A DNA stretch of 64,000 nucleotides from a bacterium (GTDB lineage Bacteria > UBA8248), in the NCBI GenBank assembly GCA_965261085.1, contig OZ253442.1, forward strand, positions 3,232,001-3,296,000, read 5' to 3'. The translations under genes and the position numbers were made by a program. The first letter of the stretch is position 1; each line of letters opens with the position of its first letter. Under the pieces are notes generated by a model. The model saw only the letters and a program-made list of their open reading frames with translations, was not told where the DNA came from and did no database searches. Positions 1-64,000 of the stretch are shown here, piece after piece.

Positions 1-2
1 AG

Positions 3-380
3 GCAGCGGCGGGCGGGCTCGGGGTCAATACCACCGCCCTGAAGGTCAGCGCGTTCGTCGTCAGCGCCTTCTTCGCCGGAACGGCGGGCGGCATCCATGC
101 CACTTTTCTGCACTACATCGAACCGTTCGCGGCTTTCGATATCAAGTACACCATGCTGTCCATCGTGATGGCCATGTTCGGTGGGCTGGGAACCGTCCTC
201 GGTGCGGTGATCGGCGCCGTCACGCTCCAGCTCATCAGCGACTTCGTCTGGCTGCACCTCGGCCAGGCCAACATCACCGTCTTCGGTCTCGTTCTGGTCT
301 GCCTGGTCATCTGGATGCCCGACGGCGTCGTGGTCCGCCTCAAGGAGATGGGGATTCTGCCGAAATCGAGGTGGATCTGA
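3..380 (+). CDS. livM: Branched-chain amino acid ABC transporter permease (LivM-like), 5'-truncated by window edge
   Basis: Frame is open from nt 3: GVNTTALKVSAFVVSAFFAGTAGG...MAMFGGLGTVLGAVIGA...MPDG, typical of the LivM C-terminus; precedes livG/livF-like genes. Confidence 0.8.
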   Translation, partial: AAAGGLGVNTTALKVSAFVVSAFFAGTAGGIHATFLHYIEPFAAFDIKYTMLSIVMAMFGGLGTVLGAVIGAVTLQLISDFVWLHLGQANITVFGLVLVCLVIWMPDGVVVRLKEMGILPKSRWI

Positions 381-441
381 CGATGGAGGCGAAAACCCGT
401 CGCGCCGCGGGACACCGCTTGAGTCCACCTGGGAGAGGAGC

Positions 442-1149
442 ATGACCGTCGATAGGCCGATCCTGGATATCCAGGACGTCCGGAAAAGCTTCGGGGGCGT
501 TCATGCGCTCGCCGGGTGCGGCTTTTCCGTCGGAGAGGGCGAGATCGTCGGCCTGATCGGCCCCAACGGCTCCGGCAAGACGACCTTGTTCAATACCATC
601 GTGGGATATCTGCCGCTGGACGGCGGGCGCATCCTCTATCGCGGAGAGAACGTGACGGGTCTGCCGCCCTACCAGATCGCCCGGAAGGGCATTGGCCGCA
701 CCTTCCAGGTGACGCGCATTTTCCCCAAGATGACTCTGATGGAGAACGTCACCTTGCCGACGCGAAACGTCGCCGCGGGCGACAGGGCCCATGAACTTCT
801 CGAGCTCGTCGGCCTGACCGACCTGCGGGACGAATACGCGAGCGACCTCTCCTTCGGCCAGCAACGCCTGCTCTCTATCATCCAGGTTCTGATGCTCGAT
901 CCGGGGTTGATCCTGCTCGACGAGCCGGCCGCCGGCGTCAGTCCCGTTATGCAGAAGAAATTGCTGGAGTTGATCCATTATCTGAATGAGGAAGGCAGGA
1001 CCTTTCTGATCATCGAGCACAACATGGACGTGGTCATGAACAACTGCGAACGCGTCGTCGTCCTGAGCATGGGTGAGAAGATCGCCGAAGGATCGCCGGA
1101 AGAAGTCCGGCGGGACGAGGCGGTCCTCACCGCCTATTTCGGGGCTTGA
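442..1149 (+). CDS. livG: Branched-chain amino acid ABC ATP-binding protein (LivG-like)
   Basis: Walker A GPNGSGKTT, LSFGQQR signature, LLDEPAAG, IEHNM, C-terminal AYFG. Confidence 0.88.
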   Translation: MTVDRPILDIQDVRKSFGGVHALAGCGFSVGEGEIVGLIGPNGSGKTTLFNTIVGYLPLDGGRILYRGENVTGLPPYQIARKGIGRTFQVTRIFPKMTLMENVTLPTRNVAAGDRAHELLELVGLTDLRDEYASDLSFGQQRLLSIIQVLMLDPGLILLDEPAAGVSPVMQKKLLELIHYLNEEGRTFLIIEHNMDVVMNNCERVVVLSMGEKIAEGSPEEVRRDEAVLTAYFGA

Positions 1150-1152
1150 GCC

Positions 1153-1872
1153 ATGGCCGGGGATACGCTGCTGAAGGTCGAGGGAATCGTCTCCGGCTAC
1201 GGCAAGAAGGAAATCCTGCACGGCGTCTCGCTCGAGGTCGGCCGCGGCGAGACGATCGCCCTCATCGGGCCGAACGGCGCCGGCAAGTCGACCGTGCTGC
1301 TGACCATCCTGGGATATCTGAAGCCGACGGAGGGAAAGGTCGTCCTCGAGGGAGATGACATCACCGGGATCGAGCCACACCTGATCATCCGGCACGGGGT
1401 CGCGTATTGCCCCCAGGGTAGCAACATCTTCCCCCAGATGACGGTGAGCGAGCACCTCAACCTAGGCGCCTGGACGGTGGCCGACGCCGAGGAGCGGCGC
1501 CGCTCGCGCGAAGGGGTATTCGGCCTGTTCCCCATCCTGAAGGAGAAGGAGCGCAGCAAGGCCCGAACCCTCAGCGGCGGCCAGCGGCAAATGCTCAGCT
1601 TCGGGATGGCCATGGTTACCAGACCGACCCTCATCCTGCTCGACGAGCCGACGATCGGGCTGGCGCCCACGGTGATGGAAACCATCTTCGAGAGCATCGA
1701 GCGGATTCACCGCGACGGTGTATCGATCCTGGTCGTGGAGCAGAACTCGGCCAAGGCCCTGGAAAATTCCGACCGGGGATACGTGCTGGATATGGGTCGG
1801 AATCGTCGCGAGGGAGACTCGGCGGAGCTTCTGCTTGACCCGAAAATCCGACAGATGTATCTTGGCATGTAG
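1153..1872 (+). CDS. livF: Branched-chain amino acid ABC ATP-binding protein (LivF-like)
   Basis: GPNGAGKST, LSGGQRQM, LLDEPTIGLAP, VEQN, ends YLGM. Confidence 0.88.
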   Translation: MAGDTLLKVEGIVSGYGKKEILHGVSLEVGRGETIALIGPNGAGKSTVLLTILGYLKPTEGKVVLEGDDITGIEPHLIIRHGVAYCPQGSNIFPQMTVSEHLNLGAWTVADAEERRRSREGVFGLFPILKEKERSKARTLSGGQRQMLSFGMAMVTRPTLILLDEPTIGLAPTVMETIFESIERIHRDGVSILVVEQNSAKALENSDRGYVLDMGRNRREGDSAELLLDPKIRQMYLGM

Positions 1873-1951
1873 TCACCGGGATGCCCGCCACGAGAGTCCG
1901 AGGCGCCCTTGAAACCGCGCATCGCGCACACCGAAGAGGGAGGGACGAACG

Positions 1952-3274
1952 ATGAGCATGGTCGAAGACGCAATGGCATTCGTCGACGAGGACGCTATCG
2001 CCCAGTTGACGATGGAGATGGTCGACATCCCGAGCCCCCAGGGCGGCGAGAAGGCGCTCGCCGAATATCTCGCCGACCGCTTCCGGGCGGCGGGCCTTGT
2101 GACCTGGATGCAGGAGGTCGAGCAGGATCGATATAACGTCTTCGGCCGGATCGAGGGCACGGGCGACGGCCCTACCCTGATGTACTGCGGCCATCTGGAC
2201 ACGACCTACGGCGGCGACGAGGAGGGCATCCGCGATCTCGGGCCGGGATATCAGCCGAAATCCTGGCGCGAGGACGAGTGGGTCTACGGCATGGGCACCT
2301 ACAACATGAAGAGCGGTCACGCGTCGGCCATCCTCGCCGTGGAGGCCATGGCCCGGTCCAAGGCGAAGCTGCGCGGCAACCTGATGATCGCCGGCGTCGT
2401 CGGCGAGACTTGCCACACGCCGGTGGGGCGTTACCAGGGCGCCCGCTATCGGGGCTGTGGAATCGGCGCCCGCTTCATGGTCAACAACGGCATCACCGCC
2501 GACATGGTGGTCATACCCGAGCCGACATCCAACCGGATTTCGGTGGCCACGGGCGGATACGTGTTCTTAGAACTCATGACCCGGGGCAACCCTGCCGCCA
2601 CCTACAGCCGCGGCGGCTCCACGGTGCAGATCAAGCCCGGCGAAGACGCCATCGAGAAGATGCTGAACGCCATACCCGCCCTCAAAAGCTGGGGCGAGGA
2701 CTACCTGAGCAGGACCCGCTACAAGGGGGAGCAGGCCGGAAACGTCAACATCATCGCCATCGAAGGGGGGCATCCGTTTCGGGCGAGCAAGCTGCCGTGC
2801 TTCTGCCGACTCTATCTGGAAGTCGGGACCATGCCGGGCCAGCTGCACGGCGATGTCATCGCCGAAGTGGACCAGATAGTCCGGCAGCTGCGGGAGCGGG
2901 ACCCCGCCATCGAAATCGAGCTGCAGGTCCTCCAGACGGCGTACGCGGCCGAAATATCGCCCGAGGAATACGTCGTGCGCAGCATCTCCGCCTCGCACGA
3001 CCTCGTCTGGGGCGAGCGGCCCGAGATCACCTGGGACGGCTGGTACGCCGACACCGCACCGCTGACCCGCGCCGGAATTCCGGCGATCTGCTACGGCCCC
3101 CAGGGCCGCGCCCGCGGCGGCGGCACAGGCTACTACCCGAAGGAGGGAGAGCACGCATCGGTCCAGGATCTCACCAAAGGCACCAGCGTGTTCGTCCACG
3201 CCGCCCATGACATCTGCATGAAGGATCGCCTCGAGATACGCAAGCCGGATGTCGCAGGGACAATCGTGCGCTGA
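1952..3274 (+). CDS. M20/ArgE-DapE family metallopeptidase/deacylase
   Basis: IPSPQGGE, GHLDT, YGMGTYNMKSG, IPEPT, GIPAICYGP motifs; RBS-like GAGGGAGG upstream. Confidence 0.8.
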   Translation: MSMVEDAMAFVDEDAIAQLTMEMVDIPSPQGGEKALAEYLADRFRAAGLVTWMQEVEQDRYNVFGRIEGTGDGPTLMYCGHLDTTYGGDEEGIRDLGPGYQPKSWREDEWVYGMGTYNMKSGHASAILAVEAMARSKAKLRGNLMIAGVVGETCHTPVGRYQGARYRGCGIGARFMVNNGITADMVVIPEPTSNRISVATGGYVFLELMTRGNPAATYSRGGSTVQIKPGEDAIEKMLNAIPALKSWGEDYLSRTRYKGEQAGNVNIIAIEGGHPFRASKLPCFCRLYLEVGTMPGQLHGDVIAEVDQIVRQLRERDPAIEIELQVLQTAYAAEISPEEYVVRSISASHDLVWGERPEITWDGWYADTAPLTRAGIPAICYGPQGRARGGGTGYYPKEGEHASVQDLTKGTSVFVHAAHDICMKDRLEIRKPDVAGTIVR

Positions 3275-3714
3275 CGCGTCCCCGCAAGAAGCGGGAGCCG
3301 CCCCTCCCATCTAAGAGCGGAACAAGCCGGGCGCCCCCGGGAAAATCTGCGAACCGGGGCAACTTTACTCGGAATTCGACTTTCTGGGCATACCGCCTCG
3401 ACCATGGCGGCGGAATGCCGCTTGCCTTTGATGCTAGCGCCGTGAAGGCCCGCGCTTCAATGCATTTACCGACAGGGACGTTCGGGCCGCCGGAGGGCAA
3501 CCCCAGGCAAAACCCGAAAATCGCCGGCCAAAGGCGCCGTTAACCCCTCCGGCAAAAAAACCGCAACCAATCAAGTTTCTAAATTTAGTACACCAGACCG
3601 GGCAAAAAGAGTTCCCGATTATAAACGGAAAATCCCAGCCGCCAAACCAAACATCGAAACCGCCCGAGGGGATATCATACAGCCGCCCGCCGAAAGTTTC
3701 CGCCCCCGGTTTTT

Positions 3715-3815
3715 TCGCACGCCATCGAAGGCGCGCACCGCGGTTTCGCTAAAAATCTTTCCAAACTCCTCATCGGCAAATCCCCATTCCACGAGGGCCG
3801 CGGTGAGGCTCGGCA
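3715..3815 (-). pseudogene. Possible C-terminal relic of a membrane dipeptidase (M19)-like amidohydrolase
   Basis: MPSLTAALVEWGFADEEFGKIFSETAVRAF resembles the M19 C-terminal pattern P.LT..L..RG.S.E.I.KI.GGN..R.F; boundaries approximate. Confidence 0.35.
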
Positions 3816-3957
3816 TCACCCGATATGCTCCCCTCGGCCGCCCCTCAGCCCCGAATAGAACGGGCCGGGGAAACATCGCGCCGCCCTTTTCCCTCTCCCG
3901 GCGGGGGTCTTGCCGTTGGACCCAAATGGAAGAGGACAACGGGCCGAATGAAAAACC

Positions 3958-4788
3958 TTACTCCTGCGTGCTCTCGTGCCAGCGGAGAAAGTGGTTGCGG
4001 ACCGCGCCCAGGCCGTAGATGGCGCAAAAACCAATCACCCCGATGAGCGCCATGCCCATGAAAGCGTCCGCGGTCAAGTTGTCTTCCCGCGCCAGCATGA
4101 TCATGAACCCGATTCCCTCCTGCGCCCCCGCCAACTCGGCCGCGATGAGCCCGCGGAAAGCATAGCCGAGTCCGATCCACAGCCCGGTCATAATGTGGGG
4201 CAAGGTGGCGGGCAGCGTGACCCGCCAGAAAAGCTGCCCCCGGCTCGCGCCCAGGGAGCGCGCCGCGCGGATGATGGCGGGGTCGGTCATTCTGACGCCG
4301 TCAAAGGTGCAGATGATGGCGGGAAACAACGCTCCATAGGTGATGATGAAAATCTTGGAACCCTCCCCCATCCGGAACATCAAGATGGCGAGGGGAATCC
4401 ATGCAACCTCGGGTATTTGCCGAAATATGTCCACGAGCGGTTCGAGCGCCTCGCCGATGATTCGGACCTGACCCATGAGCAAACCGATCAAGATGCCCAT
4501 GACGGAGCCCAAAAAGAACCCCTCGGTGATACGAACCACCGAGGCAATGATGTGGTGAAGAAGCTCACCCCCTTCAGCACGCCTGATTCCGGACTGGATG
4601 GCCATCCAGGGAGACGGCAGGATGAGCGAGTCCACCAATTCGAGGGTGACGGAGAGCTGCCAAAGGACGACAAACCCCGTCACCGAGATGGTGGATATTC
4701 CAAAGCGGCCTGACAAGGATTGCGTTTGCAACGTCTCTCCTAGTAGAACGCGCCTTCCCGGCTCTTGGGATGCCAGCGGAGAAACCAC
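3958..4788 (-). CDS. Nitrate/sulfonate/taurine-type ABC permease (SsuC/TauC-like)
   Basis: RQIPEVAWIPL, AARSLGAS EAA loop, LIAAEL...GIGFMI; start uncertain (overlaps upstream permease). Confidence 0.85.
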   Translation of the reverse strand: MVSPLASQEPGRRVLLGETLQTQSLSGRFGISTISVTGFVVLWQLSVTLELVDSLILPSPWMAIQSGIRRAEGGELLHHIIASVVRITEGFFLGSVMGILIGLLMGQVRIIGEALEPLVDIFRQIPEVAWIPLAILMFRMGEGSKIFIITYGALFPAIICTFDGVRMTDPAIIRAARSLGASRGQLFWRVTLPATLPHIMTGLWIGLGYAFRGLIAAELAGAQEGIGFMIMLAREDNLTADAFMGMALIGVIGFCAIYGLGAVRNHFLRWHESTQE

Positions 4789-5510
4789 CTCTCCGCGATT
4801 TCCACGAGGCGCGTGATGCTAAATCCCAAGGCGCCGATTACGACCATACCCAAGATGACCAAATCCCCGCGGAAATAATTCCGAGCGTCCTGAATCAGAA
4901 ATCCCAGGCCCGATGTAGAACCCACCAACTCCGCCGCAACCAACAAGGCGAAGGAGACCTGAACGCCCAGCCGAAAACCGGTGAAGATGTAAGGGAGGGC
5001 ACCGGGAAGGACCACGCGGAAGAAAATGTCCCGGCGGTTGGCCCCCAGGCTGCGCGCGGCGCGCACCAGAACGGGATCCAGCGAGCGGACCCCCATGAAG
5101 GTATTGGTGACAACGGCGATGAACACTCCCATGGATATGATGAATACTTTGGAGGCGTCTTCGATACCGAACCAGATAAGGGCCACCGGAATCCAGGCCA
5201 GGCCGGGAACGGGCCGGATGATTTCGACCAATGGCCCCACCGCCGCGTGGAAGAACCGGAATTGGCCCATCAGGATTCCGATGATTACGCCGGTAAAAGA
5301 ACCAACGACGAAACCCTTGAACATTCGCCAAAGGCTGACGGCAATGTGCTCTTGCAACTCACCCGCTTGAAAAAGATCAACCGCTCCCTCCCAAACTTCC
5401 TTAGGAGGTGGCAAGAAGAGCGGATTGACCAATTTGTAATTCGTGACCACGAACCAGAGGAGAATCAATCCCCCGATAGAGATGGCGCGCGTCACCATTT
5501 TTCTGTTCAT
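4740..5510 (-). CDS. Nitrate/sulfonate/taurine-type ABC permease (SsuC/TauC-like)
   Basis: RPVPGLAWIPV, AARSLGAN, LVAAELVG..SGLGFLI. Confidence 0.88.
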   Translation of the reverse strand: MNRKMVTRAISIGGLILLWFVVTNYKLVNPLFLPPPKEVWEGAVDLFQAGELQEHIAVSLWRMFKGFVVGSFTGVIIGILMGQFRFFHAAVGPLVEIIRPVPGLAWIPVALIWFGIEDASKVFIISMGVFIAVVTNTFMGVRSLDPVLVRAARSLGANRRDIFFRVVLPGALPYIFTGFRLGVQVSFALLVAAELVGSTSGLGFLIQDARNYFRGDLVILGMVVIGALGFSITRLVEIAERWFLRWHPKSREGAFY

Positions 5511-6319
5511 GCACCCTCTCCCAAAGCCGCGGAATCCGAATCCTGTACTTCCAACGACTTCTCCACCTCGACCCGGATGAGGTCGTCCATCATCCGATAC
5601 AGTTCGTTGAATTCGGGAGAAGTCCTCTCCCGGGGACGGGGAAGGTCAACGCCGAGAAGAGCCTTCACCTGGCCCGGGCGGGCCGTCATGACCACCACCC
5701 GGTCGGCCAGAACGATGGCCTCGTCGATGGCGTGGGTCACGAAGAGGACGGTTTTCTTCGTTTCACCGAGAAGCTTCAGGAGCTCTTCCTGCATCACCCG
5801 ACGCGTCTGGGCGTCCAATGCTCCAAAAGGCTCGTCCATCAACAGCACTTCGGGATCGTTCGCCAGCGCCCGGGCGATCCCGACGCGCTGCTTCATTCCG
5901 CCCGAAAGCTCGAAGGGGAATTTGTCCTCAAATCCCGTAAGGTGGATGCGCTGGATGAGCTCCCGTGCGCGGGCGTGCCGTTCGGCTTTTTCCATCCCCT
6001 TCAGGACAGGACCGAATTCGATATTTTCGAGCACCGTCCGCCAGGGGAAAAGGGCGAATTCCTGGAAGACGAAACCCCGGTCGGGTCCCGGCTCGATGAC
6101 CGGACGCCCATCGACGCGGACCTCCCCTCCGGAGGGGGGGAGGAATCCCGCGACGATGTTCAGGAGGGTGGATTTTCCGCATCCGCTGGGACCGAGGATG
6201 CAGATGACTTCGCCTTTTTGGACCTCGAGGTTTATTTCATCCAGCGCCCGCACCGTTGATTTGGTGCGCCGGTCGACGAATTCTTTCGAGACCCGATTTA
6301 CTTGCAGATTAACCATCAT
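5507..6319 (-). CDS. Nitrate/sulfonate/taurine-type ABC ATP-binding protein (SsuB/TauB-like)
   Basis: GPSGCGKST, LSGGMKQR, LMDEPFGALDAQTR, VTHAIDEA. Confidence 0.9.
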   Translation of the reverse strand: MMVNLQVNRVSKEFVDRRTKSTVRALDEINLEVQKGEVICILGPSGCGKSTLLNIVAGFLPPSGGEVRVDGRPVIEPGPDRGFVFQEFALFPWRTVLENIEFGPVLKGMEKAERHARARELIQRIHLTGFEDKFPFELSGGMKQRVGIARALANDPEVLLMDEPFGALDAQTRRVMQEELLKLLGETKKTVLFVTHAIDEAIVLADRVVVMTARPGQVKALLGVDLPRPRERTSPEFNELYRMMDDLIRVEVEKSLEVQDSDSAALGEGA

Positions 6320-6371
6320 ATCGGAAATTCACTATACAGACACCCCAAACCGGTAAAGTGAAACTGTCCTG

Positions 6372-7418
6372 CTAAAGCTTGCAGGCCCCTTCGGTCTTCA
6401 CCAGATCCTTCGCGACCGACTTCAGGAGATCCGTATAGACGAATTCTTTCATGTTCGGCGTTCTTTTGAGCTTCCTGCCGACCCTTTTCATATTAACGGC
6501 CACCGCCTGCTCGGCGTTCACCATTTCATCCGTAATTTCAAGCCTGTAGAAAGTGTTGTCAAGAATGGGTTTCATCGCGGGAGCGGACATCTTATATGCC
6601 TTGCCCAGGATATTGAGAAACTCTGCGCGATTTCCCGAATCGTTCATGAACCGGTAGGACTTCAACATCGCGCGCATATACGCCCTCATGGCGTCCTGCT
6701 TGTTTTTCAGGGCCTCTTTCCGCGCGCTGATGAGGGTGAAGGAAAGATGGATATTGGCGGGCTTCGCCATTCCGCTAAACTTGTTGAGCAACTGGGAATG
6801 AGCAAAATGCGTCGGCCGGACCTGTGCCGCGGTCGTCAGATGCGGATACCAAACCACCCCGCCGTCCACGTCCTTGTTCTTGAAGGCGGCGAGGAGATCG
6901 TTCGGTGCCAGATTCACCACCCGGATCTTTTTGGCGTCCAGGCTGTATTTTTCAAGAAAATTGATCCACAGAATGTGGGCCGCAGATGCAAACCGCAACC
7001 CGATCTTTTTCCCGTAGAAGTCGGTAGGTTTCGTCATGCCCAAGTCCTTGCCGACAAAAATCTCGAGGTAATCCTTGTCCTGCCCGTTCTGGGCGATGAT
7101 GCAGGCGGGCACGTTGGCGGCAGCCAGCGAGACAAATGGCAAATCCCCCGAGTGGCCCAGCTCGACGCCGCCCGCCGCGAGCGCCTCAACCATGGCCGCG
7201 CCGGAGGAGAAGATCTTGTGTTCAATCACAAGGTCCTCTTGCGCGAAGTAGCCCTTATTCTTGGCGACGTGGATGGGCGCCCCGATGTTGCCACCGCCCG
7301 ATCCCACGACTAGTTTGTACTTGGCCGCTTCCGAGACGCCGGCGCCCGAGCCAAAGGCCCAGACCGCCACAACCGCAACGAGCATTAAAAAATTGAATCG
7401 TTTCCACGCGCACTTCAT
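6372..7418 (-). CDS. ABC substrate-binding protein, SsuA/NMT1-like
   Basis: Start moved to MKCAW (AGGAGG RBS upstream); signal peptide; VAKNKGYFAQEDL, DGGVVWYP; first gene of the Tau/Ssu-like operon. Confidence 0.82.
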   Translation of the reverse strand: MKCAWKRFNFLMLVAVVAVWAFGSGAGVSEAAKYKLVVGSGGGNIGAPIHVAKNKGYFAQEDLVIEHKIFSSGAAMVEALAAGGVELGHSGDLPFVSLAAANVPACIIAQNGQDKDYLEIFVGKDLGMTKPTDFYGKKIGLRFASAAHILWINFLEKYSLDAKKIRVVNLAPNDLLAAFKNKDVDGGVVWYPHLTTAAQVRPTHFAHSQLLNKFSGMAKPANIHLSFTLISARKEALKNKQDAMRAYMRAMLKSYRFMNDSGNRAEFLNILGKAYKMSAPAMKPILDNTFYRLEITDEMVNAEQAVAVNMKRVGRKLKRTPNMKEFVYTDLLKSVAKDLVKTEGACKL

Positions 7419-7772
7419 ATCGCAAGTCCTCCTTTTCACTACGTTTTGGTGAGTAAAAACCCTCAAGTATGCACTCACTCCCCCACCTGGAGACGGGCTC
7501 AACGCGGACGCGCAACTCCGTTCTCCAGATCCTCAAATATACTTTAGATAATAAGGACATATGAGAGAAGTATTACCTAATTTGTCAATGAAGTGCAAGA
7601 TTGGAAAATTCGTTGGGGCCGGGGTGGTTTTCCCCTCCCGCAGAACGGGGCAAAAACGGTAAGACCAAAAGAAAATTTCATGAGGTATTCTTACGCCCGC
7701 ATGGAGAAACAAGCGGGATCGGGGAGACGGAACACGTACGGCCGAAATGGACCACCAAAATAAATTCTTTGT

Positions 7773-8160
7773 TTACCACTCCAAAACGATCCGCCCGACG
7801 GGGTCCCCCTGCCGGAGTTTGTCCAAGGCCCCGTTCGCCTCTTCCATCGCGTAGCGGTCAGAGATGATGGGTTTGACGCGCCCGTCGCTCACAAGCGACG
7901 CCACATCCTCGACGTCCTTCACCGTATGGTTATGGGACGCGATGATCTGGATCCACTTGGAGACGAGCGTGAAGGGTTCCAGCGGAAAGGTCTGCCCGGG
8001 CTGGTATCCCAATATGATGAGGCGGCCCCCGGGCCGGAGGAGTTCCAGGCATTGCTGAAGAACGATGGGCACGGCCCCCCCCCCGACGATTTCGAGCGCC
8101 ACGTCGGCCCCCACGCCGTCCGTCATGTCGAGAATGGCCTGGACGGGATCCACTTCGGCG
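7773..8160 (-). pseudogene. C-terminal fragment of a zinc-binding (MDR) alcohol dehydrogenase
   Basis: TDGVGADVALEIVG, LLRPGGRLIILG, GRIVL; N-terminal catalytic/NAD-binding part absent. Confidence 0.7.
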
Positions 8161-8249
8161 ATAATGTCATGAACCCGAAACAAGTCTCCCGCCTTCGTCC
8201 AGGGCGTCGGCCGCGATGCTCTCCGCGACCCGTTCCGCCGCCTCGCGCA

Positions 8250-8680
8250 CCGCCTGGTGAAGATAGGTGTCGGCGTTGCGGATGTGATGTGCCTCGTCGA
8301 GAATCACGAGATCGAACCTGGGCGGCGGATCGAGGCCTAGCAGCCCTTCGCTGGCCCGCGACCCTTTTCCCTCCTTGCCGAAGAGCAGGTCCGAATCGAA
8401 CAGGGAGAACGGGATGATGGCCCTGGCATAGCGGTCGGGCCATTCGCCTTCCAGGTCCGTTTCCCGCAGACAGTGACGCAGCGTTCGACCGTCGAGCGCC
8501 TCGAAGTGCTCGTCGAAACGCTTCATCTCCACGAACCACTTGCGCTCGGTCACCAGCGCCTTGGGACAGATGACCAGCACCGAGGAAATGTCCGTCCGGG
8601 CCCGCAGCTCCTTGATGATCAGTCCGGCCTCGATCGTCTTGCCCACGCCCACCTCGTCGGCAATCAGCAGGCGGGGCCGG
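8250..8680 (-). pseudogene. Internal fragment of a SNF2/RapA-like helicase
   Basis: RLLIADEVGVGKTIEAGLI (motif I), LVICPKAL, LVILDEAHHIRN (DEAH motif II); no C-terminal helicase domain. Confidence 0.8.
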
Positions 8681-9023
8681 ACGCGAGGAGGAAATCGAGC
8701 AAATCAGCCGAAATATCTCCGAAGTCGCTCCGGAATTGCCGAACAAATCGGCGAAGGACTCGCAGGATCGGGCGGGTTCGGGAAGCGGTGATGCATGAGT
8801 TGACCCTCCCCAATCCGGGTGGTTCAGCCAGATGAAGCCAAGGATGTTGGCGAGGAGGATCTCAGACGAGAAGGATTGTCAAGATCTTAAACTAAGAAAT
8901 TCTGTTGGTGTGAAAGAGCTACGCTCAGATCTGGTGTATGGGCTGAATTGAAGGTGGCGGCGCATTTCTGCTGAAATGTGGTTTTGAGGACCTTTATTTC
9001 AGCGAGAGAGGAGATGCGCCACC

Positions 9024-9165
9024 ATGCACAACGATACGACGGTTACTTTTTCGAATCCAGCCTTTCGGGACATCCTCGGCGAAGTGGTGCGCAATGGCGC
9101 CCAGCGGATCATTCGACGGGCCTTGGAAGTGGAGTTGCAGGTCTTTGTGGAGGAGCATGATGCCT
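9024..9165 (+). pseudogene. N-terminal relic of an IS256-like transposase
   Basis: D.LGEVVRNGAQRIIRRALEVELQVFVEEH resembles IS256-family N-termini; GAGGAG RBS upstream; truncated. Confidence 0.5.
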
Positions 9166-9338
9166 CCGTTCCGCATCCGGGGTGTAGCCCCTCGCGGATC
9201 CTCTCCTGCCTAGTTGAATTTCCGTGAAGCGCCTCCAGTGGGTACCGCTTCACGGATGGGGTGTCAAAAACTCGGGCCCACTTCGGCCCGGGAGAGGACC
9301 CCCTGCAGAGCTCAGTCTTTAGCCGAGCGGGCTGGCCG

Positions 9339-10874
9339 CTACTTCTTCACGACGATCTCCCAGGGGTGGAGTTGCTCGTCGTGACGGGCGGTGAACTCGA
9401 TCCGCTTGTTGACGCCGAAGATGTCGTGGAGCCGGTAAAGGGGCTTGTGGGTAGCCAGCTCCTTCATCATGTCGGAAACCTTCTCGAAGGCAGCTTGCTG
9501 CTTCTTCAGGTCCTCGGTCGCGAGCGCCTTGTCGATTGCCTCGTCGAGCTCCTTGAAGCAGGCGCCGCTCCAGGCCCCCCGGCAACTGGTGGTGCCGCGG
9601 AGGATGGTGCTGTTCTCGCCGCTCGAGTTCCCGAAGGAGAGGAAGTACATGGCGGGCGTCTTGTTCTTCCCCTTGACGTATGTGTTGAAGCTCCTGCGGT
9701 AGAGAGCGAAAGGCTGCGCGAGGCATCGGGTATTGATCTTGACCTTCGAGAGCATCGAGGCCGCGGCTTCGCAACTCTCCTTGTCGAAGGGAGAGTTTCC
9801 GTGCGGGCTGATGAGGTCAGCTTGAAAGCCCTTCTCGTATCCTGCTTCCTTCATGAGCTGCCGGGCCTTCGCGAGATTGAAGCCGTACCACCGCTTCTTC
9901 GGGTTGTAGCCAAACTGGGTCCAGGGATGGAAAATTTGGTGGGCCGGCTCGGCGTAGCCCTCAAGGAAGGTCTTGTACATCGACTCGGCGTTCAGGGCAT
10001 AGTTCGCGGCCTTGCGCACCCGAACGTCCGCGAAGGCCCCCCCGTGCGTGGTGAAGAAGCCGATGTAGGCGATTCGCACGGAGGACTTGGAGGATACGTA
10101 CAGCTTGGGGTCCTTCTCGATTTCTGGGATGAAGTGGGGGAGCACCTTATGGGAAATGTCTATCTCGCCCGCCTGAAGAGCCTTCACGCGCGTGGTGGCC
10201 TCCACGATGGGGCGCAAGATGACCCGCTGCGGCCGGTTGGGGAACCTGTCGTGCGCCCACCAGGTGTCGTTTGCCTCAAACTCGAATCGCTGGCCTTTGG
10301 TCCAGCGTTTTAGGATGTAGGGGCCACCGGCGATGAGATCGCGGGAGATCTCGGGCAGGCTCCTGCCCTTGTTCTTCAGGGAGATGGCGTGGCCCCAGGT
10401 CGTGAGGCGCGGGATGAGGCCGTTGTCGGGCACCTTCATGCGGAAGACGAACTCGCGCTCGTTGAGAATGTCGATCCCGCCGAAGTCCTTCCAGTAGGAC
10501 CGTTGATAGCTCCTGTTGGCGGGGTCCACGATCCGCTCGATGGAGTATTTGATGGCTGCGGAGTCGATCGGCGTGCCGTCCCGGAACTTCATGCCCTTTC
10601 GGAGGGTGAATTTTACCCGCTTCGAATCCAGCCGTTCATACTTCTCGGCCAGCCAGGGGATGATTTTCCCCGTTTTAGTGTCGGAGATGACGAGCTTGTC
10701 CGCGTGCCAAGGCCAAACCATGGCCCCGATGAAGCTGGAGTAGACGTGGGGGTCCATGGTCTCCGGCTCGCCGTTAATAGCGATGGTGATGGTACCCCGA
10801 GCAGCCTGGGCCGGAGTGAGGGAGATGAGCACGGCGGCCACTAGTGAAGCGATTGCGAGCAAGGATTTGCGCAT
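9339..10874 (-). CDS. Peptide/nickel ABC substrate-binding protein (family 5, DppA/OppA-like)
   Basis: Signal peptide AQA; EPETMDP, PWLAE, FTLRKGMKFRDG, GPYIL, DVRVRKAANYALN. Confidence 0.9.
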   Translation of the reverse strand: MRKSLLAIASLVAAVLISLTPAQAARGTITIAINGEPETMDPHVYSSFIGAMVWPWHADKLVISDTKTGKIIPWLAEKYERLDSKRVKFTLRKGMKFRDGTPIDSAAIKYSIERIVDPANRSYQRSYWKDFGGIDILNEREFVFRMKVPDNGLIPRLTTWGHAISLKNKGRSLPEISRDLIAGGPYILKRWTKGQRFEFEANDTWWAHDRFPNRPQRVILRPIVEATTRVKALQAGEIDISHKVLPHFIPEIEKDPKLYVSSKSSVRIAYIGFFTTHGGAFADVRVRKAANYALNAESMYKTFLEGYAEPAHQIFHPWTQFGYNPKKRWYGFNLAKARQLMKEAGYEKGFQADLISPHGNSPFDKESCEAAASMLSKVKINTRCLAQPFALYRRSFNTYVKGKNKTPAMYFLSFGNSSGENSTILRGTTSCRGAWSGACFKELDEAIDKALATEDLKKQQAAFEKVSDMMKELATHKPLYRLHDIFGVNKRIEFTARHDEQLHPWEIVVKK

Positions 10875-11108
10875 GGCTTTGTCCCTTTCTTTTTTCTTCT
10901 CCGCGGACTCACCCTCCCAATGGAGGGCTCTTCCGACGGTGTGAAGGCAACTCCTGAGATGAGAACCGCTGGCAGAATGTCCTTTTCATCTAGGGGAATT
11001 GCATGCGAACTTTCGTGGTGGCAACCCTCTCCTCGGCCTTTGAACGGAAGTTCCCCCCCGCCAGGGGCTCGGGCCTAGCCCATATCCTCCCGGGAAGGCA
11101 CGCTACCT

Positions 11109-11517
11109 AGTAGCGTTGCATAGAATGGGTTCCATAAGGAAATATATTATATAGGATCCCTTGCGTCAACCCTCTTTTGCTGATGTGCAAAAGAGGGTTG
11201 ACGCATTATGCGATAAAATGAAACAATCAATGTCTCTTCAAGTAGAGGAGGGGAAATGGCTACAGGATCGGAGGGACAGAAAAGACCTGGCGACGCGGTA
11301 GATTGCGCCGTTAAGGTAGCGAGGAACGCAACAGGTGAAATCACCGAGTCTCAACCCCCAGCCAGATAATCGCCCGCAAGGACGGCAAGGCGCGGTCAGA
11401 CAAATTCTCACCAGAAAGACGAAAAGAAATTGCGCAAATCGGAGCGAAGGTGCGCTGGAAGAAACGCAACGCGGCAGTTTGAAATTCCCTCATAAAATTT
11501 CAAGCTGAGACACTACC
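11109..11517. mobile_element. Deleted IS-derived (MITE-like) element carrying a frameshifted small accessory ORF
   Basis: Ends AGTAGCGTTGCATAG and TTCAAGCTGAGACACTACC (rc GGTAGTGTCTCAG...); internal perfect 19-bp inverted repeat 11162-11205; ORF relic 11256-11482 MATGSEGQKRPGDAVDCAVKVARNATGEI / GKARSDKFSPERRKEIAQIGAKVRW. Confidence 0.5.
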
Positions 11518-11577
11518 CAGCGATAAGCTCAGAAAACCAGGGATGTGGCGCCTTCGCGCGGCTCCGGAGGCGGCGCG

Positions 11578-11606
11578 TTGACGGGAGGGCTTGGATGGGG
11601 GAGAAT
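11578..11606 (+). promoter_or_regulatory. Putative sigma70 promoter for dppBC-like genes
   Basis: TTGACG-17 bp-GAGAAT about 85 bp upstream of the start codon. Confidence 0.35.
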
Positions 11607-11690
11607 TTGGGAAATTTCTCGAAATTGCGGAAGTTTTTAGCACTTCCACGAGTCCACGACAAGCGAACCGCGATCCACAGAGGCGAGTAG

Positions 11691-12632
11691 ATGCGCGTCT
11701 ATATCATGCGGCGATGCCTGCAGGCCATCATCGTCATGCAGATCGTCCTCTTCATCGTCTTCCTCATGCTGTATCTGACTGGGGACCCGGCGGCGTTGCT
11801 GATGCCGATCGACGCCGCGCAGGAGGACCTCGACCAGTTCCGCAAGATGATGGGCTTTGATCAGCCCTTCCACGTTCAGTACTACCGCTTCCTCTTCGGG
11901 CACGGCCGGACCCACGGGGTGCTGCGGGGCGACTTCGGCTTTTCCTTCCGCCACGAACTGCCCGCGATGGCCCTCGTGCTGCAGCATTTCCCGGCGACGC
12001 TCCAGCTTGCCTTCGCCTCGCTCTTCATCGCGCTGATCATCGGAATTCCGACCGGGTTGCTCTCAGCCACGTTCCGCGGGACATGGATCGATCACGTGAG
12101 CACCGTGGGTGGGACGATCGGCCAGTCGATGCCGGACTTCTGGCTGGGCCTGATGTTGATTATACTCTTCGCGGCGCGCCTCCGGTGGCTACCCACCTCG
12201 GGCTACGAGGGGCCCGAGTACATCGTTCTTCCAGCAATCACTGCGGGCACCTACGCCACGGCGCGGTTCATGCGCCTGATGCGCTCGGGTATGCTCGAGG
12301 TCCTGCGGATGGACTACATCCGCACAGCTCGGTCCAAGGGGGTGGATGAGACCCGCGTGGTCTTATACCACTCTCTCAAGAACGCCTCCATCCCGGCGGT
12401 GACGCTGGTGGGCCTCGAATTGGGGATCCTGCTCGGCGGAACCGTCGTCATCGAGACGGTCTTCGCCTGGCCCGGGGTGGGTTTCCTGGTGGTGGACGCA
12501 ATCAACCACCTGGACTACCCGGTGGTGCAGGCCGCGGTGACGCTCCTGGCTTTCCTGTTCGTTCTCGTGAACCTTGTGGTGGACATTCTCTACGCTTGGC
12601 TCGATCCCCGCATCTCCTACGCCAACGCCTAG
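11691..12632 (+). CDS. dppB: Peptide/nickel ABC permease (DppB-like)
   Basis: GDPA, GDFGFSF, SMPDFWLGL, DYIRTARSKG, ETVFAWPGVG, LDPRI. Confidence 0.88.
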   Translation: MRVYIMRRCLQAIIVMQIVLFIVFLMLYLTGDPAALLMPIDAAQEDLDQFRKMMGFDQPFHVQYYRFLFGHGRTHGVLRGDFGFSFRHELPAMALVLQHFPATLQLAFASLFIALIIGIPTGLLSATFRGTWIDHVSTVGGTIGQSMPDFWLGLMLIILFAARLRWLPTSGYEGPEYIVLPAITAGTYATARFMRLMRSGMLEVLRMDYIRTARSKGVDETRVVLYHSLKNASIPAVTLVGLELGILLGGTVVIETVFAWPGVGFLVVDAINHLDYPVVQAAVTLLAFLFVLVNLVVDILYAWLDPRISYANA

Positions 12633-12668
12633 CGGGGAGCGCCGGCGAAGAGGACCGGGAGGGAAGAC

Positions 12669-13601
12669 ATGGCACTGGATAAGGAGGCCGCGATGGCCAA
12701 CCCGGAGGGGGCGTCGGATATTGATGAGAGGGGGCCGTCGGATTTTCGCTTGGCCATGCGCGAGCTTGGCCGCAGGCCCCCCGCCATCTTCGGTCTCATC
12801 TGCGTGGTCATTGTGATATTCTGGGCGCTCGTTCCGCAGCTCTCCTCCCCGCTGGACCCCGTGGACCAGAACCTGGCGCGCTATTTGAAGCCGCCCGGCT
12901 TCACGGACGCCGCGGGAAACGTCTATTGGTTCGGCACCGACCAGCAGGGGCGCGACATCCTCAGCCGCGTCATCTGGGGCTCGCGCATCTCCCTCTTCGT
13001 GGGGTTGACCACCGTGGTTCTGAGCGGGGCAATCGGGATCACGCTGGGGCTCATCGCGGGCTACTTCGGGGGGTTCATAGACACCGTGATCAACCGCTTC
13101 GTTGACACCGCCCTGGCCATCCCCTTCATCCTGCTGGCCATGACCATCGTCGCGATCCTGGGGCCGAGCCTCCAGAACGTCATCCTCGCCATCGCGCTCA
13201 GAACCTGGGTCGTCTACGCGCGGGTGGTCCGGGGGGAGGTGCTCTCCCTCAAAGAGAACGATTACGTGATGGCGGCCAAGGCGGTCGCCTGCCCGACGTG
13301 GCGGATACTCGCACTGTACCTGCTGCCGAACGTTATGTCCTCCTCCATCGTGATCGCCACCCTCTACCTCGGCCGGATGATCATCATCGAATCAGCCCTG
13401 TCCTTCCTGGGGCTCGGCGTTCCGCCGCCGACGCCGACCTGGGGCGGCATGCTCTCCGACGGGCGGGTGTTCCTGGAGAGGGCCTGGTGGGTCGCCTTCT
13501 TCCCCGGCTTCACCCTCATGCTGACCGTTCTGGGCGTGAATCTCCTGGGGGATTGGTTGCGCGATGTGCTCGACCCGCGACTCAAGCGGCTGGTGGACTA
13601 G
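12669..13601 (+). CDS. dppC: Peptide/nickel ABC permease (DppC-like)
   Basis: FGTDQQGRDILSRVIWGSRISL, ESALSFLGLG..PP.PTWGGML, GDWLRDVLDPR. Confidence 0.88.
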   Translation: MALDKEAAMANPEGASDIDERGPSDFRLAMRELGRRPPAIFGLICVVIVIFWALVPQLSSPLDPVDQNLARYLKPPGFTDAAGNVYWFGTDQQGRDILSRVIWGSRISLFVGLTTVVLSGAIGITLGLIAGYFGGFIDTVINRFVDTALAIPFILLAMTIVAILGPSLQNVILAIALRTWVVYARVVRGEVLSLKENDYVMAAKAVACPTWRILALYLLPNVMSSSIVIATLYLGRMIIIESALSFLGLGVPPPTPTWGGMLSDGRVFLERAWWVAFFPGFTLMLTVLGVNLLGDWLRDVLDPRLKRLVD

Positions 13602-13974
13602 ACTTCGCGGAGAAAATGGAAGCAAGTCCTCAATCGGTAAAATCAACCTGCCTGTTGCGAACCGGACTTAGGAGGACGGTGCGACAGGGACACGTAGGTC
13701 TTTGCGGGCGTTTGAATTTCCTTGTTTCCATTTTGATTACAGACTGCGGAAGGCGGACTCCGAACGGGATTGAGGAGAGTGAATATTTCCCAATGACACC
13801 AATATGATAAATGGATCTCACGGCCGATAAAAACCCGCCTCCGTCTCTAAGCGGGCGAAAGGAGGTCTGGGCATTCTTGGGAAATAGATATCGATAGGAG
13901 CAAGTCATGCACTAATTGCTGTATACGTTGTCCTACTAGCGGGCTGGTTCATCGCCAAAATGTCCGATAAGAAT

Positions 13975-14172
13975 TTAGATACCATCAACCTCAGGCTCCA
14001 CCGGTGGTTCGTAAAACTGGAAATCCGTCGCATCGAGGTCATCCACATTGACATTTTCGAGTCGGATTGCGCCTCCGTCCTGATCGGTGAGGTTGATGAC
14101 GGCTGTGGTCCCATCTGCCGTGATCGTCAAATCCTCGAAGCTGGTGATGTTCGTGATCGCGGTGAGATCGAG
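13975..14172 (-). pseudogene. Orphan C-terminal domain of an RTX-type secreted protein
   Basis: Manual translation LDLTAITNITSFEDLTITADGTTAVINLTDQDGGAIRLENVNVDDLDATDFQFYEPPVEPEVDGI* aligns with the C-termini of the RTX genes at 52516 and 53457; no start codon. Confidence 0.8.
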
Positions 14173-14230
14173 GCGGAAGCCCTCATCGATTCGGAACGGT
14201 TGCGGATTTCCCGAGAGCCGCCGGGAGCGC

Positions 14231-14623
14231 TCAGGCGGGCAGCGCGGCTATGCACTCGACCTCGGCGAGCCAGTCGGGGTCGATGAGGCGGGCCACCTGG
14301 ACATGGGAGTTGGCCGGGAGATGCTCCCCGAACATCTCCTGGCGGACTTCGTTCATCACCTTGCGATTGTCCAGATCCGCGCTGAAGACCGTGGTCTTGA
14401 CGACGTTTTCGAGCCCTGCGCCGGCTTCTTCGAGAATGGTCCGGATATTCGTGAGAATCTGGCGCATCTGCGCGGCCGGATCCCCTTTGCCCACCAGGTT
14501 TCCCTCGCCGTCCACGGAGACGCAGCCGCTCACGAAGACTAGTGAGCCGCCGGTCACCTGGATGGCCTGATTGTAGACGCCGAGATTCCTGATCTCGGGT
14601 GAATTGATGATCTTGACGGTCAT
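14231..14623 (-). CDS. RidA/YjgF family protein
   Basis: YNQAI, VFVSG, AQMRQILTNI, NVVKTTVF, PANSHVQVARL, EVECIA; start moved to MTVKI. Confidence 0.88.
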   Translation of the reverse strand: MTVKIINSPEIRNLGVYNQAIQVTGGSLVFVSGCVSVDGEGNLVGKGDPAAQMRQILTNIRTILEEAGAGLENVVKTTVFSADLDNRKVMNEVRQEMFGEHLPANSHVQVARLIDPDWLAEVECIAALPA

Positions 14624-14833
14624 GTGCTTTTCCCTTTCCCAAATAAAGGAACGCGATTTTGTGAAGCAACCCGCCAATCGTTCCATGCGCCGCCGTCCAG
14701 TATTCGAAACAACAAGACTATAGAAGAAGCGTATCCTATGACGATAGCCACGAGCCAGGCGGTTACGTGCTCCTATGTTGTCGAGGGCCCGGACGTTCCG
14801 GCTCTCTTACCGCGCCGGAAAGTCCGGATGACG

Positions 14834-15598
14834 TTATATCATCGCCGCCCCACCGTTCACGTCGAGGGTGACGCCTGTGATGTAGCCGGCCTCCCGGCTG
14901 CACAGGAATATGACAGCCGCCGCGACCTCTTCGGGTTGGCACAAGCGGCCGATGGGCGTCACTTCTTCGATATGCCGAATGCGTTCGGGTTTGCGTATGG
15001 CCATGGTGCTCGGGGTGGCCACGTTGGCGGGCGCGATCGCGTTTACGGTGATGCCGTGGGGACCTAGTTCGCCCGCCACTTGACGCGCAAGGCCGAGAAC
15101 GCCGGCTTTCGCCGCGGTGTAGTGTGGCGGGTTCGGGTTGACCGCGCTGCGGGCGGCCAAGCTGGAAAAGCAGACGATGCGGCCGTAGCGCGCCTCGATC
15201 ATGTAAGGCGCGACCGCCTTCAGCAGAATGAACATCGATTTCAGGTTGCTCGCCACCATCGGATCCCACGTCTCCAGTGGACAGTCGAGAAGGCCGACGA
15301 ATTCCGGGAATCCGCCGGCCACGTGCGCGAGCACGTCGATACGCCCATGCCGGTTGTAGGCCGCCTCAACGGCGGAGCGGGTGGTATTCCAATCGGTGAG
15401 ATCCACCTGGAAAGCCTGCGCGTCTCCTCCTCCCTCTCGAATGTCGGCGGCGACGTTCTCCGCTCCCTCGCCGTTGATGTCGAGGATGGCGACGGAAGCG
15501 CCCCGCTCGGCGAATAAGCGCGCGCTCGCCTCCCCCATCCCTGTCGCTCCGCCGGTCACGATGACGTCCTGCCCTTCAAAGCTCAGGAATGAATCCAT
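14834..15598 (-). CDS. SDR family oxidoreductase (FabG-like)
   Basis: TGGATGMG, YTAAK catalytic motif, VNAIAP, VNGG; start MDSFL after GAGGGGGG. Confidence 0.88.
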   Translation of the reverse strand: MDSFLSFEGQDVIVTGGATGMGEASARLFAERGASVAILDINGEGAENVAADIREGGGDAQAFQVDLTDWNTTRSAVEAAYNRHGRIDVLAHVAGGFPEFVGLLDCPLETWDPMVASNLKSMFILLKAVAPYMIEARYGRIVCFSSLAARSAVNPNPPHYTAAKAGVLGLARQVAGELGPHGITVNAIAPANVATPSTMAIRKPERIRHIEEVTPIGRLCQPEEVAAAVIFLCSREAGYITGVTLDVNGGAAMI

Positions 15599-15929
15599 GC
15601 TATCCCCCCCTCGGTGAAACGCCTTCCTAAATGGAATCGAATGCCGTCGGGCCAAGCCTTCATTATTGCTCCGGCTCTCCGGCTGAAGAAAGGTTTACCC
15701 AGCGATGTATCGCACGCGCCGCCCGAGTGAAGCCGCAGACCGCAATTGCCTGAAAAACAAGGGTATCCCCATTCGCCCCGGAGCCGAGGCGGCACTGCTC
15801 CTCCCATTCTAGCGGATTTCTCCAATCGATGGATATGATATACTAGGGTCCACACGAAATTTATTATGCTCATCCGAATTGCTGAAGCCGTCTTATCACA
15901 CGGGGCGCGAAGCTTGAGGGGAGGAGAGC

Positions 15930-16685
15930 ATGCGGGGGAAACAATGGTCGGGGATGCTCTCCGCCTTGGGATTTTCGCTCTTCATCTGCGCCTGGTGGAT
16001 AGTGGCGGAGTTCTCCCATCCCCTCTTTGTTCCCTCACCCTGGCTCACCGTCATGACGGCCATCGAGCTGGCGCGCACGGGCTTTCTCCAAGAATCCATC
16101 CTGATGAGCCTGGGCCGGATCATGGGCGGCTGGCTTCTGGGGTGCGCGTTGGGAATTCCCTTGGGCCTGCTCATGGGCTGGCTGCCCGGCGTTCGCGCCT
16201 TCGCCACCCCCTACATCCAGGGATTGCGCTACATTCCGCCCATCTCGTTCGTGGGCATCTTCATCGTCTGGTTCGGGCTGGGTGAAGCCTCGAAAATCAT
16301 GCTCGTTTTCTACACCTCGTTTTTCGTGAGCGTGATCAACACCATGGCCGGAACTTTGAGCGCACCCCCGGGGGTCCTGCGCGCCGCCCGAAGCCTGGGA
16401 GCGACGGAAACCCAAGTCCTGCTCCAGGTGGTCGTGCCCGAAACGGCGCCCTACATCGTGACGGGCATGCGGATGGCCATGGGAAACGCGTTCATCGTAA
16501 TCGCGGCGGCGGAGATGCTTGCCGCTCGTTCCGGAATGGGATACCTTATTTGGTCTGCAAGAAATTTTATGCTGACCGATCAGGTTTTTGTCGGTTTCCT
16601 AGGTCTGGGCCTCTTGGGGCTGGCCATTGATCGGGTGTTCCGGTTCCTCGCCTACCGGTTCCTCTCCCACTATCGGGTGGTGTGA
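15930..16685 (+). CDS. Nitrate/sulfonate-type ABC permease
   Basis: RYIPPISF, WFGLGEASKI, AARSLGAT, AAEMLAARSGMGYLI. Confidence 0.88.
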   Translation: MRGKQWSGMLSALGFSLFICAWWIVAEFSHPLFVPSPWLTVMTAIELARTGFLQESILMSLGRIMGGWLLGCALGIPLGLLMGWLPGVRAFATPYIQGLRYIPPISFVGIFIVWFGLGEASKIMLVFYTSFFVSVINTMAGTLSAPPGVLRAARSLGATETQVLLQVVVPETAPYIVTGMRMAMGNAFIVIAAAEMLAARSGMGYLIWSARNFMLTDQVFVGFLGLGLLGLAIDRVFRFLAYRFLSHYRVV

Positions 16686-16880
16686 ACCGTATCAGCGGCC
16701 GGTCTGGATGAAAGGGCTAAGAATGATTTCATTCCGAAACCCTTCCGCACTTCGCTCACAAGTTAGGTCCGGGTTTTCGATTCCGCTCATCTCCAGCACC
16801 GGCGCAAACGGATGCGCCGGATCTCAATTGCGATGCGTTGCCTCATGGAACTTCACCCTGTGAAAAGAGGAGGATGACCT

Positions 16881-17879
16881 ATGAAGCGTGAAAGAAACTG
16901 GATACGGGGAATTGTCGGAATTGCCGTGTTGGCGTTCTTCCTTGCGGTCGGTCTCGAGCCGGCGGGGGCGGCCGACGATGGGGTGGTTCGCTTTTCGAGC
17001 GAGCCCACTTCGTTGGGGATACCCTACTGGCTGGCCGAGGACAAGGGGATTTTCAAGAAGCACGGACTCAAGACCACCAACACCATGGGCCACACCGCTT
17101 TGGTGGGTCTGCGGGCCATCGGCAGCGGCCAATTAGACATCTCCTTTCAGAGCGATCCGCCCACTATCTCGAACATCGCCAAGGGGATCGACGCCATCAT
17201 CGTGGCCGCGACGGCGCAGGGCAACCAGAGCATGAAGCTGGTGGCCAAAAAGTCGATCAAGAGCCCCCGGGACCTCATCGGAAAGAAAGTGACCTGGATG
17301 GGCGGAACCGGCGGAGAGTTCGGGTTCATCAAGTTCCTCGCAAACAGGGGCATCGACTACAAGAAGCTGGATCACGTCAACCTCCCCCCGCCCGAAGCCG
17401 CCCCCACCCTGGTGAAGGGCGCCGTGGAGGCCATGTGGTTCTGGGAACCCTGGCCGCGCAAGGTGATGCAGTTGAAGGGGGATGCCCTCCATATCCTGGC
17501 GGCAAGCAAGGCCAGCGACTACGAGCCCAACTTCCACTTGACGGTCCGCCGAGGTTTCGCCAAGGAGAAACCCAAAACCCTGAAGCGCTTCCTGCGGGCT
17601 CTGATCGAGGCGACGGATATGGCCAACGCGGATCCCGGAGCGGCGGCGGCCGTGTTCCAGAAGGTCACCCGCTCCAGCGCGGCGGACGCCAAGGCGGCGC
17701 TGAACGACTACAAACTGAAAATCTGGCTCGACAAGAGTTACTTCGATACCCTTCAGGAGGTTTCCGCGTTCAAGAAGAAGCTGGGCCACATCAAGCAGAT
17801 TCCGAACTGGAAGAGCATCATCGATCCGAGCTTCCTCCGGGCGGTGGACGCCTCCAGGGTGACGGACTTCCCGTACTAG
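16881..17879 (+). CDS. ABC substrate-binding protein, SsuA/NMT1-like
   Basis: GAGGAGG RBS; signal peptide; AEDKGIFKKHGL, DLIGKKV, WEPW. Confidence 0.85.
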   Translation: MKRERNWIRGIVGIAVLAFFLAVGLEPAGAADDGVVRFSSEPTSLGIPYWLAEDKGIFKKHGLKTTNTMGHTALVGLRAIGSGQLDISFQSDPPTISNIAKGIDAIIVAATAQGNQSMKLVAKKSIKSPRDLIGKKVTWMGGTGGEFGFIKFLANRGIDYKKLDHVNLPPPEAAPTLVKGAVEAMWFWEPWPRKVMQLKGDALHILAASKASDYEPNFHLTVRRGFAKEKPKTLKRFLRALIEATDMANADPGAAAAVFQKVTRSSAADAKAALNDYKLKIWLDKSYFDTLQEVSAFKKKLGHIKQIPNWKSIIDPSFLRAVDASRVTDFPY

Positions 17880-17889
17880 AACGAAGCGG

Positions 17890-18663
17890 GTGAAAGGGGG
17901 AAAGGGAAGTTTGAGGATCGAGGGAACCGTCGCGATTTACACCCTTTCTGTGGCCATTTTCCTGGTGGCCTGGTGGGGTTTTACCTTTGTGTATCCCCCG
18001 ATCTTCCTCCCTTCCCCCTTGGCCACCACGCTGAAAGCCATCGAAATCACGCGCACCGGCGAGTTGCCCTGGAATATCGTGATGAGCTTGTTCCGGGTTC
18101 TCTCGGGATGGGTGCTCGGGGGCGTCGTCGGTTCTTTTCTTGGCATCATCATGGGACGGCTCCCTTGGGTGCGGGCGCTCGTTCTTCCCGTTTTGGAATA
18201 CTTCCGCTTCGTCCCGCCCGTGACCCTGGTCACGTTGTTCATCATCTGGTTCGGCTTCGGAGAAGAATCGAAAATCGTCCTGATCTTCTACACGGTGGTT
18301 TTCATCGTGGTGGTGAACACTATGGCGGGGGCCGCCTCGGTGCGGGAGGGCGCCATCCGGGCCGCCCGAAGCCTCGGCGCCACCGGGACCCAAGTCCTTT
18401 TCCGGATCGTCGTCCCCGAGACGATTCCCTACATGGTCACCGGCTTGCAGTTGGCCCTCAGCAACGCCTTCATGACCATCGTGGCGGCGGAGATGCTTGC
18501 CGCGAAATCGGGGGTCGGCTTCATGATCTGGGACGCCCAGATCTATACCAAGACGGAGCGGATGTTCGTCGCCTTCGTCACACTCAGCTTGATGGGCTTC
18601 AGCTTGGATCGCTCCGTTCACGCCCTCTCCCGCCGCATGTTCGTCCACTACAGGGTGGTGTGA
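17890..18663 (+). CDS. Nitrate/sulfonate-type ABC permease (paralog of 15930 gene)
   Basis: RFVPPV, WFGFGEESKI, AARSLGAT; both permeases end HYRVV. Confidence 0.88.
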   Translation: MKGGKGSLRIEGTVAIYTLSVAIFLVAWWGFTFVYPPIFLPSPLATTLKAIEITRTGELPWNIVMSLFRVLSGWVLGGVVGSFLGIIMGRLPWVRALVLPVLEYFRFVPPVTLVTLFIIWFGFGEESKIVLIFYTVVFIVVVNTMAGAASVREGAIRAARSLGATGTQVLFRIVVPETIPYMVTGLQLALSNAFMTIVAAEMLAAKSGVGFMIWDAQIYTKTERMFVAFVTLSLMGFSLDRSVHALSRRMFVHYRVV

Positions 18664-18799
18664 TGCGGAAAGAGAAGAAGCGTTTCTTCGGAAAAGGCGG
18701 GGGAAGGAGGGTGGGGGCGTCGTATCCGAAATCCACATTGTCGCCGCTCGCAGCGCGTCGCGGGGCGCCTGAAGACGCTCGATTAGGAACCCTCCCCAA

Positions 18800-19603
18800 A
18801 TGACGGAAAAAGTTCGGCTCGAAAAAGTTACCAAAATCTTCGAAGACCCCAGAAAAGGACGGGAGACGGTGGCCCTGAAGGATGTCTCCTTCGGCATCGA
18901 AGACCGGGAGATCGTCGCCCTCCTGGGCCCGAGCGGGTGCGGCAAAACCACCATCTTGAACATCATCGCGGGGTTCATCCTGCCCTCCGAGGGGGAGGCG
19001 CTGCTCGAAGGGCGCCTCATCACAAAACCCGGCCCGGAGCGCGGCGTCGTTTTCCAGGAACACTTCCTGTTTCACTGGCTTACCGTGGAAGACAACATCG
19101 CCTTCGCGCTGAAGATCCGGGGAGTGCCCAGGAAGGAATTCCTGCCCCGCGCGCACGAATTCGTCAAGCTCGTGGGGCTCACGGGATTTGAGCGCCACCA
19201 CCCGGACGAGCTCTCGGGAGGGATGCGCCAGCGCGTCTCCATCGCCCGTGTTCTCATCAACAATCCAGAGATCCTCCTCATGGACGAGCCTTTCGCGGCT
19301 CTCGACGCCCAGACCCGTCTCCTCATGCAGGAGTGGTTGCTCAAGCTCTGGGAAGAGCACCAGATGAGCATGCTCTTCATCACCCACGATGTGGACGAAG
19401 CGATTTTGATGGCGGACCGAATCTTCGTGATGGGGGTGCAGCCGGGGAGAATCATCCAGGAGCTCAAAGTGCCTCTGCCGCGGCCGCGGGCGCGGACGAT
19501 GCTGACATCCCAGGCCTTCATGGAGACCAAGGCGGGGTGCCTGGACCTGATCGCAAAGGAGAGCATCAAGGTATTCGAGGGGGTATTCGAGTACGGGGGA
19601 TAG
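18800..19603 (+). CDS. Nitrate/sulfonate-type ABC ATP-binding protein
   Basis: GPSGCGKTT, LSGGMRQR, LMDEPFAALDAQTR, ITHDVDEA. Confidence 0.9.
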   Translation: MTEKVRLEKVTKIFEDPRKGRETVALKDVSFGIEDREIVALLGPSGCGKTTILNIIAGFILPSEGEALLEGRLITKPGPERGVVFQEHFLFHWLTVEDNIAFALKIRGVPRKEFLPRAHEFVKLVGLTGFERHHPDELSGGMRQRVSIARVLINNPEILLMDEPFAALDAQTRLLMQEWLLKLWEEHQMSMLFITHDVDEAILMADRIFVMGVQPGRIIQELKVPLPRPRARTMLTSQAFMETKAGCLDLIAKESIKVFEGVFEYGG

Positions 19604-19855
19604 CCCGACTCTTCTGAATCCATACTCCCCCCGGAGACAGGGAGACGCCCGATTTTTCCGCCGATCTGGATAAGGGCGTCGACGGCATGCGCTTCATGAC
19701 CTGTTTCGACCTTTTCGACGTCGATATCGACAAGTCGCTCGCGTTATCTCGTTCTGTTTTTTCTTCGGCGCGAATGGCGTGTTTACCCGGCTTCGCGCGC
19801 GGGATTGCCCCGGCAAGCGGGCGCACCGCCACGAGACCCCTCTTACGGGTAAGGC

Positions 19856-22800
19856 TCACCAGCGCTTCGTGCCGCGCAGGGTGATTCCGCTTTCGGGTTC
19901 CCCGTCCCCGTCGGGTTCGGTGAGGCTCGCCTCGAGGCTTACTTCGAGCGAGGAGCCGAGCCTGAAGCGCGCGCCCGCGCGCCAGGTATCCCCGCCTTCT
20001 GAGAGCGCCACGCCCGTATAGGGCGTCAGCAGGCCGCGCATGGCGCCCAGCCCGTAGCCCACCTCGGCGTCCAACCGCGCGTCGGGGTCGAAGCTCCCCC
20101 CCGTGAGCGCGCGCTGCGACCAGAGGCGCTCCACCCCGCCCGAGGCCGCGCCCCAGGCGGAACCCACCCGCATCGTGAGTCCCCGGCCTCCTTCGCCGGG
20201 AGAGAGTACGAGCGAGGCGCTCACCCCCCATTCCTCATAATCGCGCTCCTCGTGGGCCAGGAGCCCCCGGGCGCGCACTTCCACCGCGAAGCCCTTCAAA
20301 CCCGCCCAGCGCAGGCCGCCCCCGAGTTCCACGCCGCTTCCCGTCTCCGCGTCGCCTCCGTCATGGCGAAGGCCCACCTCGAGGGAGGGTGTCAGCACGC
20401 CGCTTTCGAGCTTCACCTCGCGCGAGCCCTCAAGCGTCAGGCGCAGGCGCCTCGTGCGCGCATCCGCCGCGGCGAGTCCAGCCGCCGCTTCCGATTCGGT
20501 CCGCACGAAGAGGACGTCGGTCTTCACCGCGAGGTCGTAGCCCCCAACGGAGGCGAGCTTGCCCCGGGCCCCGAACGCCGACATCGCGAGCGAGACGTCC
20601 GTCTCGATACGCTCGTTCGCCTCGTCCGCTTCTCTCGCCGCTATATCGAGCGTCAACCCGCCCTCGCCCAGGCCCAGGACGCCCCAGACCGAGAGGCGCT
20701 CGCTCACCGTGTAGCGCAGGTAGGGGTAGGCGCTCGCGAGCGTCGATTCCACCTCGCCCCCCCGCGCGTCGGCGCCCGTGTAGGAACCCTCCCCGGTGCT
20801 GTAGGCGAGCGCCACGCCCGCGAGGACCCTGCCCCGCTCGTAATCAGCGCCCATCACGCCCGTCGATACGTCTCCTTTGAGCGTGAGCGCGTCCTCCCTG
20901 CCGCTGAAACTCGAGCGCGACCCCCGGGCCCACAGCGACCAGCGCCCATCCCCGCCGTCCGCGGAGGCCAGGTGGAGTGAACTCGCCATCAGCAGCCCGG
21001 CCGTCGATATCTCTTGCGCGGGCGATTCGTCCGCCTCCGCCCGGAGGATATACTTCCTCTCCCTCAAGTCCTGCCCGAGGACGCCGGCCTCCCCGAGCAA
21101 GGCGTCCTCCGCCCGGGGCCAGGAAGCGCCCAGGACCACCTGGTGGCCGCCGATCGTCAACTGCGCCGGACCCGGAGAACTCCCCTCGAAGCGCGCGCCC
21201 ACGGCATCGAGCACCTGTTCCGCGACCGTGCGCCCGAAGCGTGACAACCATGCCCGTTGCAACGGGTCGGAGTTCACGATGGTGCCGATGGCTTTCCTGT
21301 CAGTTATCCGCGCACCCGAGGCGTTGGTGAGCTTCAACTTCATCGTCTCGCTTCCCTCATCGTGCGCATCGTCCAGGACCGGGACCGCCACCGTCCTGGT
21401 GGTCTCCCCGGCGGCAAACGTCAACGTCCCGCTGGTGGCGGTATAGTCTTGCCCGGCAATCGCCGTCCCGTTCCGGGTGAAATAGTCCACCGTCACCGTA
21501 CTCGTCGCGGAGCGGCTCAAGCTCACCACAAAGTCCAGTTGCGCACCTGCGCCTTCCGTCACGGTGGCGTCGGCCACCGAGATCCCCACCGGACCGTGGA
21601 TCGTTGCCGCCAGGGCATTCGAGAGTGGTCGATCATCGTTGGTGCAGATCGCCCCGGAGGCGGTGCAGTTCTTCGTGGCGGGCAATATCACCGTCACCGC
21701 ACCGTTCCCCGAGGGCTGCACCGTCATCGCCCACGTCTGATTACCGCCTTTGGTGGCCCGCTTCGCTTTCGTCACGCCGCCCCCCGTCACGTCGAAGGCG
21801 TCGTCACGGAGCGTCCGATAACTCAAGCCCCTCACGTCTTCACTAAACGTGAGCGTGAACGTAAATGGATGGGAGCCGTCATGCTCAGCCGGCAAATTCG
21901 ACAATGCCGCCGTGAGCGGCGTCGCCGCATGCCGGCTCTGCGCCACCGGACCCGGCACGCTGCGGGCCAGCCCCGTCGACAGCGCCCGCCCGTCCGCCGT
22001 ACAGAGCGCGCCCGCCTCCGTGCAGGCGCGGCCCAGCGGCGTGAGTATCGACACCGGACCGCTCCCGGCCGGCTCCACCGTCAGTTCCCACAGGTCCTTG
22101 CGGCCGTCCACCCGCGCGGCGGCCGTCACCGTCCCGCCGCTCACCGTCAGCGCGTGGTCGCGCATGTCCTGCGGCGTTATCTCCACCTCCGCGCTGAACG
22201 CGATACGGAAGGTGAACGCGCTCGACCCGTCGTGGTTCGACGGCACGTCCTCGAACGCCGCCGTCAGCGGGGTCTTTTCTGTCTCCTGCGCGCCCGTGTT
22301 GGAACAGCTCAAATGCACGTCCTCATCGTGGGTGCAGTTGTTGAGCCCCCAGCCCGCGTGGTAGCAGTGGTGCAGCTTGGTCGCGGGCTTCCCGGTCCAG
22401 TGGTTGGACCCGTCGGCGCACCGCACGTCGTCGAGCCAGATCTTCTGCGACGACGGCGCCACGGGTATGCTTGCTATTCTTGAGTCGCCTCGCTTCACCC
22501 ACTCGCCGGTCGCGTAGCCCATGAACTGGCAGGCTTTCTCCGGCGCGATGTTGCCCGGGTTGTCCAGGCGGTCGTCGCACACCGTGCCCCACTGCCCCTT
22601 GTGGAACACCTCCAGGCGGCCCACGTCCTCGGTGGGGCCGTCAGTCAGGCGCAACTCGCCGTTCACCCCGCTCGCCGGATACTCGTTGCTCGTCAGCGGT
22701 CCCTCCCTGAAGCCCGCGTCATCGGTGAAGCTCACCTTCACCTTGAACGTCTTGCCCGCGTCCGCCTGGACCAGCGTGTAGGTCTTCGACATCGCGCCCG

Positions 22801-24928
22801 CGATGTTCGTCTCGTTCGACCCGTCCACGCGGACCCACTGGTAGGTGAAGCTGGACGGCAACCCGTCAGCGTCCATGATGCCCGAGGTGCCGGCCCTCAG
22901 GGTCTGGCCCACCTGCGCCGCGCCGGAAATCTTCGGCTTGCCCGTCGCCGGGGTGTTGGTGGTGGTGGTGGTGGATTCTGTCAGCTTCAGTTCGACCTCG
23001 TCGCCGCTCGACCAGCTCAGGCCGGAGTTGTTCCAGTACCGGGCCAGCGTGAGCTTCTGATCCGCCTCCTCGAAGGCGAAGGTGTCGGAACCGACGTGAA
23101 GCACCAGGGACCGGCTGCCGGTGGCGATGTTGGGCAAAACCCACAGCTGGAGCTCGCCGCCGGAGCGCACCTGCACCGACGTCACGGCGTAGTCGGTCAT
23201 GGCGTGGGTGAACTCGTCCTCCGTGAGGTGGGCGGCATTCGAGCAATGATTGCCCGTGGAACCGTTCGCGCAGCCACGGTGCCCGTCGTCGAGGTCTTGC
23301 ACCGTCAGGGTCGCGCACCAGACGGCGTCGGCGGGGCACGACGTCTGCGCTCCCGTCGATCCGGTTCCGCTCGGCGACCACGCGCCGTCACCCTCGGGGT
23401 TTCTCGCGAGCACCTGCACCCGGTATTCCGTGCCCGCATCCAGGCTCCCGATGCTCGCGGTCGCCCCGGTCTGGTTCCGGGGACCGTTGGTCCAGCCCGA
23501 CTCCGTGGTCTTCTGGTAGCGCAGGTCGTAGTTCGTTATCCCCGGGCGGCCCGTGTTCGACGGCAGCGTCCAAGTCACATCCAGGCTGGTGGTCGATCCC
23601 GCGGTCGCCGACACCGAGGGCCTGTTCGGCGCCAGCGGCGCCTCGTCCTGGTCCGTGACGTTCAGCGTCACGGTGATCGTGTCGGAACCGCCGTTGCCGT
23701 CCTCGACCTTGACCATCACCAAGTAGCTCGTATTCGCCTCGTAAGAGTATTTTTCCCCGGCCTTGGTCTGAATCTGGCCGTTCGTCCCAATGATCCCGAA
23801 TCTGGCCGCGTCCGTGCCTTCCAGGCTGTAGAGCAGCGTGTCGCCGACATCCGTGTCCGTCGCGGCGATCCGCGCACCGATATTCGCCGCCGTCGAGACC
23901 GCCTCGTCGCCTATCGTCTCGTTGAAGGCCCGCGTCGCGTCGGCGCCCTCCGTGAAGGTCGGATTGGCGTTGGTGGTGGTGGTGGCCGTGCGCGTCACCA
24001 CGACCGTGTAGGTCTTCGTGGTGGTCGTGTCCTCGGCGGTTACCGTCACCGTGATCGTGTTGTCGCCCTCCGAGAGGTTCACCGTGGCCGTGTTCGGCGT
24101 GCTCGTGTCCGTGTCGCCCGTGATCTCCACCGTCGCATTGCTGTCGTTCTTCGTCGCCGTCACCGTGGTCTGCGTGACGGAGTTCGCCACCGTTGCGTTG
24201 TAACCCTCCGTGGCCGGCGCGAATACCGGGCTGAGCGTGACGCCGCTCAGCGCCAGCGCGTTCAGCGTCGCGTCGGTGGAGGTGGTGGTGGTGCCGTCGC
24301 CTACGGTGATGATCATGCCGTCTTCTCTCGGCATGCCGTCGCTTTTTATGGCGCCGAACTCAATGGTACTGCCAAGGGGCGCATCGGCGCCCACGTTGAA
24401 CGTGGCGGTAAGCGTGTGCGGCGACGTGCCGGAGAGAACTTCATAGCGGGTGTCGTGTCCCTTCACGTTGTCCCAGATACCGTCTGGCGGAGGCCCTCCT
24501 CCGCTGAAGGAGATGCAGAATTGTTTCGGCGAGGTGCAATCGTTCGGATCGGTTCCCAGCTTGTCCTGATTGTCCGAGGTGTCGGGCAGGTGGAATCCAG
24601 CGTATTCGTTTTGTGGTTTGGTCCCCGACGCCAGCGTGATCGTGAAGGTATATGTGCTCCCTGCTTCCACTGACGGGTATCCTGTCAGCGTCCAGGTCGC
24701 GCCCGCCGCTGTTTGCGTGATCGACGTCTGCGCCTGGGCCTGAAGGGGCAGGGCCAGGAGCGCGGCGAAGGCCACGAGAAGCACTACCGCAAGGCAGCGC
24801 GCCGCGAGTAAGCGCACGCGCAAACGTCCAGGCCGACCCGGTTCGGCTATCATCAGAGCGTCATCGTTTAGAGCGGCATCGTTTCTTCCGGCTTCAACAC
24901 CCGTATCGAATTTTCCGCGTTTTTGCAT
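19856..24928 (-). CDS. Large multidomain autotransporter adhesin (cadherin-like, FN3, SRCR, Ig-like repeats, Calx-beta, beta-barrel)
   Basis: Start moved to MQKRGKF (GGAGGG RBS; same N-terminus at 26375 and 46061); signal peptide ends AQA/QT; SRCR motif GRLEVFHKGQWGTVCDD...IWLDDVRC...NCTHDEDVHLSC; Calx-beta GTAIAGQDY; barrel ends in terminal Trp. Confidence 0.85.
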   Translation of the reverse strand: MQKRGKFDTGVEAGRNDAALNDDALMIAEPGRPGRLRVRLLAARCLAVVLLVAFAALLALPLQAQAQTSITQTAAGATWTLTGYPSVEAGSTYTFTITLASGTKPQNEYAGFHLPDTSDNQDKLGTDPNDCTSPKQFCISFSGGGPPPDGIWDNVKGHDTRYEVLSGTSPHTLTATFNVGADAPLGSTIEFGAIKSDGMPREDGMIITVGDGTTTTSTDATLNALALSGVTLSPVFAPATEGYNATVANSVTQTTVTATKNDSNATVEITGDTDTSTPNTATVNLSEGDNTITVTVTAEDTTTTKTYTVVVTRTATTTTNANPTFTEGADATRAFNETIGDEAVSTAANIGARIAATDTDVGDTLLYSLEGTDAARFGIIGTNGQIQTKAGEKYSYEANTSYLVMVKVEDGNGGSDTITVTLNVTDQDEAPLAPNRPSVSATAGSTTSLDVTWTLPSNTGRPGITNYDLRYQKTTESGWTNGPRNQTGATASIGSLDAGTEYRVQVLARNPEGDGAWSPSGTGSTGAQTSCPADAVWCATLTVQDLDDGHRGCANGSTGNHCSNAAHLTEDEFTHAMTDYAVTSVQVRSGGELQLWVLPNIATGSRSLVLHVGSDTFAFEEADQKLTLARYWNNSGLSWSSGDEVELKLTESTTTTTNTPATGKPKISGAAQVGQTLRAGTSGIMDADGLPSSFTYQWVRVDGSNETNIAGAMSKTYTLVQADAGKTFKVKVSFTDDAGFREGPLTSNEYPASGVNGELRLTDGPTEDVGRLEVFHKGQWGTVCDDRLDNPGNIAPEKACQFMGYATGEWVKRGDSRIASIPVAPSSQKIWLDDVRCADGSNHWTGKPATKLHHCYHAGWGLNNCTHDEDVHLSCSNTGAQETEKTPLTAAFEDVPSNHDGSSAFTFRIAFSAEVEITPQDMRDHALTVSGGTVTAAARVDGRKDLWELTVEPAGSGPVSILTPLGRACTEAGALCTADGRALSTGLARSVPGPVAQSRHAATPLTAALSNLPAEHDGSHPFTFTLTFSEDVRGLSYRTLRDDAFDVTGGGVTKAKRATKGGNQTWAMTVQPSGNGAVTVILPATKNCTASGAICTNDDRPLSNALAATIHGPVGISVADATVTEGAGAQLDFVVSLSRSATSTVTVDYFTRNGTAIAGQDYTATSGTLTFAAGETTRTVAVPVLDDAHDEGSETMKLKLTNASGARITDRKAIGTIVNSDPLQRAWLSRFGRTVAEQVLDAVGARFEGSSPGPAQLTIGGHQVVLGASWPRAEDALLGEAGVLGQDLRERKYILRAEADESPAQEISTAGLLMASSLHLASADGGDGRWSLWARGSRSSFSGREDALTLKGDVSTGVMGADYERGRVLAGVALAYSTGEGSYTGADARGGEVESTLASAYPYLRYTVSERLSVWGVLGLGEGGLTLDIAAREADEANERIETDVSLAMSAFGARGKLASVGGYDLAVKTDVLFVRTESEAAAGLAAADARTRRLRLTLEGSREVKLESGVLTPSLEVGLRHDGGDAETGSGVELGGGLRWAGLKGFAVEVRARGLLAHEERDYEEWGVSASLVLSPGEGGRGLTMRVGSAWGAASGGVERLWSQRALTGGSFDPDARLDAEVGYGLGAMRGLLTPYTGVALSEGGDTWRAGARFRLGSSLEVSLEASLTEPDGDGEPESGITLRGTKRW

Positions 24929-25410
24929 TCTGAACGACCCTCCGTGCCTGTAAAAAAGAACCTGCCTTTTCCGGTGAACGTATTTGCGCACCCGGCGGCG
25001 GGGCGCCGGGTCGCCGTCTGTCCGTTTCCCTGGGCCGTGGCCTCCTGCGGCCGCCTCGAACCACGCGCGCCGCCGATAGTTGCGATTTAGTAACTGATAA
25101 TTGTTCCAACCGGGGCAATGGGCGCCCCGGCTCAACTCGTTTCTCCTCGCCGGGGGATCCGGAAAATCCCCCAAACACTCACACTCACCGAAAACTCCCC
25201 GTGAACCGCCCAAGGGTTGCTCTACGGAGCGCTGTAAATTATAAGACCCATTTATAGCATAAATTGTGTGAACTTATAGTGAGCATTTGCGCCATTTTAG
25301 TGTTTTTATCGTGTTATTTTGGATAAATTCCGCTGTGGGGCGGCAACTGCGCCGTGTACAAGGGGTTCCAAAACGGTTCGCCGAGGGTGGGACGCAGGGA
25401 CGCCGTCCGC
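24725..25410 (-). repeat. ~685-bp direct repeat copy 1 (promoter cassette + leader + RBS + signal peptide); copy 2 at 26175-26855
   Basis: Near-identical sequence from the AQAQT codons to GGGACGCCGTCCGC in both copies. Confidence 0.92.
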
Positions 25411-25490
25411 CTCACTCTCCCGGAATATGACCGCGTCGGCGGCGAACAGGGCTACGCCGGAACCGGAAAGACCGCGATGCTGAACCGCGC
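25110..25490 (-). promoter_or_regulatory. Conserved expression cassette copy A
   Basis: TATAAT (minus) 25238-25243; half-sites CAC-gataa-aaa-CAC-18bp-CAC-tataa-gtt-CAC in 25267-25316; leader hairpins; relaxase-relic tail. Confidence 0.75.
25354..25490 (+). pseudogene. Fossil fragment of a MOBF (TrwC/TraI-like) relaxase-helicase
   Basis: GRRDAVRLTLPEYDRVGGEQGYAGTGKTAMLNRA matches the helicase motif-I context GQ..AV..IL...DR..GVQGYAGTGKTTML. Confidence 0.7.
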
Positions 25491-26375
25491 CCTTCGTCTT
25501 GCCGTCAGCGTCCGTGATGCCGGTGGTGGCCGCCGTCAGGGTCCGGCCCACCTGCGCCGCGCCGGAGATCGCCGGCTTGCCCGCCGCCTGGGTGTTGGTG
25601 GTGGTCCCGTCAGCAACAACCGTGAATATCCCGGACAAGCCGTAGTATGGCTTAAGATTACCTGAGGGGGCGCCGTTTTGACTGAGTTCAAAACCCGGGT
25701 TTGCTGGAAATCCCTGGTAGACCTGGCCCGTTGCGCCGAGATGAAAAATCCCGGAAATCTCCCCGCTTGGATTACAGCCTTGAAACGTCGAAACGTCCGG
25801 CTAGCATTACCAATGGGCGTGGTCCCGTCCGGGAATTTGGGCGCATTGGAATCCCAGCCCCCGTCGTACAGATCCGCATAGTTGGCCACCTTGTTCCCGT
25901 TGAGCCAGTAGATCGGGGCACTCGTGTCGCTGCCGGCCGTGCTGGTGTTCACGATGGCGCTGGTGCTCGTAGTACACCCGAGGACCTTGAAAATCGAGGA
26001 GTGGCTTTGAATGTCCGTATGGCCGTTGGCCGATACGTCGGTCTGGAGAAACGTGTTGTAGGTCGCGATGTCCGTGGCTGTTGCGTTCCTTGTTCCGGAC
26101 GTGACGACCAGCAGGCGAAACGAGTCACCTACCCCCAGGCCGCTTGGCACCAGGCTCCAGTTCGCCGTCACCGTCGTCTGCGCCTGGGCCTGAGGGGGCA
26201 GGGCCAGGAGCGCGGCGAAGGCCACGAGGAGCACGGCAGCGGCGCGCGCCGCGAGTAAGCGCACGCGCAAACGCCCCGGCCGACCCGGTTCGGCTATCAT
26301 CAGAGCGGCATCCTTTAGAGCGTCATCGTTTCTTCCGGCTTCAACACCCGTCTCGAATTTTCCGCGTTTTTGCAT
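25491..26375 (-). pseudogene. Truncated and frameshifted paralog of the autotransporter (different first passenger domain)
   Basis: Same N-terminus/signal peptide as the 24928 gene; an 8-bp tandem duplication GAAACGTC (25782-25797) shifts the frame; removing it gives a continuous frame to ...YYGLSGIFTV...GKPAISGAAQVG...DADG, then the gene is cut off at cassette A. Confidence 0.85.
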
Positions 26376-26556
26376 TCTGAACGACCCTCCGCGCCTGTAA
26401 AAAAGAACCTGCCTTTTCCGGTAAACGTATTTGCGCACCCGGCGGTGGGTCGCCGGGTCGCCGTCTGTCCGTTTCCCTGGGCCGATGCCTCCTGCGGCCG
26501 CCTCGAACCACGCGCGCCGCCGATAATTGCGACTTAGCAACTGATAATTGTTCCAA

Positions 26557-26855
26557 CCGGGGCAATGAGCGCCCCGGCTCAACTCGTTTCTCCTCGCCGG
26601 GGGATCCGGAAAATCCCCCAAACACTCACACTTACCGAAAACTCCCCGTGAACCGCCCCGTAGTTGCTCTACGGGCGCTGTAAATTATCAGACGCATTAA
26701 AGCATAAAATATGTGAACTTATCGTGAGTATTTCCGCTAATTGCGTGTTATTATCGTGTTATTTTGGACGAATTCCGCCGTGGGGCCGCAACTGCGCCGT
26801 GTACAAGGCGTTCCGAAACGATCCGACGACGGTGGGACGCAGGGACGCCGTCCGC
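26557..26855 (-). promoter_or_regulatory. Conserved expression cassette copy B
   Basis: GATAAT (minus) 26684-26689; CAC-gataa-taa-CAC-18bp-CAC-gataa-gtt-CAC; same leader hairpins as copy A. Confidence 0.75.
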
Positions 26856-26865
26856 AGCGGACGCC

Positions 26866-26946
26866 GCCCCGGTCGAGGAAGGCGACGTGTTGGTGGCGAT
26901 CGAGGCGATGAAGATGGAAACCGTGGTCCGCGCCGAGCGGAGCGGA
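26866..26946 (+). pseudogene. Biotin-carboxyl-carrier (biotinyl domain) fragment
   Basis: PVEEGDVLVAIEAMKMETVVRAERSG contains the EAMKM biotinylation motif. Confidence 0.7.
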
Positions 26947-27139
26947 CGGCGACAAACCGGGGGATGAGGAATGCGCCTCGCGAGCTTAAGCCAAAGGGGT
27001 TCCGAACGCATCGGCGCCCGGCCTTCCTTGAATCTTCTCCAGAGTCATCCGAATCGACCCCCGGCCGGAGCGATTTTTTGAGACCACCCCTATCGAGGCG
27101 AAGGCGCATTTCCCCGCATTTGCGGTGACGGGACGCGGG

Positions 27140-27270
27140 AGAGCGCGTGTATGATGGCGAAGCGCATCGCCGCGTTCGAGAATAAGGAATTTCTGAAAAA
27201 TACGATAAATTCACGGGGTTTTTCGATAAAAAAATAAAGGTTTAACTTATTGATATATATTGAGTTAAGA
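27140..27270 (-). repeat. Integrase-associated AT-rich end element (inverted copy of 41183-41330)
   Basis: rc TAACTCAATATATATCAATAAGTTAAACCTTTATTTTTTTATCGAAAAACCCCGTGAATTTATCG...TTTTTCAGAAATTCC matches 41183-41277; contains an IHF-consensus site TATCAA-N4-TTA. Confidence 0.8.
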
Positions 27271-27297
27271 GCGAAATCGCCTCAGATCGGGGCGGAA

Positions 27298-28173
27298 TCA
27301 GGCGTTGATGGAACTCAGCAGCGCATGCACCGCCGCGTTCAGGGGAGTGGGAATTCTGCGCCTGGCGCCGATTCGAACGACCGCCCCCGTCATGACGTCC
27401 GCCTCTATCCGGCGCCCGGCGCGCCTGTCGGCGAGCATGGAGGTGGTCGCCTCGGGGTCCGCATCCTTTAGGCGTTCGATGGATCGCTCGGCGACGTCAT
27501 CCGCCAGTTTCGCGCCCTCCGCCCTGCCCACTGCGGCGCATTCACGCACGAGCCCGCGGCAAAGCTCGGCGACATCGGGCTCGCGCAGCACGCCCCTGCC
27601 CTTATTCGTCAGCGCAGTTGCGGGGCCTGCGCCGATGTTGTTACACAATTTGGCCCAGGAGGCGGTCGTGAAATCGGAAGTCGGCTTCACCTGAATGTCC
27701 GTGCCCTCATACAGGGAAGCGAGGAGCCGCGCGCCCCGGCCCTCTTCGGGAACGAGCTGGGCGCCTCCCTGCTGCGCCACATGGCCGGGAGCCAGCCTGT
27801 CCGCCGGACAATTCACCACGACCGGAACGATTTCCGCCCCTTTGGCGTACGGCTCCACCCGCTGTTTGTGCTCCACGCCATTTTGCAAAACGGCGATGAT
27901 CGTACCCTCACCCACGAGAGCATCCAGCCAATGAGCGACATCTTGTATCTGGTGCCCCTTCACCGCCAGGAGAACGCAGTCGACGGGTCTTGCTTCGGAG
28001 GGAGCGGTAACGCATTTCACCTGTGATTCGATAACGGAATCGCGTGTTTCCACCACGAGTTTGTCGATGGGCTTTCGCACACACAGCGTAACATCGTGCC
28101 TGCTCGATCGACATAACCGAACCCCGAACACGCTTCCAATGGCCCCGACTCCCAACACGGCTACCTTGCTCAT
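27298..28173 (-). CDS. panE: 2-dehydropantoate 2-reductase (ketopantoate reductase family)
   Basis: GVGAIG, LAVK, LQNGVEH, WAKLCNN, TSMLAD..AGR.IE, IPTPLN. Confidence 0.85.
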   Translation of the reverse strand: MSKVAVLGVGAIGSVFGVRLCRSSRHDVTLCVRKPIDKLVVETRDSVIESQVKCVTAPSEARPVDCVLLAVKGHQIQDVAHWLDALVGEGTIIAVLQNGVEHKQRVEPYAKGAEIVPVVVNCPADRLAPGHVAQQGGAQLVPEEGRGARLLASLYEGTDIQVKPTSDFTTASWAKLCNNIGAGPATALTNKGRGVLREPDVAELCRGLVRECAAVGRAEGAKLADDVAERSIERLKDADPEATTSMLADRRAGRRIEADVMTGAVVRIGARRRIPTPLNAAVHALLSSINA

Positions 28174-28192
28174 CTATCAAGCTCCAGAAAAT

Positions 28193-29137
28193 TCATACCA
28201 AACCCCGGTGGCCCTTCCATGACGCCACGGCCCCAAAAACGCATACAACACCGGCCAGAGAATCCCAGCCCGAGGTATGTCCTATCTTATCCAACGCGCG
28301 CAAAGCAGAACTCAAACGCGTCTCATCCGCCATCCCTATCGCCGAGATCGATTCATGCAATGCTTGCGCTCCTTGCCCTCTGGCTGCGCACTCTAAATGC
28401 GCGCAACTGATTTTATTCGTCCGATATTTGGCTTGTGTCAATATGGCGCCCGATATTCTTTCTGAAATTTCAAAATACCCCAGTACGCGCAACGCTATCA
28501 TCGCACCGCACCAAAAATCATCCCCGGATGGCGTGAGCCCCGGACCCAGGCCAACCAGTTGGTGAGCGATGGCAGAAAATTCCAGGTTTCCCCCTTTATT
28601 CAGAGAGTGCGACAACCAATTCCCGAAGTCCGAGACTCCCTGCCAGGAGACTGTTTGAAATGCACCCGCATTTGAGATTTCCTCGCCGCTCGCAATGTAC
28701 GAAATGAGTGGGGCAAAACCCTCACGAGGGCCAGTTTCGGCTATCCACTCAACAAGAAACGGGAGATTTTGCAGAAAAGACCCCAAATCCCAGCCAACCG
28801 GGAGTGGCTCCGGTTCCCATACTTTGGGAAGGGAAGTATCAATTTTCATGTTGGAACTTAGATGAATAGAACCATTTTGAATTCTGGCAGGACTTCCGGA
28901 GTCCACCATTTCTGTGAAATCCACATCGTTCGAGAATTTACAAAGCGCATTCAGGGGTCCTGGCCCAATGCCCCATTCCCCGATGCACGTGAGTTGCCCA
29001 GATGTATTTTCCACATAAAAACTTCTGTGAAACACACCGATGATTTTCGCTTCGCCCGGTGAGCCTAGAAATTCTTTAGCAAATTCACCTGCAAGAACCA
29101 CCCGGAATGTATTCGACATAAAACAGACCTGTATCAT
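28193..29137 (-). CDS. DUF2877-family protein (AllH-like)
   Basis: LVGLGPGLTPSGDDFWCG, RTNKISCAHL, IGHTSGWDSLAG; start uncertain. Confidence 0.75.
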   Translation of the reverse strand: MIQVCFMSNTFRVVLAGEFAKEFLGSPGEAKIIGVFHRSFYVENTSGQLTCIGEWGIGPGPLNALCKFSNDVDFTEMVDSGSPARIQNGSIHLSSNMKIDTSLPKVWEPEPLPVGWDLGSFLQNLPFLVEWIAETGPREGFAPLISYIASGEEISNAGAFQTVSWQGVSDFGNWLSHSLNKGGNLEFSAIAHQLVGLGPGLTPSGDDFWCGAMIALRVLGYFEISERISGAILTQAKYRTNKISCAHLECAARGQGAQALHESISAIGMADETRLSSALRALDKIGHTSGWDSLAGVVCVFGAVASWKGHRGLV

Positions 29138-29158
29138 GAAACGATGGTTTCATCCAAT

Positions 29159-29202
29159 AAAGAAAACCCCCCACCCACACAAGGGCGAGGGGATTCTCTT
29201 TT
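29159..29202 (-). terminator. Putative intrinsic terminator after the 29212 ORF
   Basis: rc GAGAATCCCCTCGCCC-TTGTGT-GGGTGGGGGGTTTTCTTT, hairpin plus T tract. Confidence 0.45.
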
Positions 29203-29211
29203 CAATAATGT

Positions 29212-29547
29212 CTATCCACAACCAGGTCCTCTAATCTCGCTCGCCGCAACACCAGATGGAACGAGTGTTTCGGCAAAATTCGGGTCCACCTGTTGTTTTT
29301 CGACCAATTCGGCAATCTGCGACAGCAACACCTCACGTTTCATCAACCCCAAACGATATATACCCATTGGGTTGATAAGTTTCATATAATAGTGGTTTCC
29401 AGCGTCATGCTCTGTAGAGCACGCAGAGGGTTTTTGGGCGATGGAGAGAGGGCCGCTAAAAACATCCGCAAATTGAGCCAGAACTTCCTCACCATGCAAA
29501 TCCGCAGGTATTTCGGGAAATCTGACTACGAGCTCTTGGATGGTCAT
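29212..29547 (-). CDS. Hypothetical protein (Cys/His-containing, ends GPGCG)
   Basis: AAGGAG RBS, protein-like composition; no family recognised. Confidence 0.7.
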   Translation of the reverse strand: MTIQELVVRFPEIPADLHGEEVLAQFADVFSGPLSIAQKPSACSTEHDAGNHYYMKLINPMGIYRLGLMKREVLLSQIAELVEKQQVDPNFAETLVPSGVAASEIRGPGCG

Positions 29548-29682
29548 CGTTATAACTCCTTAGCGGGGTGGATCGTTTCGAACGGAACAACTCGCTGAGT
29601 TTAGCAGATGTTGAACCGCTTGGCTCCCCATTTCCTCTTCCTGCGACACTAAAACGAGCGAATCTCAAGAAAAGCGTAAGGA

Positions 29683-31656
29683 TTACATTTCTCTGATAAA
29701 CCGCGCAGCGTAGCTTCTAATATCTTTTCCGTTTAGAACATGAAAACGACGGATACGAGCGATGGTTTCTCCAGAAAATCGACCAATCGGAATGTGAATC
29801 AAATGTTTTTTGTACAACCGCGCTATCTGGCGCCAGCGTATATTGGGTGGTTGGGAACTCACTAGGGCGATGAATCGCTCTTTCGAGTGAAAACATGCCC
29901 CTGCGATCAGCCGCTCTTCTAGCGTCTGCGTGTAGTGAAAGTGCGAATCCCGCCAGACATCCTCGATATATCGGGGAGGAAAAACAAAAAATGCTCCCCC
30001 ATACTGAGATTCCGCGACCCCCGGCCCCACCAAATTACTCTCAAATGGGGTCGCATACATGCAAAGAGTTGATTCTTCATCATGTTCCGCATACCACATC
30101 GTACGCCAGGAATATTTTTCGGCATCTGCGGGCGTATCGAACAAAAAGACGACGACCTCCAGGTTTCCTCGCGCAGGGGGAATTTCTTTCACGTACAGGT
30201 CACCGGTGTGCCAGTTGCGGAGCGTTTCCCGGATATCGAGACCATCTTTTATCGATGTCGTGAACTTTTCGGTGCGGGCCAAATCTTCTCCCAATAGCGC
30301 CTTAGCCTGTTCACGCACATGGGTATGAAAACTCTCTATGGCTTCATCTTCCGGTGGCCAGGAACACATGCCAAAAGGATTCCACCTCTGCGCCCATTCC
30401 TGTTTTTCAATCGGAGTGGGATTCGGTTTCAGAGAAATACTCTTCCAAGTGACGGCCGAACCACCCAAGCGGCTCTTAATCGTCCCGATATCTCCATCAG
30501 GGAACGCCGCACGATTCACACCTACGTGGACAAGATCACTTTCATTTGATGAGGAAATTTCGCTTTGATACGGGTATTCCCTTGCAGTCGCCAACAATGA
30601 CAAGGCGAAAGCATCGCCGGCGGTCTGCTTGGCGGCAAGGGTAAGGGTAAATAAATCCGGTGTTAATCTTCTTCCCTGAAGCGTCAAATTCCGGGCGTAT
30701 TGCAAGAATATCTGGAGCCTTTGCGGTGTCACCCAGTTTTGCACGGGTCGATGTTCTTGTAACCATGCCGTTCTCGCCTCCAAGAGGAGTTCCTTTACGC
30801 CATCAATAGACAGGTTGGAATCGCCCACAAATTCTTCGCGTTTTTTTTCGTATAAATACGTCAGATAGGGAAACTCCCCCAGGAGGAAAGCCAAGGTATC
30901 TTCCGATACCCCATATCTTCGGGGCGGGTTGAGTGGCGCGCCTGAGTGGGATTCAAATAATTTTTTGTCTTTAGATGGCCCCTCTCGACAAGCCGAGCGA
31001 ATCCAGGGCCAATCCATCGCAGAGCACACGAAAACGATGCGCTTGTACCTCTCTTCGAGTTCCAGTAAGGCATCCGCCATCCAGCGAATTCTCGCATTGC
31101 GCTGTGACGAAGGAGAAGGTTTAGGAGCTATTGTCAAAAGAGATGCCGCAAAGGCCTCCATCGGTACTTTTTTGAGTGCATATGGATCCGGCAGGGTATG
31201 AACATCCTGATGAAAACACTCCACTTCCAAATCTATAAAAGCTCTGGAAATACGCTCTCCCATGGCCACTCTGAGAGCGGAAATCACGGGCTGGCAAGGG
31301 TCAATGGGCACATAGTTATAAGAAGATAAATTTATTTGATCCGCCAACAATTCATCTTTAGCGCCCGAATCATCTTCTGGCTGTTGATTCTGCTCCCATG
31401 GCTCATCAAACACTGTTTCATCATCTCTGAAATATGATGGGGCATCTTCATTCACCGACACCATGGAGACATACGGGAGTTCATCCACACCTGCTTCTAC
31501 TTCATTTTGAAAAGACGGGGGCAAAGGAACCGCAACACAATCAGGTTCAAGTCGCAAAATCCTGTCTCGTACCTCTACAGCAAAATCTCCCGCTCCATGG
31601 ATGATGGGAAGTGCGCTGATCCGATCCGTGATCGCCAGAAAATCTTGCGCGCTCAT
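29683..31656 (-). CDS. Conserved hypothetical protein, partner of the AAA+ ATPase
   Basis: 657-aa ORF 3 bp downstream of the AAA gene; LPIIHGAGDFA.EVR...PDCVAVPLP N-terminus; DGLDIRETLRNW. Confidence 0.8.
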   Translation of the reverse strand: MSAQDFLAITDRISALPIIHGAGDFAVEVRDRILRLEPDCVAVPLPPSFQNEVEAGVDELPYVSMVSVNEDAPSYFRDDETVFDEPWEQNQQPEDDSGAKDELLADQINLSSYNYVPIDPCQPVISALRVAMGERISRAFIDLEVECFHQDVHTLPDPYALKKVPMEAFAASLLTIAPKPSPSSQRNARIRWMADALLELEERYKRIVFVCSAMDWPWIRSACREGPSKDKKLFESHSGAPLNPPRRYGVSEDTLAFLLGEFPYLTYLYEKKREEFVGDSNLSIDGVKELLLEARTAWLQEHRPVQNWVTPQRLQIFLQYARNLTLQGRRLTPDLFTLTLAAKQTAGDAFALSLLATAREYPYQSEISSSNESDLVHVGVNRAAFPDGDIGTIKSRLGGSAVTWKSISLKPNPTPIEKQEWAQRWNPFGMCSWPPEDEAIESFHTHVREQAKALLGEDLARTEKFTTSIKDGLDIRETLRNWHTGDLYVKEIPPARGNLEVVVFLFDTPADAEKYSWRTMWYAEHDEESTLCMYATPFESNLVGPGVAESQYGGAFFVFPPRYIEDVWRDSHFHYTQTLEERLIAGACFHSKERFIALVSSQPPNIRWRQIARLYKKHLIHIPIGRFSGETIARIRRFHVLNGKDIRSYAARFIREM

Positions 31657-31659
31657 AAA

Positions 31660-32628
31660 TCAATCATCTCGCTCGGGGTGCAACGGACTATCTCCGCCAA
31701 AGAAAAGATCGCCAAAATCAAGCGGTGGAGGCTCATCGCCGAGGGCTTGCCGTCTTCTGCCCGCAAGACCTTCCAAGTCCAACGCATCATCTCCTAAAAC
31801 CTTGGAGAGCGCCTCTCTCCACGCATCGTCTTGAGAGAGTGGGTGCTCCGGGTTCTGCGCAAGACGTTTAAGGGCGAATTGAAGGATGTGGATACCATCC
31901 CGAGGGGAATATCCAAGGTCCAATTCATGGGCTTCCTGTAAGAACTCAACCGTCAAGGCCAACATCTCGTTGGGAGCAAACGGCAAGTGGTACTTGAGAA
32001 TGGCCATTTCATCTTTTTTGTTCGGAAATTCAAGCTCTAACGTAGGTTGCAGTCTCGATAAAATGTAATCCGGGACTTCGTATGTCGAGGCATCTTCATT
32101 CATCGTTACACAGCAGCGAAAATCCGGGTGCGCCTTTACCGTGACACCAGCCACGATAGACTCCACATAACGACGATGATCGAGCAACGGAGCCAACGAG
32201 GCCCAACTCTTTTCACTCATCCGGTTGCCCTCATCCAACACACAGACGCCTCCCCTTATCATCGCTGTGACAAGGGGGGATGCGTGATAAGCGATTTTTC
32301 CCGCTTCCGCTAAGACAGGCGTGATCAAAAGATCCTCTGGGCGCGTATCAGAGGTACACTGAAATATGAACAGTTCCAAGTTTCTCTCCCGCGCCGCCGC
32401 CATAGCCAGGGTCGTCTTTCCGATTCCAGGGGGACCAGTGATTCTCGGAGAAAGTGGAAAGTCCTCCTCCGCTACGACCATCCAGCAGGCCAGAAGCTGG
32501 CGAAGCACTTCTTTCTGGCCGATCCACTCCTGATCGATATCGGTATGCCTGCTCAGATGCAAGGATACGCCTTCCATTTCAACTACTCTTGTCACTGAGT
32601 CTTTGTTGCCAGATGTTTTATCGTGCAA
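31660..32628 (-). CDS. MoxR/CbbQ-like AAA+ ATPase (AAA_5)
   Basis: Walker [21 protein letters not shown], Walker [25 protein letters not shown] sensor II. Confidence 0.85.
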
Positions 32629-32698
32629 AATCGACTCCTATTTCCAAAATCCCGCTTTGAAAGATCATGACATCTCACCCTTGTATCCAGGGCAAACC

Positions 32699-33445
32699 CT
32701 AATCTGTAAAATACCCCCCGTTTACATCCAGAGCTTCTCCAGTGATATGCGCAGCTTCTTCGCTTGCAAGAAACAACGTGGCCGGCACCAATTCCGCAGC
32801 CTTTGCGAACCTTCCCATCGGGTGTTTCGCCAGCGCTTTGTTGTACAAATCCGGTCCAAATTTTCGCATCAAATGCCCATCAATCGGCCCGGGGACCAAA
32901 CAGTTCACGGTCACTTTGGTTTTCGCCAGTTCACGAGCCAGGTTAAACGTCATGGCCAAAATACCACCTTTTGAAGCGCCATACGTGAGATTATGGCCTA
33001 GCCCCCCCGATTTTCCGGCTCCAGAACCATATAAGATAATTCGCCCCGCCGGAGAATCCCTAAGTGCGGGCATTGCGCCTTGAATGCAAAAATAAGGAGC
33101 TAAAAGATTCACACGAAGTGCGCGCCTCCAATCAGATTCATCAAGTGAGAGTGGATCTTTCACCAACATATTCGCCGCCGTGTGAATAAAGATGTCGCAT
33201 CCACCCAGCCATGCAATTGCTTCTTTGCTCATGGCATTCACTTCATCAAAATTTTCCAAATCACAGGTTATTTTTTTCATCATTTCTTCGGGACCATTGA
33301 TAAGACGTAGTTTTTCCGAGCTTCGACTCGTGGCGACAACCTTTGCACCAGCATCCAGTAACCCCCCAACAAGTGCTTTACCTACATCGCCCGTGGCACC
33401 GGTCAGAAGCACCCTTTTGCCATGAAAATCAAAACGAAGCGTCAT
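32699..33445 (-). CDS. SDR family oxidoreductase
   Basis: TGATGDVG, YGASK, VNCLVPG, VNGG. Confidence 0.85.
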   Translation of the reverse strand: MTLRFDFHGKRVLLTGATGDVGKALVGGLLDAGAKVVATSRSSEKLRLINGPEEMMKKITCDLENFDEVNAMSKEAIAWLGGCDIFIHTAANMLVKDPLSLDESDWRRALRVNLLAPYFCIQGAMPALRDSPAGRIILYGSGAGKSGGLGHNLTYGASKGGILAMTFNLARELAKTKVTVNCLVPGPIDGHLMRKFGPDLYNKALAKHPMGRFAKAAELVPATLFLASEEAAHITGEALDVNGGYFTD

Positions 33446-33598
33446 CCTGTTTACCCCAAAACAAGCGCATAACTTTCAGCCAGTCCCTTCCCCTGATATA
33501 TATCGAATAAGATACAATATCGACTAAAGGATAGCATTCTTGATAAGGGATTATCTTTTAGCCGCTTCAGATGCAAAACAACACCGTGGAGAACACCC

Positions 33599-34864
33599 AT
33601 GAATTTGTTTGACGAACTGAAACTCCGCGGTTTGGTCCATGATCACACGGACCAGGCGGAAATGATGAGCGCATTACGAAAAGGTGGATTGAGCCTTTAT
33701 TGCGGCTTTGACCCCACGGCCGACAGTTTGCACATTGGAAATTTGGTTCCCATTACGGGACTCATGCGTTTTCAACGCGCAGGTCACCGGCCGATTGCCC
33801 TCATCGGCGGTGGAACCGGGATGATAGGAGACCCTTCGGGAAAATCAGAAGAAAGAAACCTCTTGAGCACAGAAATTTTAGAACACAACCTCAAGGGAAT
33901 CAGGGCCCAATTCGAGAGGTTCCTGGATTTTGATGCGGGTTCCAATTCTGCGCGTATGGTAAACAACGCGGAATGGCTAAACGAGGTCCGTCTCATCGAT
34001 TTTTTCCGCGATGTTGGCAAACATTTTTCTATCGGCTACATGATGGCGAAAGAATCCGTTAAGTCACGCATCGCCGAGGCAGGAATATCGTACACCGAGT
34101 TCAGCTACATGGCGCTCCAGGCATATGATTTTCTTCACCTGTTTGAAAAAGAGAACTGCACCTTACAAATCGGCGGTTCTGATCAATGGGGCAACATCAC
34201 GGCAGGCATCGAGCTTATCCGGCGTGTTCATGGAAAACCCGCTTGGGGAATGACTTTCCCCCTCATTACAACTTCTGACGGCAGAAAATTCGGTAAAACA
34301 GAAGAAGGAAATATCTGGCTGGACCCGAGGCGAACCAGTCCATATCGATTCTCTCAATATTGGATTCAGACAGACGATAGAGACGTCGGCAGGTTTTTAA
34401 GATACTTCACGTTCTTACCCATTGAGGAGATTGATGAGATTGAGAAAGAACACCTCAAGTCTCCGGAGAAACGAGCAGGACAACGCCGCCTTTCGCAGGA
34501 ACTGACGACGCTCGTACATGGCAGCGCCGCGGCGCGGAGCGTGGAGCGCGCCGCCAAGATTCTTTTTGGGGCTCAACTCGATGGCATCGAGAAAACTGAT
34601 TTGCTCTCCGCTGCAGAGGAAATGCCAAAGACTCTGCAATCAGGAGCACCACCATTTCCGCTAATAGAGATCCTGTTGGAAACAGGCCTTTCCAAGTCGA
34701 AATCTATGGCTCGAAAAGAATTAAATGGTGGCGGGATCTATGTGAATAATCACCGTATTACGAGTGAGAAAAGTGTATTATCTGATGATGATCTATTATT
34801 TGGTCAATACATTCTGCTTCGCAAGGGAAAAAAGAACTATCATCTGTTAGAATTTGAAAGGTAA
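33599..34864 (+). CDS. tyrS: Tyrosine--tRNA ligase
   Basis: YCGFDPTADSLHIGN, IGDPSGK, ISYTEFSY..LQAYDF, QIGGSDQWGNI, KFGKT, S4 domain LRKGKKNY. Confidence 0.97.
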   Translation: MNLFDELKLRGLVHDHTDQAEMMSALRKGGLSLYCGFDPTADSLHIGNLVPITGLMRFQRAGHRPIALIGGGTGMIGDPSGKSEERNLLSTEILEHNLKGIRAQFERFLDFDAGSNSARMVNNAEWLNEVRLIDFFRDVGKHFSIGYMMAKESVKSRIAEAGISYTEFSYMALQAYDFLHLFEKENCTLQIGGSDQWGNITAGIELIRRVHGKPAWGMTFPLITTSDGRKFGKTEEGNIWLDPRRTSPYRFSQYWIQTDDRDVGRFLRYFTFLPIEEIDEIEKEHLKSPEKRAGQRRLSQELTTLVHGSAAARSVERAAKILFGAQLDGIEKTDLLSAAEEMPKTLQSGAPPFPLIEILLETGLSKSKSMARKELNGGGIYVNNHRITSEKSVLSDDDLLFGQYILLRKGKKNYHLLEFER

Positions 34865-35006
34865 ACATATACGGAAATCATCATTTGCCGCATTTTGGTA
34901 TAAGAGTTGAGTAAATCCCCTTGGAAACTCCGAGACATCTACAGATGGTGAAAATGAGCTTGCACATCAGACGGTGTTTCGGCTCTGCCGAAGCAACCCT
35001 TCAAAC

Positions 35007-36284
35007 ATGAATGAACGAAGAAGTCCGATCCAGGTCGAATATCATGACTTGCCTCCTGAGTTTCACCAGTGGAAATGGCGTGTCCTCATCGCCTTTTGTG
35101 TTTTCTATGCTTTTAATTATCTGGGCAGATTTAACTTCAGCTTGGTGCAATATGCAGTCATCCAAGATCTGGGCATTACACGAGTCGATACCGGATGGAT
35201 CAATTCATGGATGTTTTGGGGCTTCGCTTTAGGCGATTTGGTTTTCGGAAGAATCGCGGAAAAAGTAGGCTATCGAAACACCATTCTCTTCGCTTCAATC
35301 GCCACATCTCTATTCAATTTCATTGCTAGTTTTGGAAATTCCATCACCACGCTCGCCATACCTTGGGCGATGGTGGGTTTTGTGAACGCGGCCACCTGGG
35401 GGCCAGGACTTGGTCTGGTAGCGCAATGGTGGCCCAGACGAGAACGGGGGCAAGCGATTGGGCTCGTGGGAACAGCCGCCGGAATTGCGCTACTCATCGT
35501 TTGGGCGGTCGTACCCTGGGTGGCGGCTCAATATGGTTGGCGAGCCGCGATTCGCTACCCTCCCATGATCATCGCCGTTATGGGAATCATTTTTTATTTT
35601 GTCGCCAAAGACAAACCCTCTGAACTAAACCTCCCTGAGTATATAGAGTCGGATGACTTATCTCGCGAAGCAGAAGCAGCCGGCAGCGAGAGTGAACATG
35701 GGTTAAGGGCATATTTTCACTTGATGACCAATATGCGCTTCTTTTTGGCATGCCATGTGAAAGGACTGGACAATGTGGTTCGCTACGGTGTCGTCTCGTG
35801 GGCGCCTTTGTATTACGCCCAAGTTGGTGGATTCAACTTAAAACAGATGGGTTTGCTGACCTTCGCTTATCCTTTAGGATATTTGTTTGGTCCCATATTC
35901 GGTGGAATCATTTCTGATCGATTCTTCAAGAGCAATCGGTCCATCGTCATTATGCTCGCCGCTATTCTGAGCGCTGCCGCGATGATGGGAATCGCCTATG
36001 CACCCGCCGACAACATTCCTCTTGCCGTCATTTTGCTCATCGTCGGTGGGTTTTGCGTCAACATGTCTACTGTACAGGCGCTGGGTGTAGACCTTGCTGG
36101 CCGGCGATTGGCCGGAACCGCGGCAGGTGTATTGGATGCCCATGGATATGTTTATGGCGCGCTTCAAGCCATATTCTTTGGATGGCTATCTCTCGCTGTT
36201 TCGAACGGATGGTTTTGGGTGTTCATTGCCATGGCGTCCAGTCGACTCATTGCGGTAGTACTCGTCTGGAGAGTGCGGGCATAA
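35007..36284 (+). CDS. MFS transporter, GlpT/UhpC (OPA) family-like
   Basis: YAFNYLGRFNFS, WWPRRERG, GIISDRFF, GTAAGVLD...YVYG; about 12 hydrophobic segments. Confidence 0.82.
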   Translation: MNERRSPIQVEYHDLPPEFHQWKWRVLIAFCVFYAFNYLGRFNFSLVQYAVIQDLGITRVDTGWINSWMFWGFALGDLVFGRIAEKVGYRNTILFASIATSLFNFIASFGNSITTLAIPWAMVGFVNAATWGPGLGLVAQWWPRRERGQAIGLVGTAAGIALLIVWAVVPWVAAQYGWRAAIRYPPMIIAVMGIIFYFVAKDKPSELNLPEYIESDDLSREAEAAGSESEHGLRAYFHLMTNMRFFLACHVKGLDNVVRYGVVSWAPLYYAQVGGFNLKQMGLLTFAYPLGYLFGPIFGGIISDRFFKSNRSIVIMLAAILSAAAMMGIAYAPADNIPLAVILLIVGGFCVNMSTVQALGVDLAGRRLAGTAAGVLDAHGYVYGALQAIFFGWLSLAVSNGWFWVFIAMASSRLIAVVLVWRVRA

Positions 36285-36337
36285 ACGGGCAATTTTCCTC
36301 AGGAAAGTTGAGAGGCCTGTATTATCGAGCTTAACTA

Positions 36338-37612
36338 TCAGTTCTCATTTCCCCGATTTATGCCTTTTAATATTTCCAACCGAATCTTGTTTTCATCACT
36401 TGCGAATTTTTCCTCCAAAAAAGAAAGTAGGCGTTGAACCCAAATCGCTCGGTGCTCTTGTGACGTCACCAAATAAAAAGACACCCCGAAACGCCAATTC
36501 TTGTCCGTCCCTCGGACGATGATGTCCAGTCGAACATCATCCTGACTCGCCAAATACAGAGCTGCCAAAAGGTCTTTCCCATTATCCAGATCGAACAGAA
36601 ATGATTTTTTCGTTCCATCTCCGAATCGAATATTCAAACCCAGCGTAGTCGAATCCGTCCATTCTGGGGAATCAAATACGACTGAAAGCAATTCAGGGGA
36701 AGCAGAAGCATCAACACCAACCACGATATAAGTTTCACCACCCACGGCGAATCTCGCTGATGAGAGAACACCGCCTTCATGATTTTTTTCGCTTAAGAAA
36801 TCTTTCAACCAATCAGGCAATCTCTCCCGTCCGGGGTAAGCCGTGGGCGTTTCGCCTTCATTCAACAATTGGAGTTTGTTCGCCCAAGCGAGCAAAGAAA
36901 CCAACAATGGCGGCGCAGGACGCAGAATTTCCGACTCCCATGGCGTAATGCCTACCATGGCGCCATCAAGGCTTCTCATCAATTCAGCCTGCACATCTTC
37001 CCACGCCATGATTCGCTCGATATCTTCTCCAGCTTCAATGGAAATCCTCAAACCCTCTATCGCCGCTAAACGACGAACCATTTCGAATAGATGATAATTT
37101 TCTTCTACATCTACAAACATTTTCCGGGCTTCGGTGACATTGTCGGTTAAACCATTATCATCAAGCCATGAATCCAAATTCATCGGCAGGGGAAGCAAAC
37201 CGATATTCGGAGCACTGGAGCGTCTCCAAAGGCCGCGAGCGCCTTCCAGCGTAGCACTCGCGGCCGGCTCCGTGTGAATCCCCCAAACATCGGACAGTTC
37301 TTTTCGTATGGCATCTTCACCCACACCGTCGTCAAGCATGTTCGCCAAACGCCGGAGCAACAAGCTGAAAAACGCGGTTTGCGCCTTCACCATAGAGGAC
37401 AATTTTCCGCGTCTCGACGTAAGAGACGTCAGCATCAGATATAAGGTCCCGACCTCCGGAATTGCGCCCTGAGCACCAAATAGCGTCGTCAGTTTCTCCA
37501 GGCGCTGAAGGACAAACCCCAACTCTTCACCGGCCAGCAACTTCAAATGGATAAAAGAAATCGGGAGAGCCTGCTCGGGCAAAATGGGCTCTGCCTGGGG
37601 AGGAAAAAGCAT
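36338..37612 (-). CDS. Hypothetical protein
   Basis: 424-aa ORF with protein-like composition; no family recognised; start uncertain. Confidence 0.65.
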   Translation of the reverse strand: MLFPPQAEPILPEQALPISFIHLKLLAGEELGFVLQRLEKLTTLFGAQGAIPEVGTLYLMLTSLTSRRGKLSSMVKAQTAFFSLLLRRLANMLDDGVGEDAIRKELSDVWGIHTEPAASATLEGARGLWRRSSAPNIGLLPLPMNLDSWLDDNGLTDNVTEARKMFVDVEENYHLFEMVRRLAAIEGLRISIEAGEDIERIMAWEDVQAELMRSLDGAMVGITPWESEILRPAPPLLVSLLAWANKLQLLNEGETPTAYPGRERLPDWLKDFLSEKNHEGGVLSSARFAVGGETYIVVGVDASASPELLSVVFDSPEWTDSTTLGLNIRFGDGTKKSFLFDLDNGKDLLAALYLASQDDVRLDIIVRGTDKNWRFGVSFYLVTSQEHRAIWVQRLLSFLEEKFASDENKIRLEILKGINRGNEN

Positions 37613-37731
37613 TTAGGTGAAATTTTGTCTGATTTGCTCGCCTACGTCTCCAAAATTCTCACGCAGGTAATGCTCACAAGACGACTCCCACCAATCGTAA
37701 AACAAACTTTGCCGCACAGTTGGAGACATCC

Positions 37732-37950
37732 TTATTCGCTCTCGGATATGGATGAATGTTCCTGCTCACCGATTGACGGGGCATGCGCCTTCTTCTGGAG
37801 CAAACGCCCGAGAGAAAACAAAATCACCGCAGAACCTAAAATGATGAGTTGGATGGCGTAGGCCGAGGGATTCGAAATACCTATGAACAAGGCAATGCCA
37901 CAATCCACCATGGCGAGAATTTGGAGGGCACGTCCCAAGCCATACATCAA
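37732..37950 (-). CDS. Small two-TM membrane protein
   Basis: Two hydrophobic stretches; start overlaps the stop of the upstream aminotransferase. Confidence 0.55.
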   Translation of the reverse strand: MMYGLGRALQILAMVDCGIALFIGISNPSAYAIQLIILGSAVILFSLGRLLQKKAHAPSIGEQEHSSISESE

Positions 37951-39143
37951 CCAAGTTGTCCCAAGGCCGCTCTGATTCGTTCAATCCCTTCTTTTACGTT
38001 CTCCAGGGATGTCGCATAGGAGAACCGCACGTAATCGTCGGCGCCGAATCCGGCGCCGGGCACGCCGGCGCAGTGCGCGTGTTCGAGGAGGTACAGCCCC
38101 ACATCCATTGAATTTTTTAATACTCCATCCGGCCCCTGACGCCCGAATACGCCGCTCACCCGCGGGAAGGCGTAAAACGCGCCCTTGGGGTTCACGACGC
38201 TCATCCCCTCGATTCCGTTGAATCCCTCGACGATCGCCTGTCTTCTCGCGTCGTATTGCGCCAGCCATTCGTTCAGGAATTCGTGCGGTCCCCTGAGGGC
38301 CGCAATCCCGCCGTATTGAGCGAAGGAAGTGGCGTTGCTCGTGCTCTGGCCCTGCAATGTGTCCATGGCCTCGATGATTTCAGGCCTTGCGAGCGTATAC
38401 CCCATCCGCCAGCCCGTCATCGCATACGTTTTCGAGAACCCGTCCAAAACCAGCGTCCGCGCCTTCATTTCGGGAGAGAAACTCGCGATAGATACATGCT
38501 CCTCGCCGTCATAGGTGATTTTCCCGTAAATCTCATCGGACATGACCATCGCGTCGGTGGATAAAACCACTTCGGCAATCGCCTCGAGTTCCCCGCGGCT
38601 ATATACGCAGCCCGAAGGGTTGCACGGGCTGTTGAGAACCACGATTTTCGTGCGCTCGGTGATGGCTGCGCGCAACTGCTCGGCCGTCATCTTATGGCCG
38701 TTTTCCTCACTCGTCTCAACCAGAACCGGTTTCGCCCCGGTCAGGGTGGCGACGGGCTCGTACGCCACCCAGATGGGCGCCGGGATGACGACTTCATCGC
38801 CCTCCTCGACGAGGACATGCAAGGCGTTGAAGACCGACTGCTTCCCGCCAACGGTGACGATCACTTCCGTTTTCGGGTCATATCGAAGGCCCTTGTGCTC
38901 TTCGGCCCAATCGCTAATCGCCTCTCGCAAGGAGGGGATGCCCCGAACCGCCGTGTATTTCGTGGCGCCGTCACGCAGACCCTGGATGGCTCCTTCCTTG
39001 ATGTGTTCTGGGGTATCGAAATCAGGCTCTCCCGCAGCGAACGAGATCACGTCGAAGCCTTGCGCTTTCATTTCCGCCGCCTTGGTATTCATCGCCAGTG
39101 TCGGAATGGGAGGCAACTTGCTCATTCGGGATGCAAAACGCAT
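37947..39143 (-). CDS. aspC: Class I PLP-dependent aminotransferase (aspartate aminotransferase-like)
   Basis: AGEPDFDTP, NSPCNPSG, SDEIY, GFSKTYAMTGWRMGY, GAFY, VRFSYA; start MRFASR. Confidence 0.88.
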   Translation of the reverse strand: MRFASRMSKLPPIPTLAMNTKAAEMKAQGFDVISFAAGEPDFDTPEHIKEGAIQGLRDGATKYTAVRGIPSLREAISDWAEEHKGLRYDPKTEVIVTVGGKQSVFNALHVLVEEGDEVVIPAPIWVAYEPVATLTGAKPVLVETSEENGHKMTAEQLRAAITERTKIVVLNSPCNPSGCVYSRGELEAIAEVVLSTDAMVMSDEIYGKITYDGEEHVSIASFSPEMKARTLVLDGFSKTYAMTGWRMGYTLARPEIIEAMDTLQGQSTSNATSFAQYGGIAALRGPHEFLNEWLAQYDARRQAIVEGFNGIEGMSVVNPKGAFYAFPRVSGVFGRQGPDGVLKNSMDVGLYLLEHAHCAGVPGAGFGADDYVRFSYATSLENVKEGIERIRAALGQLG

Positions 39144-39171
39144 GAGAAACTCCAGGGTTAGAAAATGGATA

Positions 39172-39657
39172 CTAGCTGCGAAAACGCTCTCCGAGCGCAT
39201 CGCGGACGGATGGGGATACGTGCTCACTCACGTCTCCGCCGAGAGAGGCGACTTCCTTTACGAGGCTGGAACTGAGGAAACTGTATTGTTCGCTGGGCAT
39301 GAGGAAAATCGTTTCGATCTTCTCGTTCAGCCTTCTGTTCATGAGCGTCATCTGCATTTCATAATCAAAATCACTCACGGCGCGAAGGCCGCGAATGATG
39401 GCCTGGGCATTCACGTTCACGGCGAAATCCACGAGTAATTCACGCTCGAAACTCGTGATCTCGAGCTGGTTCGACCCCCTGAATTCTTCGAGGAAGAAAT
39501 TCTTGCGCTCCTCGAAACTGAACAAGGGCGCTTTCGAGGGGTGAACGGAAATGGCTACGGTAACTTTCGCAAAAAGCTTCTGGCTCCTTCGAACGACGTC
39601 GAAATGCCCTTTCGTCGGCGGATCGAAGGTTCCCGGGTATACCGCGTGACTTTCCAT
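39172..39657 (-). CDS. coaD: Pantetheine-phosphate adenylyltransferase
   Basis: YPGTFDPPTKGH, IRGLRAVSDFDYE, FLSSSLVKEVA..GGDVS. Confidence 0.95.
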   Translation of the reverse strand: MESHAVYPGTFDPPTKGHFDVVRRSQKLFAKVTVAISVHPSKAPLFSFEERKNFFLEEFRGSNQLEITSFERELLVDFAVNVNAQAIIRGLRAVSDFDYEMQMTLMNRRLNEKIETIFLMPSEQYSFLSSSLVKEVASLGGDVSEHVSPSVRDALGERFRS

Positions 39658-39911
39658 GAAAACAAACCTCATCGAGAACGTAAAATCTACCCTTTTCTAG
39701 GGAAAATGGCTGATTCCCTGCGTGAAATCCGCGTTAAAGCTAGTCTCTTTGGATATCTCGTGTCAACTTGACGAATGAAAACGCTGCGAGGGGAGCCTGT
39801 CGGGGGCTTGGCTTCATTGCGTCCACATTCATTGACGGATTCCGTGGCCCCGATTGAAAATTTTCTCGTCAGGCCGGGCGAGGCGGCGCCCCGCATCCAT
39901 GGGGGAATATC

Positions 39912-40499
39912 CTAAGATTTCAAAACCTCCCGCACCATGTGGCTGATTTCGGGAAGGATAATTTTTTCCATCCCCGTGCGGCAGGCGTTCCCCGAGCCGG
40001 GAAGCGTCATGATGATCGTGTCCCGGCAAGTCCCCGCCGTTGCGCGGGTGAGCATGGCGGCCGTGCCGATATCCTCGAAACTCACGTGACGAAACAACTC
40101 GCCGAAGCCGGGCATTTCCTTCTCCAGAATGGAAACGACGACGTCATACGTCGTATCCCGCTTGGTGATGCCCGTACCCCCGTTCGATATCACTACCTGG
40201 ATATCAGGATTCGCACACGCCTCGAGCAGGGACTCGCGAATCTGGGTCGGCTCATCCTTCACGATGCGGTAAAAAGATACCTGATGGCCCATGTCGCGCA
40301 GCATGTTCATAATCAGCTTTCCGCTCGTATCGGTTTCTTCCGTGCGCGTATCGCTCACCGTAAGCACGCCGCACGTAACGGCGTCCGGCCCCTCGGCGCG
40401 GTGTTCTTCAAAAGTTTTCAGATTGGCCGCCTGCTCGACTTCCCGGCGGGATGGACCCTCACTCTGGTTCATTCTCATCTCCTGCCCTTCGGTTTTCAT
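39912..40499 (-). CDS. moaB: Molybdenum cofactor biosynthesis protein B / Mog family
   Basis: LTVSDTRTEETDTSG, NGGTGITKRDTT, KEMPGFGELFR, LPGS; true start may be a few codons downstream. Confidence 0.88.
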   Translation of the reverse strand: MKTEGQEMRMNQSEGPSRREVEQAANLKTFEEHRAEGPDAVTCGVLTVSDTRTEETDTSGKLIMNMLRDMGHQVSFYRIVKDEPTQIRESLLEACANPDIQVVISNGGTGITKRDTTYDVVVSILEKEMPGFGELFRHVSFEDIGTAAMLTRATAGTCRDTIIMTLPGSGNACRTGMEKIILPEISHMVREVLKS

Positions 40500-40532
40500 C
40501 CATATCCGATTTATGGGCTCACGCCCGAGAAC

Positions 40533-40564
40533 AAAAGAACCGGAGAATGAATTCTCCGGCTCTT
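40533..40564 (-). terminator. Intrinsic terminator downstream of the lipoprotein gene
   Basis: rc GAGCCGGAGAAT-TC-ATTCTCCGGTTCTTTTGTT. Confidence 0.55.
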
Positions 40565-40651
40565 CTCGAGGCTTGTGACAATTCCGTCAAGAGCGACCAC
40601 AGGGAGTTCGCCTCTCCTCCCCGGCAGGCTCGCCGCGTGCGCCCCCGGAAC

Positions 40652-40945
40652 TTATTTCATCATTTTCTTCATCATTTTCTTCTTTTTGAAGCCCTTGGCC
40701 ATCATGCACGAATCGAACTTGCTCACCTCATACGTCGTCTCGGAGCTGACCGCGGCTGGGCCGCCTTTGGCCTTCGCATCGTAGATGAACTCTTCCTTCA
40801 CCGCGCAACCCTTCAGGTCCTTCACCGCCTGGTCCATCTTTACGCCTACGCCGCGCTTCACCCAAACCTGGTGCTGGGGCGGCGTGCATCCCGCTACCAC
40901 AAAAACCATCCCGACCGCCAGAAAGATACCAGCCATTTTTCGCAT
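40652..40945 (-). CDS. Small lipoprotein with Lys/Met-rich tail
   Basis: Lipobox VAGC; W.K.G...D...C ... CM.AKGF pattern; GGGAGA RBS. Confidence 0.7.
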   Translation of the reverse strand: MRKMAGIFLAVGMVFVVAGCTPPQHQVWVKRGVGVKMDQAVKDLKGCAVKEEFIYDAKAKGGPAAVSSETTYEVSKFDSCMMAKGFKKKKMMKKMMK

Positions 40946-41182
40946 GAGTCGCATTCTCCCCATAAAATCAATGCCCCGCCCGTTTCCTGTATCCCGCGAG
41001 GTCAAAACGCTCTTCTATCAAGACAAATCAAAATTTACCATTCTATTTCCTCATCGTCCAATACAAAATACAGTAGCACTCCGCGCGGTCAAAATCGAGT
41101 CCGTACGCCAACAATTCCTCCCCGCGAATCCGCGCATCATCCATCAACGCCTGATTCCGCCCCGACCAGAGGAGAATACACT

Positions 41183-41330
41183 CTAACTCCATATATATCA
41201 ATAGGTTATACTTTTATTTTTTTATCGAAAAACCCCGTGAATTTATCGAATTTTATCGTATTTTTCAGAAATTCCCTCGGCCCGAACGAGCCGAGTCGCT
41301 CCGCCATCATACCCGCGCTCTCCGGCGCTG
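41183..41330 (+). repeat. Integrase-associated AT-rich end element (att-like) with IHF consensus
   Basis: TATCAATAGGTTA; homologous to 27140-27270 (inverted) and partly to 60995-61030; lies directly upstream of an integrase relic. Confidence 0.75.
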
Positions 41331-41353
41331 GAAACGATTCGCCGGGAGGGGCC

Positions 41354-41760
41354 ATGCCCAAATAAATCGAGCACAGGCTTACCAAACGCGCCGTCGATGC
41401 GCTAAGCGTCGAGTCGAAAGACGCCATGTTCTGGGACAGGGATCTGGCCGGTTTCGGAGTCCGGGTCCACGCCACGGGCAGGAAGGTCTACGTGGTGCAG
41501 TCCCGTGGACCGTGGGGGCCCAAACGCGTGACGCTGGGCCGCCACAGCGAAATATCGGCCGATGAGGCGAGGAAGCGGGCGGCCGGCGTAATTGACCACA
41601 TCAAGCGGGGCGAGGACCCCATCCCCTGCACCGTCTGAGGGAGAACTTACACTGTCTGCCCTGGCCGAGCGCTTCATGCGCGTCCATGTAAGCATGCACT
41701 GTAAGCCGGACACCGCCGCGGCGTACCGCTTCGTCCTTAAAAATCACATCCCGCTGGCGC
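41354..41760 (+). pseudogene. Tyrosine integrase N-terminal relic (arm-binding DUF4102-like domain)
   Basis: MPK*IEHRLTKRAVDAL...FWDRDLAGFGVRV..TGRKVYVVQSRGP...RVTLGRH...EARKRA...GEDP; premature stop, frameshift, no catalytic domain. Confidence 0.85.
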
Positions 41761-42203
41761 AGTGGCGATGGACGCAGACGCGGCGCCCGGAACAACGGAG
41801 GCTGATAGTTGAGCATCGACGATAAAGGTATTACGACTTCTGATTCGTAAGACCACCCCAAAGAATCCATAGAAAACTCTTGGCGTAGTATCTACGCCTT
41901 GCGGACAGGCCCTCGCCTTCTTGCGGGGTGGGTTCGTCTCGCGTGATTTGCTGCTGTTCCTTCTCTGCAACATCTCTCGCTCTTAAAACCACCTCTCTGA
42001 CCTGAATGATGGGAGGTGCGCTTCCGCGCAGCCATTGGCGTCCGTGTATGGCAGGGAGTGAGTGGGCGATGAGAAAGAGGGCATTTTGGGTTGGGGGTCC
42101 TTGATACATTGACTTAGCATTAATGTGGAGTTAATGTAATTACATTGATTTTTGTTTCTTGAGAACGCGGGTTTTTTTTTGCCCACATAGGAGAATAAAA
42201 CCC

Positions 42204-42845
42204 ATGGATCAGTTCATGCACAGAGGAAACATAATTGAAATTTCTGAAGAAAAAGAGTTGGATGTAAAGATCAATGGTCAACAAATAGTCATAGAATCAA
42301 ATAAAGACTCGTCTCTCTTCTTTTCTCCTTTATCCTTTTTCGACGCTACTTCTCCAACTGATTTGGCATGTGCAATAATCGACGAACAGTTGGCGCTTGA
42401 TGAACCCGACATCCAAATCAATGACACCAAACCCAAGCTCGATATTAGACGAAATCTTGCTGAACTTCCGGATAACGACCGAGATAAATTTCGTGACGCT
42501 GTATTTCTTCTCAAAGAACGAGGGGAATACGACAAGTACATAAAATTTCATGGGTTTACGAACAATCTTGGACATTCTGGCCCAGCGTTCTTTGCATGGC
42601 ATCGAGTTTTCCTCCGCAAATTCGAACTCGAACTTCAGCAATTGGACCAACAGTACGAAGACGTCACATTGCCCTATTGGGATTACACAAGCCCCAACGT
42701 GGATGATCATGGTAATTCCAAGAATTGGCGAGACGATTTTTTTGGTGCCAATGGGGTCGTGAGCCTGAAGTGGACTGGCAAGGACGGTAGCGAGAAGAAG
42801 TGGATACTTCCAGGTTACCAGACAGAAAACACCCTCATGCCAATG
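42204..42845 (+). pseudogene. Truncated tyrosinase with N-terminal caddie (MelC1-like) domain
   Basis: AGGAG RBS; IRRNLAEL, CuA region HGFTNNLGHSGPAFFAWHR, TLPYWDY; CuB histidines absent; AT-rich sequence switches to GC-rich near 42845. Confidence 0.75.
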
Positions 42846-43070
42846 TCAAGCGAGATTACGGAGGACTGGAAGGGGTTTTTCGTCCCGATTCGTGGCTTTT
42901 TGTGTACGTTTGCGCCTGGGAAATGGGGTTCCTCCCGTGAAACGAGGCGTTTTACATCCCGTAACCGCAATTATCGGAGGGCACGCGGGGTTCGGGGGCG
43001 GCGGGTAGGCGCTCATCGCCGGACTCCAGCCGGAGGCGGTGGACCTCCTCGACCGGTGACGCGGCGCCGG

Positions 43071-43216
43071 GCGGCCCCACAGCGGAATCCTACCATAAAC
43101 ATGATAAAGACACGAAATATCCAGAACTATCCACGCTAAGTTCACGAATTTTGTGCTTTTAATCATTAAATGAATAGTTATTCATATCACTCCGGAGAGC
43201 AACTTCGGGACGGGGA
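43071..43216 (+). promoter_or_regulatory. Conserved expression cassette copy E (diverged, opposite orientation)
   Basis: GCGGCCCCACAG...CAT-gataa-aga-CAC-18bp-CAC-gctaa-gtt-CAC...TTTTGTGCTTT...CTCCGGAGAGCAAC; ends 36 bp before the 43252 ATG. Confidence 0.7.
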
Positions 43217-43251
43217 CTCATTCGTTATTAACTCTAGAAAGGTAACGGACC

Positions 43252-43635
43252 ATGCCTGACGACTATACGAACAATACGTCTACCACCGGCGCGGTGGAGG
43301 TCGGCGGCTCGGCGACGGGCGATATTGAGACCAGGGGCGACCGCGACTGGTTCGCGGTGACCCTGGGGGCGGGCACGACCTACCGGATCGACCTGGAGGG
43401 TTCGGAGACCGGGGCCGGCGCCCTGAGGGACCCGTACCTGCGCGGGGCCCACGACGCGGACGGCAACCTCCTCGCCGCCACGACGGATGACGACGACGGC
43501 GCGGGCTACAACAGCCGGGTGTATTTCACGGCGGAGGAGGACGCCACCTACTATGTGGCGGCCGGCGCTTATGGAAACTGGCGAGGCGCCTACACGCTGT
43601 CGGTGGCGGATGTCACGGACGATTTCGAGGCCGGG
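43252..43635 (+). pseudogene. Truncated PPC-domain secreted protein (paralog of the 57029-60280 gene)
   Basis: MPDDYTNNTSTTGAVEVGGSATGDIETRGDRDWFAV...YYVAAGAYG...YTLSV; homology ends near 43635. Confidence 0.8.
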
Positions 43636-43707
43636 GACCGGGACGAGCCGGATGCGAGCGGTCACGGGCCGCTGACGTTCAGACTTGTATATCCCTGGTT
43701 GCCTGCC

Positions 43708-44030
43708 TCACGAGCCGTACCGGAGTCTCTCCACGGCTCCCTGTTCCGTCGGCTCCCCTTGCGCGTAGCGTCCCGGCATGACGGGCGAAGACCAGCGTCC
43801 CGCGGCCTGCATCTCGGCCAGGGAGGCGCCTGCGCTAGCCAGGCTCTGCACACCGCCCACGCGCAGGCTGTGGCCGCTGACCCGCCCGTCCGCACCTGCG
43901 GCCTTCCCCCACCGGGCGATGATGCACCGGATGCTCTTGCCCGTCAGGCGCTCGGAGCGCAACCGGCCCCCCTTGAAGAAGGCCCGGAACAACGCCCCTT
44001 GCCTCAGGCCGGAACCCAGAAGCCACGCCC
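43708..44030 (-). pseudogene. C-terminal fragment of a Cre-like tyrosine recombinase
   Basis: SGHSLRVG (HxxR), AGRWSS..MPGRY (catalytic Tyr); no N-terminal half. Confidence 0.8.
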
Positions 44031-44076
44031 GGTTGCGGACCGGGGTTCCACAGCTTGCAGGTACTGTCAACGACCC

Positions 44077-44222
44077 GGAGTCTCGAGACCGAAGGCGGAA
44101 GCAGCCCCAGGCCTGCGCTGACGTCGTCCACCTTCCCGAAAATTCCCAGAATATGGCGAAAAATTCGCCGGATACCCCCAATGTTGGAGGCGCGAAGAAG
44201 CGCACGCGTTTCTATACTTTAA
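44077..44222 (+). repeat. ~146-bp direct repeat copy 1 (luxR 3' end + putative promoter)
   Basis: Near-identical to 45755-45901; palindrome CCCCCAATGTTGGAGG 44175-44190; TATACT 44213-44218. Confidence 0.9.
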
Positions 44223-44621
44223 GTATTGGTAGTCAACCTGAACACGAAGAACGGAGATGGATAGACATCTCTGCACTGGAAGGTGAAACGGAGAAGAATA
44301 CCGGTGATGTGGAATGTCGGATCGCTCTCGATATGTTGCTTGAGCGATTCTCACGGATCAACCTGTTTGCCGACCACCCGCAGTTCCGCCAGGACAATGT
44401 ACTCCAGGGACTTCAATCTCTGGTGGTGCGGTGCGTTCCCGCTTCCGGGGCAACACCTGTCGCATCCCGGTAGCGCGCGCATAACGCCGTCAATGTCGAC
44501 CGGCAGTGGGTGACACAATTCAGTTTAGCCTTGGCGATGTTGGTGTCCATGATTTCAGAGGGGATATGGGCAACATGGGAAGACCCTTCTCGCCCGGGCA
44601 TCCGCAAGCGAGGACGCTGTC

Positions 44622-45764
44622 ATGAGTGAACGGGAGGCGTTCGAGCGCATCCTGGCATCGTTGTACGATGCGGCGCTGGACGATACGAACTGGTCGACCG
44701 CCTCCGCGCTGATCGACGATGCCCTCCACACGCACGGCAACAGCCTGGGGATCGTCGACGTACACTCCGGGGAGGACATCCAGATCTACTTTGCAGGGGT
44801 CTTCTTCCACGGGCAACGGCGCCGCGATTTGGAACGCGAGTACTTCGAGGTCTACTACCCCCTGGACGAACGGGTCCCCCGCGTGCGGCATCTCCCCGAC
44901 AGCCAACTGACCCATATTGTCGACCTCTACACCAAAGAGAAGTTGAGAACCTCCGTAGTATACAACGATTATTTGGCCCGCATACATGCCCAGAACAGCA
45001 TCAACGTTCGCCTGGACGGACCCAACGGCTCAAGCATTGCCTGGGTTGTCCACGACCCGGTTGACGGTGACTGCTGGTCGTCCGCCCAACTCGACTCGCT
45101 CCGGCGTCTCCTGCCCCATATCCGCCAATACGTGCGCGTCCGGCAGACGCTGGCCGGCGCGGGTGTTTTGGGCGCGTCCCTCACGGAACTGCTCGACAGC
45201 ACCGGGTCGGGCATCATCCAACTCGACCGTCGCGGGCGGATCGTGGACGTGAACGACCGCGCCCGGGAATTGCTGCGGACCGGAGACGGTCTGTTCGACG
45301 AGGACGGTTTCCTGTTCGCCCGCACGCCGGGGGACAACACGCATCTCCAGGGACTGCTGAAGCGAGCACTGCCGCCGTTCGGGACCCTGGGCGTCGGCGG
45401 CTCTACGATGGTGAGGCGTGAATCGGCCCTGCCGCTGGTGCTGCACGTCAACCCGGTGGACCGGCAGAAGACGGACCTCCGCGTTTGGCCGGTCGCGGCG
45501 CTCGTGCTGGTCGTGGACCCGGCGAGCCGGACCCGTATCGATCCGGCCGTGGCCGGGGCGGCCCTCGGCCTCACGGGGGCGGAAAGCCGGGTGGCGGTGC
45601 TGTTGGCCGAAGGCATGAGCGTCCGTGAGATCGCTGCGGCGATGGGCCCAAAGGAAAGCACGATCCGCTGGCACGTGAAGCGCATGTTCGCCAAGCACGG
45701 CCTCACGCGACAGGCCGATCTGGTGCGTCTTGTGCTGTCGCTGGCCAACGCTATGGAGTCTTGA
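44622..45764 (+). CDS. PAS-domain LuxR-family transcriptional regulator
   Basis: LYDAALD..W N-terminus, LLPHIRQ, PAS-like GIIQLDRRGRIV.VN, HTH GLTGAESRVAVLLAEG.SVREIA...TIRWHVKRMFAK.G.TRQADLV. Confidence 0.88.
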   Translation: MSEREAFERILASLYDAALDDTNWSTASALIDDALHTHGNSLGIVDVHSGEDIQIYFAGVFFHGQRRRDLEREYFEVYYPLDERVPRVRHLPDSQLTHIVDLYTKEKLRTSVVYNDYLARIHAQNSINVRLDGPNGSSIAWVVHDPVDGDCWSSAQLDSLRRLLPHIRQYVRVRQTLAGAGVLGASLTELLDSTGSGIIQLDRRGRIVDVNDRARELLRTGDGLFDEDGFLFARTPGDNTHLQGLLKRALPPFGTLGVGGSTMVRRESALPLVLHVNPVDRQKTDLRVWPVAALVLVVDPASRTRIDPAVAGAALGLTGAESRVAVLLAEGMSVREIAAAMGPKESTIRWHVKRMFAKHGLTRQADLVRLVLSLANAMES

Positions 45765-45901
45765 TACCGAAGGCGGAAGCAGCCCTAGGCCGGCGCTGAC
45801 GTCGTCCACCTTCCCGAAAATTCCCAAGATATGGCGAAAAATTCGCCGGATACCCCCAATGTTGGAGGCGCGAAGAAGCGCACGCTTTTCTTATACTTTA
45901 A
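45755..45901 (+). repeat. ~146-bp direct repeat copy 2; putative LuxR-dependent promoter of the autotransporter
   Basis: Palindrome 45853-45868, TATACT 45892-45897, about 160 bp upstream of the 46061 ATG. Confidence 0.85.
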
Positions 45902-46060
45902 TTAGCACTCTCATAATCGCAAGTATCGGCGGCATGCGGGGCTCGAGGCGCTCGCACCGGCGTCTGCACCGGCGAGGCTACCGCTGCCCCGCCGCCGGAG
46001 ACGCAAATTCGTTCATGAGAAAAGCAGGTTCATTTTTACAGGCAAGGAGGTTCGTTCAGA

Positions 46061-49000
46061 ATGCAACCACGAGAAAAGTTCGACACGGGTGTTGACGCCG
46101 GAAGAAACGATGCCGCCCGCACGAACAACGGTTCGACCACCGACTCCGGCATACGGGGACCACAGAAATCAGACAAGGGGGCCTGCGGGCCGCCATCCGC
46201 CTCCTCCCCGAAGGCCGGTCTTTTTGCGCGGGCGCTTGCATGCGCCGTCGCCCTGGCGCTGGCCACCATGCTGGCGTTCGGCGCGGGTGATGCGTCGGCT
46301 GCGGGCGTGTGCAGAAACACGCCCGAAACCGGGGAAAGGGTCGAGTGTAAGAAGGATTCCAGTTCCAGCGACAACATCGAAATCCAACTTGACGGAATCG
46401 ACATCGACACGACGGATGGGGGCGGCCACGGCGTTCATGCCGAGCATCAAGGCGACGGACACATCGATATCGGGATCGACACCGACTTTGCAGAAGGTGA
46501 CCGAGACACCTACAGCACCATCGTCACGACCGCCAGCCGCAACTACGGTATCTACGCCCATCATCTCGGCGACAACTCGGTGGTGACAAGCACGTTTTCT
46601 GCCACCATCGGCACCCAGGGCAATTATGCCCCCGCCATCTATGGCCGGCACGAGGGTAGCGGGCTCCTCAGAATCAGATCTTTGGGGGACGAAATCACTA
46701 CCACAGGCGCTTATTCCCATGGCATCTATGGCCATCATTTCAGCACCGGGGATATCGAGATCGACGTTAGTAGTGACATCGAGATACGAAATACCAAATC
46801 CTACGGCGTCTTTAGTACACATCACGGCACCGGTGATATTCGCATCAATCTCACAGACACCGTCAAAACATCTGCCTATACGTCTTCCGGCGGTATCTAC
46901 GCCGTGCATTGTGGCTTCGACAGCACAGACTCCTCAGGATGTCTTTTACCTGCACTCGACACCCTTAGTAGCGGAGATATCCGCATCAATGTCAATAATT
47001 TCAAATTCCTCCCTTTGAACAGCAGTGCCGCCATTAGCGGCTACAGCATCGAAGCCCTTCATTCGGGTGACGGCGACATCCATATTGATGCTCGAAATGG
47101 AACCTTCACCCTGGTGGGTCGAAGTGGCGATGGCATCACGGGCCGCAGTCGCGGCACCGGCAACATCAACATTTATGCGGAAGAAGTCACAATTCACACG
47201 AATGGCGACAGTTCAGTAGGCATCTTCGCAGTCGCCGAAAGCGCGCTTGGTCCCCAGCAAGTCGAAATCACCACCCAGGAAGTGGATGTAACCACGGAGG
47301 GCCCCAGATCCCACGGAATTTGGGGTTCGAATCAAACCGCGGGTGGTGTTACCTTAGACGTACAGGGTGGAACCTTGACTCTTAATGGCAGGGAATCACA
47401 CGCCGTTTATAGTACCGTTTCTGCTGGGAATATCTCCGACATCGATGTCCAGAACGCCACTATCATCATGGGGCTTGGGAATAATGGCGGCCACGGCGTT
47501 CAAAATGATATGGGCGGCATCGGCGACAGCAATACCGACGTGCGGGATACCACCATCATCACGAAAGACGATGATTCCCGCGGCATCGTGGGCCGGCATA
47601 GGAGCACGGGCGACATCGACATCGAAGTCCGAGGCGGCTCCATCAAGACGAGCGGCGAGTATGCGTATGGCATCTATGGTCTTCATCAAGGCGAAGGCAA
47701 CGTCACGCTCAATATGCAAGACGGCAACGCCGTCACCACGACGGGCGAGAACGGCCACGGCATCGTGGCCTATAATTTCGGAACGATGGACTCCAGGACC
47801 ATGGCGATCACGGTCGGCGGCCGCGTCGACACGAGTGGCGCGGGCGCACAGGGCGTCCGGGTGGGCGTCGTCAATACCGACGGCGCGCCAGAGCGCGTAG
47901 CCGCCCTGGACGACGCGGAGGGCTATCGTAAGCAGACGGTCACGGTGAACGGCTCGGTGATGGGCGAGGCCGTGGGCGTCTTCCTTGCGGGCGGCGGCCG
48001 GGTCGTCATCGGGCCGCAGGGGACAGTCGGCGCAGAATCCGGGATCGCGATTCTCGCGTCGGGAGATACGCCTGTAGAAGGCGGAGATCCAATCAAGCCC
48101 AAGCTGCTCGTCGACATGACGCTCGACGGCCGCCGGGTGCGGGACGTATTCGGGGATGACTGGATCATCAACGACGAAGGCGAGACCACCATCGTGGTCA
48201 ACGAGGTTATGCTGCACGAGGGCGCGAAGGGCGTCGTGCCCGGCGCGGTGGCCCCCAACGGGGCGTGGAACGTCCGGATGAGAGCGGAAGGCGTCAACGT
48301 GGACTACACCATGGACCCGGCGAACTGGGAAATGATCGTGCCCACCGCGGGCGTCGTCGTCGACCGGGATTTCTCGGCGGCGGACTTCACGGAAACCCAG
48401 AAGCCAACTATGCCGCCGCCCATGTGCCCTGAAGGACAAGTCGGGACGCCTCCAGACTGCACCACGCCACCCCCACCCATGTGCCCTGAAGGACAAGTCG
48501 GGACGCCTCCAGACTGCACCACTCCCCCGCCGCCTATGTGTCCGCCGGGACAAGTCGGGACGCCTCCAGACTGCACCACGCCACCCCCACCCATGTGCCC
48601 TGAAGGACAAGTCGGGACGCCTCCAGACTGCACCACTCCCCCGCCGCCTATGTGTCCGCCGGGACAAGTCGGGACGCCTCCAGACTGCACCACTCCCCCG
48701 CCGCATATGTGTCCGCCGGGACAAGTCGGGACGCCTCCAGACTGCACCACTCCCCCGCCGCATATGTGCCCGGAAGGACAAATCGGGACGCCTCCAGACT
48801 GCACCACTCCCCCGCCGCATATGTGTCCCCCGGGACAAGTCGGAACGCCCCCGGACTGCACCACTCCCCCGCCGCCCATGTGTCCGTCCGGGCAGGTCGG
48901 GACGCCCCCGGACTGTTCCGCTCCGCCGCCTGAGATTTTCGAGGAATACGCCCCGCGCGCGGCGGTCTATGAGGCCCTGCCGGGCTTTTTGCTGAAACTG

Positions 49001-49843
49001 AACGGCGGGGGACCGGCCGGGGAGCGGGTGACCTCGCCCGGCTCGCCCGTGTGGGCGCGGCTCTCAGGAAGCCGGGGGTCGCATTCTCCCGATCGCTCCA
49101 CGGTGGGGCAGGATTACGACTTCGAACGCTTCACGGCGGAAGCCGGGATGGACGTGTCGCTCGGCGAGAGCTTTACAGGCTCGATATCGCTGATTCACGT
49201 CCGGGGTTCTGCGGAGGTCTCCTCCCCGTTCGGCGGGGGTGACATCGAGGCGGAGGGACTCGGCGTATCCATTGGGGCTTCCTGGCGGATCGAGGGCGGT
49301 TATTACGCGAACGGGAACCTCTCGCTGACGGACTACGACGTGGACGCCACCTCCGGCGACATCAACGTAGGAACCTTGAAGCGCGGCGCCTTCGCGCGCG
49401 GCACGCTCCTGAACCTCGAGGCGGGCAGGCGCATCAGGATGAGCGAGAAGCTGAACCTCACGCCCCGGGCGTGGATGACGCGCTCGGGGGTTTCTATCGA
49501 TACATTCACAGACTCCGTGGACGCGCGGGTATCCGCCGCCGAGACGGCGCGCTTCACGGGCGGCGTGGGTGCGGTCGCCGAGACTGCGCGGGCCATCGAG
49601 GGCGGCGTGCTCTCCCTGCGGGGTTCCCTGGACCTCGAGCAGAAACTCGACGACGCGGAGACGGCCGTCGACGTGTCGGGAACGAGGCTCGAATCGAAAT
49701 CCCAAAAGACCCGGCTCCTGCTGGGACTGGGCGGCGTCTACCGCAAGGGCCGCTTCTCGGTAAGCGGGGAAGTCTCGATGGGCGGTTTGGGTTCGGACGA
49801 TACGAAGTATGCCGGACAGGTGAGCTTCGGGATGAGGTTCTAG
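46061..49843 (+). CDS. Autotransporter with beta-helix-like passenger and Cys/Pro tandem-repeat linker
   Basis: AGGAGG RBS; extended signal peptide; repeated T.G..s.GI.g.h...GdI.I units; YAPRAAVYEALP linker; barrel ends GMRF. Confidence 0.87.
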   Translation: MQPREKFDTGVDAGRNDAARTNNGSTTDSGIRGPQKSDKGACGPPSASSPKAGLFARALACAVALALATMLAFGAGDASAAGVCRNTPETGERVECKKDSSSSDNIEIQLDGIDIDTTDGGGHGVHAEHQGDGHIDIGIDTDFAEGDRDTYSTIVTTASRNYGIYAHHLGDNSVVTSTFSATIGTQGNYAPAIYGRHEGSGLLRIRSLGDEITTTGAYSHGIYGHHFSTGDIEIDVSSDIEIRNTKSYGVFSTHHGTGDIRINLTDTVKTSAYTSSGGIYAVHCGFDSTDSSGCLLPALDTLSSGDIRINVNNFKFLPLNSSAAISGYSIEALHSGDGDIHIDARNGTFTLVGRSGDGITGRSRGTGNINIYAEEVTIHTNGDSSVGIFAVAESALGPQQVEITTQEVDVTTEGPRSHGIWGSNQTAGGVTLDVQGGTLTLNGRESHAVYSTVSAGNISDIDVQNATIIMGLGNNGGHGVQNDMGGIGDSNTDVRDTTIITKDDDSRGIVGRHRSTGDIDIEVRGGSIKTSGEYAYGIYGLHQGEGNVTLNMQDGNAVTTTGENGHGIVAYNFGTMDSRTMAITVGGRVDTSGAGAQGVRVGVVNTDGAPERVAALDDAEGYRKQTVTVNGSVMGEAVGVFLAGGGRVVIGPQGTVGAESGIAILASGDTPVEGGDPIKPKLLVDMTLDGRRVRDVFGDDWIINDEGETTIVVNEVMLHEGAKGVVPGAVAPNGAWNVRMRAEGVNVDYTMDPANWEMIVPTAGVVVDRDFSAADFTETQKPTMPPPMCPEGQVGTPPDCTTPPPPMCPEGQVGTPPDCTTPPPPMCPPGQVGTPPDCTTPPPPMCPEGQVGTPPDCTTPPPPMCPPGQVGTPPDCTTPPPHMCPPGQVGTPPDCTTPPPHMCPEGQIGTPPDCTTPPPHMCPPGQVGTPPDCTTPPPPMCPSGQVGTPPDCSAPPPEIFEEYAPRAAVYEALPGFLLKLNGGGPAGERVTSPGSPVWARLSGSRGSHSPDRSTVGQDYDFERFTAEAGMDVSLGESFTGSISLIHVRGSAEVSSPFGGGDIEAEGLGVSIGASWRIEGGYYANGNLSLTDYDVDATSGDINVGTLKRGAFARGTLLNLEAGRRIRMSEKLNLTPRAWMTRSGVSIDTFTDSVDARVSAAETARFTGGVGAVAETARAIEGGVLSLRGSLDLEQKLDDAETAVDVSGTRLESKSQKTRLLLGLGGVYRKGRFSVSGEVSMGGLGSDDTKYAGQVSFGMRF
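48407..48919 (+). repeat. 9 x 57-bp coding tandem repeat (TPPPPMCPEGQVGTPPDCT)
   Basis: ATGTG...GGACAAGTCGGGACGCCTCCAGACTGCACC recurs every 57 bp. Confidence 0.95.
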
Positions 49844-49942
49844 GGGTTGATCGGGATCCGGGGAGGTTATCCGGGCGGAAGAGGAACGGGGAAGCGCCTG
49901 CTGAATGTCACGGACCGGAACCGGTTGCAAGAAGCACGCCCC

Positions 49943-50060
49943 ATGACGGACGACACCAGGACGGGCGGTGAGGGAACCGGCGCATTCGACGGCGGCGAAG
50001 GAGACGTCATCATGGAATCGGGAGGCGACGATACGCTCACCGGCGGGAGCGGCGCGGGGC
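49943..50060 (+). pseudogene. Degenerate RTX nonapeptide-repeat fragment
   Basis: DDTRTGGEG..FDGGEGD...SGGDDTLTGGSGA. Confidence 0.55.
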
Positions 50061-50203
50061 TCCCTTCTACGAGGGCCAGGCCGCCCGGTCCGTGATCACC
50101 CTCGTGGAGATCGTGGTCCTCGAAGTCGTGGAGGTGGGAGTAGCGGCTGGTCATTTGCGCATATGCGCGATCACATACGGTTCAATTCAGAAAGGAACGC
50201 AAA

Positions 50204-50482
50204 ATGAGGAAATCGGATATCGCGGCCCACGTTGCAGACCGGGTCTCCCTGTCGAAGGCGCAGGCGGAGGGCGCGGTGAATGCGCTTATCGAGGCTATCA
50301 GGGGCGCTCTCGCGAACGGGGAGAAGGTCTCCCTGGCGGGGTTCGGCACGTTCTCGACGAGGAGCCGGTCGGCGCGGAGGGGACGAAACCCCCGAACGGG
50401 GGAGAGCATCGCCATCGCCGCCACTAAGACGCCGTCCTTCAAGGCCGGCAAGGCCCTGCGGGACACGGTGCGCTTTGATTAG
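50204..50482 (+). CDS. hup: HU family DNA-binding protein
   Basis: V.LAGFGTF..R.R.AR.GRNPRTGESI.I.A.KTP.FKAGKALRD.V. Confidence 0.92.
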   Translation: MRKSDIAAHVADRVSLSKAQAEGAVNALIEAIRGALANGEKVSLAGFGTFSTRSRSARRGRNPRTGESIAIAATKTPSFKAGKALRDTVRFD

Positions 50483-50492
50483 GTCAGGTGAT

Positions 50493-50565
50493 GCATAACA
50501 AGGTGCTTCAGCCGACGGACAATCCGCTGCGCGGCTTGTCCGTCGGCTGAACTTCGTCATTCCAG
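50493..50565 (+). mobile_element. Integron attC-like site (degenerate)
   Basis: GCATAAC-AAGGTGCTTCAGCCGACGGACAA...TTGTCCGTCGGCTGAACTTCGTC-ATT; 16-bp stem; R'' box ends TAAC, R' GTT appears as ATT. Confidence 0.7.
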
Positions 50566-50576
50566 GTCACTCTAGC

Positions 50577-51119
50577 GTGCGAGATGAGCTTAAGAAACTG
50601 ACTGAGAAAGATTATTGGGTCTATGGGCTTTCTCAAGATGACTTTGATTACACGGTTCGAATTTCCACAACTCTAATTCAAAACAATCAAAAAGAACTTC
50701 AGGCGGAGATCGAGAAAGTAAAATTTGATTATCCTGAGGAAGATATTTGGTGTGAAATCCAGTCGGACCTTGCACATTACGCGTGGGTGGATGAGCAGTA
50801 TCTTTGGCAGTTCTGTTTATGGCGTTTACAAGGCATTTTCGAAGGTTTGATTGTTCATTCATTTCTGCCGGAGCCACCCAGAAAGAAGCTTATAGGCATG
50901 AAAGCCAAGCTCCGAGCGGCAAAGGAAGTTGGTTTTCACCTAGAACCCGAAGAAAATGAAGAGCTATTACTTTGGGTGGAGCTGCGGAATGCGATTTCAC
51001 ACGCACCACCGGAACAGTATCGGCCAGCACCCATAACCAGGGAAGATATCGATGAGTATGTAAATCTTCTTAAATCTATTTGTGAGAGGTGGAAGGCATT
51101 TAAAGGTGACATACAATAA
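50577..51119 (+). CDS. Hypothetical protein, probable integron gene cassette
   Basis: AT-rich promoterless ORF right after attC; LRNAISH (RxxxxH, HEPN-like motif); stop codon runs into a second attC-like start. Confidence 0.72.
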   Translation: MRDELKKLTEKDYWVYGLSQDDFDYTVRISTTLIQNNQKELQAEIEKVKFDYPEEDIWCEIQSDLAHYAWVDEQYLWQFCLWRLQGIFEGLIVHSFLPEPPRKKLIGMKAKLRAAKEVGFHLEPEENEELLLWVELRNAISHAPPEQYRPAPITREDIDEYVNLLKSICERWKAFKGDIQ

Positions 51120-51153
51120 GACGCTGTTGGCGGACAAATTTTCCGTAGTGCGC
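51111..51153 (+). mobile_element. Truncated second attC-like site
   Basis: ACAATAAGACGCTGTTGGCGGACAAATTTTCCG resembles an attC left arm (AACAAG.CGCTG...CGGAC); right arm missing. Confidence 0.45.
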
Positions 51154-51157
51154 CGAT

Positions 51158-51550
51158 GTGAACAATGCGGCACACGAGGAGTGGGTCGACCGGATTCAGT
51201 GTCGCCGGCGGGTTTACGTTACGATCAACGAGGACGACGATGCTCTATCTCTTTCACGCGCCAAGTTTGGTGACAAGCAGCGTGCTCGGCTGGGGCATTT
51301 CGCGCACAACCTTAACTCCCGCCAAGCAGTGCACCTCGACTTCACCGATGCGCCGGATGTCGGCGATAGCCATGCATACTTTGAAGGAGAGCCAATCAAA
51401 CGCAACGAGCTGGTCAAGCGCGTGTTCGACCGAATGACCAACGGTCAAGCGGCGGAATACGGGCTAGTCTACGACACCCACAGCCGAACCTATCGTTTGG
51501 CCAATACCGACTCACCGCGTCGGCCGCGGAGAAATCCCACCTCAACCTGA
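51158..51550 (+). pseudogene. C-terminal fragment of an alpha/beta hydrolase-like protein (DUF900-like)
   Basis: VYVTINEDDDALSLSR...RARLGH...DFT...SHAYF; no N-terminus. Confidence 0.45.
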
Positions 51551-51771
51551 ATTAGATTTCGCAAATCGAGTGTCTCGATAAAAAAATGTAAATTTTATTC
51601 TTTGGAGAGGACGCCTTCGCATCGCGGCGCAGGGGAATTCTGCCATGGCCCGCGCCTCCTGCGATGACGGCGAATGCGCGGATTTGCGGGGAGTTGCGGG
51701 GGTGATTTTCCCCTGTGCGAGCGCGTTTTGCCAGAATGCGCGCCGGCGATGCACTCGATGTCGAAGCGCTG

Positions 51772-51881
51772 CTGATCCCGATGCCAGCCAGGTCCCGGTC
51801 CCTGAATACGGTGTCCTTCACTTTAACTCCGATCGCGTCGACGACGCGCTCGATACGCTTGAGTTCGCTTCTTTTCGACAT
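51772..51881 (-). pseudogene. Second tyrosine-integrase N-terminal relic
   Basis: MSKRSELKRIERVVDAIGVKVKDTVFRDRDLAGIG parallels the relic at 41354. Confidence 0.65.
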
Positions 51882-52049
51882 GACTACTGCCAGTGATGAA
51901 AACAGCGAAGTGGATGAACAAACAGAAGCCTTGAGACTACACGTCGGCACGGATGCCTATAAATTCCTAGGCACGTATAGAGAGGCGACCGACGTCATGG
52001 AGTGGGCTGGGAAGGCGATATCGTGACCAGTTGCGGCAGTACGCCAACC

Positions 52050-52262
52050 ACCTGCGGCGGAAACGACGATGACAGGATCGAGAGACTTCTTCGGGATGCA
52101 GGCGACAATATGATTTCAGGGAACGAGGTAACCGACCTCACCGTCACGCAGGGTGACGCCAACGTGGTGATCGACCTTTCCGCCCAGGGCGGAGTCTCAC
52201 GCTCATGCTCGAGAACTTCACCCCCTCCGACCTGGACGCGGAGAATTTTATATTCCACGAAG
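52050..52262 (+). pseudogene. Degraded RTX-protein fragment
   Basis: GGNDDDRI...DAGDNMISG...LTVTQGDANVVIDLSAQGG; frameshifted continuation LENFTPSDLDAENFIF. Confidence 0.6.
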
Positions 52263-52330
52263 CGCCTGCTACGCAGGGAATATGGACGGGATGAAGAAGT
52301 CCAAGAAACGTCGAACCCGCAGCAACCATA

Positions 52331-52365
52331 AAAACCCCGCCGTCTCACCGGGAGGGCGGGGTTTT
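52331..52365. terminator. Bidirectional intrinsic terminator
   Basis: AAAACCCCGCC-13 nt-GGCGGGGTTTT between convergent RTX sequences. Confidence 0.7.
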
Positions 52366-52515
52366 GTATCTCGGGATCATAAGAGGTAAGACCGAGCCGG
52401 AAACTGGTGAAAACGCTCAACACCGCGCCCGGCGCCACGACCCTTCGCAACGTCTTGAAAGACGTGGGGCCATATTACCCCTTGCATCAGCCTTTTTTGC
52501 AGGTGCGGATGCGCT

Positions 52516-53388
52516 TCAGATGCCTTCGACCCCGCCGTCGTCCACGGACGTCGTTTCGGAGAAGATGAAATCCGTCTCGTCCAGGTCGTTCACGTCGACG
52601 TTGCTGAGCCTGATCTGACCCCCGCCGTATGCGCTTAAGTCGATGACGGCGTCCGTCCCCTGGGCGGTGATAGCGAGATCCTCGAAACCGGCAATGCCCG
52701 AGATCGCCGTGAGGTCGATCATGTCTTCCCCGTCGGCGAAATCCTTGATCGTGTCCGCGCCGTGGTCGGGGGTGAACACGAAGGTGTCCGCGCCCGCGTC
52801 GCCCGTGAGCGTATCGTCGCCCGCACCGCCCGAGATCGTGTCGTCGCCCGACCAGCCGTAGAGCGTGTCGTCGCCCGCGCCGCCCTCGACGGCATCGTCG
52901 CCCTCGCCGCCAACTATCGTGTCGTCGCCCGACCAGCCGTAGAGCGTGTCGTCGCCCGCGCCGCCCTCGATCGTGTCGTCGCCCGCGCCGCCCTCGACGG
53001 CATCGTCGCCCGCGCCGCCGTAGAGCTTGTCGTCGCCCTCGCCGCCGATTAGCCTGTCGTCACCCTCGCCGCCAACTATCGTGTCGTCACCCTCGCCGCC
53101 GTAGAACGAGTCATTCCCCGCGCCGCCATCGAGCGTGTCGTTGCCCGCGTCGCCGAAGATCAGGTCGTCGCCCTCGCCGCCGTAGAGCGTGTCGTCACCG
53201 GTGCCGCCCTCGATCGTGTCGTCACCCTCGCCGCCCTCGATCGTGTCGTCACCCTCGGCGCCATAGAGCGTGTCGTCACCCGCGCCGCCGTAGAGCGTGT
53301 CGTCGCCCCCGCTACCGTAGAGCGTGTCGTCTCCCTCGCCGCCCGTGAGCGTGTCGTCGCCCCTACCGCCGTAGAATTCGTTTGGCAT
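52516..53388 (-). CDS. RTX calcium-binding repeat protein (probable type I secretion substrate)
   Basis: About 22 GGxGDDxLx nonapeptides, GADTFVF, C-terminal domain ending DDGGVEGI; AGGGG RBS; no signal peptide. Confidence 0.9.
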   Translation of the reverse strand: MPNEFYGGRGDDTLTGGEGDDTLYGSGGDDTLYGGAGDDTLYGAEGDDTIEGGEGDDTIEGGTGDDTLYGGEGDDLIFGDAGNDTLDGGAGNDSFYGGEGDDTIVGGEGDDRLIGGEGDDKLYGGAGDDAVEGGAGDDTIEGGAGDDTLYGWSGDDTIVGGEGDDAVEGGAGDDTLYGWSGDDTISGGAGDDTLTGDAGADTFVFTPDHGADTIKDFADGEDMIDLTAISGIAGFEDLAITAQGTDAVIDLSAYGGGQIRLSNVDVNDLDETDFIFSETTSVDDGGVEGI

Positions 53389-53456
53389 GTCGTTTCCCCT
53401 TTACCGGATAGATTTTCGACCGATTCTCATACACTATACCTATTCATCCCATCGTC

Positions 53457-55022
53457 TCAGATGCCTTCGACCCCGCCGTCGTCCACCGTCGTTTCCTGGA
53501 AGATGAAATCACTGGCATCGAGATCCGCCATGTCGAAGTTCTCCAGGGTGATCGTTCCGCCGCCGTGGGTGATCACGGCATTGCCGCCATCGGCGGTGAT
53601 GGCCAGATCATCGAAGCCGGAAATGCCCGAGATCGCCGTGAGGTCGATCATGTCTTCCCCGTCGGTGAAATCCTTGATCGTGTCCGCGCCGTGGTCGGGG
53701 GTGAACACGAAGGTGTCCGCGCCCGCGCCGCCAAATAAGGTATCGTCGCCCGCGCCGCCATCGAGCGTGTCGTCGCCCGCCCAGCCGTGGAGCGTGTCGT
53801 CGCCCGCGCGGCCCGTGAGCGTATCGTCGCCCGCGTCGCCGCCATCGCCGCCGCCATAGATGATGTCGTCGCCCAATCTGCCTGTCACCGAATCGTCGCC
53901 CTCGGTGCCTTCATATCTCCCGCCAGTGAAAAACCTGAAATCATCCGCACTCAGTTCCGTAACCTGGACACCCTCCAGCCGGATGGTGCCGCCGCCGAAG
54001 GCGCTCAAGTCGATGACGGCGTCATTTCCATCGGCGGTGATGGGCAGATCATCAATACTCATCACGTTCTTGACATTGGAAAAATCGATTACGTCGCCGC
54101 TGGAGAAGTCCGTGATCGTGTCGTCGCCGTGGCCTTCGAAGGGCACGAACACGTCGCCGGTATCGGCGAACACGAACGTGTCCGCTCCATCTCCGCCCGT
54201 TAGCGTATCGTCGCCCTCTCCGCCCGTTAGCGTATCGTCGCCCTCTCCGCCCGTTAGCGTATCGTCGCCCTCGTCGCCATAGATGGTGTCGTCGCCCGCG
54301 CCGCCATCGAGCGCATCGTCGCCCTCACCGCCTCTTAGAGTGTCGTTGCCCGCGCCGCCGGAGATGGTGTCGTCGCCCGCGATGCCATAGAGCGTATCGT
54401 CGCCCTCGCCGCCATAGAGCGTATCGTCGCCCGCGTCGCCAACCAAGGTGTCGTCGCCCGCGCCGCCATCGATGGTGTCGTCGCCCGCGTTGCCATAGAG
54501 CCTGTCGTTGCCCTCGCCGCCATCGAGTGTATCGTCGCCCTCACCGCCGTAGATCCAGTCGTTGCCCGCGCCGCCATCGATGGTGTCGTCGCCCGCGCCG
54601 CCACTTAGGGTGTCGCCGCCCTCGCCGCCATAGATGGTGTCGTCGCCCGCTTCGCTATAGATGGTGTCGCCGCCCGCGTCGCCGGAGATGGTGTCGTCGC
54701 CCGCGCCGGCGGAGATGGTGTCGCCGCCCTCGCCGCCGGAGATGGTGTCGTCGCCCGCGCCGCCATAGATCATATCGTTGCCCGCGCCGCCATAGAGTGT
54801 ATCGTCGCCCTTGCCGCCACTTAGTTTGTCGCCGTCCGCGTCGCCAGAGAGTGTGTCGTCGCCCGCGCCGCCATAGAGTGTATCGTCGCCCGCGTTGCCT
54901 CTTAGAGTGTCTTTGCCCGCGCCGCCATAGAGTGTATCGTCGCCCTCGCCGCCATAGAGCTTGTCTTTGCCCTTGCCGCCAGAGATACTGTCGTCGCCGT
55001 CGCCGCCGTATTGTGTTGGCAT
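53457..55022 (-). CDS. RTX calcium-binding repeat protein (probable type I secretion substrate)
   Basis: Two blocks of GGxGDD nonapeptides, each followed by a GADTFVF...IDLS.. domain; ends DDGGVEGI; same 5' flank AGGGGAAACGACATGCC as the 53388 gene. Confidence 0.9.
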   Translation of the reverse strand: MPTQYGGDGDDSISGGKGKDKLYGGEGDDTLYGGAGKDTLRGNAGDDTLYGGAGDDTLSGDADGDKLSGGKGDDTLYGGAGNDMIYGGAGDDTISGGEGGDTISAGAGDDTISGDAGGDTIYSEAGDDTIYGGEGGDTLSGGAGDDTIDGGAGNDWIYGGEGDDTLDGGEGNDRLYGNAGDDTIDGGAGDDTLVGDAGDDTLYGGEGDDTLYGIAGDDTISGGAGNDTLRGGEGDDALDGGAGDDTIYGDEGDDTLTGGEGDDTLTGGEGDDTLTGGDGADTFVFADTGDVFVPFEGHGDDTITDFSSGDVIDFSNVKNVMSIDDLPITADGNDAVIDLSAFGGGTIRLEGVQVTELSADDFRFFTGGRYEGTEGDDSVTGRLGDDIIYGGGDGGDAGDDTLTGRAGDDTLHGWAGDDTLDGGAGDDTLFGGAGADTFVFTPDHGADTIKDFTDGEDMIDLTAISGISGFDDLAITADGGNAVITHGGGTITLENFDMADLDASDFIFQETTVDDGGVEGI

Positions 55023-55058
55023 GTCGTTTCCCCTGTATTTAAGAAATTTTCTTCACCC

Positions 55059-55387
55059 GCAACGAAAACTCCCCGTGCACCACCCATAGTTGCTCTACGG
55101 AGCACTGTAAATTATCACACCCATTAAAGCACAAAATGTGTGAACTTAGTGTGAACATTTGCGACAATTACGTGTTTTTATCATGTTATTTTGGATAAAT
55201 CCCCCTGTGGGGCCGCAACCGCGCCGTGGACAGGGCGCTCCGAAACGATCCGCTGACGGTGGAACGCCGTCAGGCTCATTCTCTCGGAATATGACCGCGT
55301 CGGCGCCGAGCCCGATACCCTCGTCTTGCATGGCCACTGTATCGACTTCACCCTGAGTAGCCGCCGAAGGTCAAACGCGACTGAAAA
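55059..55387 (-). promoter_or_regulatory. Conserved expression cassette copy C (distal tail continues at 56910-57012 beyond the IS)
   Basis: GATAAT (minus) 55111-55116; perfect direct repeat TGTGAAC-ttag-TGTGAAC 55139-55156; colinear with 60383-60797 once the IS is removed. Confidence 0.78.
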
Positions 55388-56909
55388 GGGGTTGTTGAAA
55401 AACCCCTGACTCTATGCTTGGATGTATGGATATTACGCGCCCGAGAAGGGAATATCCGCGATGTTGGGACGCAAGAACCGCGCCCAGATGGATTTGTTCA
55501 TCACCGGTTCGCTGGAGAGGTTGATTCCCGAGGATCACATATTGGCCCGCGTGAACCGCGTTCTGGACCTGAGTTGGCTGCGCGAGGAAGTGGCGGATTG
55601 TTATTGCGCGGACAACGGCCGTCCTGGGATCGACCCCGAAGTGGCGGTTCGGTTGATGTTGGCGGGCCTTCTGCTGGGGTTCGTGCACGACCGTCGGTTG
55701 ATGCGCGAGGCGCAGGTGAACATCGCGATCCGGTGGTTCATCGGTTACGGGCTGGAGGATCGGCTGCCGGATCATTCGAGCCTGACGCGGATACGGCAGC
55801 GCTGGGGGGAGGCCCGGTTCCGGGAGATATTCCGCCGCACGGTCCGTGCGTGCCTGGATGCGAAGGTGGCCAAGGCCGAAGTCGTGCACGTGGACGCCTC
55901 ATTGATCCGCGCGGACGTGAGTTGGGAGAGTCTGGTGGAGCGTCACGTGGACGAGGTGATAGCGGAGAACCCCGTCGAGGAGGAGGCCGGGAAGAAGGGT
56001 GGAGGAGGCCGCCGTGGCGGGGGTTCCGGGAAGGTGAGCCGGACGGACCCGGACGCGCGGCTGGCGAGAACGGGCGGGGGATTCGAGCCGAGCTACAAGC
56101 AGCACGCTGTGGTGGACGACACGCGCGGGGTGGTGCTCGACGTATCGGTGACGGAGGGTACGGTGAACGAGCGTGAGGTGCTCGAATCGCAGGTGGAAGC
56201 GGTATGCGAGGTATCGGGGCGCGCGCCCGCGATGGTGACGGCGGACTCTGGCTACGCCTACTCGAAGGTCTACGCGGCCCTGGAGCGCCGGGGTGTGGCC
56301 GCGCTCATTCCGGCGAAGAGGGAACCCTCGCAGAGCCGTGTTCCGTTGCGCCTGTTCCGCTACGACGCGCGGCACGACATCGTGAAGTGTCCGCGCGGCA
56401 AGATACTGAGCCCCCGTCGGCCCGCAAAGGGGGGGCGTTATTATCGTTCGAAGACCCGTGATTGCGCGGGCTGCGCGCTTCGCGAGGATTGCCTGCCGAA
56501 GGCGTGGTCGAGCAAGGTGGTGTTGGTTCCGCATGCGTATCCGGCGCTGTTGCGCGCGCGCCGGCGCCATGCGCGATGGAGGGAGGAGGAGCGGCGGATG
56601 TACCGGCGTCATATGTGGCGCTCGGAGGGCTACCACGGCGAGGCGAAGACCTGGCACGGGCTTGCGCGCGCGGTGCGGCGCGGTCTTGAGAACATGAAGA
56701 TACAGTCCTACCTGACGGCGGCGGCGATCAACCTCAAGCGGCTCTCCGCCGCACTTGCTGCAAGGTTATTCGCCCTCTGGAGGGCCTGGTCGGCCCGGGA
56801 AGAGCCTCTGTGCGTCCATCGCGGCCTCGCAAGCTGCGCGGGCTTCCTGTCCGCCGCCGCGTGACCCTCCATACCGCCCGCTCCCGAAACCGGGTTATTC
56901 AACAACCCC
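55388..56909 (+). mobile_element. Complete IS1182-family insertion sequence
   Basis: 18-bp TIRs GGGGTTGTTGAAAAACCC (55388-55405) and GGGTTATTCAACAACCCC (56892-56909), 17/18 match; 5-bp target duplication GAAAA on both sides. Confidence 0.92.
55461..56864 (+). CDS. IS1182-family DDE transposase
   Basis: LIPEDH, GRPGIDP, PDHSSLTRIRQRWG, HVDASLI, SRTDPDA, TADSGY, CPRG, C..C.LR..C, E..HGEAKTWHGL. Confidence 0.92.
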   Translation: MLGRKNRAQMDLFITGSLERLIPEDHILARVNRVLDLSWLREEVADCYCADNGRPGIDPEVAVRLMLAGLLLGFVHDRRLMREAQVNIAIRWFIGYGLEDRLPDHSSLTRIRQRWGEARFREIFRRTVRACLDAKVAKAEVVHVDASLIRADVSWESLVERHVDEVIAENPVEEEAGKKGGGGRRGGGSGKVSRTDPDARLARTGGGFEPSYKQHAVVDDTRGVVLDVSVTEGTVNEREVLESQVEAVCEVSGRAPAMVTADSGYAYSKVYAALERRGVAALIPAKREPSQSRVPLRLFRYDARHDIVKCPRGKILSPRRPAKGGRYYRSKTRDCAGCALREDCLPKAWSSKVVLVPHAYPALLRARRRHARWREEERRMYRRHMWRSEGYHGEAKTWHGLARAVRRGLENMKIQSYLTAAAINLKRLSAALAARLFALWRAWSAREEPLCVHRGLASCAGFLSAAA

Positions 56910-57028
56910 GAAAAAGGAGCGTTTGTATCGAAGGGCGCTCCCTTTCGATGCGCCCCGGCGCTCCCTCGATACGGCGCGCGAGCGCGCCTACTCGGGATGA
57001 GGGAGGAGTGTTGTCGCCGCCGCGCACG

Positions 57029-60000
57029 TCACATGGAATCTTCCACCACCGACAGCGTGTAGGTGCCTGTATCGTATCCCCAGGCGCCGGCCGCCACATA
57101 GTAGGCGCCGGCTTCCTCCGCCGTGAACGTCACCCGGGCGTTGTAGCCCGCGCCGCCGTCGTCGTCCGTCGTGCCGGGGATGAAGTTTCCGTCCGCGTCG
57201 TGGAGCCCGTACAGATACGGGTCACTCAAGGTGCCGCTCCCGGTCGGCGAGCCCTTGAGGTCGATCCGGTAGGTCGCGCCCGCCTCGAGTTCCACCGCGA
57301 ACCAGTCGCAGTCGAACGAGATCTCGATATCGCTCGTCACCGAGCCGCCCACCTCCACCGCGCCGCTCGTCCCGGTACCCGCCGCCAAATCGTCCGGGAC
57401 CTCAGTCACCGACAGCGTGTAGGTGCCTTTACTGTCATATTCACCGCCGCCGGTGTATACATAGCTGTTGCCGGCCACCAAATAGTAGGTGCCGGCATCC
57501 GTCGCCGTGAACGTCACCCGGGCGTTGTAGCCCGCGCCGCCGTCGTCGTCCCACGTGTAGAGGATACGGACGCCGTCCGCGTCGCGGACCGAGCCCAGAT
57601 GCGGGTTCCTCATGGTGCCGCCCCCGGTCCACGAGCCTTCCAGGTCGATCCGGTAGGTACTGCCCGCCTCGAGCTCGACGGCGAACCAGTCGTGGTCGTT
57701 AAATACATGGATCTTGCCCGTCGCCGAGCCGCCCACCGCAACCCGGCCGGTCGTGGAGGTGTCTTCCGGAAGGTCCTGGCCGTCCGGTTCGGACACACTC
57801 TGTTGCGTCTCCGTAACCTCCTGCGCTTCGGCCACGTCGGTGACGTTGACGGTGACGGTCACCTCGCTGTGCAGGCTGCCGTCACTCGCCCGCACCGTCA
57901 GTTCGTACCGGGTCGTCCCCGACTCGTAGTCCTCGCCCGCGCCCTGGTACGACAGGGCGCCCGTCCCCGGGTCGATGGCGAACAGGCCACCGGAGTCGCC
58001 CGCCTCGATGCTGTAGGTAATCGTCGAGTTTTCCGGGTCCGTCGCCGATACCGCGCCCAACGCTACACTGGCCGCGCCGCCGTCGGCGTTCTCCGCCAGT
58101 GAGAACGCATAGCTCCCCTCCGCGAACGCCGGCGCTTCGGCCACGTCGGTGACGTTGACGGTGACGGTCACCTCGCTGTGCAGGCTGCCGTCACTCGCCC
58201 GCACCGTCAGTTCGTAGCTGGTCGTCCCCGACTCGTAGTCCTCGCCCGCGCCCTGGTACGACAGGGCGCCCGTCCCTGAGTCGATCTCGAACAGGCCACC
58301 GGAGTCGCCCGCCTCGATGCTGTAGGTAATCGTCGAGTTTTCCGGATCCGTCGCAGAGACCGCGCCCAACGCTACACTGCTCGCGCCGCCGTCGGCGTTC
58401 TCCGCCAAGTCGAACGCATAGCTCGTCTCCGCGAACGCCGGCGCTTCGGCCACGTCGGTGACGTTGACGGCCACGGTCACGTCGCTGTGCAGGCTGCCGT
58501 CGCCGGCGCGCACCGTCAGCTCGTAGCTGGTCGTCCCCGACTCGTAGTCCTCACCCACGCCGATGTAGAACACCTCGCCGCTCGTCGCGTCGATCTCGAA
58601 CAGGCCACCGGAGTCGCCCGCCTCGATGCTGTAGCTCACCGCCGCATCTTCGGGGTCCGTCGCCGATACCGCGCCCAGAGACACCCCGTTCGCGCCCCCG
58701 TCCGCGTTCTCCGCCAGTGAGAACGCATAGCTCGTCTGCCCGAACGCCGGAGGACCGTTCACGGTTTTCTGCTGTGCGGTCTGAGGCGAGACGTCCCTGA
58801 CCTCAACCTCGTAGGCGCCGAGTCCGGAGTAGGCGCCGGCGATGATGTAATGTGTGCCGCTCTCGGTCGGGGTGAAGTTCAACCGGCTGTTGTAGCCTTC
58901 GCCTCCATCGTCGTTGGACACGCCCGCAATTCGGCTGCCGTCAGGGCCCTTGATGCCGCGCAGATACGGATCGTTCAGTGTGCCGTCGCCCGTCGGGCTG
59001 CCCCTGAGATCGATGATGTAGGTCCGCCCCGCAACCAGCTCCACCGCAAACCCATCCCGGTCGCCCGTGCTCCCGATCTTGCCGGTAGCGGTGCCGCCGA
59101 CGGCAACCCGGCCAATCGTCGATGTATTCGTGGGAAGGTCCTCGCCGTACGGCTCGGACACGCTCTGCAAGTTTTCCGGGTCGGCCGGCGCGACAATCGT
59201 TTGCTCCGGCACGTCCGTAATGGCGACGCTCACCGCGGCGTCGGCGGTCAGAGCGCCGTCGCTCGCCCGGATCGTCAGGTCGAACTGCGCCGCGCCGGCC
59301 TCGTAGTCCTCGCCCGCCCCGACGTAGAACAGCTCGCCGCTCGCCGCGTCGATCTCGAACGACCCTGACTCGTTGCCGCCCTCGATGCTGTATGCGACCG
59401 TGTCATTGTCCGGGTCCGTGGCCGTAACCGCGCCCAGAGATACCCGGTCCGTGCCCCCGTCCGCGTTCTCCGCGAGTGAGAACGCGTAGCTCGCCTCCGC
59501 GAACTCCGGCGCCTCATCCGTCCCCTCCTGCTGCTGCTGCTCCAAGGCGGCCACCACGTCGGGATTGGCCCCACTCACCCCATAACGCAGTTTGAATTCG
59601 TTGGCGCCTTCTTCCTGCGCTTCCACCCGCACGAAATACGTCCCGGCCAGGAGCGTCTGCGAAATCCACTCGCTCGCCGTCCCCTCCTCCGTGCCGCTGT
59701 AGAGGACGTTGCCTTCGGCGTCCTCCAGAAACAGGTCGGCATTCGCATCCTGTTGGCGCAAACCCAGTCCAACCCTCCTGGCCTCCGAAAGCGTGAAGCG
59801 CCAGTAGTCCACCGAGTCGGAGGAGCCGTCGAGTGATGCTGCCGGAAACTGCAGCCCGGCGAGAGCCGTGATATCGCCGAGATCGGTCGCGCCGCCGCGC
59901 TCGGCGTCCGTATCCACCCATTCCGTCACGCGCACGGTGTACTCGCCCGTCTGATTCGAATGGCCGCGAGCTTCGATATAGTAGGCGCCGGTGGTGGCGG

Positions 60001-60280
60001 CGGTGAAGGTCAACCGGGCGTCCCTGCCGGCGCCGCCATCGTTGTCCCGGGCGCCCGCAATCCGGTTGCCGCCGGCGTCGTAGAGGCCTCGCAGTACCGG
60101 GTCCTGCAGGGCGCCACCGCCGCTGTCGGCTCCCTCCAGGCCGATGACGTAGGTATGGCCGGCGACCAGGTCGACCGCGAACCAGTCGAAGTCATTCGAG
60201 GTCTCGATCTCGCCCGCCGCCGAGCCCCCCACCGCAACCGCGCCGGTAGTCTGCGTATCGGATGTATAGTCGTCAGGCAT
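57029..60280 (-). CDS. Secreted PPC-domain/cadherin-repeat protein
   Basis: Repeated G...VGGS.TG.I....D.DWFAVEL.AG..Y.I.L.G domains; four cadherin repeats (AP.F....YAF.LAENADGG...V.ATDP...DYE); no signal peptide. Confidence 0.88.
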   Translation of the reverse strand: MPDDYTSDTQTTGAVAVGGSAAGEIETSNDFDWFAVDLVAGHTYVIGLEGADSGGGALQDPVLRGLYDAGGNRIAGARDNDGGAGRDARLTFTAATTGAYYIEARGHSNQTGEYTVRVTEWVDTDAERGGATDLGDITALAGLQFPAASLDGSSDSVDYWRFTLSEARRVGLGLRQQDANADLFLEDAEGNVLYSGTEEGTASEWISQTLLAGTYFVRVEAQEEGANEFKLRYGVSGANPDVVAALEQQQQEGTDEAPEFAEASYAFSLAENADGGTDRVSLGAVTATDPDNDTVAYSIEGGNESGSFEIDAASGELFYVGAGEDYEAGAAQFDLTIRASDGALTADAAVSVAITDVPEQTIVAPADPENLQSVSEPYGEDLPTNTSTIGRVAVGGTATGKIGSTGDRDGFAVELVAGRTYIIDLRGSPTGDGTLNDPYLRGIKGPDGSRIAGVSNDDGGEGYNSRLNFTPTESGTHYIIAGAYSGLGAYEVEVRDVSPQTAQQKTVNGPPAFGQTSYAFSLAENADGGANGVSLGAVSATDPEDAAVSYSIEAGDSGGLFEIDATSGEVFYIGVGEDYESGTTSYELTVRAGDGSLHSDVTVAVNVTDVAEAPAFAETSYAFDLAENADGGASSVALGAVSATDPENSTITYSIEAGDSGGLFEIDSGTGALSYQGAGEDYESGTTSYELTVRASDGSLHSEVTVTVNVTDVAEAPAFAEGSYAFSLAENADGGAASVALGAVSATDPENSTITYSIEAGDSGGLFAIDPGTGALSYQGAGEDYESGTTRYELTVRASDGSLHSEVTVTVNVTDVAEAQEVTETQQSVSEPDGQDLPEDTSTTGRVAVGGSATGKIHVFNDHDWFAVELEAGSTYRIDLEGSWTGGGTMRNPHLGSVRDADGVRILYTWDDDGGAGYNARVTFTATDAGTYYLVAGNSYVYTGGGEYDSKGTYTLSVTEVPDDLAAGTGTSGAVEVGGSVTSDIEISFDCDWFAVELEAGATYRIDLKGSPTGSGTLSDPYLYGLHDADGNFIPGTTDDDGGAGYNARVTFTAEEAGAYYVAAGAWGYDTGTYTLSVVEDSM

Positions 60281-60305
60281 GGTCTGTCCCCTTTCTCAAG
60301 TGAAT

Positions 60306-60797
60306 CCGGGGCAATGGGCGCCCCGGCTCAACTCGTTTCTCCTCGTCGAGGGATCCGGAAGATCCCCCCCAAACACTCACACGCAACGAAAACTCCCCGA
60401 GTTTCGCCCCAGGGTTGCTCTACGGAGCGCTGTAAATTATCAGACCCATTTAAGCACAAAATGTGTGAACTTAGTGTGAGTGTTTGCGACAATTACGTGT
60501 TGTTATCGTGTTATTTTGTATGAATCCCCCTGTGGGGTCGCAACCGCGCCGTGGACAGGGCGTTCCGAAACGATCCGCCGACAGTGGGACAGTGGGACGC
60601 CGTCAGGCTCATTCTCTCAGAATATGACCGCATCGGCGGCGAGCCCGATACCCTCGTCTTGCATGGCCACTGTATCGACTTCACCCTGAGTAGCCGCCGA
60701 AGGCGGCATATCGAAGGGCGCTCCCTTTCGATGCGCCCCGGCGCTCCCTCGATACGGCGCGCGAGCGCGCCTACTCGGGATGAGGGAGGAGTGTCGT
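60306..60797 (-). promoter_or_regulatory. Conserved expression cassette copy D (leader hairpins + core + relaxase-relic tail)
   Basis: GATAAT (minus) 60436-60441; CAC-gataa-caa-CAC-18bp-CAC-actaa-gtt-CAC; + strand reads VDRAFRNDPPTVGQWDAVRLILSEYDRIGG. Confidence 0.78.
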
Positions 60798-61125
60798 CGC
60801 GGGTCGCCGCCCTGTTCGGGACGAGGGAGCCGCGCGGACATGTCGCGCCTAGATATTGATCAAATCCGCTTTCGTTTTGATTGCATATTTCAGAAGGCGG
60901 ATGACGGACGAGACGGGCAAGAATATATTTATAATGATATCAACAGGACAGCGTGATTTTGTGGCCGATGAAATAGCCTTGACGAGGCGATAATACTGAA
61001 AATATCGATAAATTCACGGGGTTTTTCAGTAAATTATTGAAACGCTAAATAATTGATTATAGGCGGTTTATGACGTTTCAGGCCGGAATGGAGGTCATTC
61101 CGGCCATGTAGGAGCGCAGCGCACG

Positions 61126-61221
61126 TCACAGGACCTCTTCCACCGACAGCGTGTAGGCGCCTTCCCGGTCTCCCCCGGCGCCGGCCGCCACATAGTAGGC
61201 GCCGGCATCCTCCGCCGTGAG
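61126..61221 (-). pseudogene. 3'-end relic of another PPC-domain gene
   Basis: LTAEDAGAYYVAAGAGGDREGAYTLSVEEVL*, followed by the same TGACGTGCGC as the 57029 gene end and a hairpin at 61081-61105. Confidence 0.8.
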
Positions 61222-61378
61222 ATTCTAACGGCCCGACGTCAAGTTTTCCGGCAGTGTCGCAATGACGAATGGGCCTCATACCGGTAGGCAACCTTCAGAT
61301 CTCCATTTGCAGAAATGACAACGTCGATATCGTAGTCGTCGGGAGTATCTTTGCACTTTTCAATACGGCCGTAGTCCC

Positions 61379-63712
61379 CTATGGGGTTTCCGGTGAGGCC
61401 AAGCGGTAGCCGACACCTCGCACGTTCAGGATGTAGTCCGACCGGGCCGGGTCGCCGCCGAGCTTCCGGCGGAGCTGCTTCACGAAGGTGCGAACGAGGG
61501 CCGGGTCGCCCTGGTCCGGCTCGCTCCATATCTGGCGGACCAGCGAGTCGTAGGTCAGTACCCGTCCCGCGTTCACCGAGAGTATGCGCAGGAGATCGTA
61601 CTCGGTGGCGGTGAGATGCACGAGGCGGCCAGCCACGCTCACCCGCCGCTGCTCGTAGTGGATGGCGAGATCCCCCAGCACGAAGGGTTCCGGTCGGGCC
61701 TGTTTGCGAAGTGCCGCGCGGATCCTCGCCGTCAGCTCAGTCGCCGAGAAGGGCTTGACGAGGTAGTCCGCGGCCCCGCTCTCCAGCGCCCTGGCGATGG
61801 TCTCGTCCCTGCCGTAGGCGGAGATGAAGATGACCGGCAGATCGGCCATCTCGGGGACGCTTTCCATGAGCTCGATGCCGTCGGTGCCGGGCAGTATCAG
61901 GTCGAGCAGGATCAGGCGGGGCTTCTCCGCCGCGATGATGCGCGACACTTCCCGATGGTCGCCGGTGACGAGTGGGGAGAAGCCAGCAGATGCCAGCGCG
62001 TCCCGAACGAAGCGCAGTGTCTGCGGGTCGTCGTCCACCACCAGGATAGGTGTCTTCTGGCTTTCTTCGGGAAGCGAGCCGGACCAGTCCAGGACGGAGC
62101 CGACCTCCACGCCGGCCTCTTCAGCCACCGGGAGCGTGAAGGTGAACTGCGTGCCCAGGCCCGGCCCGCCGCTTGCGGCCCAGATGCGCCCGCCATGGGC
62201 CTCCACCAAGCCCTTGCAGATGGCGAGCCCCAGACCGGACCCCCGAAGCCCGCCTCCACGCTCGTCGCTGCTGAGGCCCGTGTACTTCTGGAACAGGTGC
62301 GGAAGCAGCTCAGCGGGAACACCCCGGCCTTCGTCCGAGACCGAAACCGCGACGTGCAGGCCGTCGCGCACCGCGGCGACCCTGATGGGCGACGACTCCG
62401 GAGAGTATCCCGAGGCGTTGGAAAACAGGTTGTTCAGGACCTGCACGATGCGCCGCCGATCGGCCATCACCCGGGGCAGGTCCTGCGGAAGGTCGATGAG
62501 AATCGTGTGCGTGTTGCCGCTGCTCAGGAACGCGTTCCTGGCCTGGTCCACCGTCCCCGCCACATCCGTGGGCACAGGCGAGACGGACAGCGTGCCCGCG
62601 TTGATGCGGCCCGCGTCCAGCAGGTCGCTGATCAAGCAACGCATGTGATCGGCTTGCTCGTCGATAACACGGAAGAACTGGTCCACCTCGGCCGGATCTA
62701 GTGTCGGCGAGGCCCCCAGCACGGTGGTAGTCGAGCCCTTGATGGCGGCGAGCGGCGTGCGCAACTCGTGGCTCACCATGCCCAGGAACTCCGCCCGCAT
62801 CCGGTCGAGCTCCTCGAGCGGGGCCAGGTCCTGCATGGTGACGACCACCGTCTCGATCTCGTCGGCGGCGGAGCGGATCGGCGTGACGTTGATCAGCATC
62901 CGGATGCTGCGCCCGTCGGGGACCGAGAGCTCGACCTCCGCGGCGCGCAGCGTCTCGGCGCTCGTGATCTCGGCGACGCTGACCTCGCGGCCGTCTGCGA
63001 GCCGGGACGTCAACACGTCGAGCAGCTCTACCGGAGAGCAGCCCGGCATGCGAAGCGCCTCGACGATACGCCGCGACTCCTGGTTGAACATCACCGGATA
63101 GCAACTCTTCGCGTCGAAGACCACGACGCCGACCGGTGAGGTCTCCACCAGGGCCTCGAGGTCGGCACGCACGCGCTGCTCGTCGCGGTGAGTGCGCGCA
63201 TTTGCGATCGCCGTCGCCGCCTGGGAGGCGAACAGCACCAGCAACTCCTCGTCCTCGTCCGTGAACCCGCCGCCCTCCTTCTCGCCCAAGAAGAAGTTGC
63301 CGACGTGAACGCCCCCGTGGCGCATCGGCGTTCCCTGGAACGTCCTGCACGGGATCAGGCCCGGCGAAAGCCCGAGCGAGCGGACGTAGGCCTCCAGGTC
63401 CGCTAGGCGAAGCGGCGCGTCGAGGCCGCGCAGATGCTCGAACAACTGCAACGCGTCGGGCCAGACCGGCATCAGCTGTTCTTGCTCCGGCGTCATGCCC
63501 GAGGCGACGAAGTCCTGCGGCTGGCCGGCCTCGTCGATGGTCGTGATCACGCCGTAGCGGGCGCCAGTCAGCGCGCGGGCGCTTTCCACGATCTCGCGCA
63601 GGACGGTGTCCACGTCGAGGCTCGCGCTGATGCGCAGAATCGCCGCGCTCAGCCTGGAGAACTGCTCCCGTAGCGCGTCGACCTCTCGCGTTAGTTCATT
63701 GCGGTTCTTCAT
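61379..63712 (-). CDS. Cytoplasmic hybrid sensor kinase/response regulator (GAF-PAS-HisKA-HATPase-REC-OmpR-type wHTH)
   Basis: GAF FTDEDEELL..FASQAA.AI.NA; H-box SHELRTPL; N-box NNLFSNA; GSGLGLAIC; REC VVDDD/LLDLILP/KPF; wHTH LTATEYDLL...LRRKLG...NVRGVGYRL; no TM segment. Confidence 0.9.
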   Translation of the reverse strand: MKNRNELTREVDALREQFSRLSAAILRISASLDVDTVLREIVESARALTGARYGVITTIDEAGQPQDFVASGMTPEQEQLMPVWPDALQLFEHLRGLDAPLRLADLEAYVRSLGLSPGLIPCRTFQGTPMRHGGVHVGNFFLGEKEGGGFTDEDEELLVLFASQAATAIANARTHRDEQRVRADLEALVETSPVGVVVFDAKSCYPVMFNQESRRIVEALRMPGCSPVELLDVLTSRLADGREVSVAEITSAETLRAAEVELSVPDGRSIRMLINVTPIRSAADEIETVVVTMQDLAPLEELDRMRAEFLGMVSHELRTPLAAIKGSTTTVLGASPTLDPAEVDQFFRVIDEQADHMRCLISDLLDAGRINAGTLSVSPVPTDVAGTVDQARNAFLSSGNTHTILIDLPQDLPRVMADRRRIVQVLNNLFSNASGYSPESSPIRVAAVRDGLHVAVSVSDEGRGVPAELLPHLFQKYTGLSSDERGGGLRGSGLGLAICKGLVEAHGGRIWAASGGPGLGTQFTFTLPVAEEAGVEVGSVLDWSGSLPEESQKTPILVVDDDPQTLRFVRDALASAGFSPLVTGDHREVSRIIAAEKPRLILLDLILPGTDGIELMESVPEMADLPVIFISAYGRDETIARALESGAADYLVKPFSATELTARIRAALRKQARPEPFVLGDLAIHYEQRRVSVAGRLVHLTATEYDLLRILSVNAGRVLTYDSLVRQIWSEPDQGDPALVRTFVKQLRRKLGGDPARSDYILNVRGVGYRLASPETP

Positions 63713-63883
63713 TCACCCTTCCAGACCCAGGGCAATACGCGGGCCGACCTCTCGTTTCGAACGCCCTGGAATGAAACGCGAGATCGATCGGCGGAATTCA
63801 AAATGAGGCACTACCAAAAAACTGCGGTTTCCTCGAAATCAACACTGTATCAGATGATTAGCACACGGATACCTCACAATAGG

Positions 63884-63912
63884 ATCCTATAATATAGGCC
63901 AATCAGCGTCAA
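63884..63912 (-). promoter_or_regulatory. Putative sigma70 promoter facing the hybrid kinase
   Basis: Minus strand TTGACG-17 bp-TAGGAT. Confidence 0.4.
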
Positions 63913-64000
63913 CCTTGGAGTGGCGGCCTGCCCGAAAGGGCTGGCCGTGTTGTTGGATGCCGTTGAGCCGAAGCTGCGGAATCGTCGGGAGGGTGTCGAC

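Follow-up and report, generated by a model that had tools for sequence, protein, structure and literature searches.

The cassette copies and the genes behind them

The window, a stretch of 64,000 nucleotides of contig OZ253442.1, contains five copies of a repeated non-coding DNA segment of about 170-340 bases (up to ~340 nt when the leader is included), here called the cassette, and each copy points into the gene immediately downstream of it (start codons at 24928, 26375, 43252, 55022 and 60280). The first copy (w25k, 25110-25356, minus strand) is made of a core at 25186-25356 (nhmmer E 2.9e-53) and a 3' module at 25110-25184, and a relaxase fragment lies beyond the core at ~25357-25495 on the plus strand. 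It precedes a gene for a large exported protein (19856-24928, minus strand), assigned from Pfam matches to Cadherin-like, fn3, SRCR and Calx-beta domains and from reading of its ATG and N-terminus. The product has a long N-terminal signal region in common with the autotransporter at 46061 (repeat families I4/I13) and a beta-barrel-like C-terminus. Its OMP_b-brl and Autotransporter matches are sub-threshold, and the autotransporter label that the initial annotation gave to it has no support beyond them.

The second copy (w26k, 26557-26801, minus strand, families D10/D15; core 26634-26801, E 7.6e-54; 3' module 26557-26631) stands before a truncated tandem paralogue of the 5' part of the SRCR gene (25536-26375, minus strand; D7, 94% identity to 24786-25085), in whose product no Pfam family was found. 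The third (w43k, core 43060-43226, plus strand, E 2.3e-38) is the most diverged, has neither the relaxase fragment nor the 3' module, and leads into a gene for a PPC-domain protein of 289 aa (43252-44121, plus strand; Pfam PPC). The fourth (w55k, core 55061-55228, minus strand, E 1.7e-54) also has no 3' module; its gene starts with an ATG 38 nt away and is the first of two RTX nonapeptide-repeat genes (52516-55022, minus strand) located at 53457-55022 (521 aa) and 52516-53388 (290 aa), with Pfam HemolysinCabind matches at E 1.6e-95 and 4e-106. The fifth (w60k, core 60384-60553, minus strand, E 1.8e-54) precedes a PPC/cadherin repeat protein gene of 1083 aa (57029-60280, minus strand; four Pfam Cadherin and four PPC domains), whose product starts MPDDY... 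and has no N-terminal signal peptide.

The repeat search (families D6, D10, D12, D14, D15 and I10), a MAFFT alignment of the five copies, which gave a common core of ~170 nt, and the nhmmer cores all agree on the five places given in the initial annotation. The ranges it had assigned hold for the core part; the remainder belongs to other modules, namely a relaxase fragment and a REP-like repeat on the 5' side and a hairpin module on the 3' side. It had also counted five different genes. Unrelated families are indeed among them, but the w26k gene is a truncated tandem duplicate of the w25k gene, and the w43k gene is a paralogue of the N-terminal module of the w60k gene (56% identity).

The whole-genome scan that had been proposed with the initial annotation was carried out with an nhmmer profile from the five copies and yielded 11 places in 4.27 Mb (E 2e-55 to 2e-37), with the next match at E = 4.9; the recurrence of the cassette is far beyond chance. 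Identity to the w60k cassette is 85-96% over 250-330 nt, and two diverged copies stand at 73-76%. All 11 copies lie 5' of, and are directed into, exported repeat-protein genes or their remnants, and none precedes a housekeeping gene. Thus the arrangement claimed for the window, one non-coding module pointing into unrelated exported repeat-protein families and absent before housekeeping genes, extends to the whole genome. The genes behind the copies are seven PPC/cadherin, two RTX and two SRCR/cadherin-like genes, and behind the copy at C1:1621482 there is a mere remnant of a PPC gene, beyond which lies a gene for a type I ABC exporter that is split. The cassette is present at 2 of ~9 RTX loci and at 7 of ~12 PPC loci of this genome (G000).

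Modular anatomy and edges of the cassette

The cassette is modular: a relaxase pseudogene fragment, an AT-rich core (~160-170 nt) and an optional 3' hairpin module. At w60k the fragment, which belongs to the AGTGKT P-loop region of a relaxase/helicase, abuts the core at 60541-60645 on the opposite (plus) strand. Its translation matches full-length relaxase genes at C1:221k, 1158k, 2492k and 3719k, it is conserved among the copies as well as the core is, and it is the sole part of the cassette found in relatives by BLAST. Farther out at 60640-60800 lies a small REP-like repeat, to which no strand is assigned; it forms a separate family outside the cassette proper, with 22 BLAST matches in the genome, and serves as the target of a 1522-bp IS that interrupts it at w55k, g1071k and g1621k. 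Upstream of w55k this IS (55388-56909, plus strand; DUF772 and a DDE transposase of 480 aa by Pfam) splits the repeat; ~25 copies of it occur in the genome at 99-100% identity.

The cassette is multi-copy and intergenic, is confined at such copy number to one genome, in which IS and REP-like repeats abound, and has an IS beside 3 of its 11 copies. This would suit a MITE-like or IS-derived miniature mobile element with an outward promoter that settles in front of genes. However, in the inspected alignment the copies have ragged 5' ends that do not coincide, a convincing terminal inverted repeat was not found (the ends of the minimal unit share ~5 of 9 bases inverted), and no flanking direct repeat or target duplication was seen. 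The neighbouring IS sits in the separate REP-like repeat, and its ~25 copies occur elsewhere without the cassette. Moreover, all 11 copies are oriented alike relative to the gene that follows, and seven of them share the coding start as well. We therefore reject the identification as a MITE on the ragged ends, the missing terminal repeat and the uniform orientation, and regard a mobile element of this kind as very improbable. The term "portable", if taken to mean a discrete mobile unit, does not survive for the same reasons.

The 3' leader module, present in 8 of the 11 copies and in one solo copy at C1:1876657, occupies 60281-60390 (minus strand) at w60k, where it comprises hairpins at 60351-60368 and 60306-60326 and a ribosome-binding region that extends to the ATG at 60280. 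The leaders are long, with ~165-520 nt between the putative -10 and the start codon, and one would argue that the leader itself is the functional core, either as a cis-acting RNA (an attenuator, a riboswitch, or a hairpin that binds a protein or sRNA) or as a short RNA that ends at a hairpin and T-run ~60 nt past the -10. An invariant leader motif (60414-60425 in w60k) does lie in the loop of a 6-bp hairpin in which 87.7% of cells pair, w43k and g1621k change both sides of one pair from U-A to G-U, and w60k has a terminator-like hairpin with a T-run. However, the pairing is equalled by 80 of 500 shuffles, the double changes concern a single pair, the fold z-score of -1.23 is no better than that of shuffles, and the terminator-like site occurs in one of the four copies scanned. 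A small leader ORF is not frame-conserved in the inspected alignment. The Rfam search suggested with the initial annotation gave no match in the whole window at gathering thresholds, and the elements of related species, described below, do not have the leader of G000. Thus it is unlikely that an RNA function of the leader is what the cassette carries.

A promoter-like core and its family in relatives

The core contains four half-sites, which form two direct-repeat pairs of 11-bp period. The half-sites within box A (consensus ~CAYGAWAA-N3-AYAYG) and within box B (~TCACRnTAA-N3-CAYA) are each 11 nt apart, and the offset from box A to box B is 32 nt in every one of the 21 elements aligned, of which G000 contributes 11 and relatives 10. 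A TG-extended -10 follows ~11 nt past box B, and a -35 hexamer is absent. If this -10 is taken at face value, the element is a putative promoter in which box B would lie at roughly -37 to -24 and box A at roughly -69 to -55. In w60k the boxes lie at 60496-60510 (A) and 60465-60478 (B) and the extended -10 at 60448-60457; the corresponding positions are 55171-55185, 55140-55153 and 55123-55132 in w55k, and 43100-43114, 43132-43145 and 43153-43163 in w43k. Box A, box B and the -10 are kept in all 11 copies, and no boxes were found elsewhere in G000 beyond the cassette copies. A sigma-70 consensus scan in the cassette orientation found a -35/-10 pair in none of the four copies scanned, which fits activator dependence and equally fits the absence of a promoter.

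We searched 42 genomes of the family with a model of the 11 cores. Outside G000 it matched two places only, and weakly (E 1.3e-3 and 4.7e-3, with ~0.06 such matches expected by chance in this set); both are correctly oriented and lie a short way upstream of lipoprotein genes that are orthologous to each other. A third orthologue of this gene, in G019, carries the same boxes; the three lipoprotein promoters are orthologous and thus count as one observation. The boxes also occur beside orthologues of a hybrid regulator gene in G021 and G013. An alignment of ten sequences has no gap across the two boxes and the -10, and a model built from it (R2) scores w60k at 67.2 bits and w43k at 49.1 bits. 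It also finds sites on which it was not trained, at E 2e-16 to 4e-12: G013:C1:218188 with its duplicate C2:31415, G013:C2:483370, G022:C441:3669 and G022:C219:375. The ORFs behind these sites have signal peptides or lipoboxes wherever the sequence is readable.

Within the genus, 6 of 23 genomes have the family, whereas none of the 28 other genomes of the class does; the related species have one to four strong copies (E < 1e-10) per genome, and the genomes that bear it are probably one clade. Altogether, signal-peptide or lipoprotein genes in five further species have this box architecture in front of them. At the conserved columns of the relatives, G000 has the same majority base in 29 of 43 cases, compared with 19 of the 44 remaining columns (Fisher p 0.03), and column entropies of relatives and G000 correlate with rho 0.36, a comparison that is partly circular, as the alignments A4 and A6 were built after the boxes had been seen and both include G000 copies. 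The relatives share the boxes and the -10, and not the leader. What is new here is that the cassette core appears to belong to a promoter-like family with 11-bp repeats, a 32-nt offset and an extended -10, and its recurrence in relatives supports a regulatory role of the cassette.

A candidate regulator next to the cassette

Directly upstream of w60k, in tandem with it and ~860 nt apart, lies a gene of 777 aa (61379-63712, minus strand) whose product has GAF, PAS, HisKA, HATPase_c, Response_reg and Trans_reg_C domains, all above the Pfam cut-offs; the NCBIfam matches are PhoR/PhoB/MtrA-like and fall below the cut-offs. Kinase, receiver and DNA-binding output are thus encoded in one ORF, as in hybrid two-component regulators, and this sensor kinase-receiver-winged-helix protein is our candidate regulator of the cassette. 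Its four closest orthologues (67-69% identity) are found in G017, G013, G022 and G021. In all four the element lies 44, 45, 119 or 126 nt from the gene start and is divergent from it, and the site in G017 is weak (E 0.028). Because the genomes that bear the element are probably one clade, this "four of four" stands for conserved synteny and sequence and not for four independent events. In G000 the neighbouring cassette is not divergent from the regulator gene, and the gene's own upstream site has decayed (1.8 bits, E 1.1).

Spread of the cassette and exchange between copies

Seven PPC paralogues share the cassette together with their first ~120 codons (93-97% identical), the two RTX copies belong to a segmental duplication and the two SRCR copies to a tandem duplication. 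Most copies have therefore spread together with their genes, and the number of independent fusions is at least three, about three or four, rather than five. The initial idea of a cassette duplicated onto unrelated genes holds for three unrelated families, but not for most copies, which moved with the gene. These same facts would suit a passive duplication scar, in which the upstream flank was carried along with duplicated genes and occasional chance recombination, and no shared regulation exists today. The relaxase fragment, which is certainly functionless, is conserved along with the core, and several downstream genes are truncated or split. High identity among the copies may also stem from recent duplication and gene conversion and not from selection. 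Against a scar, the core is common to three unrelated gene families that meet it at differing, sharp junctions. In w43k the similarity is at background immediately 5' of the core, and inside the core it is about as high as at the coding start. In addition, the five related species have boxes of this architecture and spacing too, in front of different exported-protein genes and next to the regulator gene. Thus we think it improbable that the cassette is a scar and nothing else.

The copies also exchange segments, as seen in mosaic patterns: between the cores of g1873k and g3325k the left half is 100% identical and the right half 87%, and this right half is closest to w60k (94%). Such exchange raises the notion that the 5' block serves mainly as a recombination handle, a stretch of homology for shuffling or converting exoprotein genes in antigenic or adhesin variation. 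The genes behind the copies encode repeat proteins of modular build, whose modules have many paralogues (59 PPC-module matches), and in metagenome contigs the cassette region varies in length and at several letters; these contigs come from mixed samples, in which strains and within-cell variants are not separable. In Campylobacter fetus sap and Mycoplasma vsp/vlp, the genes of surface or type I-secreted protein families likewise have almost the same upstream sequence and start of the coding region, and the family members recombine with one another. Those systems use one active promoter or phase-variable tracts and dedicated inversion or recombination. In contrast, every cassette copy has its own complete promoter-like core, with boxes and -10 kept in 11 of 11, and the cassette serves non-paralogous genes too. 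We found neither a single expression site with silent copies nor flanking inverted repeats around the core, and no invertase or recombinase gene was seen among the ORFs examined beside the copies. Exchange between repeats is moreover an expected by-product of homology. Therefore, surface variation as the main role of the cassette seems quite unlikely to us.

Discussion

Our data imply that the cassette resembles the promoters controlled by OmpR/PhoB-type regulators. In such promoters tandem direct repeats with an 11-bp period are bound, the proximal pair lies over the -35 position, 10-11 nt before a -10, and a -35 hexamer is absent. The cassette likewise has tandem half-sites with a 10-11 bp period, its box B would overlap the -35 position if the putative TG-extended -10 is real, and the candidate regulator has a winged-helix domain of the same family. 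The half-site sequence presumably differs from the Pho-box consensus, and the candidate regulator also differs, being a fused kinase-receiver-DNA-binding protein with GAF and PAS domains. The output of Bacteroides HTCS is an AraC-type domain; by domain comparison, the candidate regulator has a Trans_reg_C output and a GAF and PAS sensor instead. The HTCS are described as having a membrane sensor kinase in a transmembrane polypeptide (PMC11253607). Like our candidate, they unite a sensor kinase with a receiver and a DNA-binding output in one protein, and they control adjacent genes of surface or secreted function, as our candidate would.

The initial annotation did not recognise the cassette as a described element. 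The lack of an Rfam match agrees with this, but the general phenomenon has already been described as putative mobile promoters (PMPs; Matus-Garcia, Nijveen, van Passel 2012; PMC3575422). As described there, PMPs are sequences of >=80% identity over >=50 nt upstream of non-paralogous genes in one genome; no known mobile element stands behind them, the mechanism of their spread is unknown, regulatory rewiring is proposed, and most families are pairs (PMC3575422). By this definition the identity of 85-96% to w60k given above is within range, and non-paralogy holds between the PPC/cadherin, RTX and SRCR/cadherin-like groups and not within them (7, 2 and 2 copies). Thus the cassette may be counted as a family of the PMP type. 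It differs from the PMPs described there in having 11 members, ~340 nt with the leader and one functional gene class, in carrying a pseudogene fragment that marks common descent, and in being traceable to an older low-copy promoter family and a candidate regulator.

Taken together, we lean towards the explanation that the cassette is an activator-dependent promoter with a long 5' leader, controlled by the hybrid regulator and amplified to 11 copies in this genome. Copy number, orientation, modular structure, mosaicism, the box architecture across species and the position beside the regulator gene are observed; promoter activity, the start of transcription, binding by this regulator and joint expression of the genes are inferences. 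The AT-rich core would be the working part and would offer four half-sites to the activator. The regulator encoded at 61379-63712 would autophosphorylate on a cytoplasmic signal, occupy the boxes in the form of tandem dimers and activate every cassette-bearing gene at once. The ancestral element would be older than G000 and would drive genes for lipoproteins and small secreted proteins in related species. In G000 one copy may have become joined to a fragment of a relaxase gene, and the joined copy would then have multiplied in several ways: along with duplicated PPC/cadherin genes, through segmental and tandem duplications, and through recombination, which would have fused it at least three times to exoprotein genes of unrelated kinds (RTX, SRCR/cadherin-like and PPC). 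Gene conversion would keep the copies alike.

A wider reading is tentative, and we would not put it at even chances: that we are looking at a regulon under construction. The operator-promoter of a soluble, single-polypeptide GAF-PAS kinase-regulator, low-copy in sister species, would have been copied with its leader to genes for giant adhesin-like exoproteins that belong to at least three unrelated families and use two secretion routes. Conversion would homogenise the copies, the entire set of surface proteins and exoproteins would be switched by a single cytoplasmic signal, and the cassette would double as a recombination handle by which genes join or leave.

The recruitment of a gene to an existing regulator is usually reconstructed from the gain of binding sites by point mutation, and documented re-use of whole promoters mostly concerns anonymous pairs. 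The locus described here combines an 11-member family that has a marker of descent, the relaxase fragment, with visible recombination, an ancestral low-copy state in sister species and a candidate cognate regulator, and it makes the growth of a regulon by promoter duplication directly testable. If common control should prove absent, the cassette remains a well-described duplication scar. The cassette probably places unrelated exoprotein genes under one sensor-regulator encoded next door, and if this is true, these genes would be the first target set for an uncharacterised class of fused kinase-receiver-winged-helix proteins.

Results

The initial annotation had claimed five copies of a non-coding expression cassette within the window. 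Our data confirm that these copies (w25k, w26k, w43k, w55k and w60k) are real: the repeat search recovered families D6, D10, D12, D14 and D15 as well as the inverted pair I10, and in a MAFFT alignment in gene orientation long invariant runs were observed in a block common to all five regions. For the genome as a whole the number was too low. A scan of the complete, single-contig 4.27-Mb genome (G000, where the window spans C1:3232001-3296000) with an nhmmer profile of the block shared by the five copies found 11 matches at E-values from 2e-55 to 2e-37, the next best having an E-value of 4.9. The six further copies lie at C1:1066676(+), 1071393(+), 1621482(+), 1873048(+), 3306294(-) and 3325337(-), and the leader of the third of these (g1621k) contains a tandem duplication of ~17 nt (C1:1621600-1621661, equal to positions 2100-2162 of the extracted stretch L002).

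The anatomy of the cassette was derived from the alignment of all 11 copies with their flanks and from BLAST of each module separately. In gene orientation the first module is a REP-like small repeat, which represents a separate family and serves as the target of a 1522-bp IS (DUF772 and DDE transposase, window 55388-56909). This IS has about 25 near-identical genomic copies, is found repeatedly within the REP-like repeat and splits it at three cassette loci; a repeat copy without IS interruption lies at window 60640-60800. The second module, on the opposite strand, is a fragment of about 100-200 nt from the internal P-loop region of a conjugative relaxase/helicase gene. Its source family is represented by four full-length genes elsewhere in G000 (C1:221k, 1158k, 2492k and 3719k), which suggest that the genome holds several integrated conjugative elements. 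Next comes the AT-rich core, about 160 nt long and common to 11/11 copies. It is followed by a two-hairpin module of ~85 nt, which 8/11 copies have and which occurs once alone at C1:1876657, and finally by a ribosome-binding region that belongs to each particular gene. When 40 relatives were searched by BLAST with the whole cassette, only the relaxase-derived first 97 nt gave matches. The relaxase fragment is a passenger that marks the common descent of most copies.

A MITE was considered as a rival reading. The 5' breakpoints vary among the 11 aligned copies, and inspection of the same alignment with its flanks revealed neither a terminal inverted repeat nor a target duplication of convincing quality; thus the cassette is not a discrete transposable unit. 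Where it joins the RTX, SRCR and PPC genes, the breakpoint differs from case to case, which implies at least three independent fusions. The informative sites of the core are mosaic: the left half of g1873k is identical to that of g3325k, its right half most similar to that of w60k, and this indicates recombination among copies.

The next gene is the target of the cassette orientation in 11/11 copies. Seven copies precede genes of the PPC/cadherin group, the proteins of which start with MPDDY and have no signal peptide; one of these genes, behind g1621k, is a mere remnant of ~39 codons, and the type I ABC exporter gene after it is split into two frames. Another PPC gene is itself split in two frames, and type I ABC and membrane-fusion genes were found after two PPC loci. 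Two copies precede RTX repeat proteins, and this pair is a 97% segmental duplication, IS included. The remaining two precede the gene of a large protein (Cadherin-like, fn3, SRCR, Calx-beta) and a truncated copy of it that arose by tandem duplication. The long N-terminal signal region of the SRCR protein also occurs in a true autotransporter (46061-49843), and its C-terminus has a final W with only sub-threshold matches to OMP_b-brl and Autotransporter. Coverage by the cassette is partial, at about 2/9 RTX loci and 7 of about 12 PPC loci.

Several other features of the window were recorded. In contigs of mixed samples it is covered in short pieces. The autotransporter gene 46061-49843 contains a 57-nt unit repeated eight times in tandem (window 48356-48987, 84-93% alike). 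A tyrosinase central domain is encoded by an ORF (42159-43139) that terminates inside the w43k cassette, at its 5' edge, and just 3' of the w43k gene a LuxR-type/PAS regulator gene (44622-45764) lies between 146-nt direct repeats (44068-44213 and 45746-45891, 92%). An inverted repeat of ~180 nt (27134-27312 and 41140-41327, 84-93%) surrounds a 14-kb stretch of lower GC content (0.48-0.50 vs about 0.60) that encodes panE-like and AllH-like proteins, an AAA_5 ATPase, TyrRS and an aminotransferase; this stretch may have been acquired or may be able to invert.

The cassette was compared with known elements. Rfam at gathering thresholds had 0 matches in the whole window, and a core pattern of 20 specified bases had 0 matches in public genome contigs. 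A looser core pattern gave 17 matches in unrelated AT-rich taxa, with nhmmer E-values of at least 0.12 among the matches listed, and five metagenome contigs share just the ~30-nt pattern itself, which we regard as chance. These scans of public genomes and metagenomes, from which records of the window's own genome were possibly excluded, yielded no credible core homologue. In G004, the sole relative with orthologues of the PPC repeats, the upstream region is different, and nhmmer --max gave no match. By-eye comparison with consensus sites of CRP, CtrA, Fur, the DnaA box, sigma-54 and EcfG gave no good fit.

A function at the level of leader RNA was also considered. Leader hairpins were no better than controls, a transcription attenuator is not general (a terminator-like site occurs in 1/4 copies scanned), and a leader peptide was rejected because the short ORF after the putative -10 element falls out of frame where copies have 1-2 nt indels. 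A leader-RNA function and a role as recombination handle are rival readings that need not exclude a promoter and could act in addition to it.

Five mismatch scans of G000 showed that the paired half-sites of the core (box A and box B) and the leader motif are confined to the 11 cassettes; outside them there were 4 matches in total, every one at the mismatch limit. The idea of a sub-motif regulon inside G000 was dropped for this reason. Relatives were searched with two models. The first (R1) was a covariance model of the 11 cores that used sequence only. In 42 genomes of the family it matched, besides the 11 G000 copies, just two places, both weak (E 1.3e-3 and 4.7e-3), in two congeners. Each lies directly 5' of a lipoprotein gene; the two genes are orthologous, their products have a lipobox, and Pfam and NCBIfam have no family for the protein. 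The promoter region of a third orthologue carries the same boxes; the G000 homologue is a remnant that has lost internal sequence, and its upstream region is different. At loci with orthologues of a hybrid regulator gene, a simple motif search located these boxes between the divergent genes, twice in G021 and also in G013. Four G000 sequences and six sequences of relatives gave an alignment of ten that is free of gaps across box A, box B (offset by 32 nt) and the TG-extended -10.

The second model (R2), built from this alignment and searched in 23 genus genomes, recovered the 11 G000 copies, every training site and five strong untrained sites (E 2e-16 to 4e-12): G013:C1:218188 and its duplicate C2:31415, which adjoin truncated regulator gene copies, G013:C2:483370, G022:C441:3669 and G022:C219:375. 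Weaker sites exist, one of them 119 nt from the regulator orthologue of G017. Proteins with a signal peptide or lipobox are encoded downstream of the relatives' sites wherever the sequence is readable, and the element occurs in 6/51 class genomes, all six within the genus. Columns conserved in relatives have the same base in the G000 copies at 29/43 vs 19/44 (p 0.03), in an alignment that is partly circular. A less likely reading is that the copies are a passive scar of gene duplication, as the RTX and SRCR duplicates might suggest. The boxes are conserved across species whose regulator proteins differ in more than 30% of their sequence, which argues for selection on them.

The regulator in question is encoded at window 61379-63712, directly 5' of w60k in tandem arrangement. 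The protein is 777 aa long and combines GAF, PAS, HisKA, HATPase_c, receiver and Trans_reg_C domains, and its similarity to PhoR, PhoB and MtrA in NCBIfam is under the cut-offs. Full-length relatives are present in 13/22 congeners, and in all four with the closest ones (G017, G013, G022 and G021; 67-69% identity) the element lies 44-126 nt from the start of the regulator gene and points away from it. A site 5' of the G000 regulator gene that looked by eye like a decayed copy was not counted (1.8 bits, E 1.1). The decayed look-alike adjoins a fragment upstream of the regulator gene, just past the window end (C1:3295950-3296130), which reads like the C-terminal winged-helix part of a regulator of the same type. 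In two congeners a regulator paralogue is divergent to a paralogue of the lipoprotein family (G002:C1:3575098-3578673 and G013:C2:1456800-1460686), and the intergenic regions of these pairs have no strong match to the element.

Discussion

Tandem direct repeats are the binding sites of winged-helix response regulators. Activator-dependent promoters of the PhoB type have pairs of half-sites spaced by 11 bp, of which the proximal one covers the -35 position, and lack a -35 hexamer. The cassette resembles them: it has two pairs of 11-bp-spaced half-sites, the proximal one over the putative -35 position if the extended -10 is read as such, and a -35 hexamer is likewise absent. Judged from sequence, it is probably a promoter-bearing control region, and its control by the neighbouring hybrid regulator is a tentative proposal to which we give slightly less than even weight. 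The fused kinase-receiver-winged-helix protein is alike in principle to the hybrid two-component systems of Bacteroides (PMC11253607). Its sensor and output domains set it apart from them.

Taken as a whole, we lean slightly to the reading, the most likely one, that the cassette is an activator-dependent promoter with its leader, which derives from a promoter family of the genus that serves genes for exported proteins and which was amplified in G000. The cassette would have been inherited from this family and multiplied by gene duplication, by segmental and tandem duplication and by a few recombinational fusions, and its copies would have been homogenised by gene conversion.

Re-use of promoters before unrelated genes is known: PMC3575422 describes more than 4000 families of putative mobile promoters, mostly pairs, with the mechanism unknown. 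The cassette family is a new instance of these putative mobile promoters, and it is unusually large and functionally coherent, with a traceable ancestor and a candidate regulator.

Follow-up and report, generated by a model that had tools for sequence, protein, structure and literature searches.

Putative mobile promoters were reportedly described by Matus-Garcia, Nijveen and van Passel in 2012. They consist of similar upstream DNA that is found before non-paralogous genes within one genome (commentary PMC3575422). The locus analysed here is also related to the genes of the MOBF proteins TrwC (plasmid R388) and TraI (F), in that it aligns with the SF1B helicase domain start in this genome's own TrwC plus AAA_30 proteins, including the ...DR..GVQGYAGTGKT Walker A stretch. 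In contrast to those genes, the copies described here retain only ~60–390 nt of a ~2.85 kb gene, with no relaxase domain and no start codon, and most of the longer copies are frameshifted; they are remnants and not members of the family. Gene remnants, segmental duplication and the reuse of promoters are all known kinds of feature.

Here we report on the window, by which we mean the whole 64,000-nucleotide stretch of DNA that was analysed (bases 3232001–3296000 of a genome that is a single 4.27-Mb contig), and on related sequences elsewhere in the same genome. A relaxase-derived scrap, referred to below as the fossil, is found upstream of adhesin genes in this window. Our analyses indicate that it is very probably a non-functional MOBF scrap of single origin, and a hitchhiker on a promoter/leader module that was duplicated within the genome.

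Identity of the relaxase fossil in copy A

The fossil of copy A lies at 25349..25495 on the + strand and corresponds to nt 1265–1408 of R1, one of the genome's own intact relaxase genes, at the start of the helicase domain with the Walker A sequence GYAGTGKT. The strand of the fossil is the one opposite that of the adhesin genes, as the initial annotation had it. Translation of the ORF at 25354–25665 (+) gave VYKGFQNGSPRVGRRDAVRLTLPEYDRVGGEQGYAGTGKTAMLNRA..., exactly the peptide that had been quoted for copy A, and the peptides quoted for copy D (60551–60643), copy B (from 26799) and the shortened copy C (55257–55310) were all recovered by tblastn. The relaxase frame of fossil A is still open, and an own start codon is absent. 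Caution is warranted in annotating such scrap, since it yields spurious ORFs, of which 25354–25665 (+) is an example.

Five open relaxase genes of ~950 aa were identified in the genome: R1 (genome 2491064–2493919), R2 (1157467–1160532), R3 (3718114–3721179), R4 (219755–222604) and R5 (1121398–1124751). All four of the intact relaxases scanned by Pfam as proteins (R1, R2, R4 and R5) had TrwC, AAA_30 and UvrD_C_2 domains. R1 passed the NCBIfam MobF model with 284 bits against a cut-off of 100, also passed relax_trwC, and matched the solved structures of TraI (E 2.8e-86) and TrwC (E 8e-63). A coupling-protein gene adjoins each of R1, R2, R3 and R4. R2 and R3, each with such a gene beside it, are identical in their Pfam scores and in their printed ends; one integrated element seems to be present twice here. 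An intact relaxase elsewhere in the genome had been proposed as the reference for defining the cassette boundary, and alignment to the genes found places that boundary at R1 nt 1258–1265.

In blastn searches of the 4.27-Mb genome, positions 25349–25492 matched R1 nt 1265–1408 with 79.2% identity over 144 nt (E 1.4e-28), R2/R3 with 84.1% identity over 107 nt (E 7e-26) and R4 with 72.2% identity over 144 nt. Fossil A was 63% identical to the R1 protein over 49 aa (tblastn, E 8e-13). The fossils as a whole were 79–86% identical to the intact relaxase genes of their own genome at the DNA level, with E values to 1e-47 for the longest copy, F. Profile searches gave lower scores. The Pfam AAA_30 model scored 20.7 bits on fossil A (E 3.9e-4) and 25.2 bits on fossil F, both below its cut-off of 27 bits, and 18.8 bits on fossil A in a whole-genome scan; the NCBIfam TraI models gave E values of ~0.005–0.009 on fossil A. 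The sequence GYAGTGKT was seen in fossils A, F and G. The case for homology is therefore built on how well the fossils match the intact relaxases of this genome in DNA and protein (E 1e-28 to 1e-47). In the profile check that had been suggested for the tail, AAA_30 taken alone stayed under its cut-off (20.7 bits against 27), and it is the direct similarity to intact relaxases (E 1.4e-28) that upholds the proposal of a TrwC plus AAA_30 (MOBF) fossil. Judged from these alignments, the tail of copy A is an internal fragment of a MOBF (TrwC/TraI-type) relaxase-helicase gene.

The TrwC relaxase domain (PF08751 / NF041492) is missing from the fossil, which begins at ~nt 1258, past that domain. A full-length reading frame is also missing, with at most ~390 of ~2850 nt left in any fossil. 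Over 293 columns, the majority sequence of the fossils was 85.0% identical to R1, 79.9% to R2, 78.8% to R4 and 65.5% to R5. Either the scrap came from a donor other than these genes, or it was captured long ago.

The putative promoter/leader module and the genes behind it

Read from the gene outward, the repeated unit opens with a leader of ~110–150 nt in which GC hairpins are predicted. An AT-rich stretch of ~130 nt comes next, and after it the relaxase scrap, which points away from the gene. In copy A the leader part (25106..25189, −) is common to A/B and the D-type copies and has predicted GC hairpins. It is followed by the AT-rich part at 25190..25348 (−), as delimited by alignments. The end of this part is CCCCACAG (sense strand), and the junction with the relaxase scrap is ~8 nt further on. 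From its position, the AT-rich module would be a promoter. Copy B has leader and promoter at 26553..26793 (−) and its fossil at 26794..26852 (+; R1 nt 1265–1323). Copy C has the promoter part only (55053..55220, −), before an RTX-repeat gene at 53457–55022, and its fossil at 55221..55311 (+). Copy D has the full leader and promoter (60306..60545, −), before a PPC/Cadherin gene at 57029–60280, and its fossil at 60546..60644 (+; R1 nt ~1265–1363). Over 267 nt, copy A was 81% identical to copy C and 83.5% identical to copy D.

Twelve module-related copies were found in the genome. Nine bear the fossil, namely the four in the window (A, B, C and D) and five outside it (F at genome 3306046, G at 3325106, H at 1066928, I at 1071569 and K at 1873295). 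Copy J (genome 1621743) has the promoter part without the fossil, and copy L (43075..43251, +) is a diverged module without the fossil that precedes a truncated PPC-head gene at 43252–44121 (MPDDYTNN...), such that the fossil is present in 9 of the 11 copies having a promoter part; the remaining copy is leader only (genome 1876655–1876740). A further sequence, copy E (45915..46116, +), precedes an autotransporter gene and consists of an A-type gene head and near leader, with no module and no fossil. The initial annotation had noted that E lacks the tail, and indeed E has only the gene head in common with A and no cassette. Read contigs from runs X1 and X5 were short only; one X1 contig covers 25171–25539 with no difference, is possibly from the same source sample and does not count as independent.

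A sigma-70 consensus scan of copies A and D revealed no conserved site on the gene strand. When the leaders of six copies were folded as a consensus, hairpins were predicted, and as none of the 41 pairs had a compensatory change, a conserved leader structure is without support. The AT-rich module does contain, in alignments (e.g., at 60440–60520), the direct repeats TGTGA-N6-TGTGA and CGTGTT-N5-CGTGTT with 11-bp spacing. Paired direct repeats with such spacing are the layout bound by OmpR/PhoB-type regulators. Directly beyond module D, at 61379–63712 (−), is a gene for a fusion protein with GAF, PAS, histidine kinase, receiver and OmpR-type DNA-binding parts. This kinase-regulator and the module repeats are a candidate regulator-site pair.

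Adhesin gene A (19856..24930, −) encodes a protein with Cadherin-like, fn3, SRCR and Calx-beta domains. Its start codon is probably ATG 24928 and not TTG 25213, as a GGAGG site accompanies this ATG, which in alignments falls on the gene E ATG at 46061. The longest ORF of gene A (19856–25213, −) opens at TTG 25213, reads through the leader and is ~95 codons too long. We considered whether the conserved stretch beside the genes could be an N-terminal coding part, and rejected this; it is a 5' leader, and the genes start downstream at their own ATGs. Gene B (25536..26375, −) is a truncated tandem paralogue of gene A whose 3' remnant cuts fossil A at ~25495–25502. The D-type genes have an ATG with a good ribosome-binding site and begin MPDDYTSDT..., and the C-type genes begin MPTQYGGDGDD.... 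A PPC domain was identified in the D, F, G and L genes, with Cadherin also in D, F and G, and the H and K genes have the same MPDDY head as the D type. The copy C gene has RTX repeats by Pfam, and similar Ca-binding repeats are present in the translation of the copy I gene. Copy J stands before an ABC transporter gene for type I secretion, after which comes an HlyD-type gene. Two neighbouring ORFs, of 219 and 536 aa, make up the transporter gene (genome 1621942–1624212), which on account of this split is possibly broken.

The module thus fronts three unrelated gene heads: the A type (also found on gene E, which has no module), the D type (MPDDY..., PPC/Cadherin) and the C type (RTX). The joins between head and module differ, being at 25106–25110 for the A type and at anchor 25179 for the C type. 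Since the join points of the three head types differ, the module has recombined onto unrelated genes at least twice. The distance from the module to the probable start codon is ~30 nt in C, 26–265 nt in D and ~180–420 nt in A.

Ancestry, decay and flanks of the fossil

Relaxase homology starts at R1 nt 1258–1265 in all nine fossil-bearing copies, i.e., at one junction. The outer ends are nested, falling at R1 nt 1289 (K), 1307 (H), 1323 (B), ~1357 (C and I), 1363 (D), 1408 (A) and 1494 (F), and the copy G fossil runs to nt 1389 and, after an internal deletion, from 1597 to ~1640–1657. The nested ends, which reach ~1640–1657 in G, therefore indicate an ancestral scrap of at least ~390 nt. In an unrooted maximum-likelihood tree of 144 fossil columns, which took in six fossils of at least 85 nt, four relaxases of this genome and nine from related genomes, the fossils formed one group with support of 93/90. 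A second unrooted tree, from 126 promoter columns and no fossil columns, split the nine fossil-bearing copies from J and L with support of 95/92; both trees come from short alignments and show splits, not the direction of change. The tie of copies A–D to one ancestor that had been proposed is borne out by the common junction and by the single group in the two trees, and it takes in the five copies outside the window as well. By these sequence comparisons, the nine fossil-bearing copies are descendants of one composite ancestor.

The several relaxase genes in the genome could also have been possible targets for independent insertions of a promoter-bearing mobile element at a preferred site. However, insertions into separate relaxase genes are at odds with the grouping of the fossils together and not with different relaxases, and with the same split in the promoter-only tree. 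In addition, a whole-genome TrwC scan found no relaxase-domain remnant outside the five intact genes, and thus no relaxase 5' halves, and the 25050–25700 region, which spans the copy A module, junction and fossil, has no notable inverted repeats. We give this reading next to no credence and consider it largely refuted. An IS- or MITE-type element with an outward promoter was likewise rejected, as there are no notable inverted repeats in that region and both unit boundaries vary between copies. The initial annotation had also suggested a test for oriT-like features; 25050–25700 holds only two weak inverted repeats, neither of them in the module, and the fossil is internal coding sequence (nt 1265–1657).

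For a scrap of single origin, the comparisons suggest the following events, whose order we infer. One illegitimate join would have attached the relaxase scrap (from ~nt 1258–1265 onward) to an AT-rich promoter/leader module, at its gene-distal end; this module belonged to a type-I-secreted adhesin gene. This composite copy would then have been duplicated repeatedly inside this genome with the scrap as a passenger. Later trimming may have proceeded copy by copy, through deletions of various lengths and through an IS1182 insertion that C and I share with D, where remnants of it are left. The A/B pair would have come from a tandem duplication, and the module would also have recombined onto other gene heads. 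Recombination mediated by the fossil with the resident relaxase genes is an unlikely contributor, as the longest exact matches are 10–27 nt.

Decay of the fossil was evident in several copies. Copies C, G and I have a common 8-nt deletion at the direct repeat GACAGTGG, which is frameshifting in C, and the copy F fossil has several indels. Frame changes were present in four of the six longer copies (C, F, G and I), and blastx needs two frames. Differences of the copies from the majority base numbered 23/23/15 on codon positions 1/2/3, and the intact relaxases differ mainly at position 3 (R1–R4, 8/8/31; R1–R2, 12/13/28). The pooled pairwise identity was 88.4% in the promoter part and 88.5% in the fossil, so that no faster decay is visible in the fossil than in the part presumed to be functional. 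These equal values fit recent duplication, and constraint on the fossil would also be compatible with them.

Such constraint could mean that the fossil was co-opted, which would explain why it was retained; it might act as an insulator or a regulatory site upstream, or encode a divergently transcribed small RNA or peptide. Its presence in 9 of the 11 promoter-bearing copies and the identity equal to that of the promoter part agree with this, as does a sigma-70-like + strand site at 25251–25280 that points into the fossil ORF in copy A only. However, this site is missing in copy D, the outer ends are nested down to ~32 nt of fossil in K, and J and L have none, with J still heading a type I secretion ABC/HlyD operon. 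The frameshifts in four of the six longer copies and the absence of a codon-position bias in the changes also argue against co-option. Rfam revealed no family in 24800–27200 (E <= 1) beyond one chance-level match, RF01074, whose 23.8 bits fall short of the gathering score of 40. Fossils A and D remain open in the relaxase frame, which counts against neutral decay. We nevertheless infer that the fossil is neutral, and we consider its co-option improbable.

The flanks beyond the fossil have been subject to insertion and patching. An IS1182-family insertion sequence at 55329..57017 (+), with its transposase at 55422–56864 (356 bits against a cut-off of 270), truncates fossil C at ~R1 nt 1360. The same 1.7-kb element is at the same site in copies C and I, and in copy D the fossil is followed by only end remnants of it (~60662–60800). 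The outer flank of copy J consists of a fragment of a repeated 782-aa ORF and an IS1182 element. We therefore rejected copy J as a representative of the state before the junction, as with this flank it cannot show the module's original neighbour. The IS1182-family element end beside J (genome ~1621195–1621270) has three tandem copies of a 26-nt unit. The ~782-aa ORF is repeated at genome 276281–278629, 3786172–3788520 and 3701504–3703096 and is probably a mobile-element gene.

Fossils B, F and G run into sequence copied from a pyruvate-carboxylase-like gene, which comprises the final ~200 nt of that gene and what lies downstream of it. In copy B this scrap, comprising the 3' end and downstream sequence, lies at 26870..27132 (+), and its source at genome 3217501–3219750 is intact. 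The scrap is 82–99% identical to the source overall and 94–99% identical in the coding part. The junctions between fossil and pyruvate-carboxylase scrap differ among B, F and G, and are compatible with a single longer ancestor that was shortened by independent deletions. A short intergenic repeat at 27105–27253, which looks REP-like, bounds the scrap; it has dozens of copies in the genome, with a core (27197–27230) at 85–100% identity.

Since the source of the pyruvate-carboxylase scrap is still intact, the scrap is duplicative, and the flank can therefore take up patches from elsewhere. The relaxase scrap is, by analogy, no proof that this spot once held a relaxase. The ancestral cassette may have sat inside a conjugative element, as the initial annotation had it, and the pyruvate-carboxylase patch shows the other route. 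We regard an in-place remnant of a former relaxase and a patch copied from a relaxase elsewhere as about equally probable.

Spread of the module and comparison with described systems

The spread of the adhesin loci had been linked to conjugative elements, and if such elements had carried these loci, the fossil would be what remains of the vehicle. The relaxase origin of the fossil is in keeping with this, as are the five MOBF genes in the genome, four with an adjoining coupling-protein gene. The same island also contains a weak tyrosine-integrase fragment at 43759–43980 (−; PF00589, 26.8 bits), inside the truncated PPC-head gene region. However, no coupling-protein gene was found in the ~100-kb adhesin island, such genes being only beside four of the intact relaxases, and there is no relaxase-domain remnant besides the five intact genes. 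The longest fossils, F and G, run straight into housekeeping-gene scrap.

The distribution of the module also argues against a conjugative vehicle. A search of 40 related genomes, of which 22 belong to the same genus, did not find it; the matches there were to the relaxase part only (query 238–387) and were those genomes' own relaxase genes, with the exception of a 34-nt leader match (E 9.9e-4) in one genome, G007. Exact patterns of the junction and promoter core had 0 matches in each of four scans of two public contig collections (genome and metagenome), from which records of this genome or of near relatives are possibly missing. All 12 copies are in this genome, and the spread seen is therefore within it. 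The proposed link to conjugative elements was thus not sustained, and we consider carriage of the adhesin loci by such elements very improbable.

For the hitchhiking scrap, its value is that of a marker, as it shows nine upstream regions to be from one composite ancestor and sets them apart from the two fossil-less copies. It marks one promoter/leader module that was moved onto unrelated genes for secreted proteins of cadherin, SRCR, Calx-beta and RTX types. A tentative extension, which we find possible but rather doubtful, is that the AT-rich module is a transplantable regulatory unit with which one co-regulated secretion regulon was built in this lineage. If so, the regulon would unite a type I secretion operon with three or more unrelated families of genes for secreted adhesins of eukaryote-like kind and RTX proteins, and the relaxase scrap would be a built-in barcode for the order of the promoter transplants. 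Eukaryote-like proteins of this kind are discussed as symbiosis factors of sponge bacteria, and a traceable history of multiplied expression signals may be of some use to that field.

Of the described systems, putative mobile promoters are similar in that upstream DNA with 80–98% identity over >150 nt stands before non-paralogous heads, with no known mobile element. With thresholds of 80% identity and 50 nt in length before genes with non-paralogous coding parts, copies A and C (81%) and A and D (83.5%) would be counted among them. The interval of −150..−50 from the start codon used for such promoters (PMC3575422) overlaps the module only partly, and because module-to-start distances differ, several pairs would be missed with this fixed interval. 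In contrast to putative mobile promoters, most copies here also share a paralogous gene head and are therefore plain segmental duplications. A hitchhiking gene scrap that dates the copies is also absent from the description of those promoters. In the literature searched on relaxase pseudogenes and remnants, segmental duplication and adhesins, no description was found of a piece of a relaxase gene that had been multiplied together with a promoter module. Relaxase pseudogenes and decayed conjugative elements are comparable to the fossil in that a dead piece of a conjugation gene is left in the chromosome; what differs here is that the piece was amplified to nine copies by way of a promoter module and without other genes of the element.
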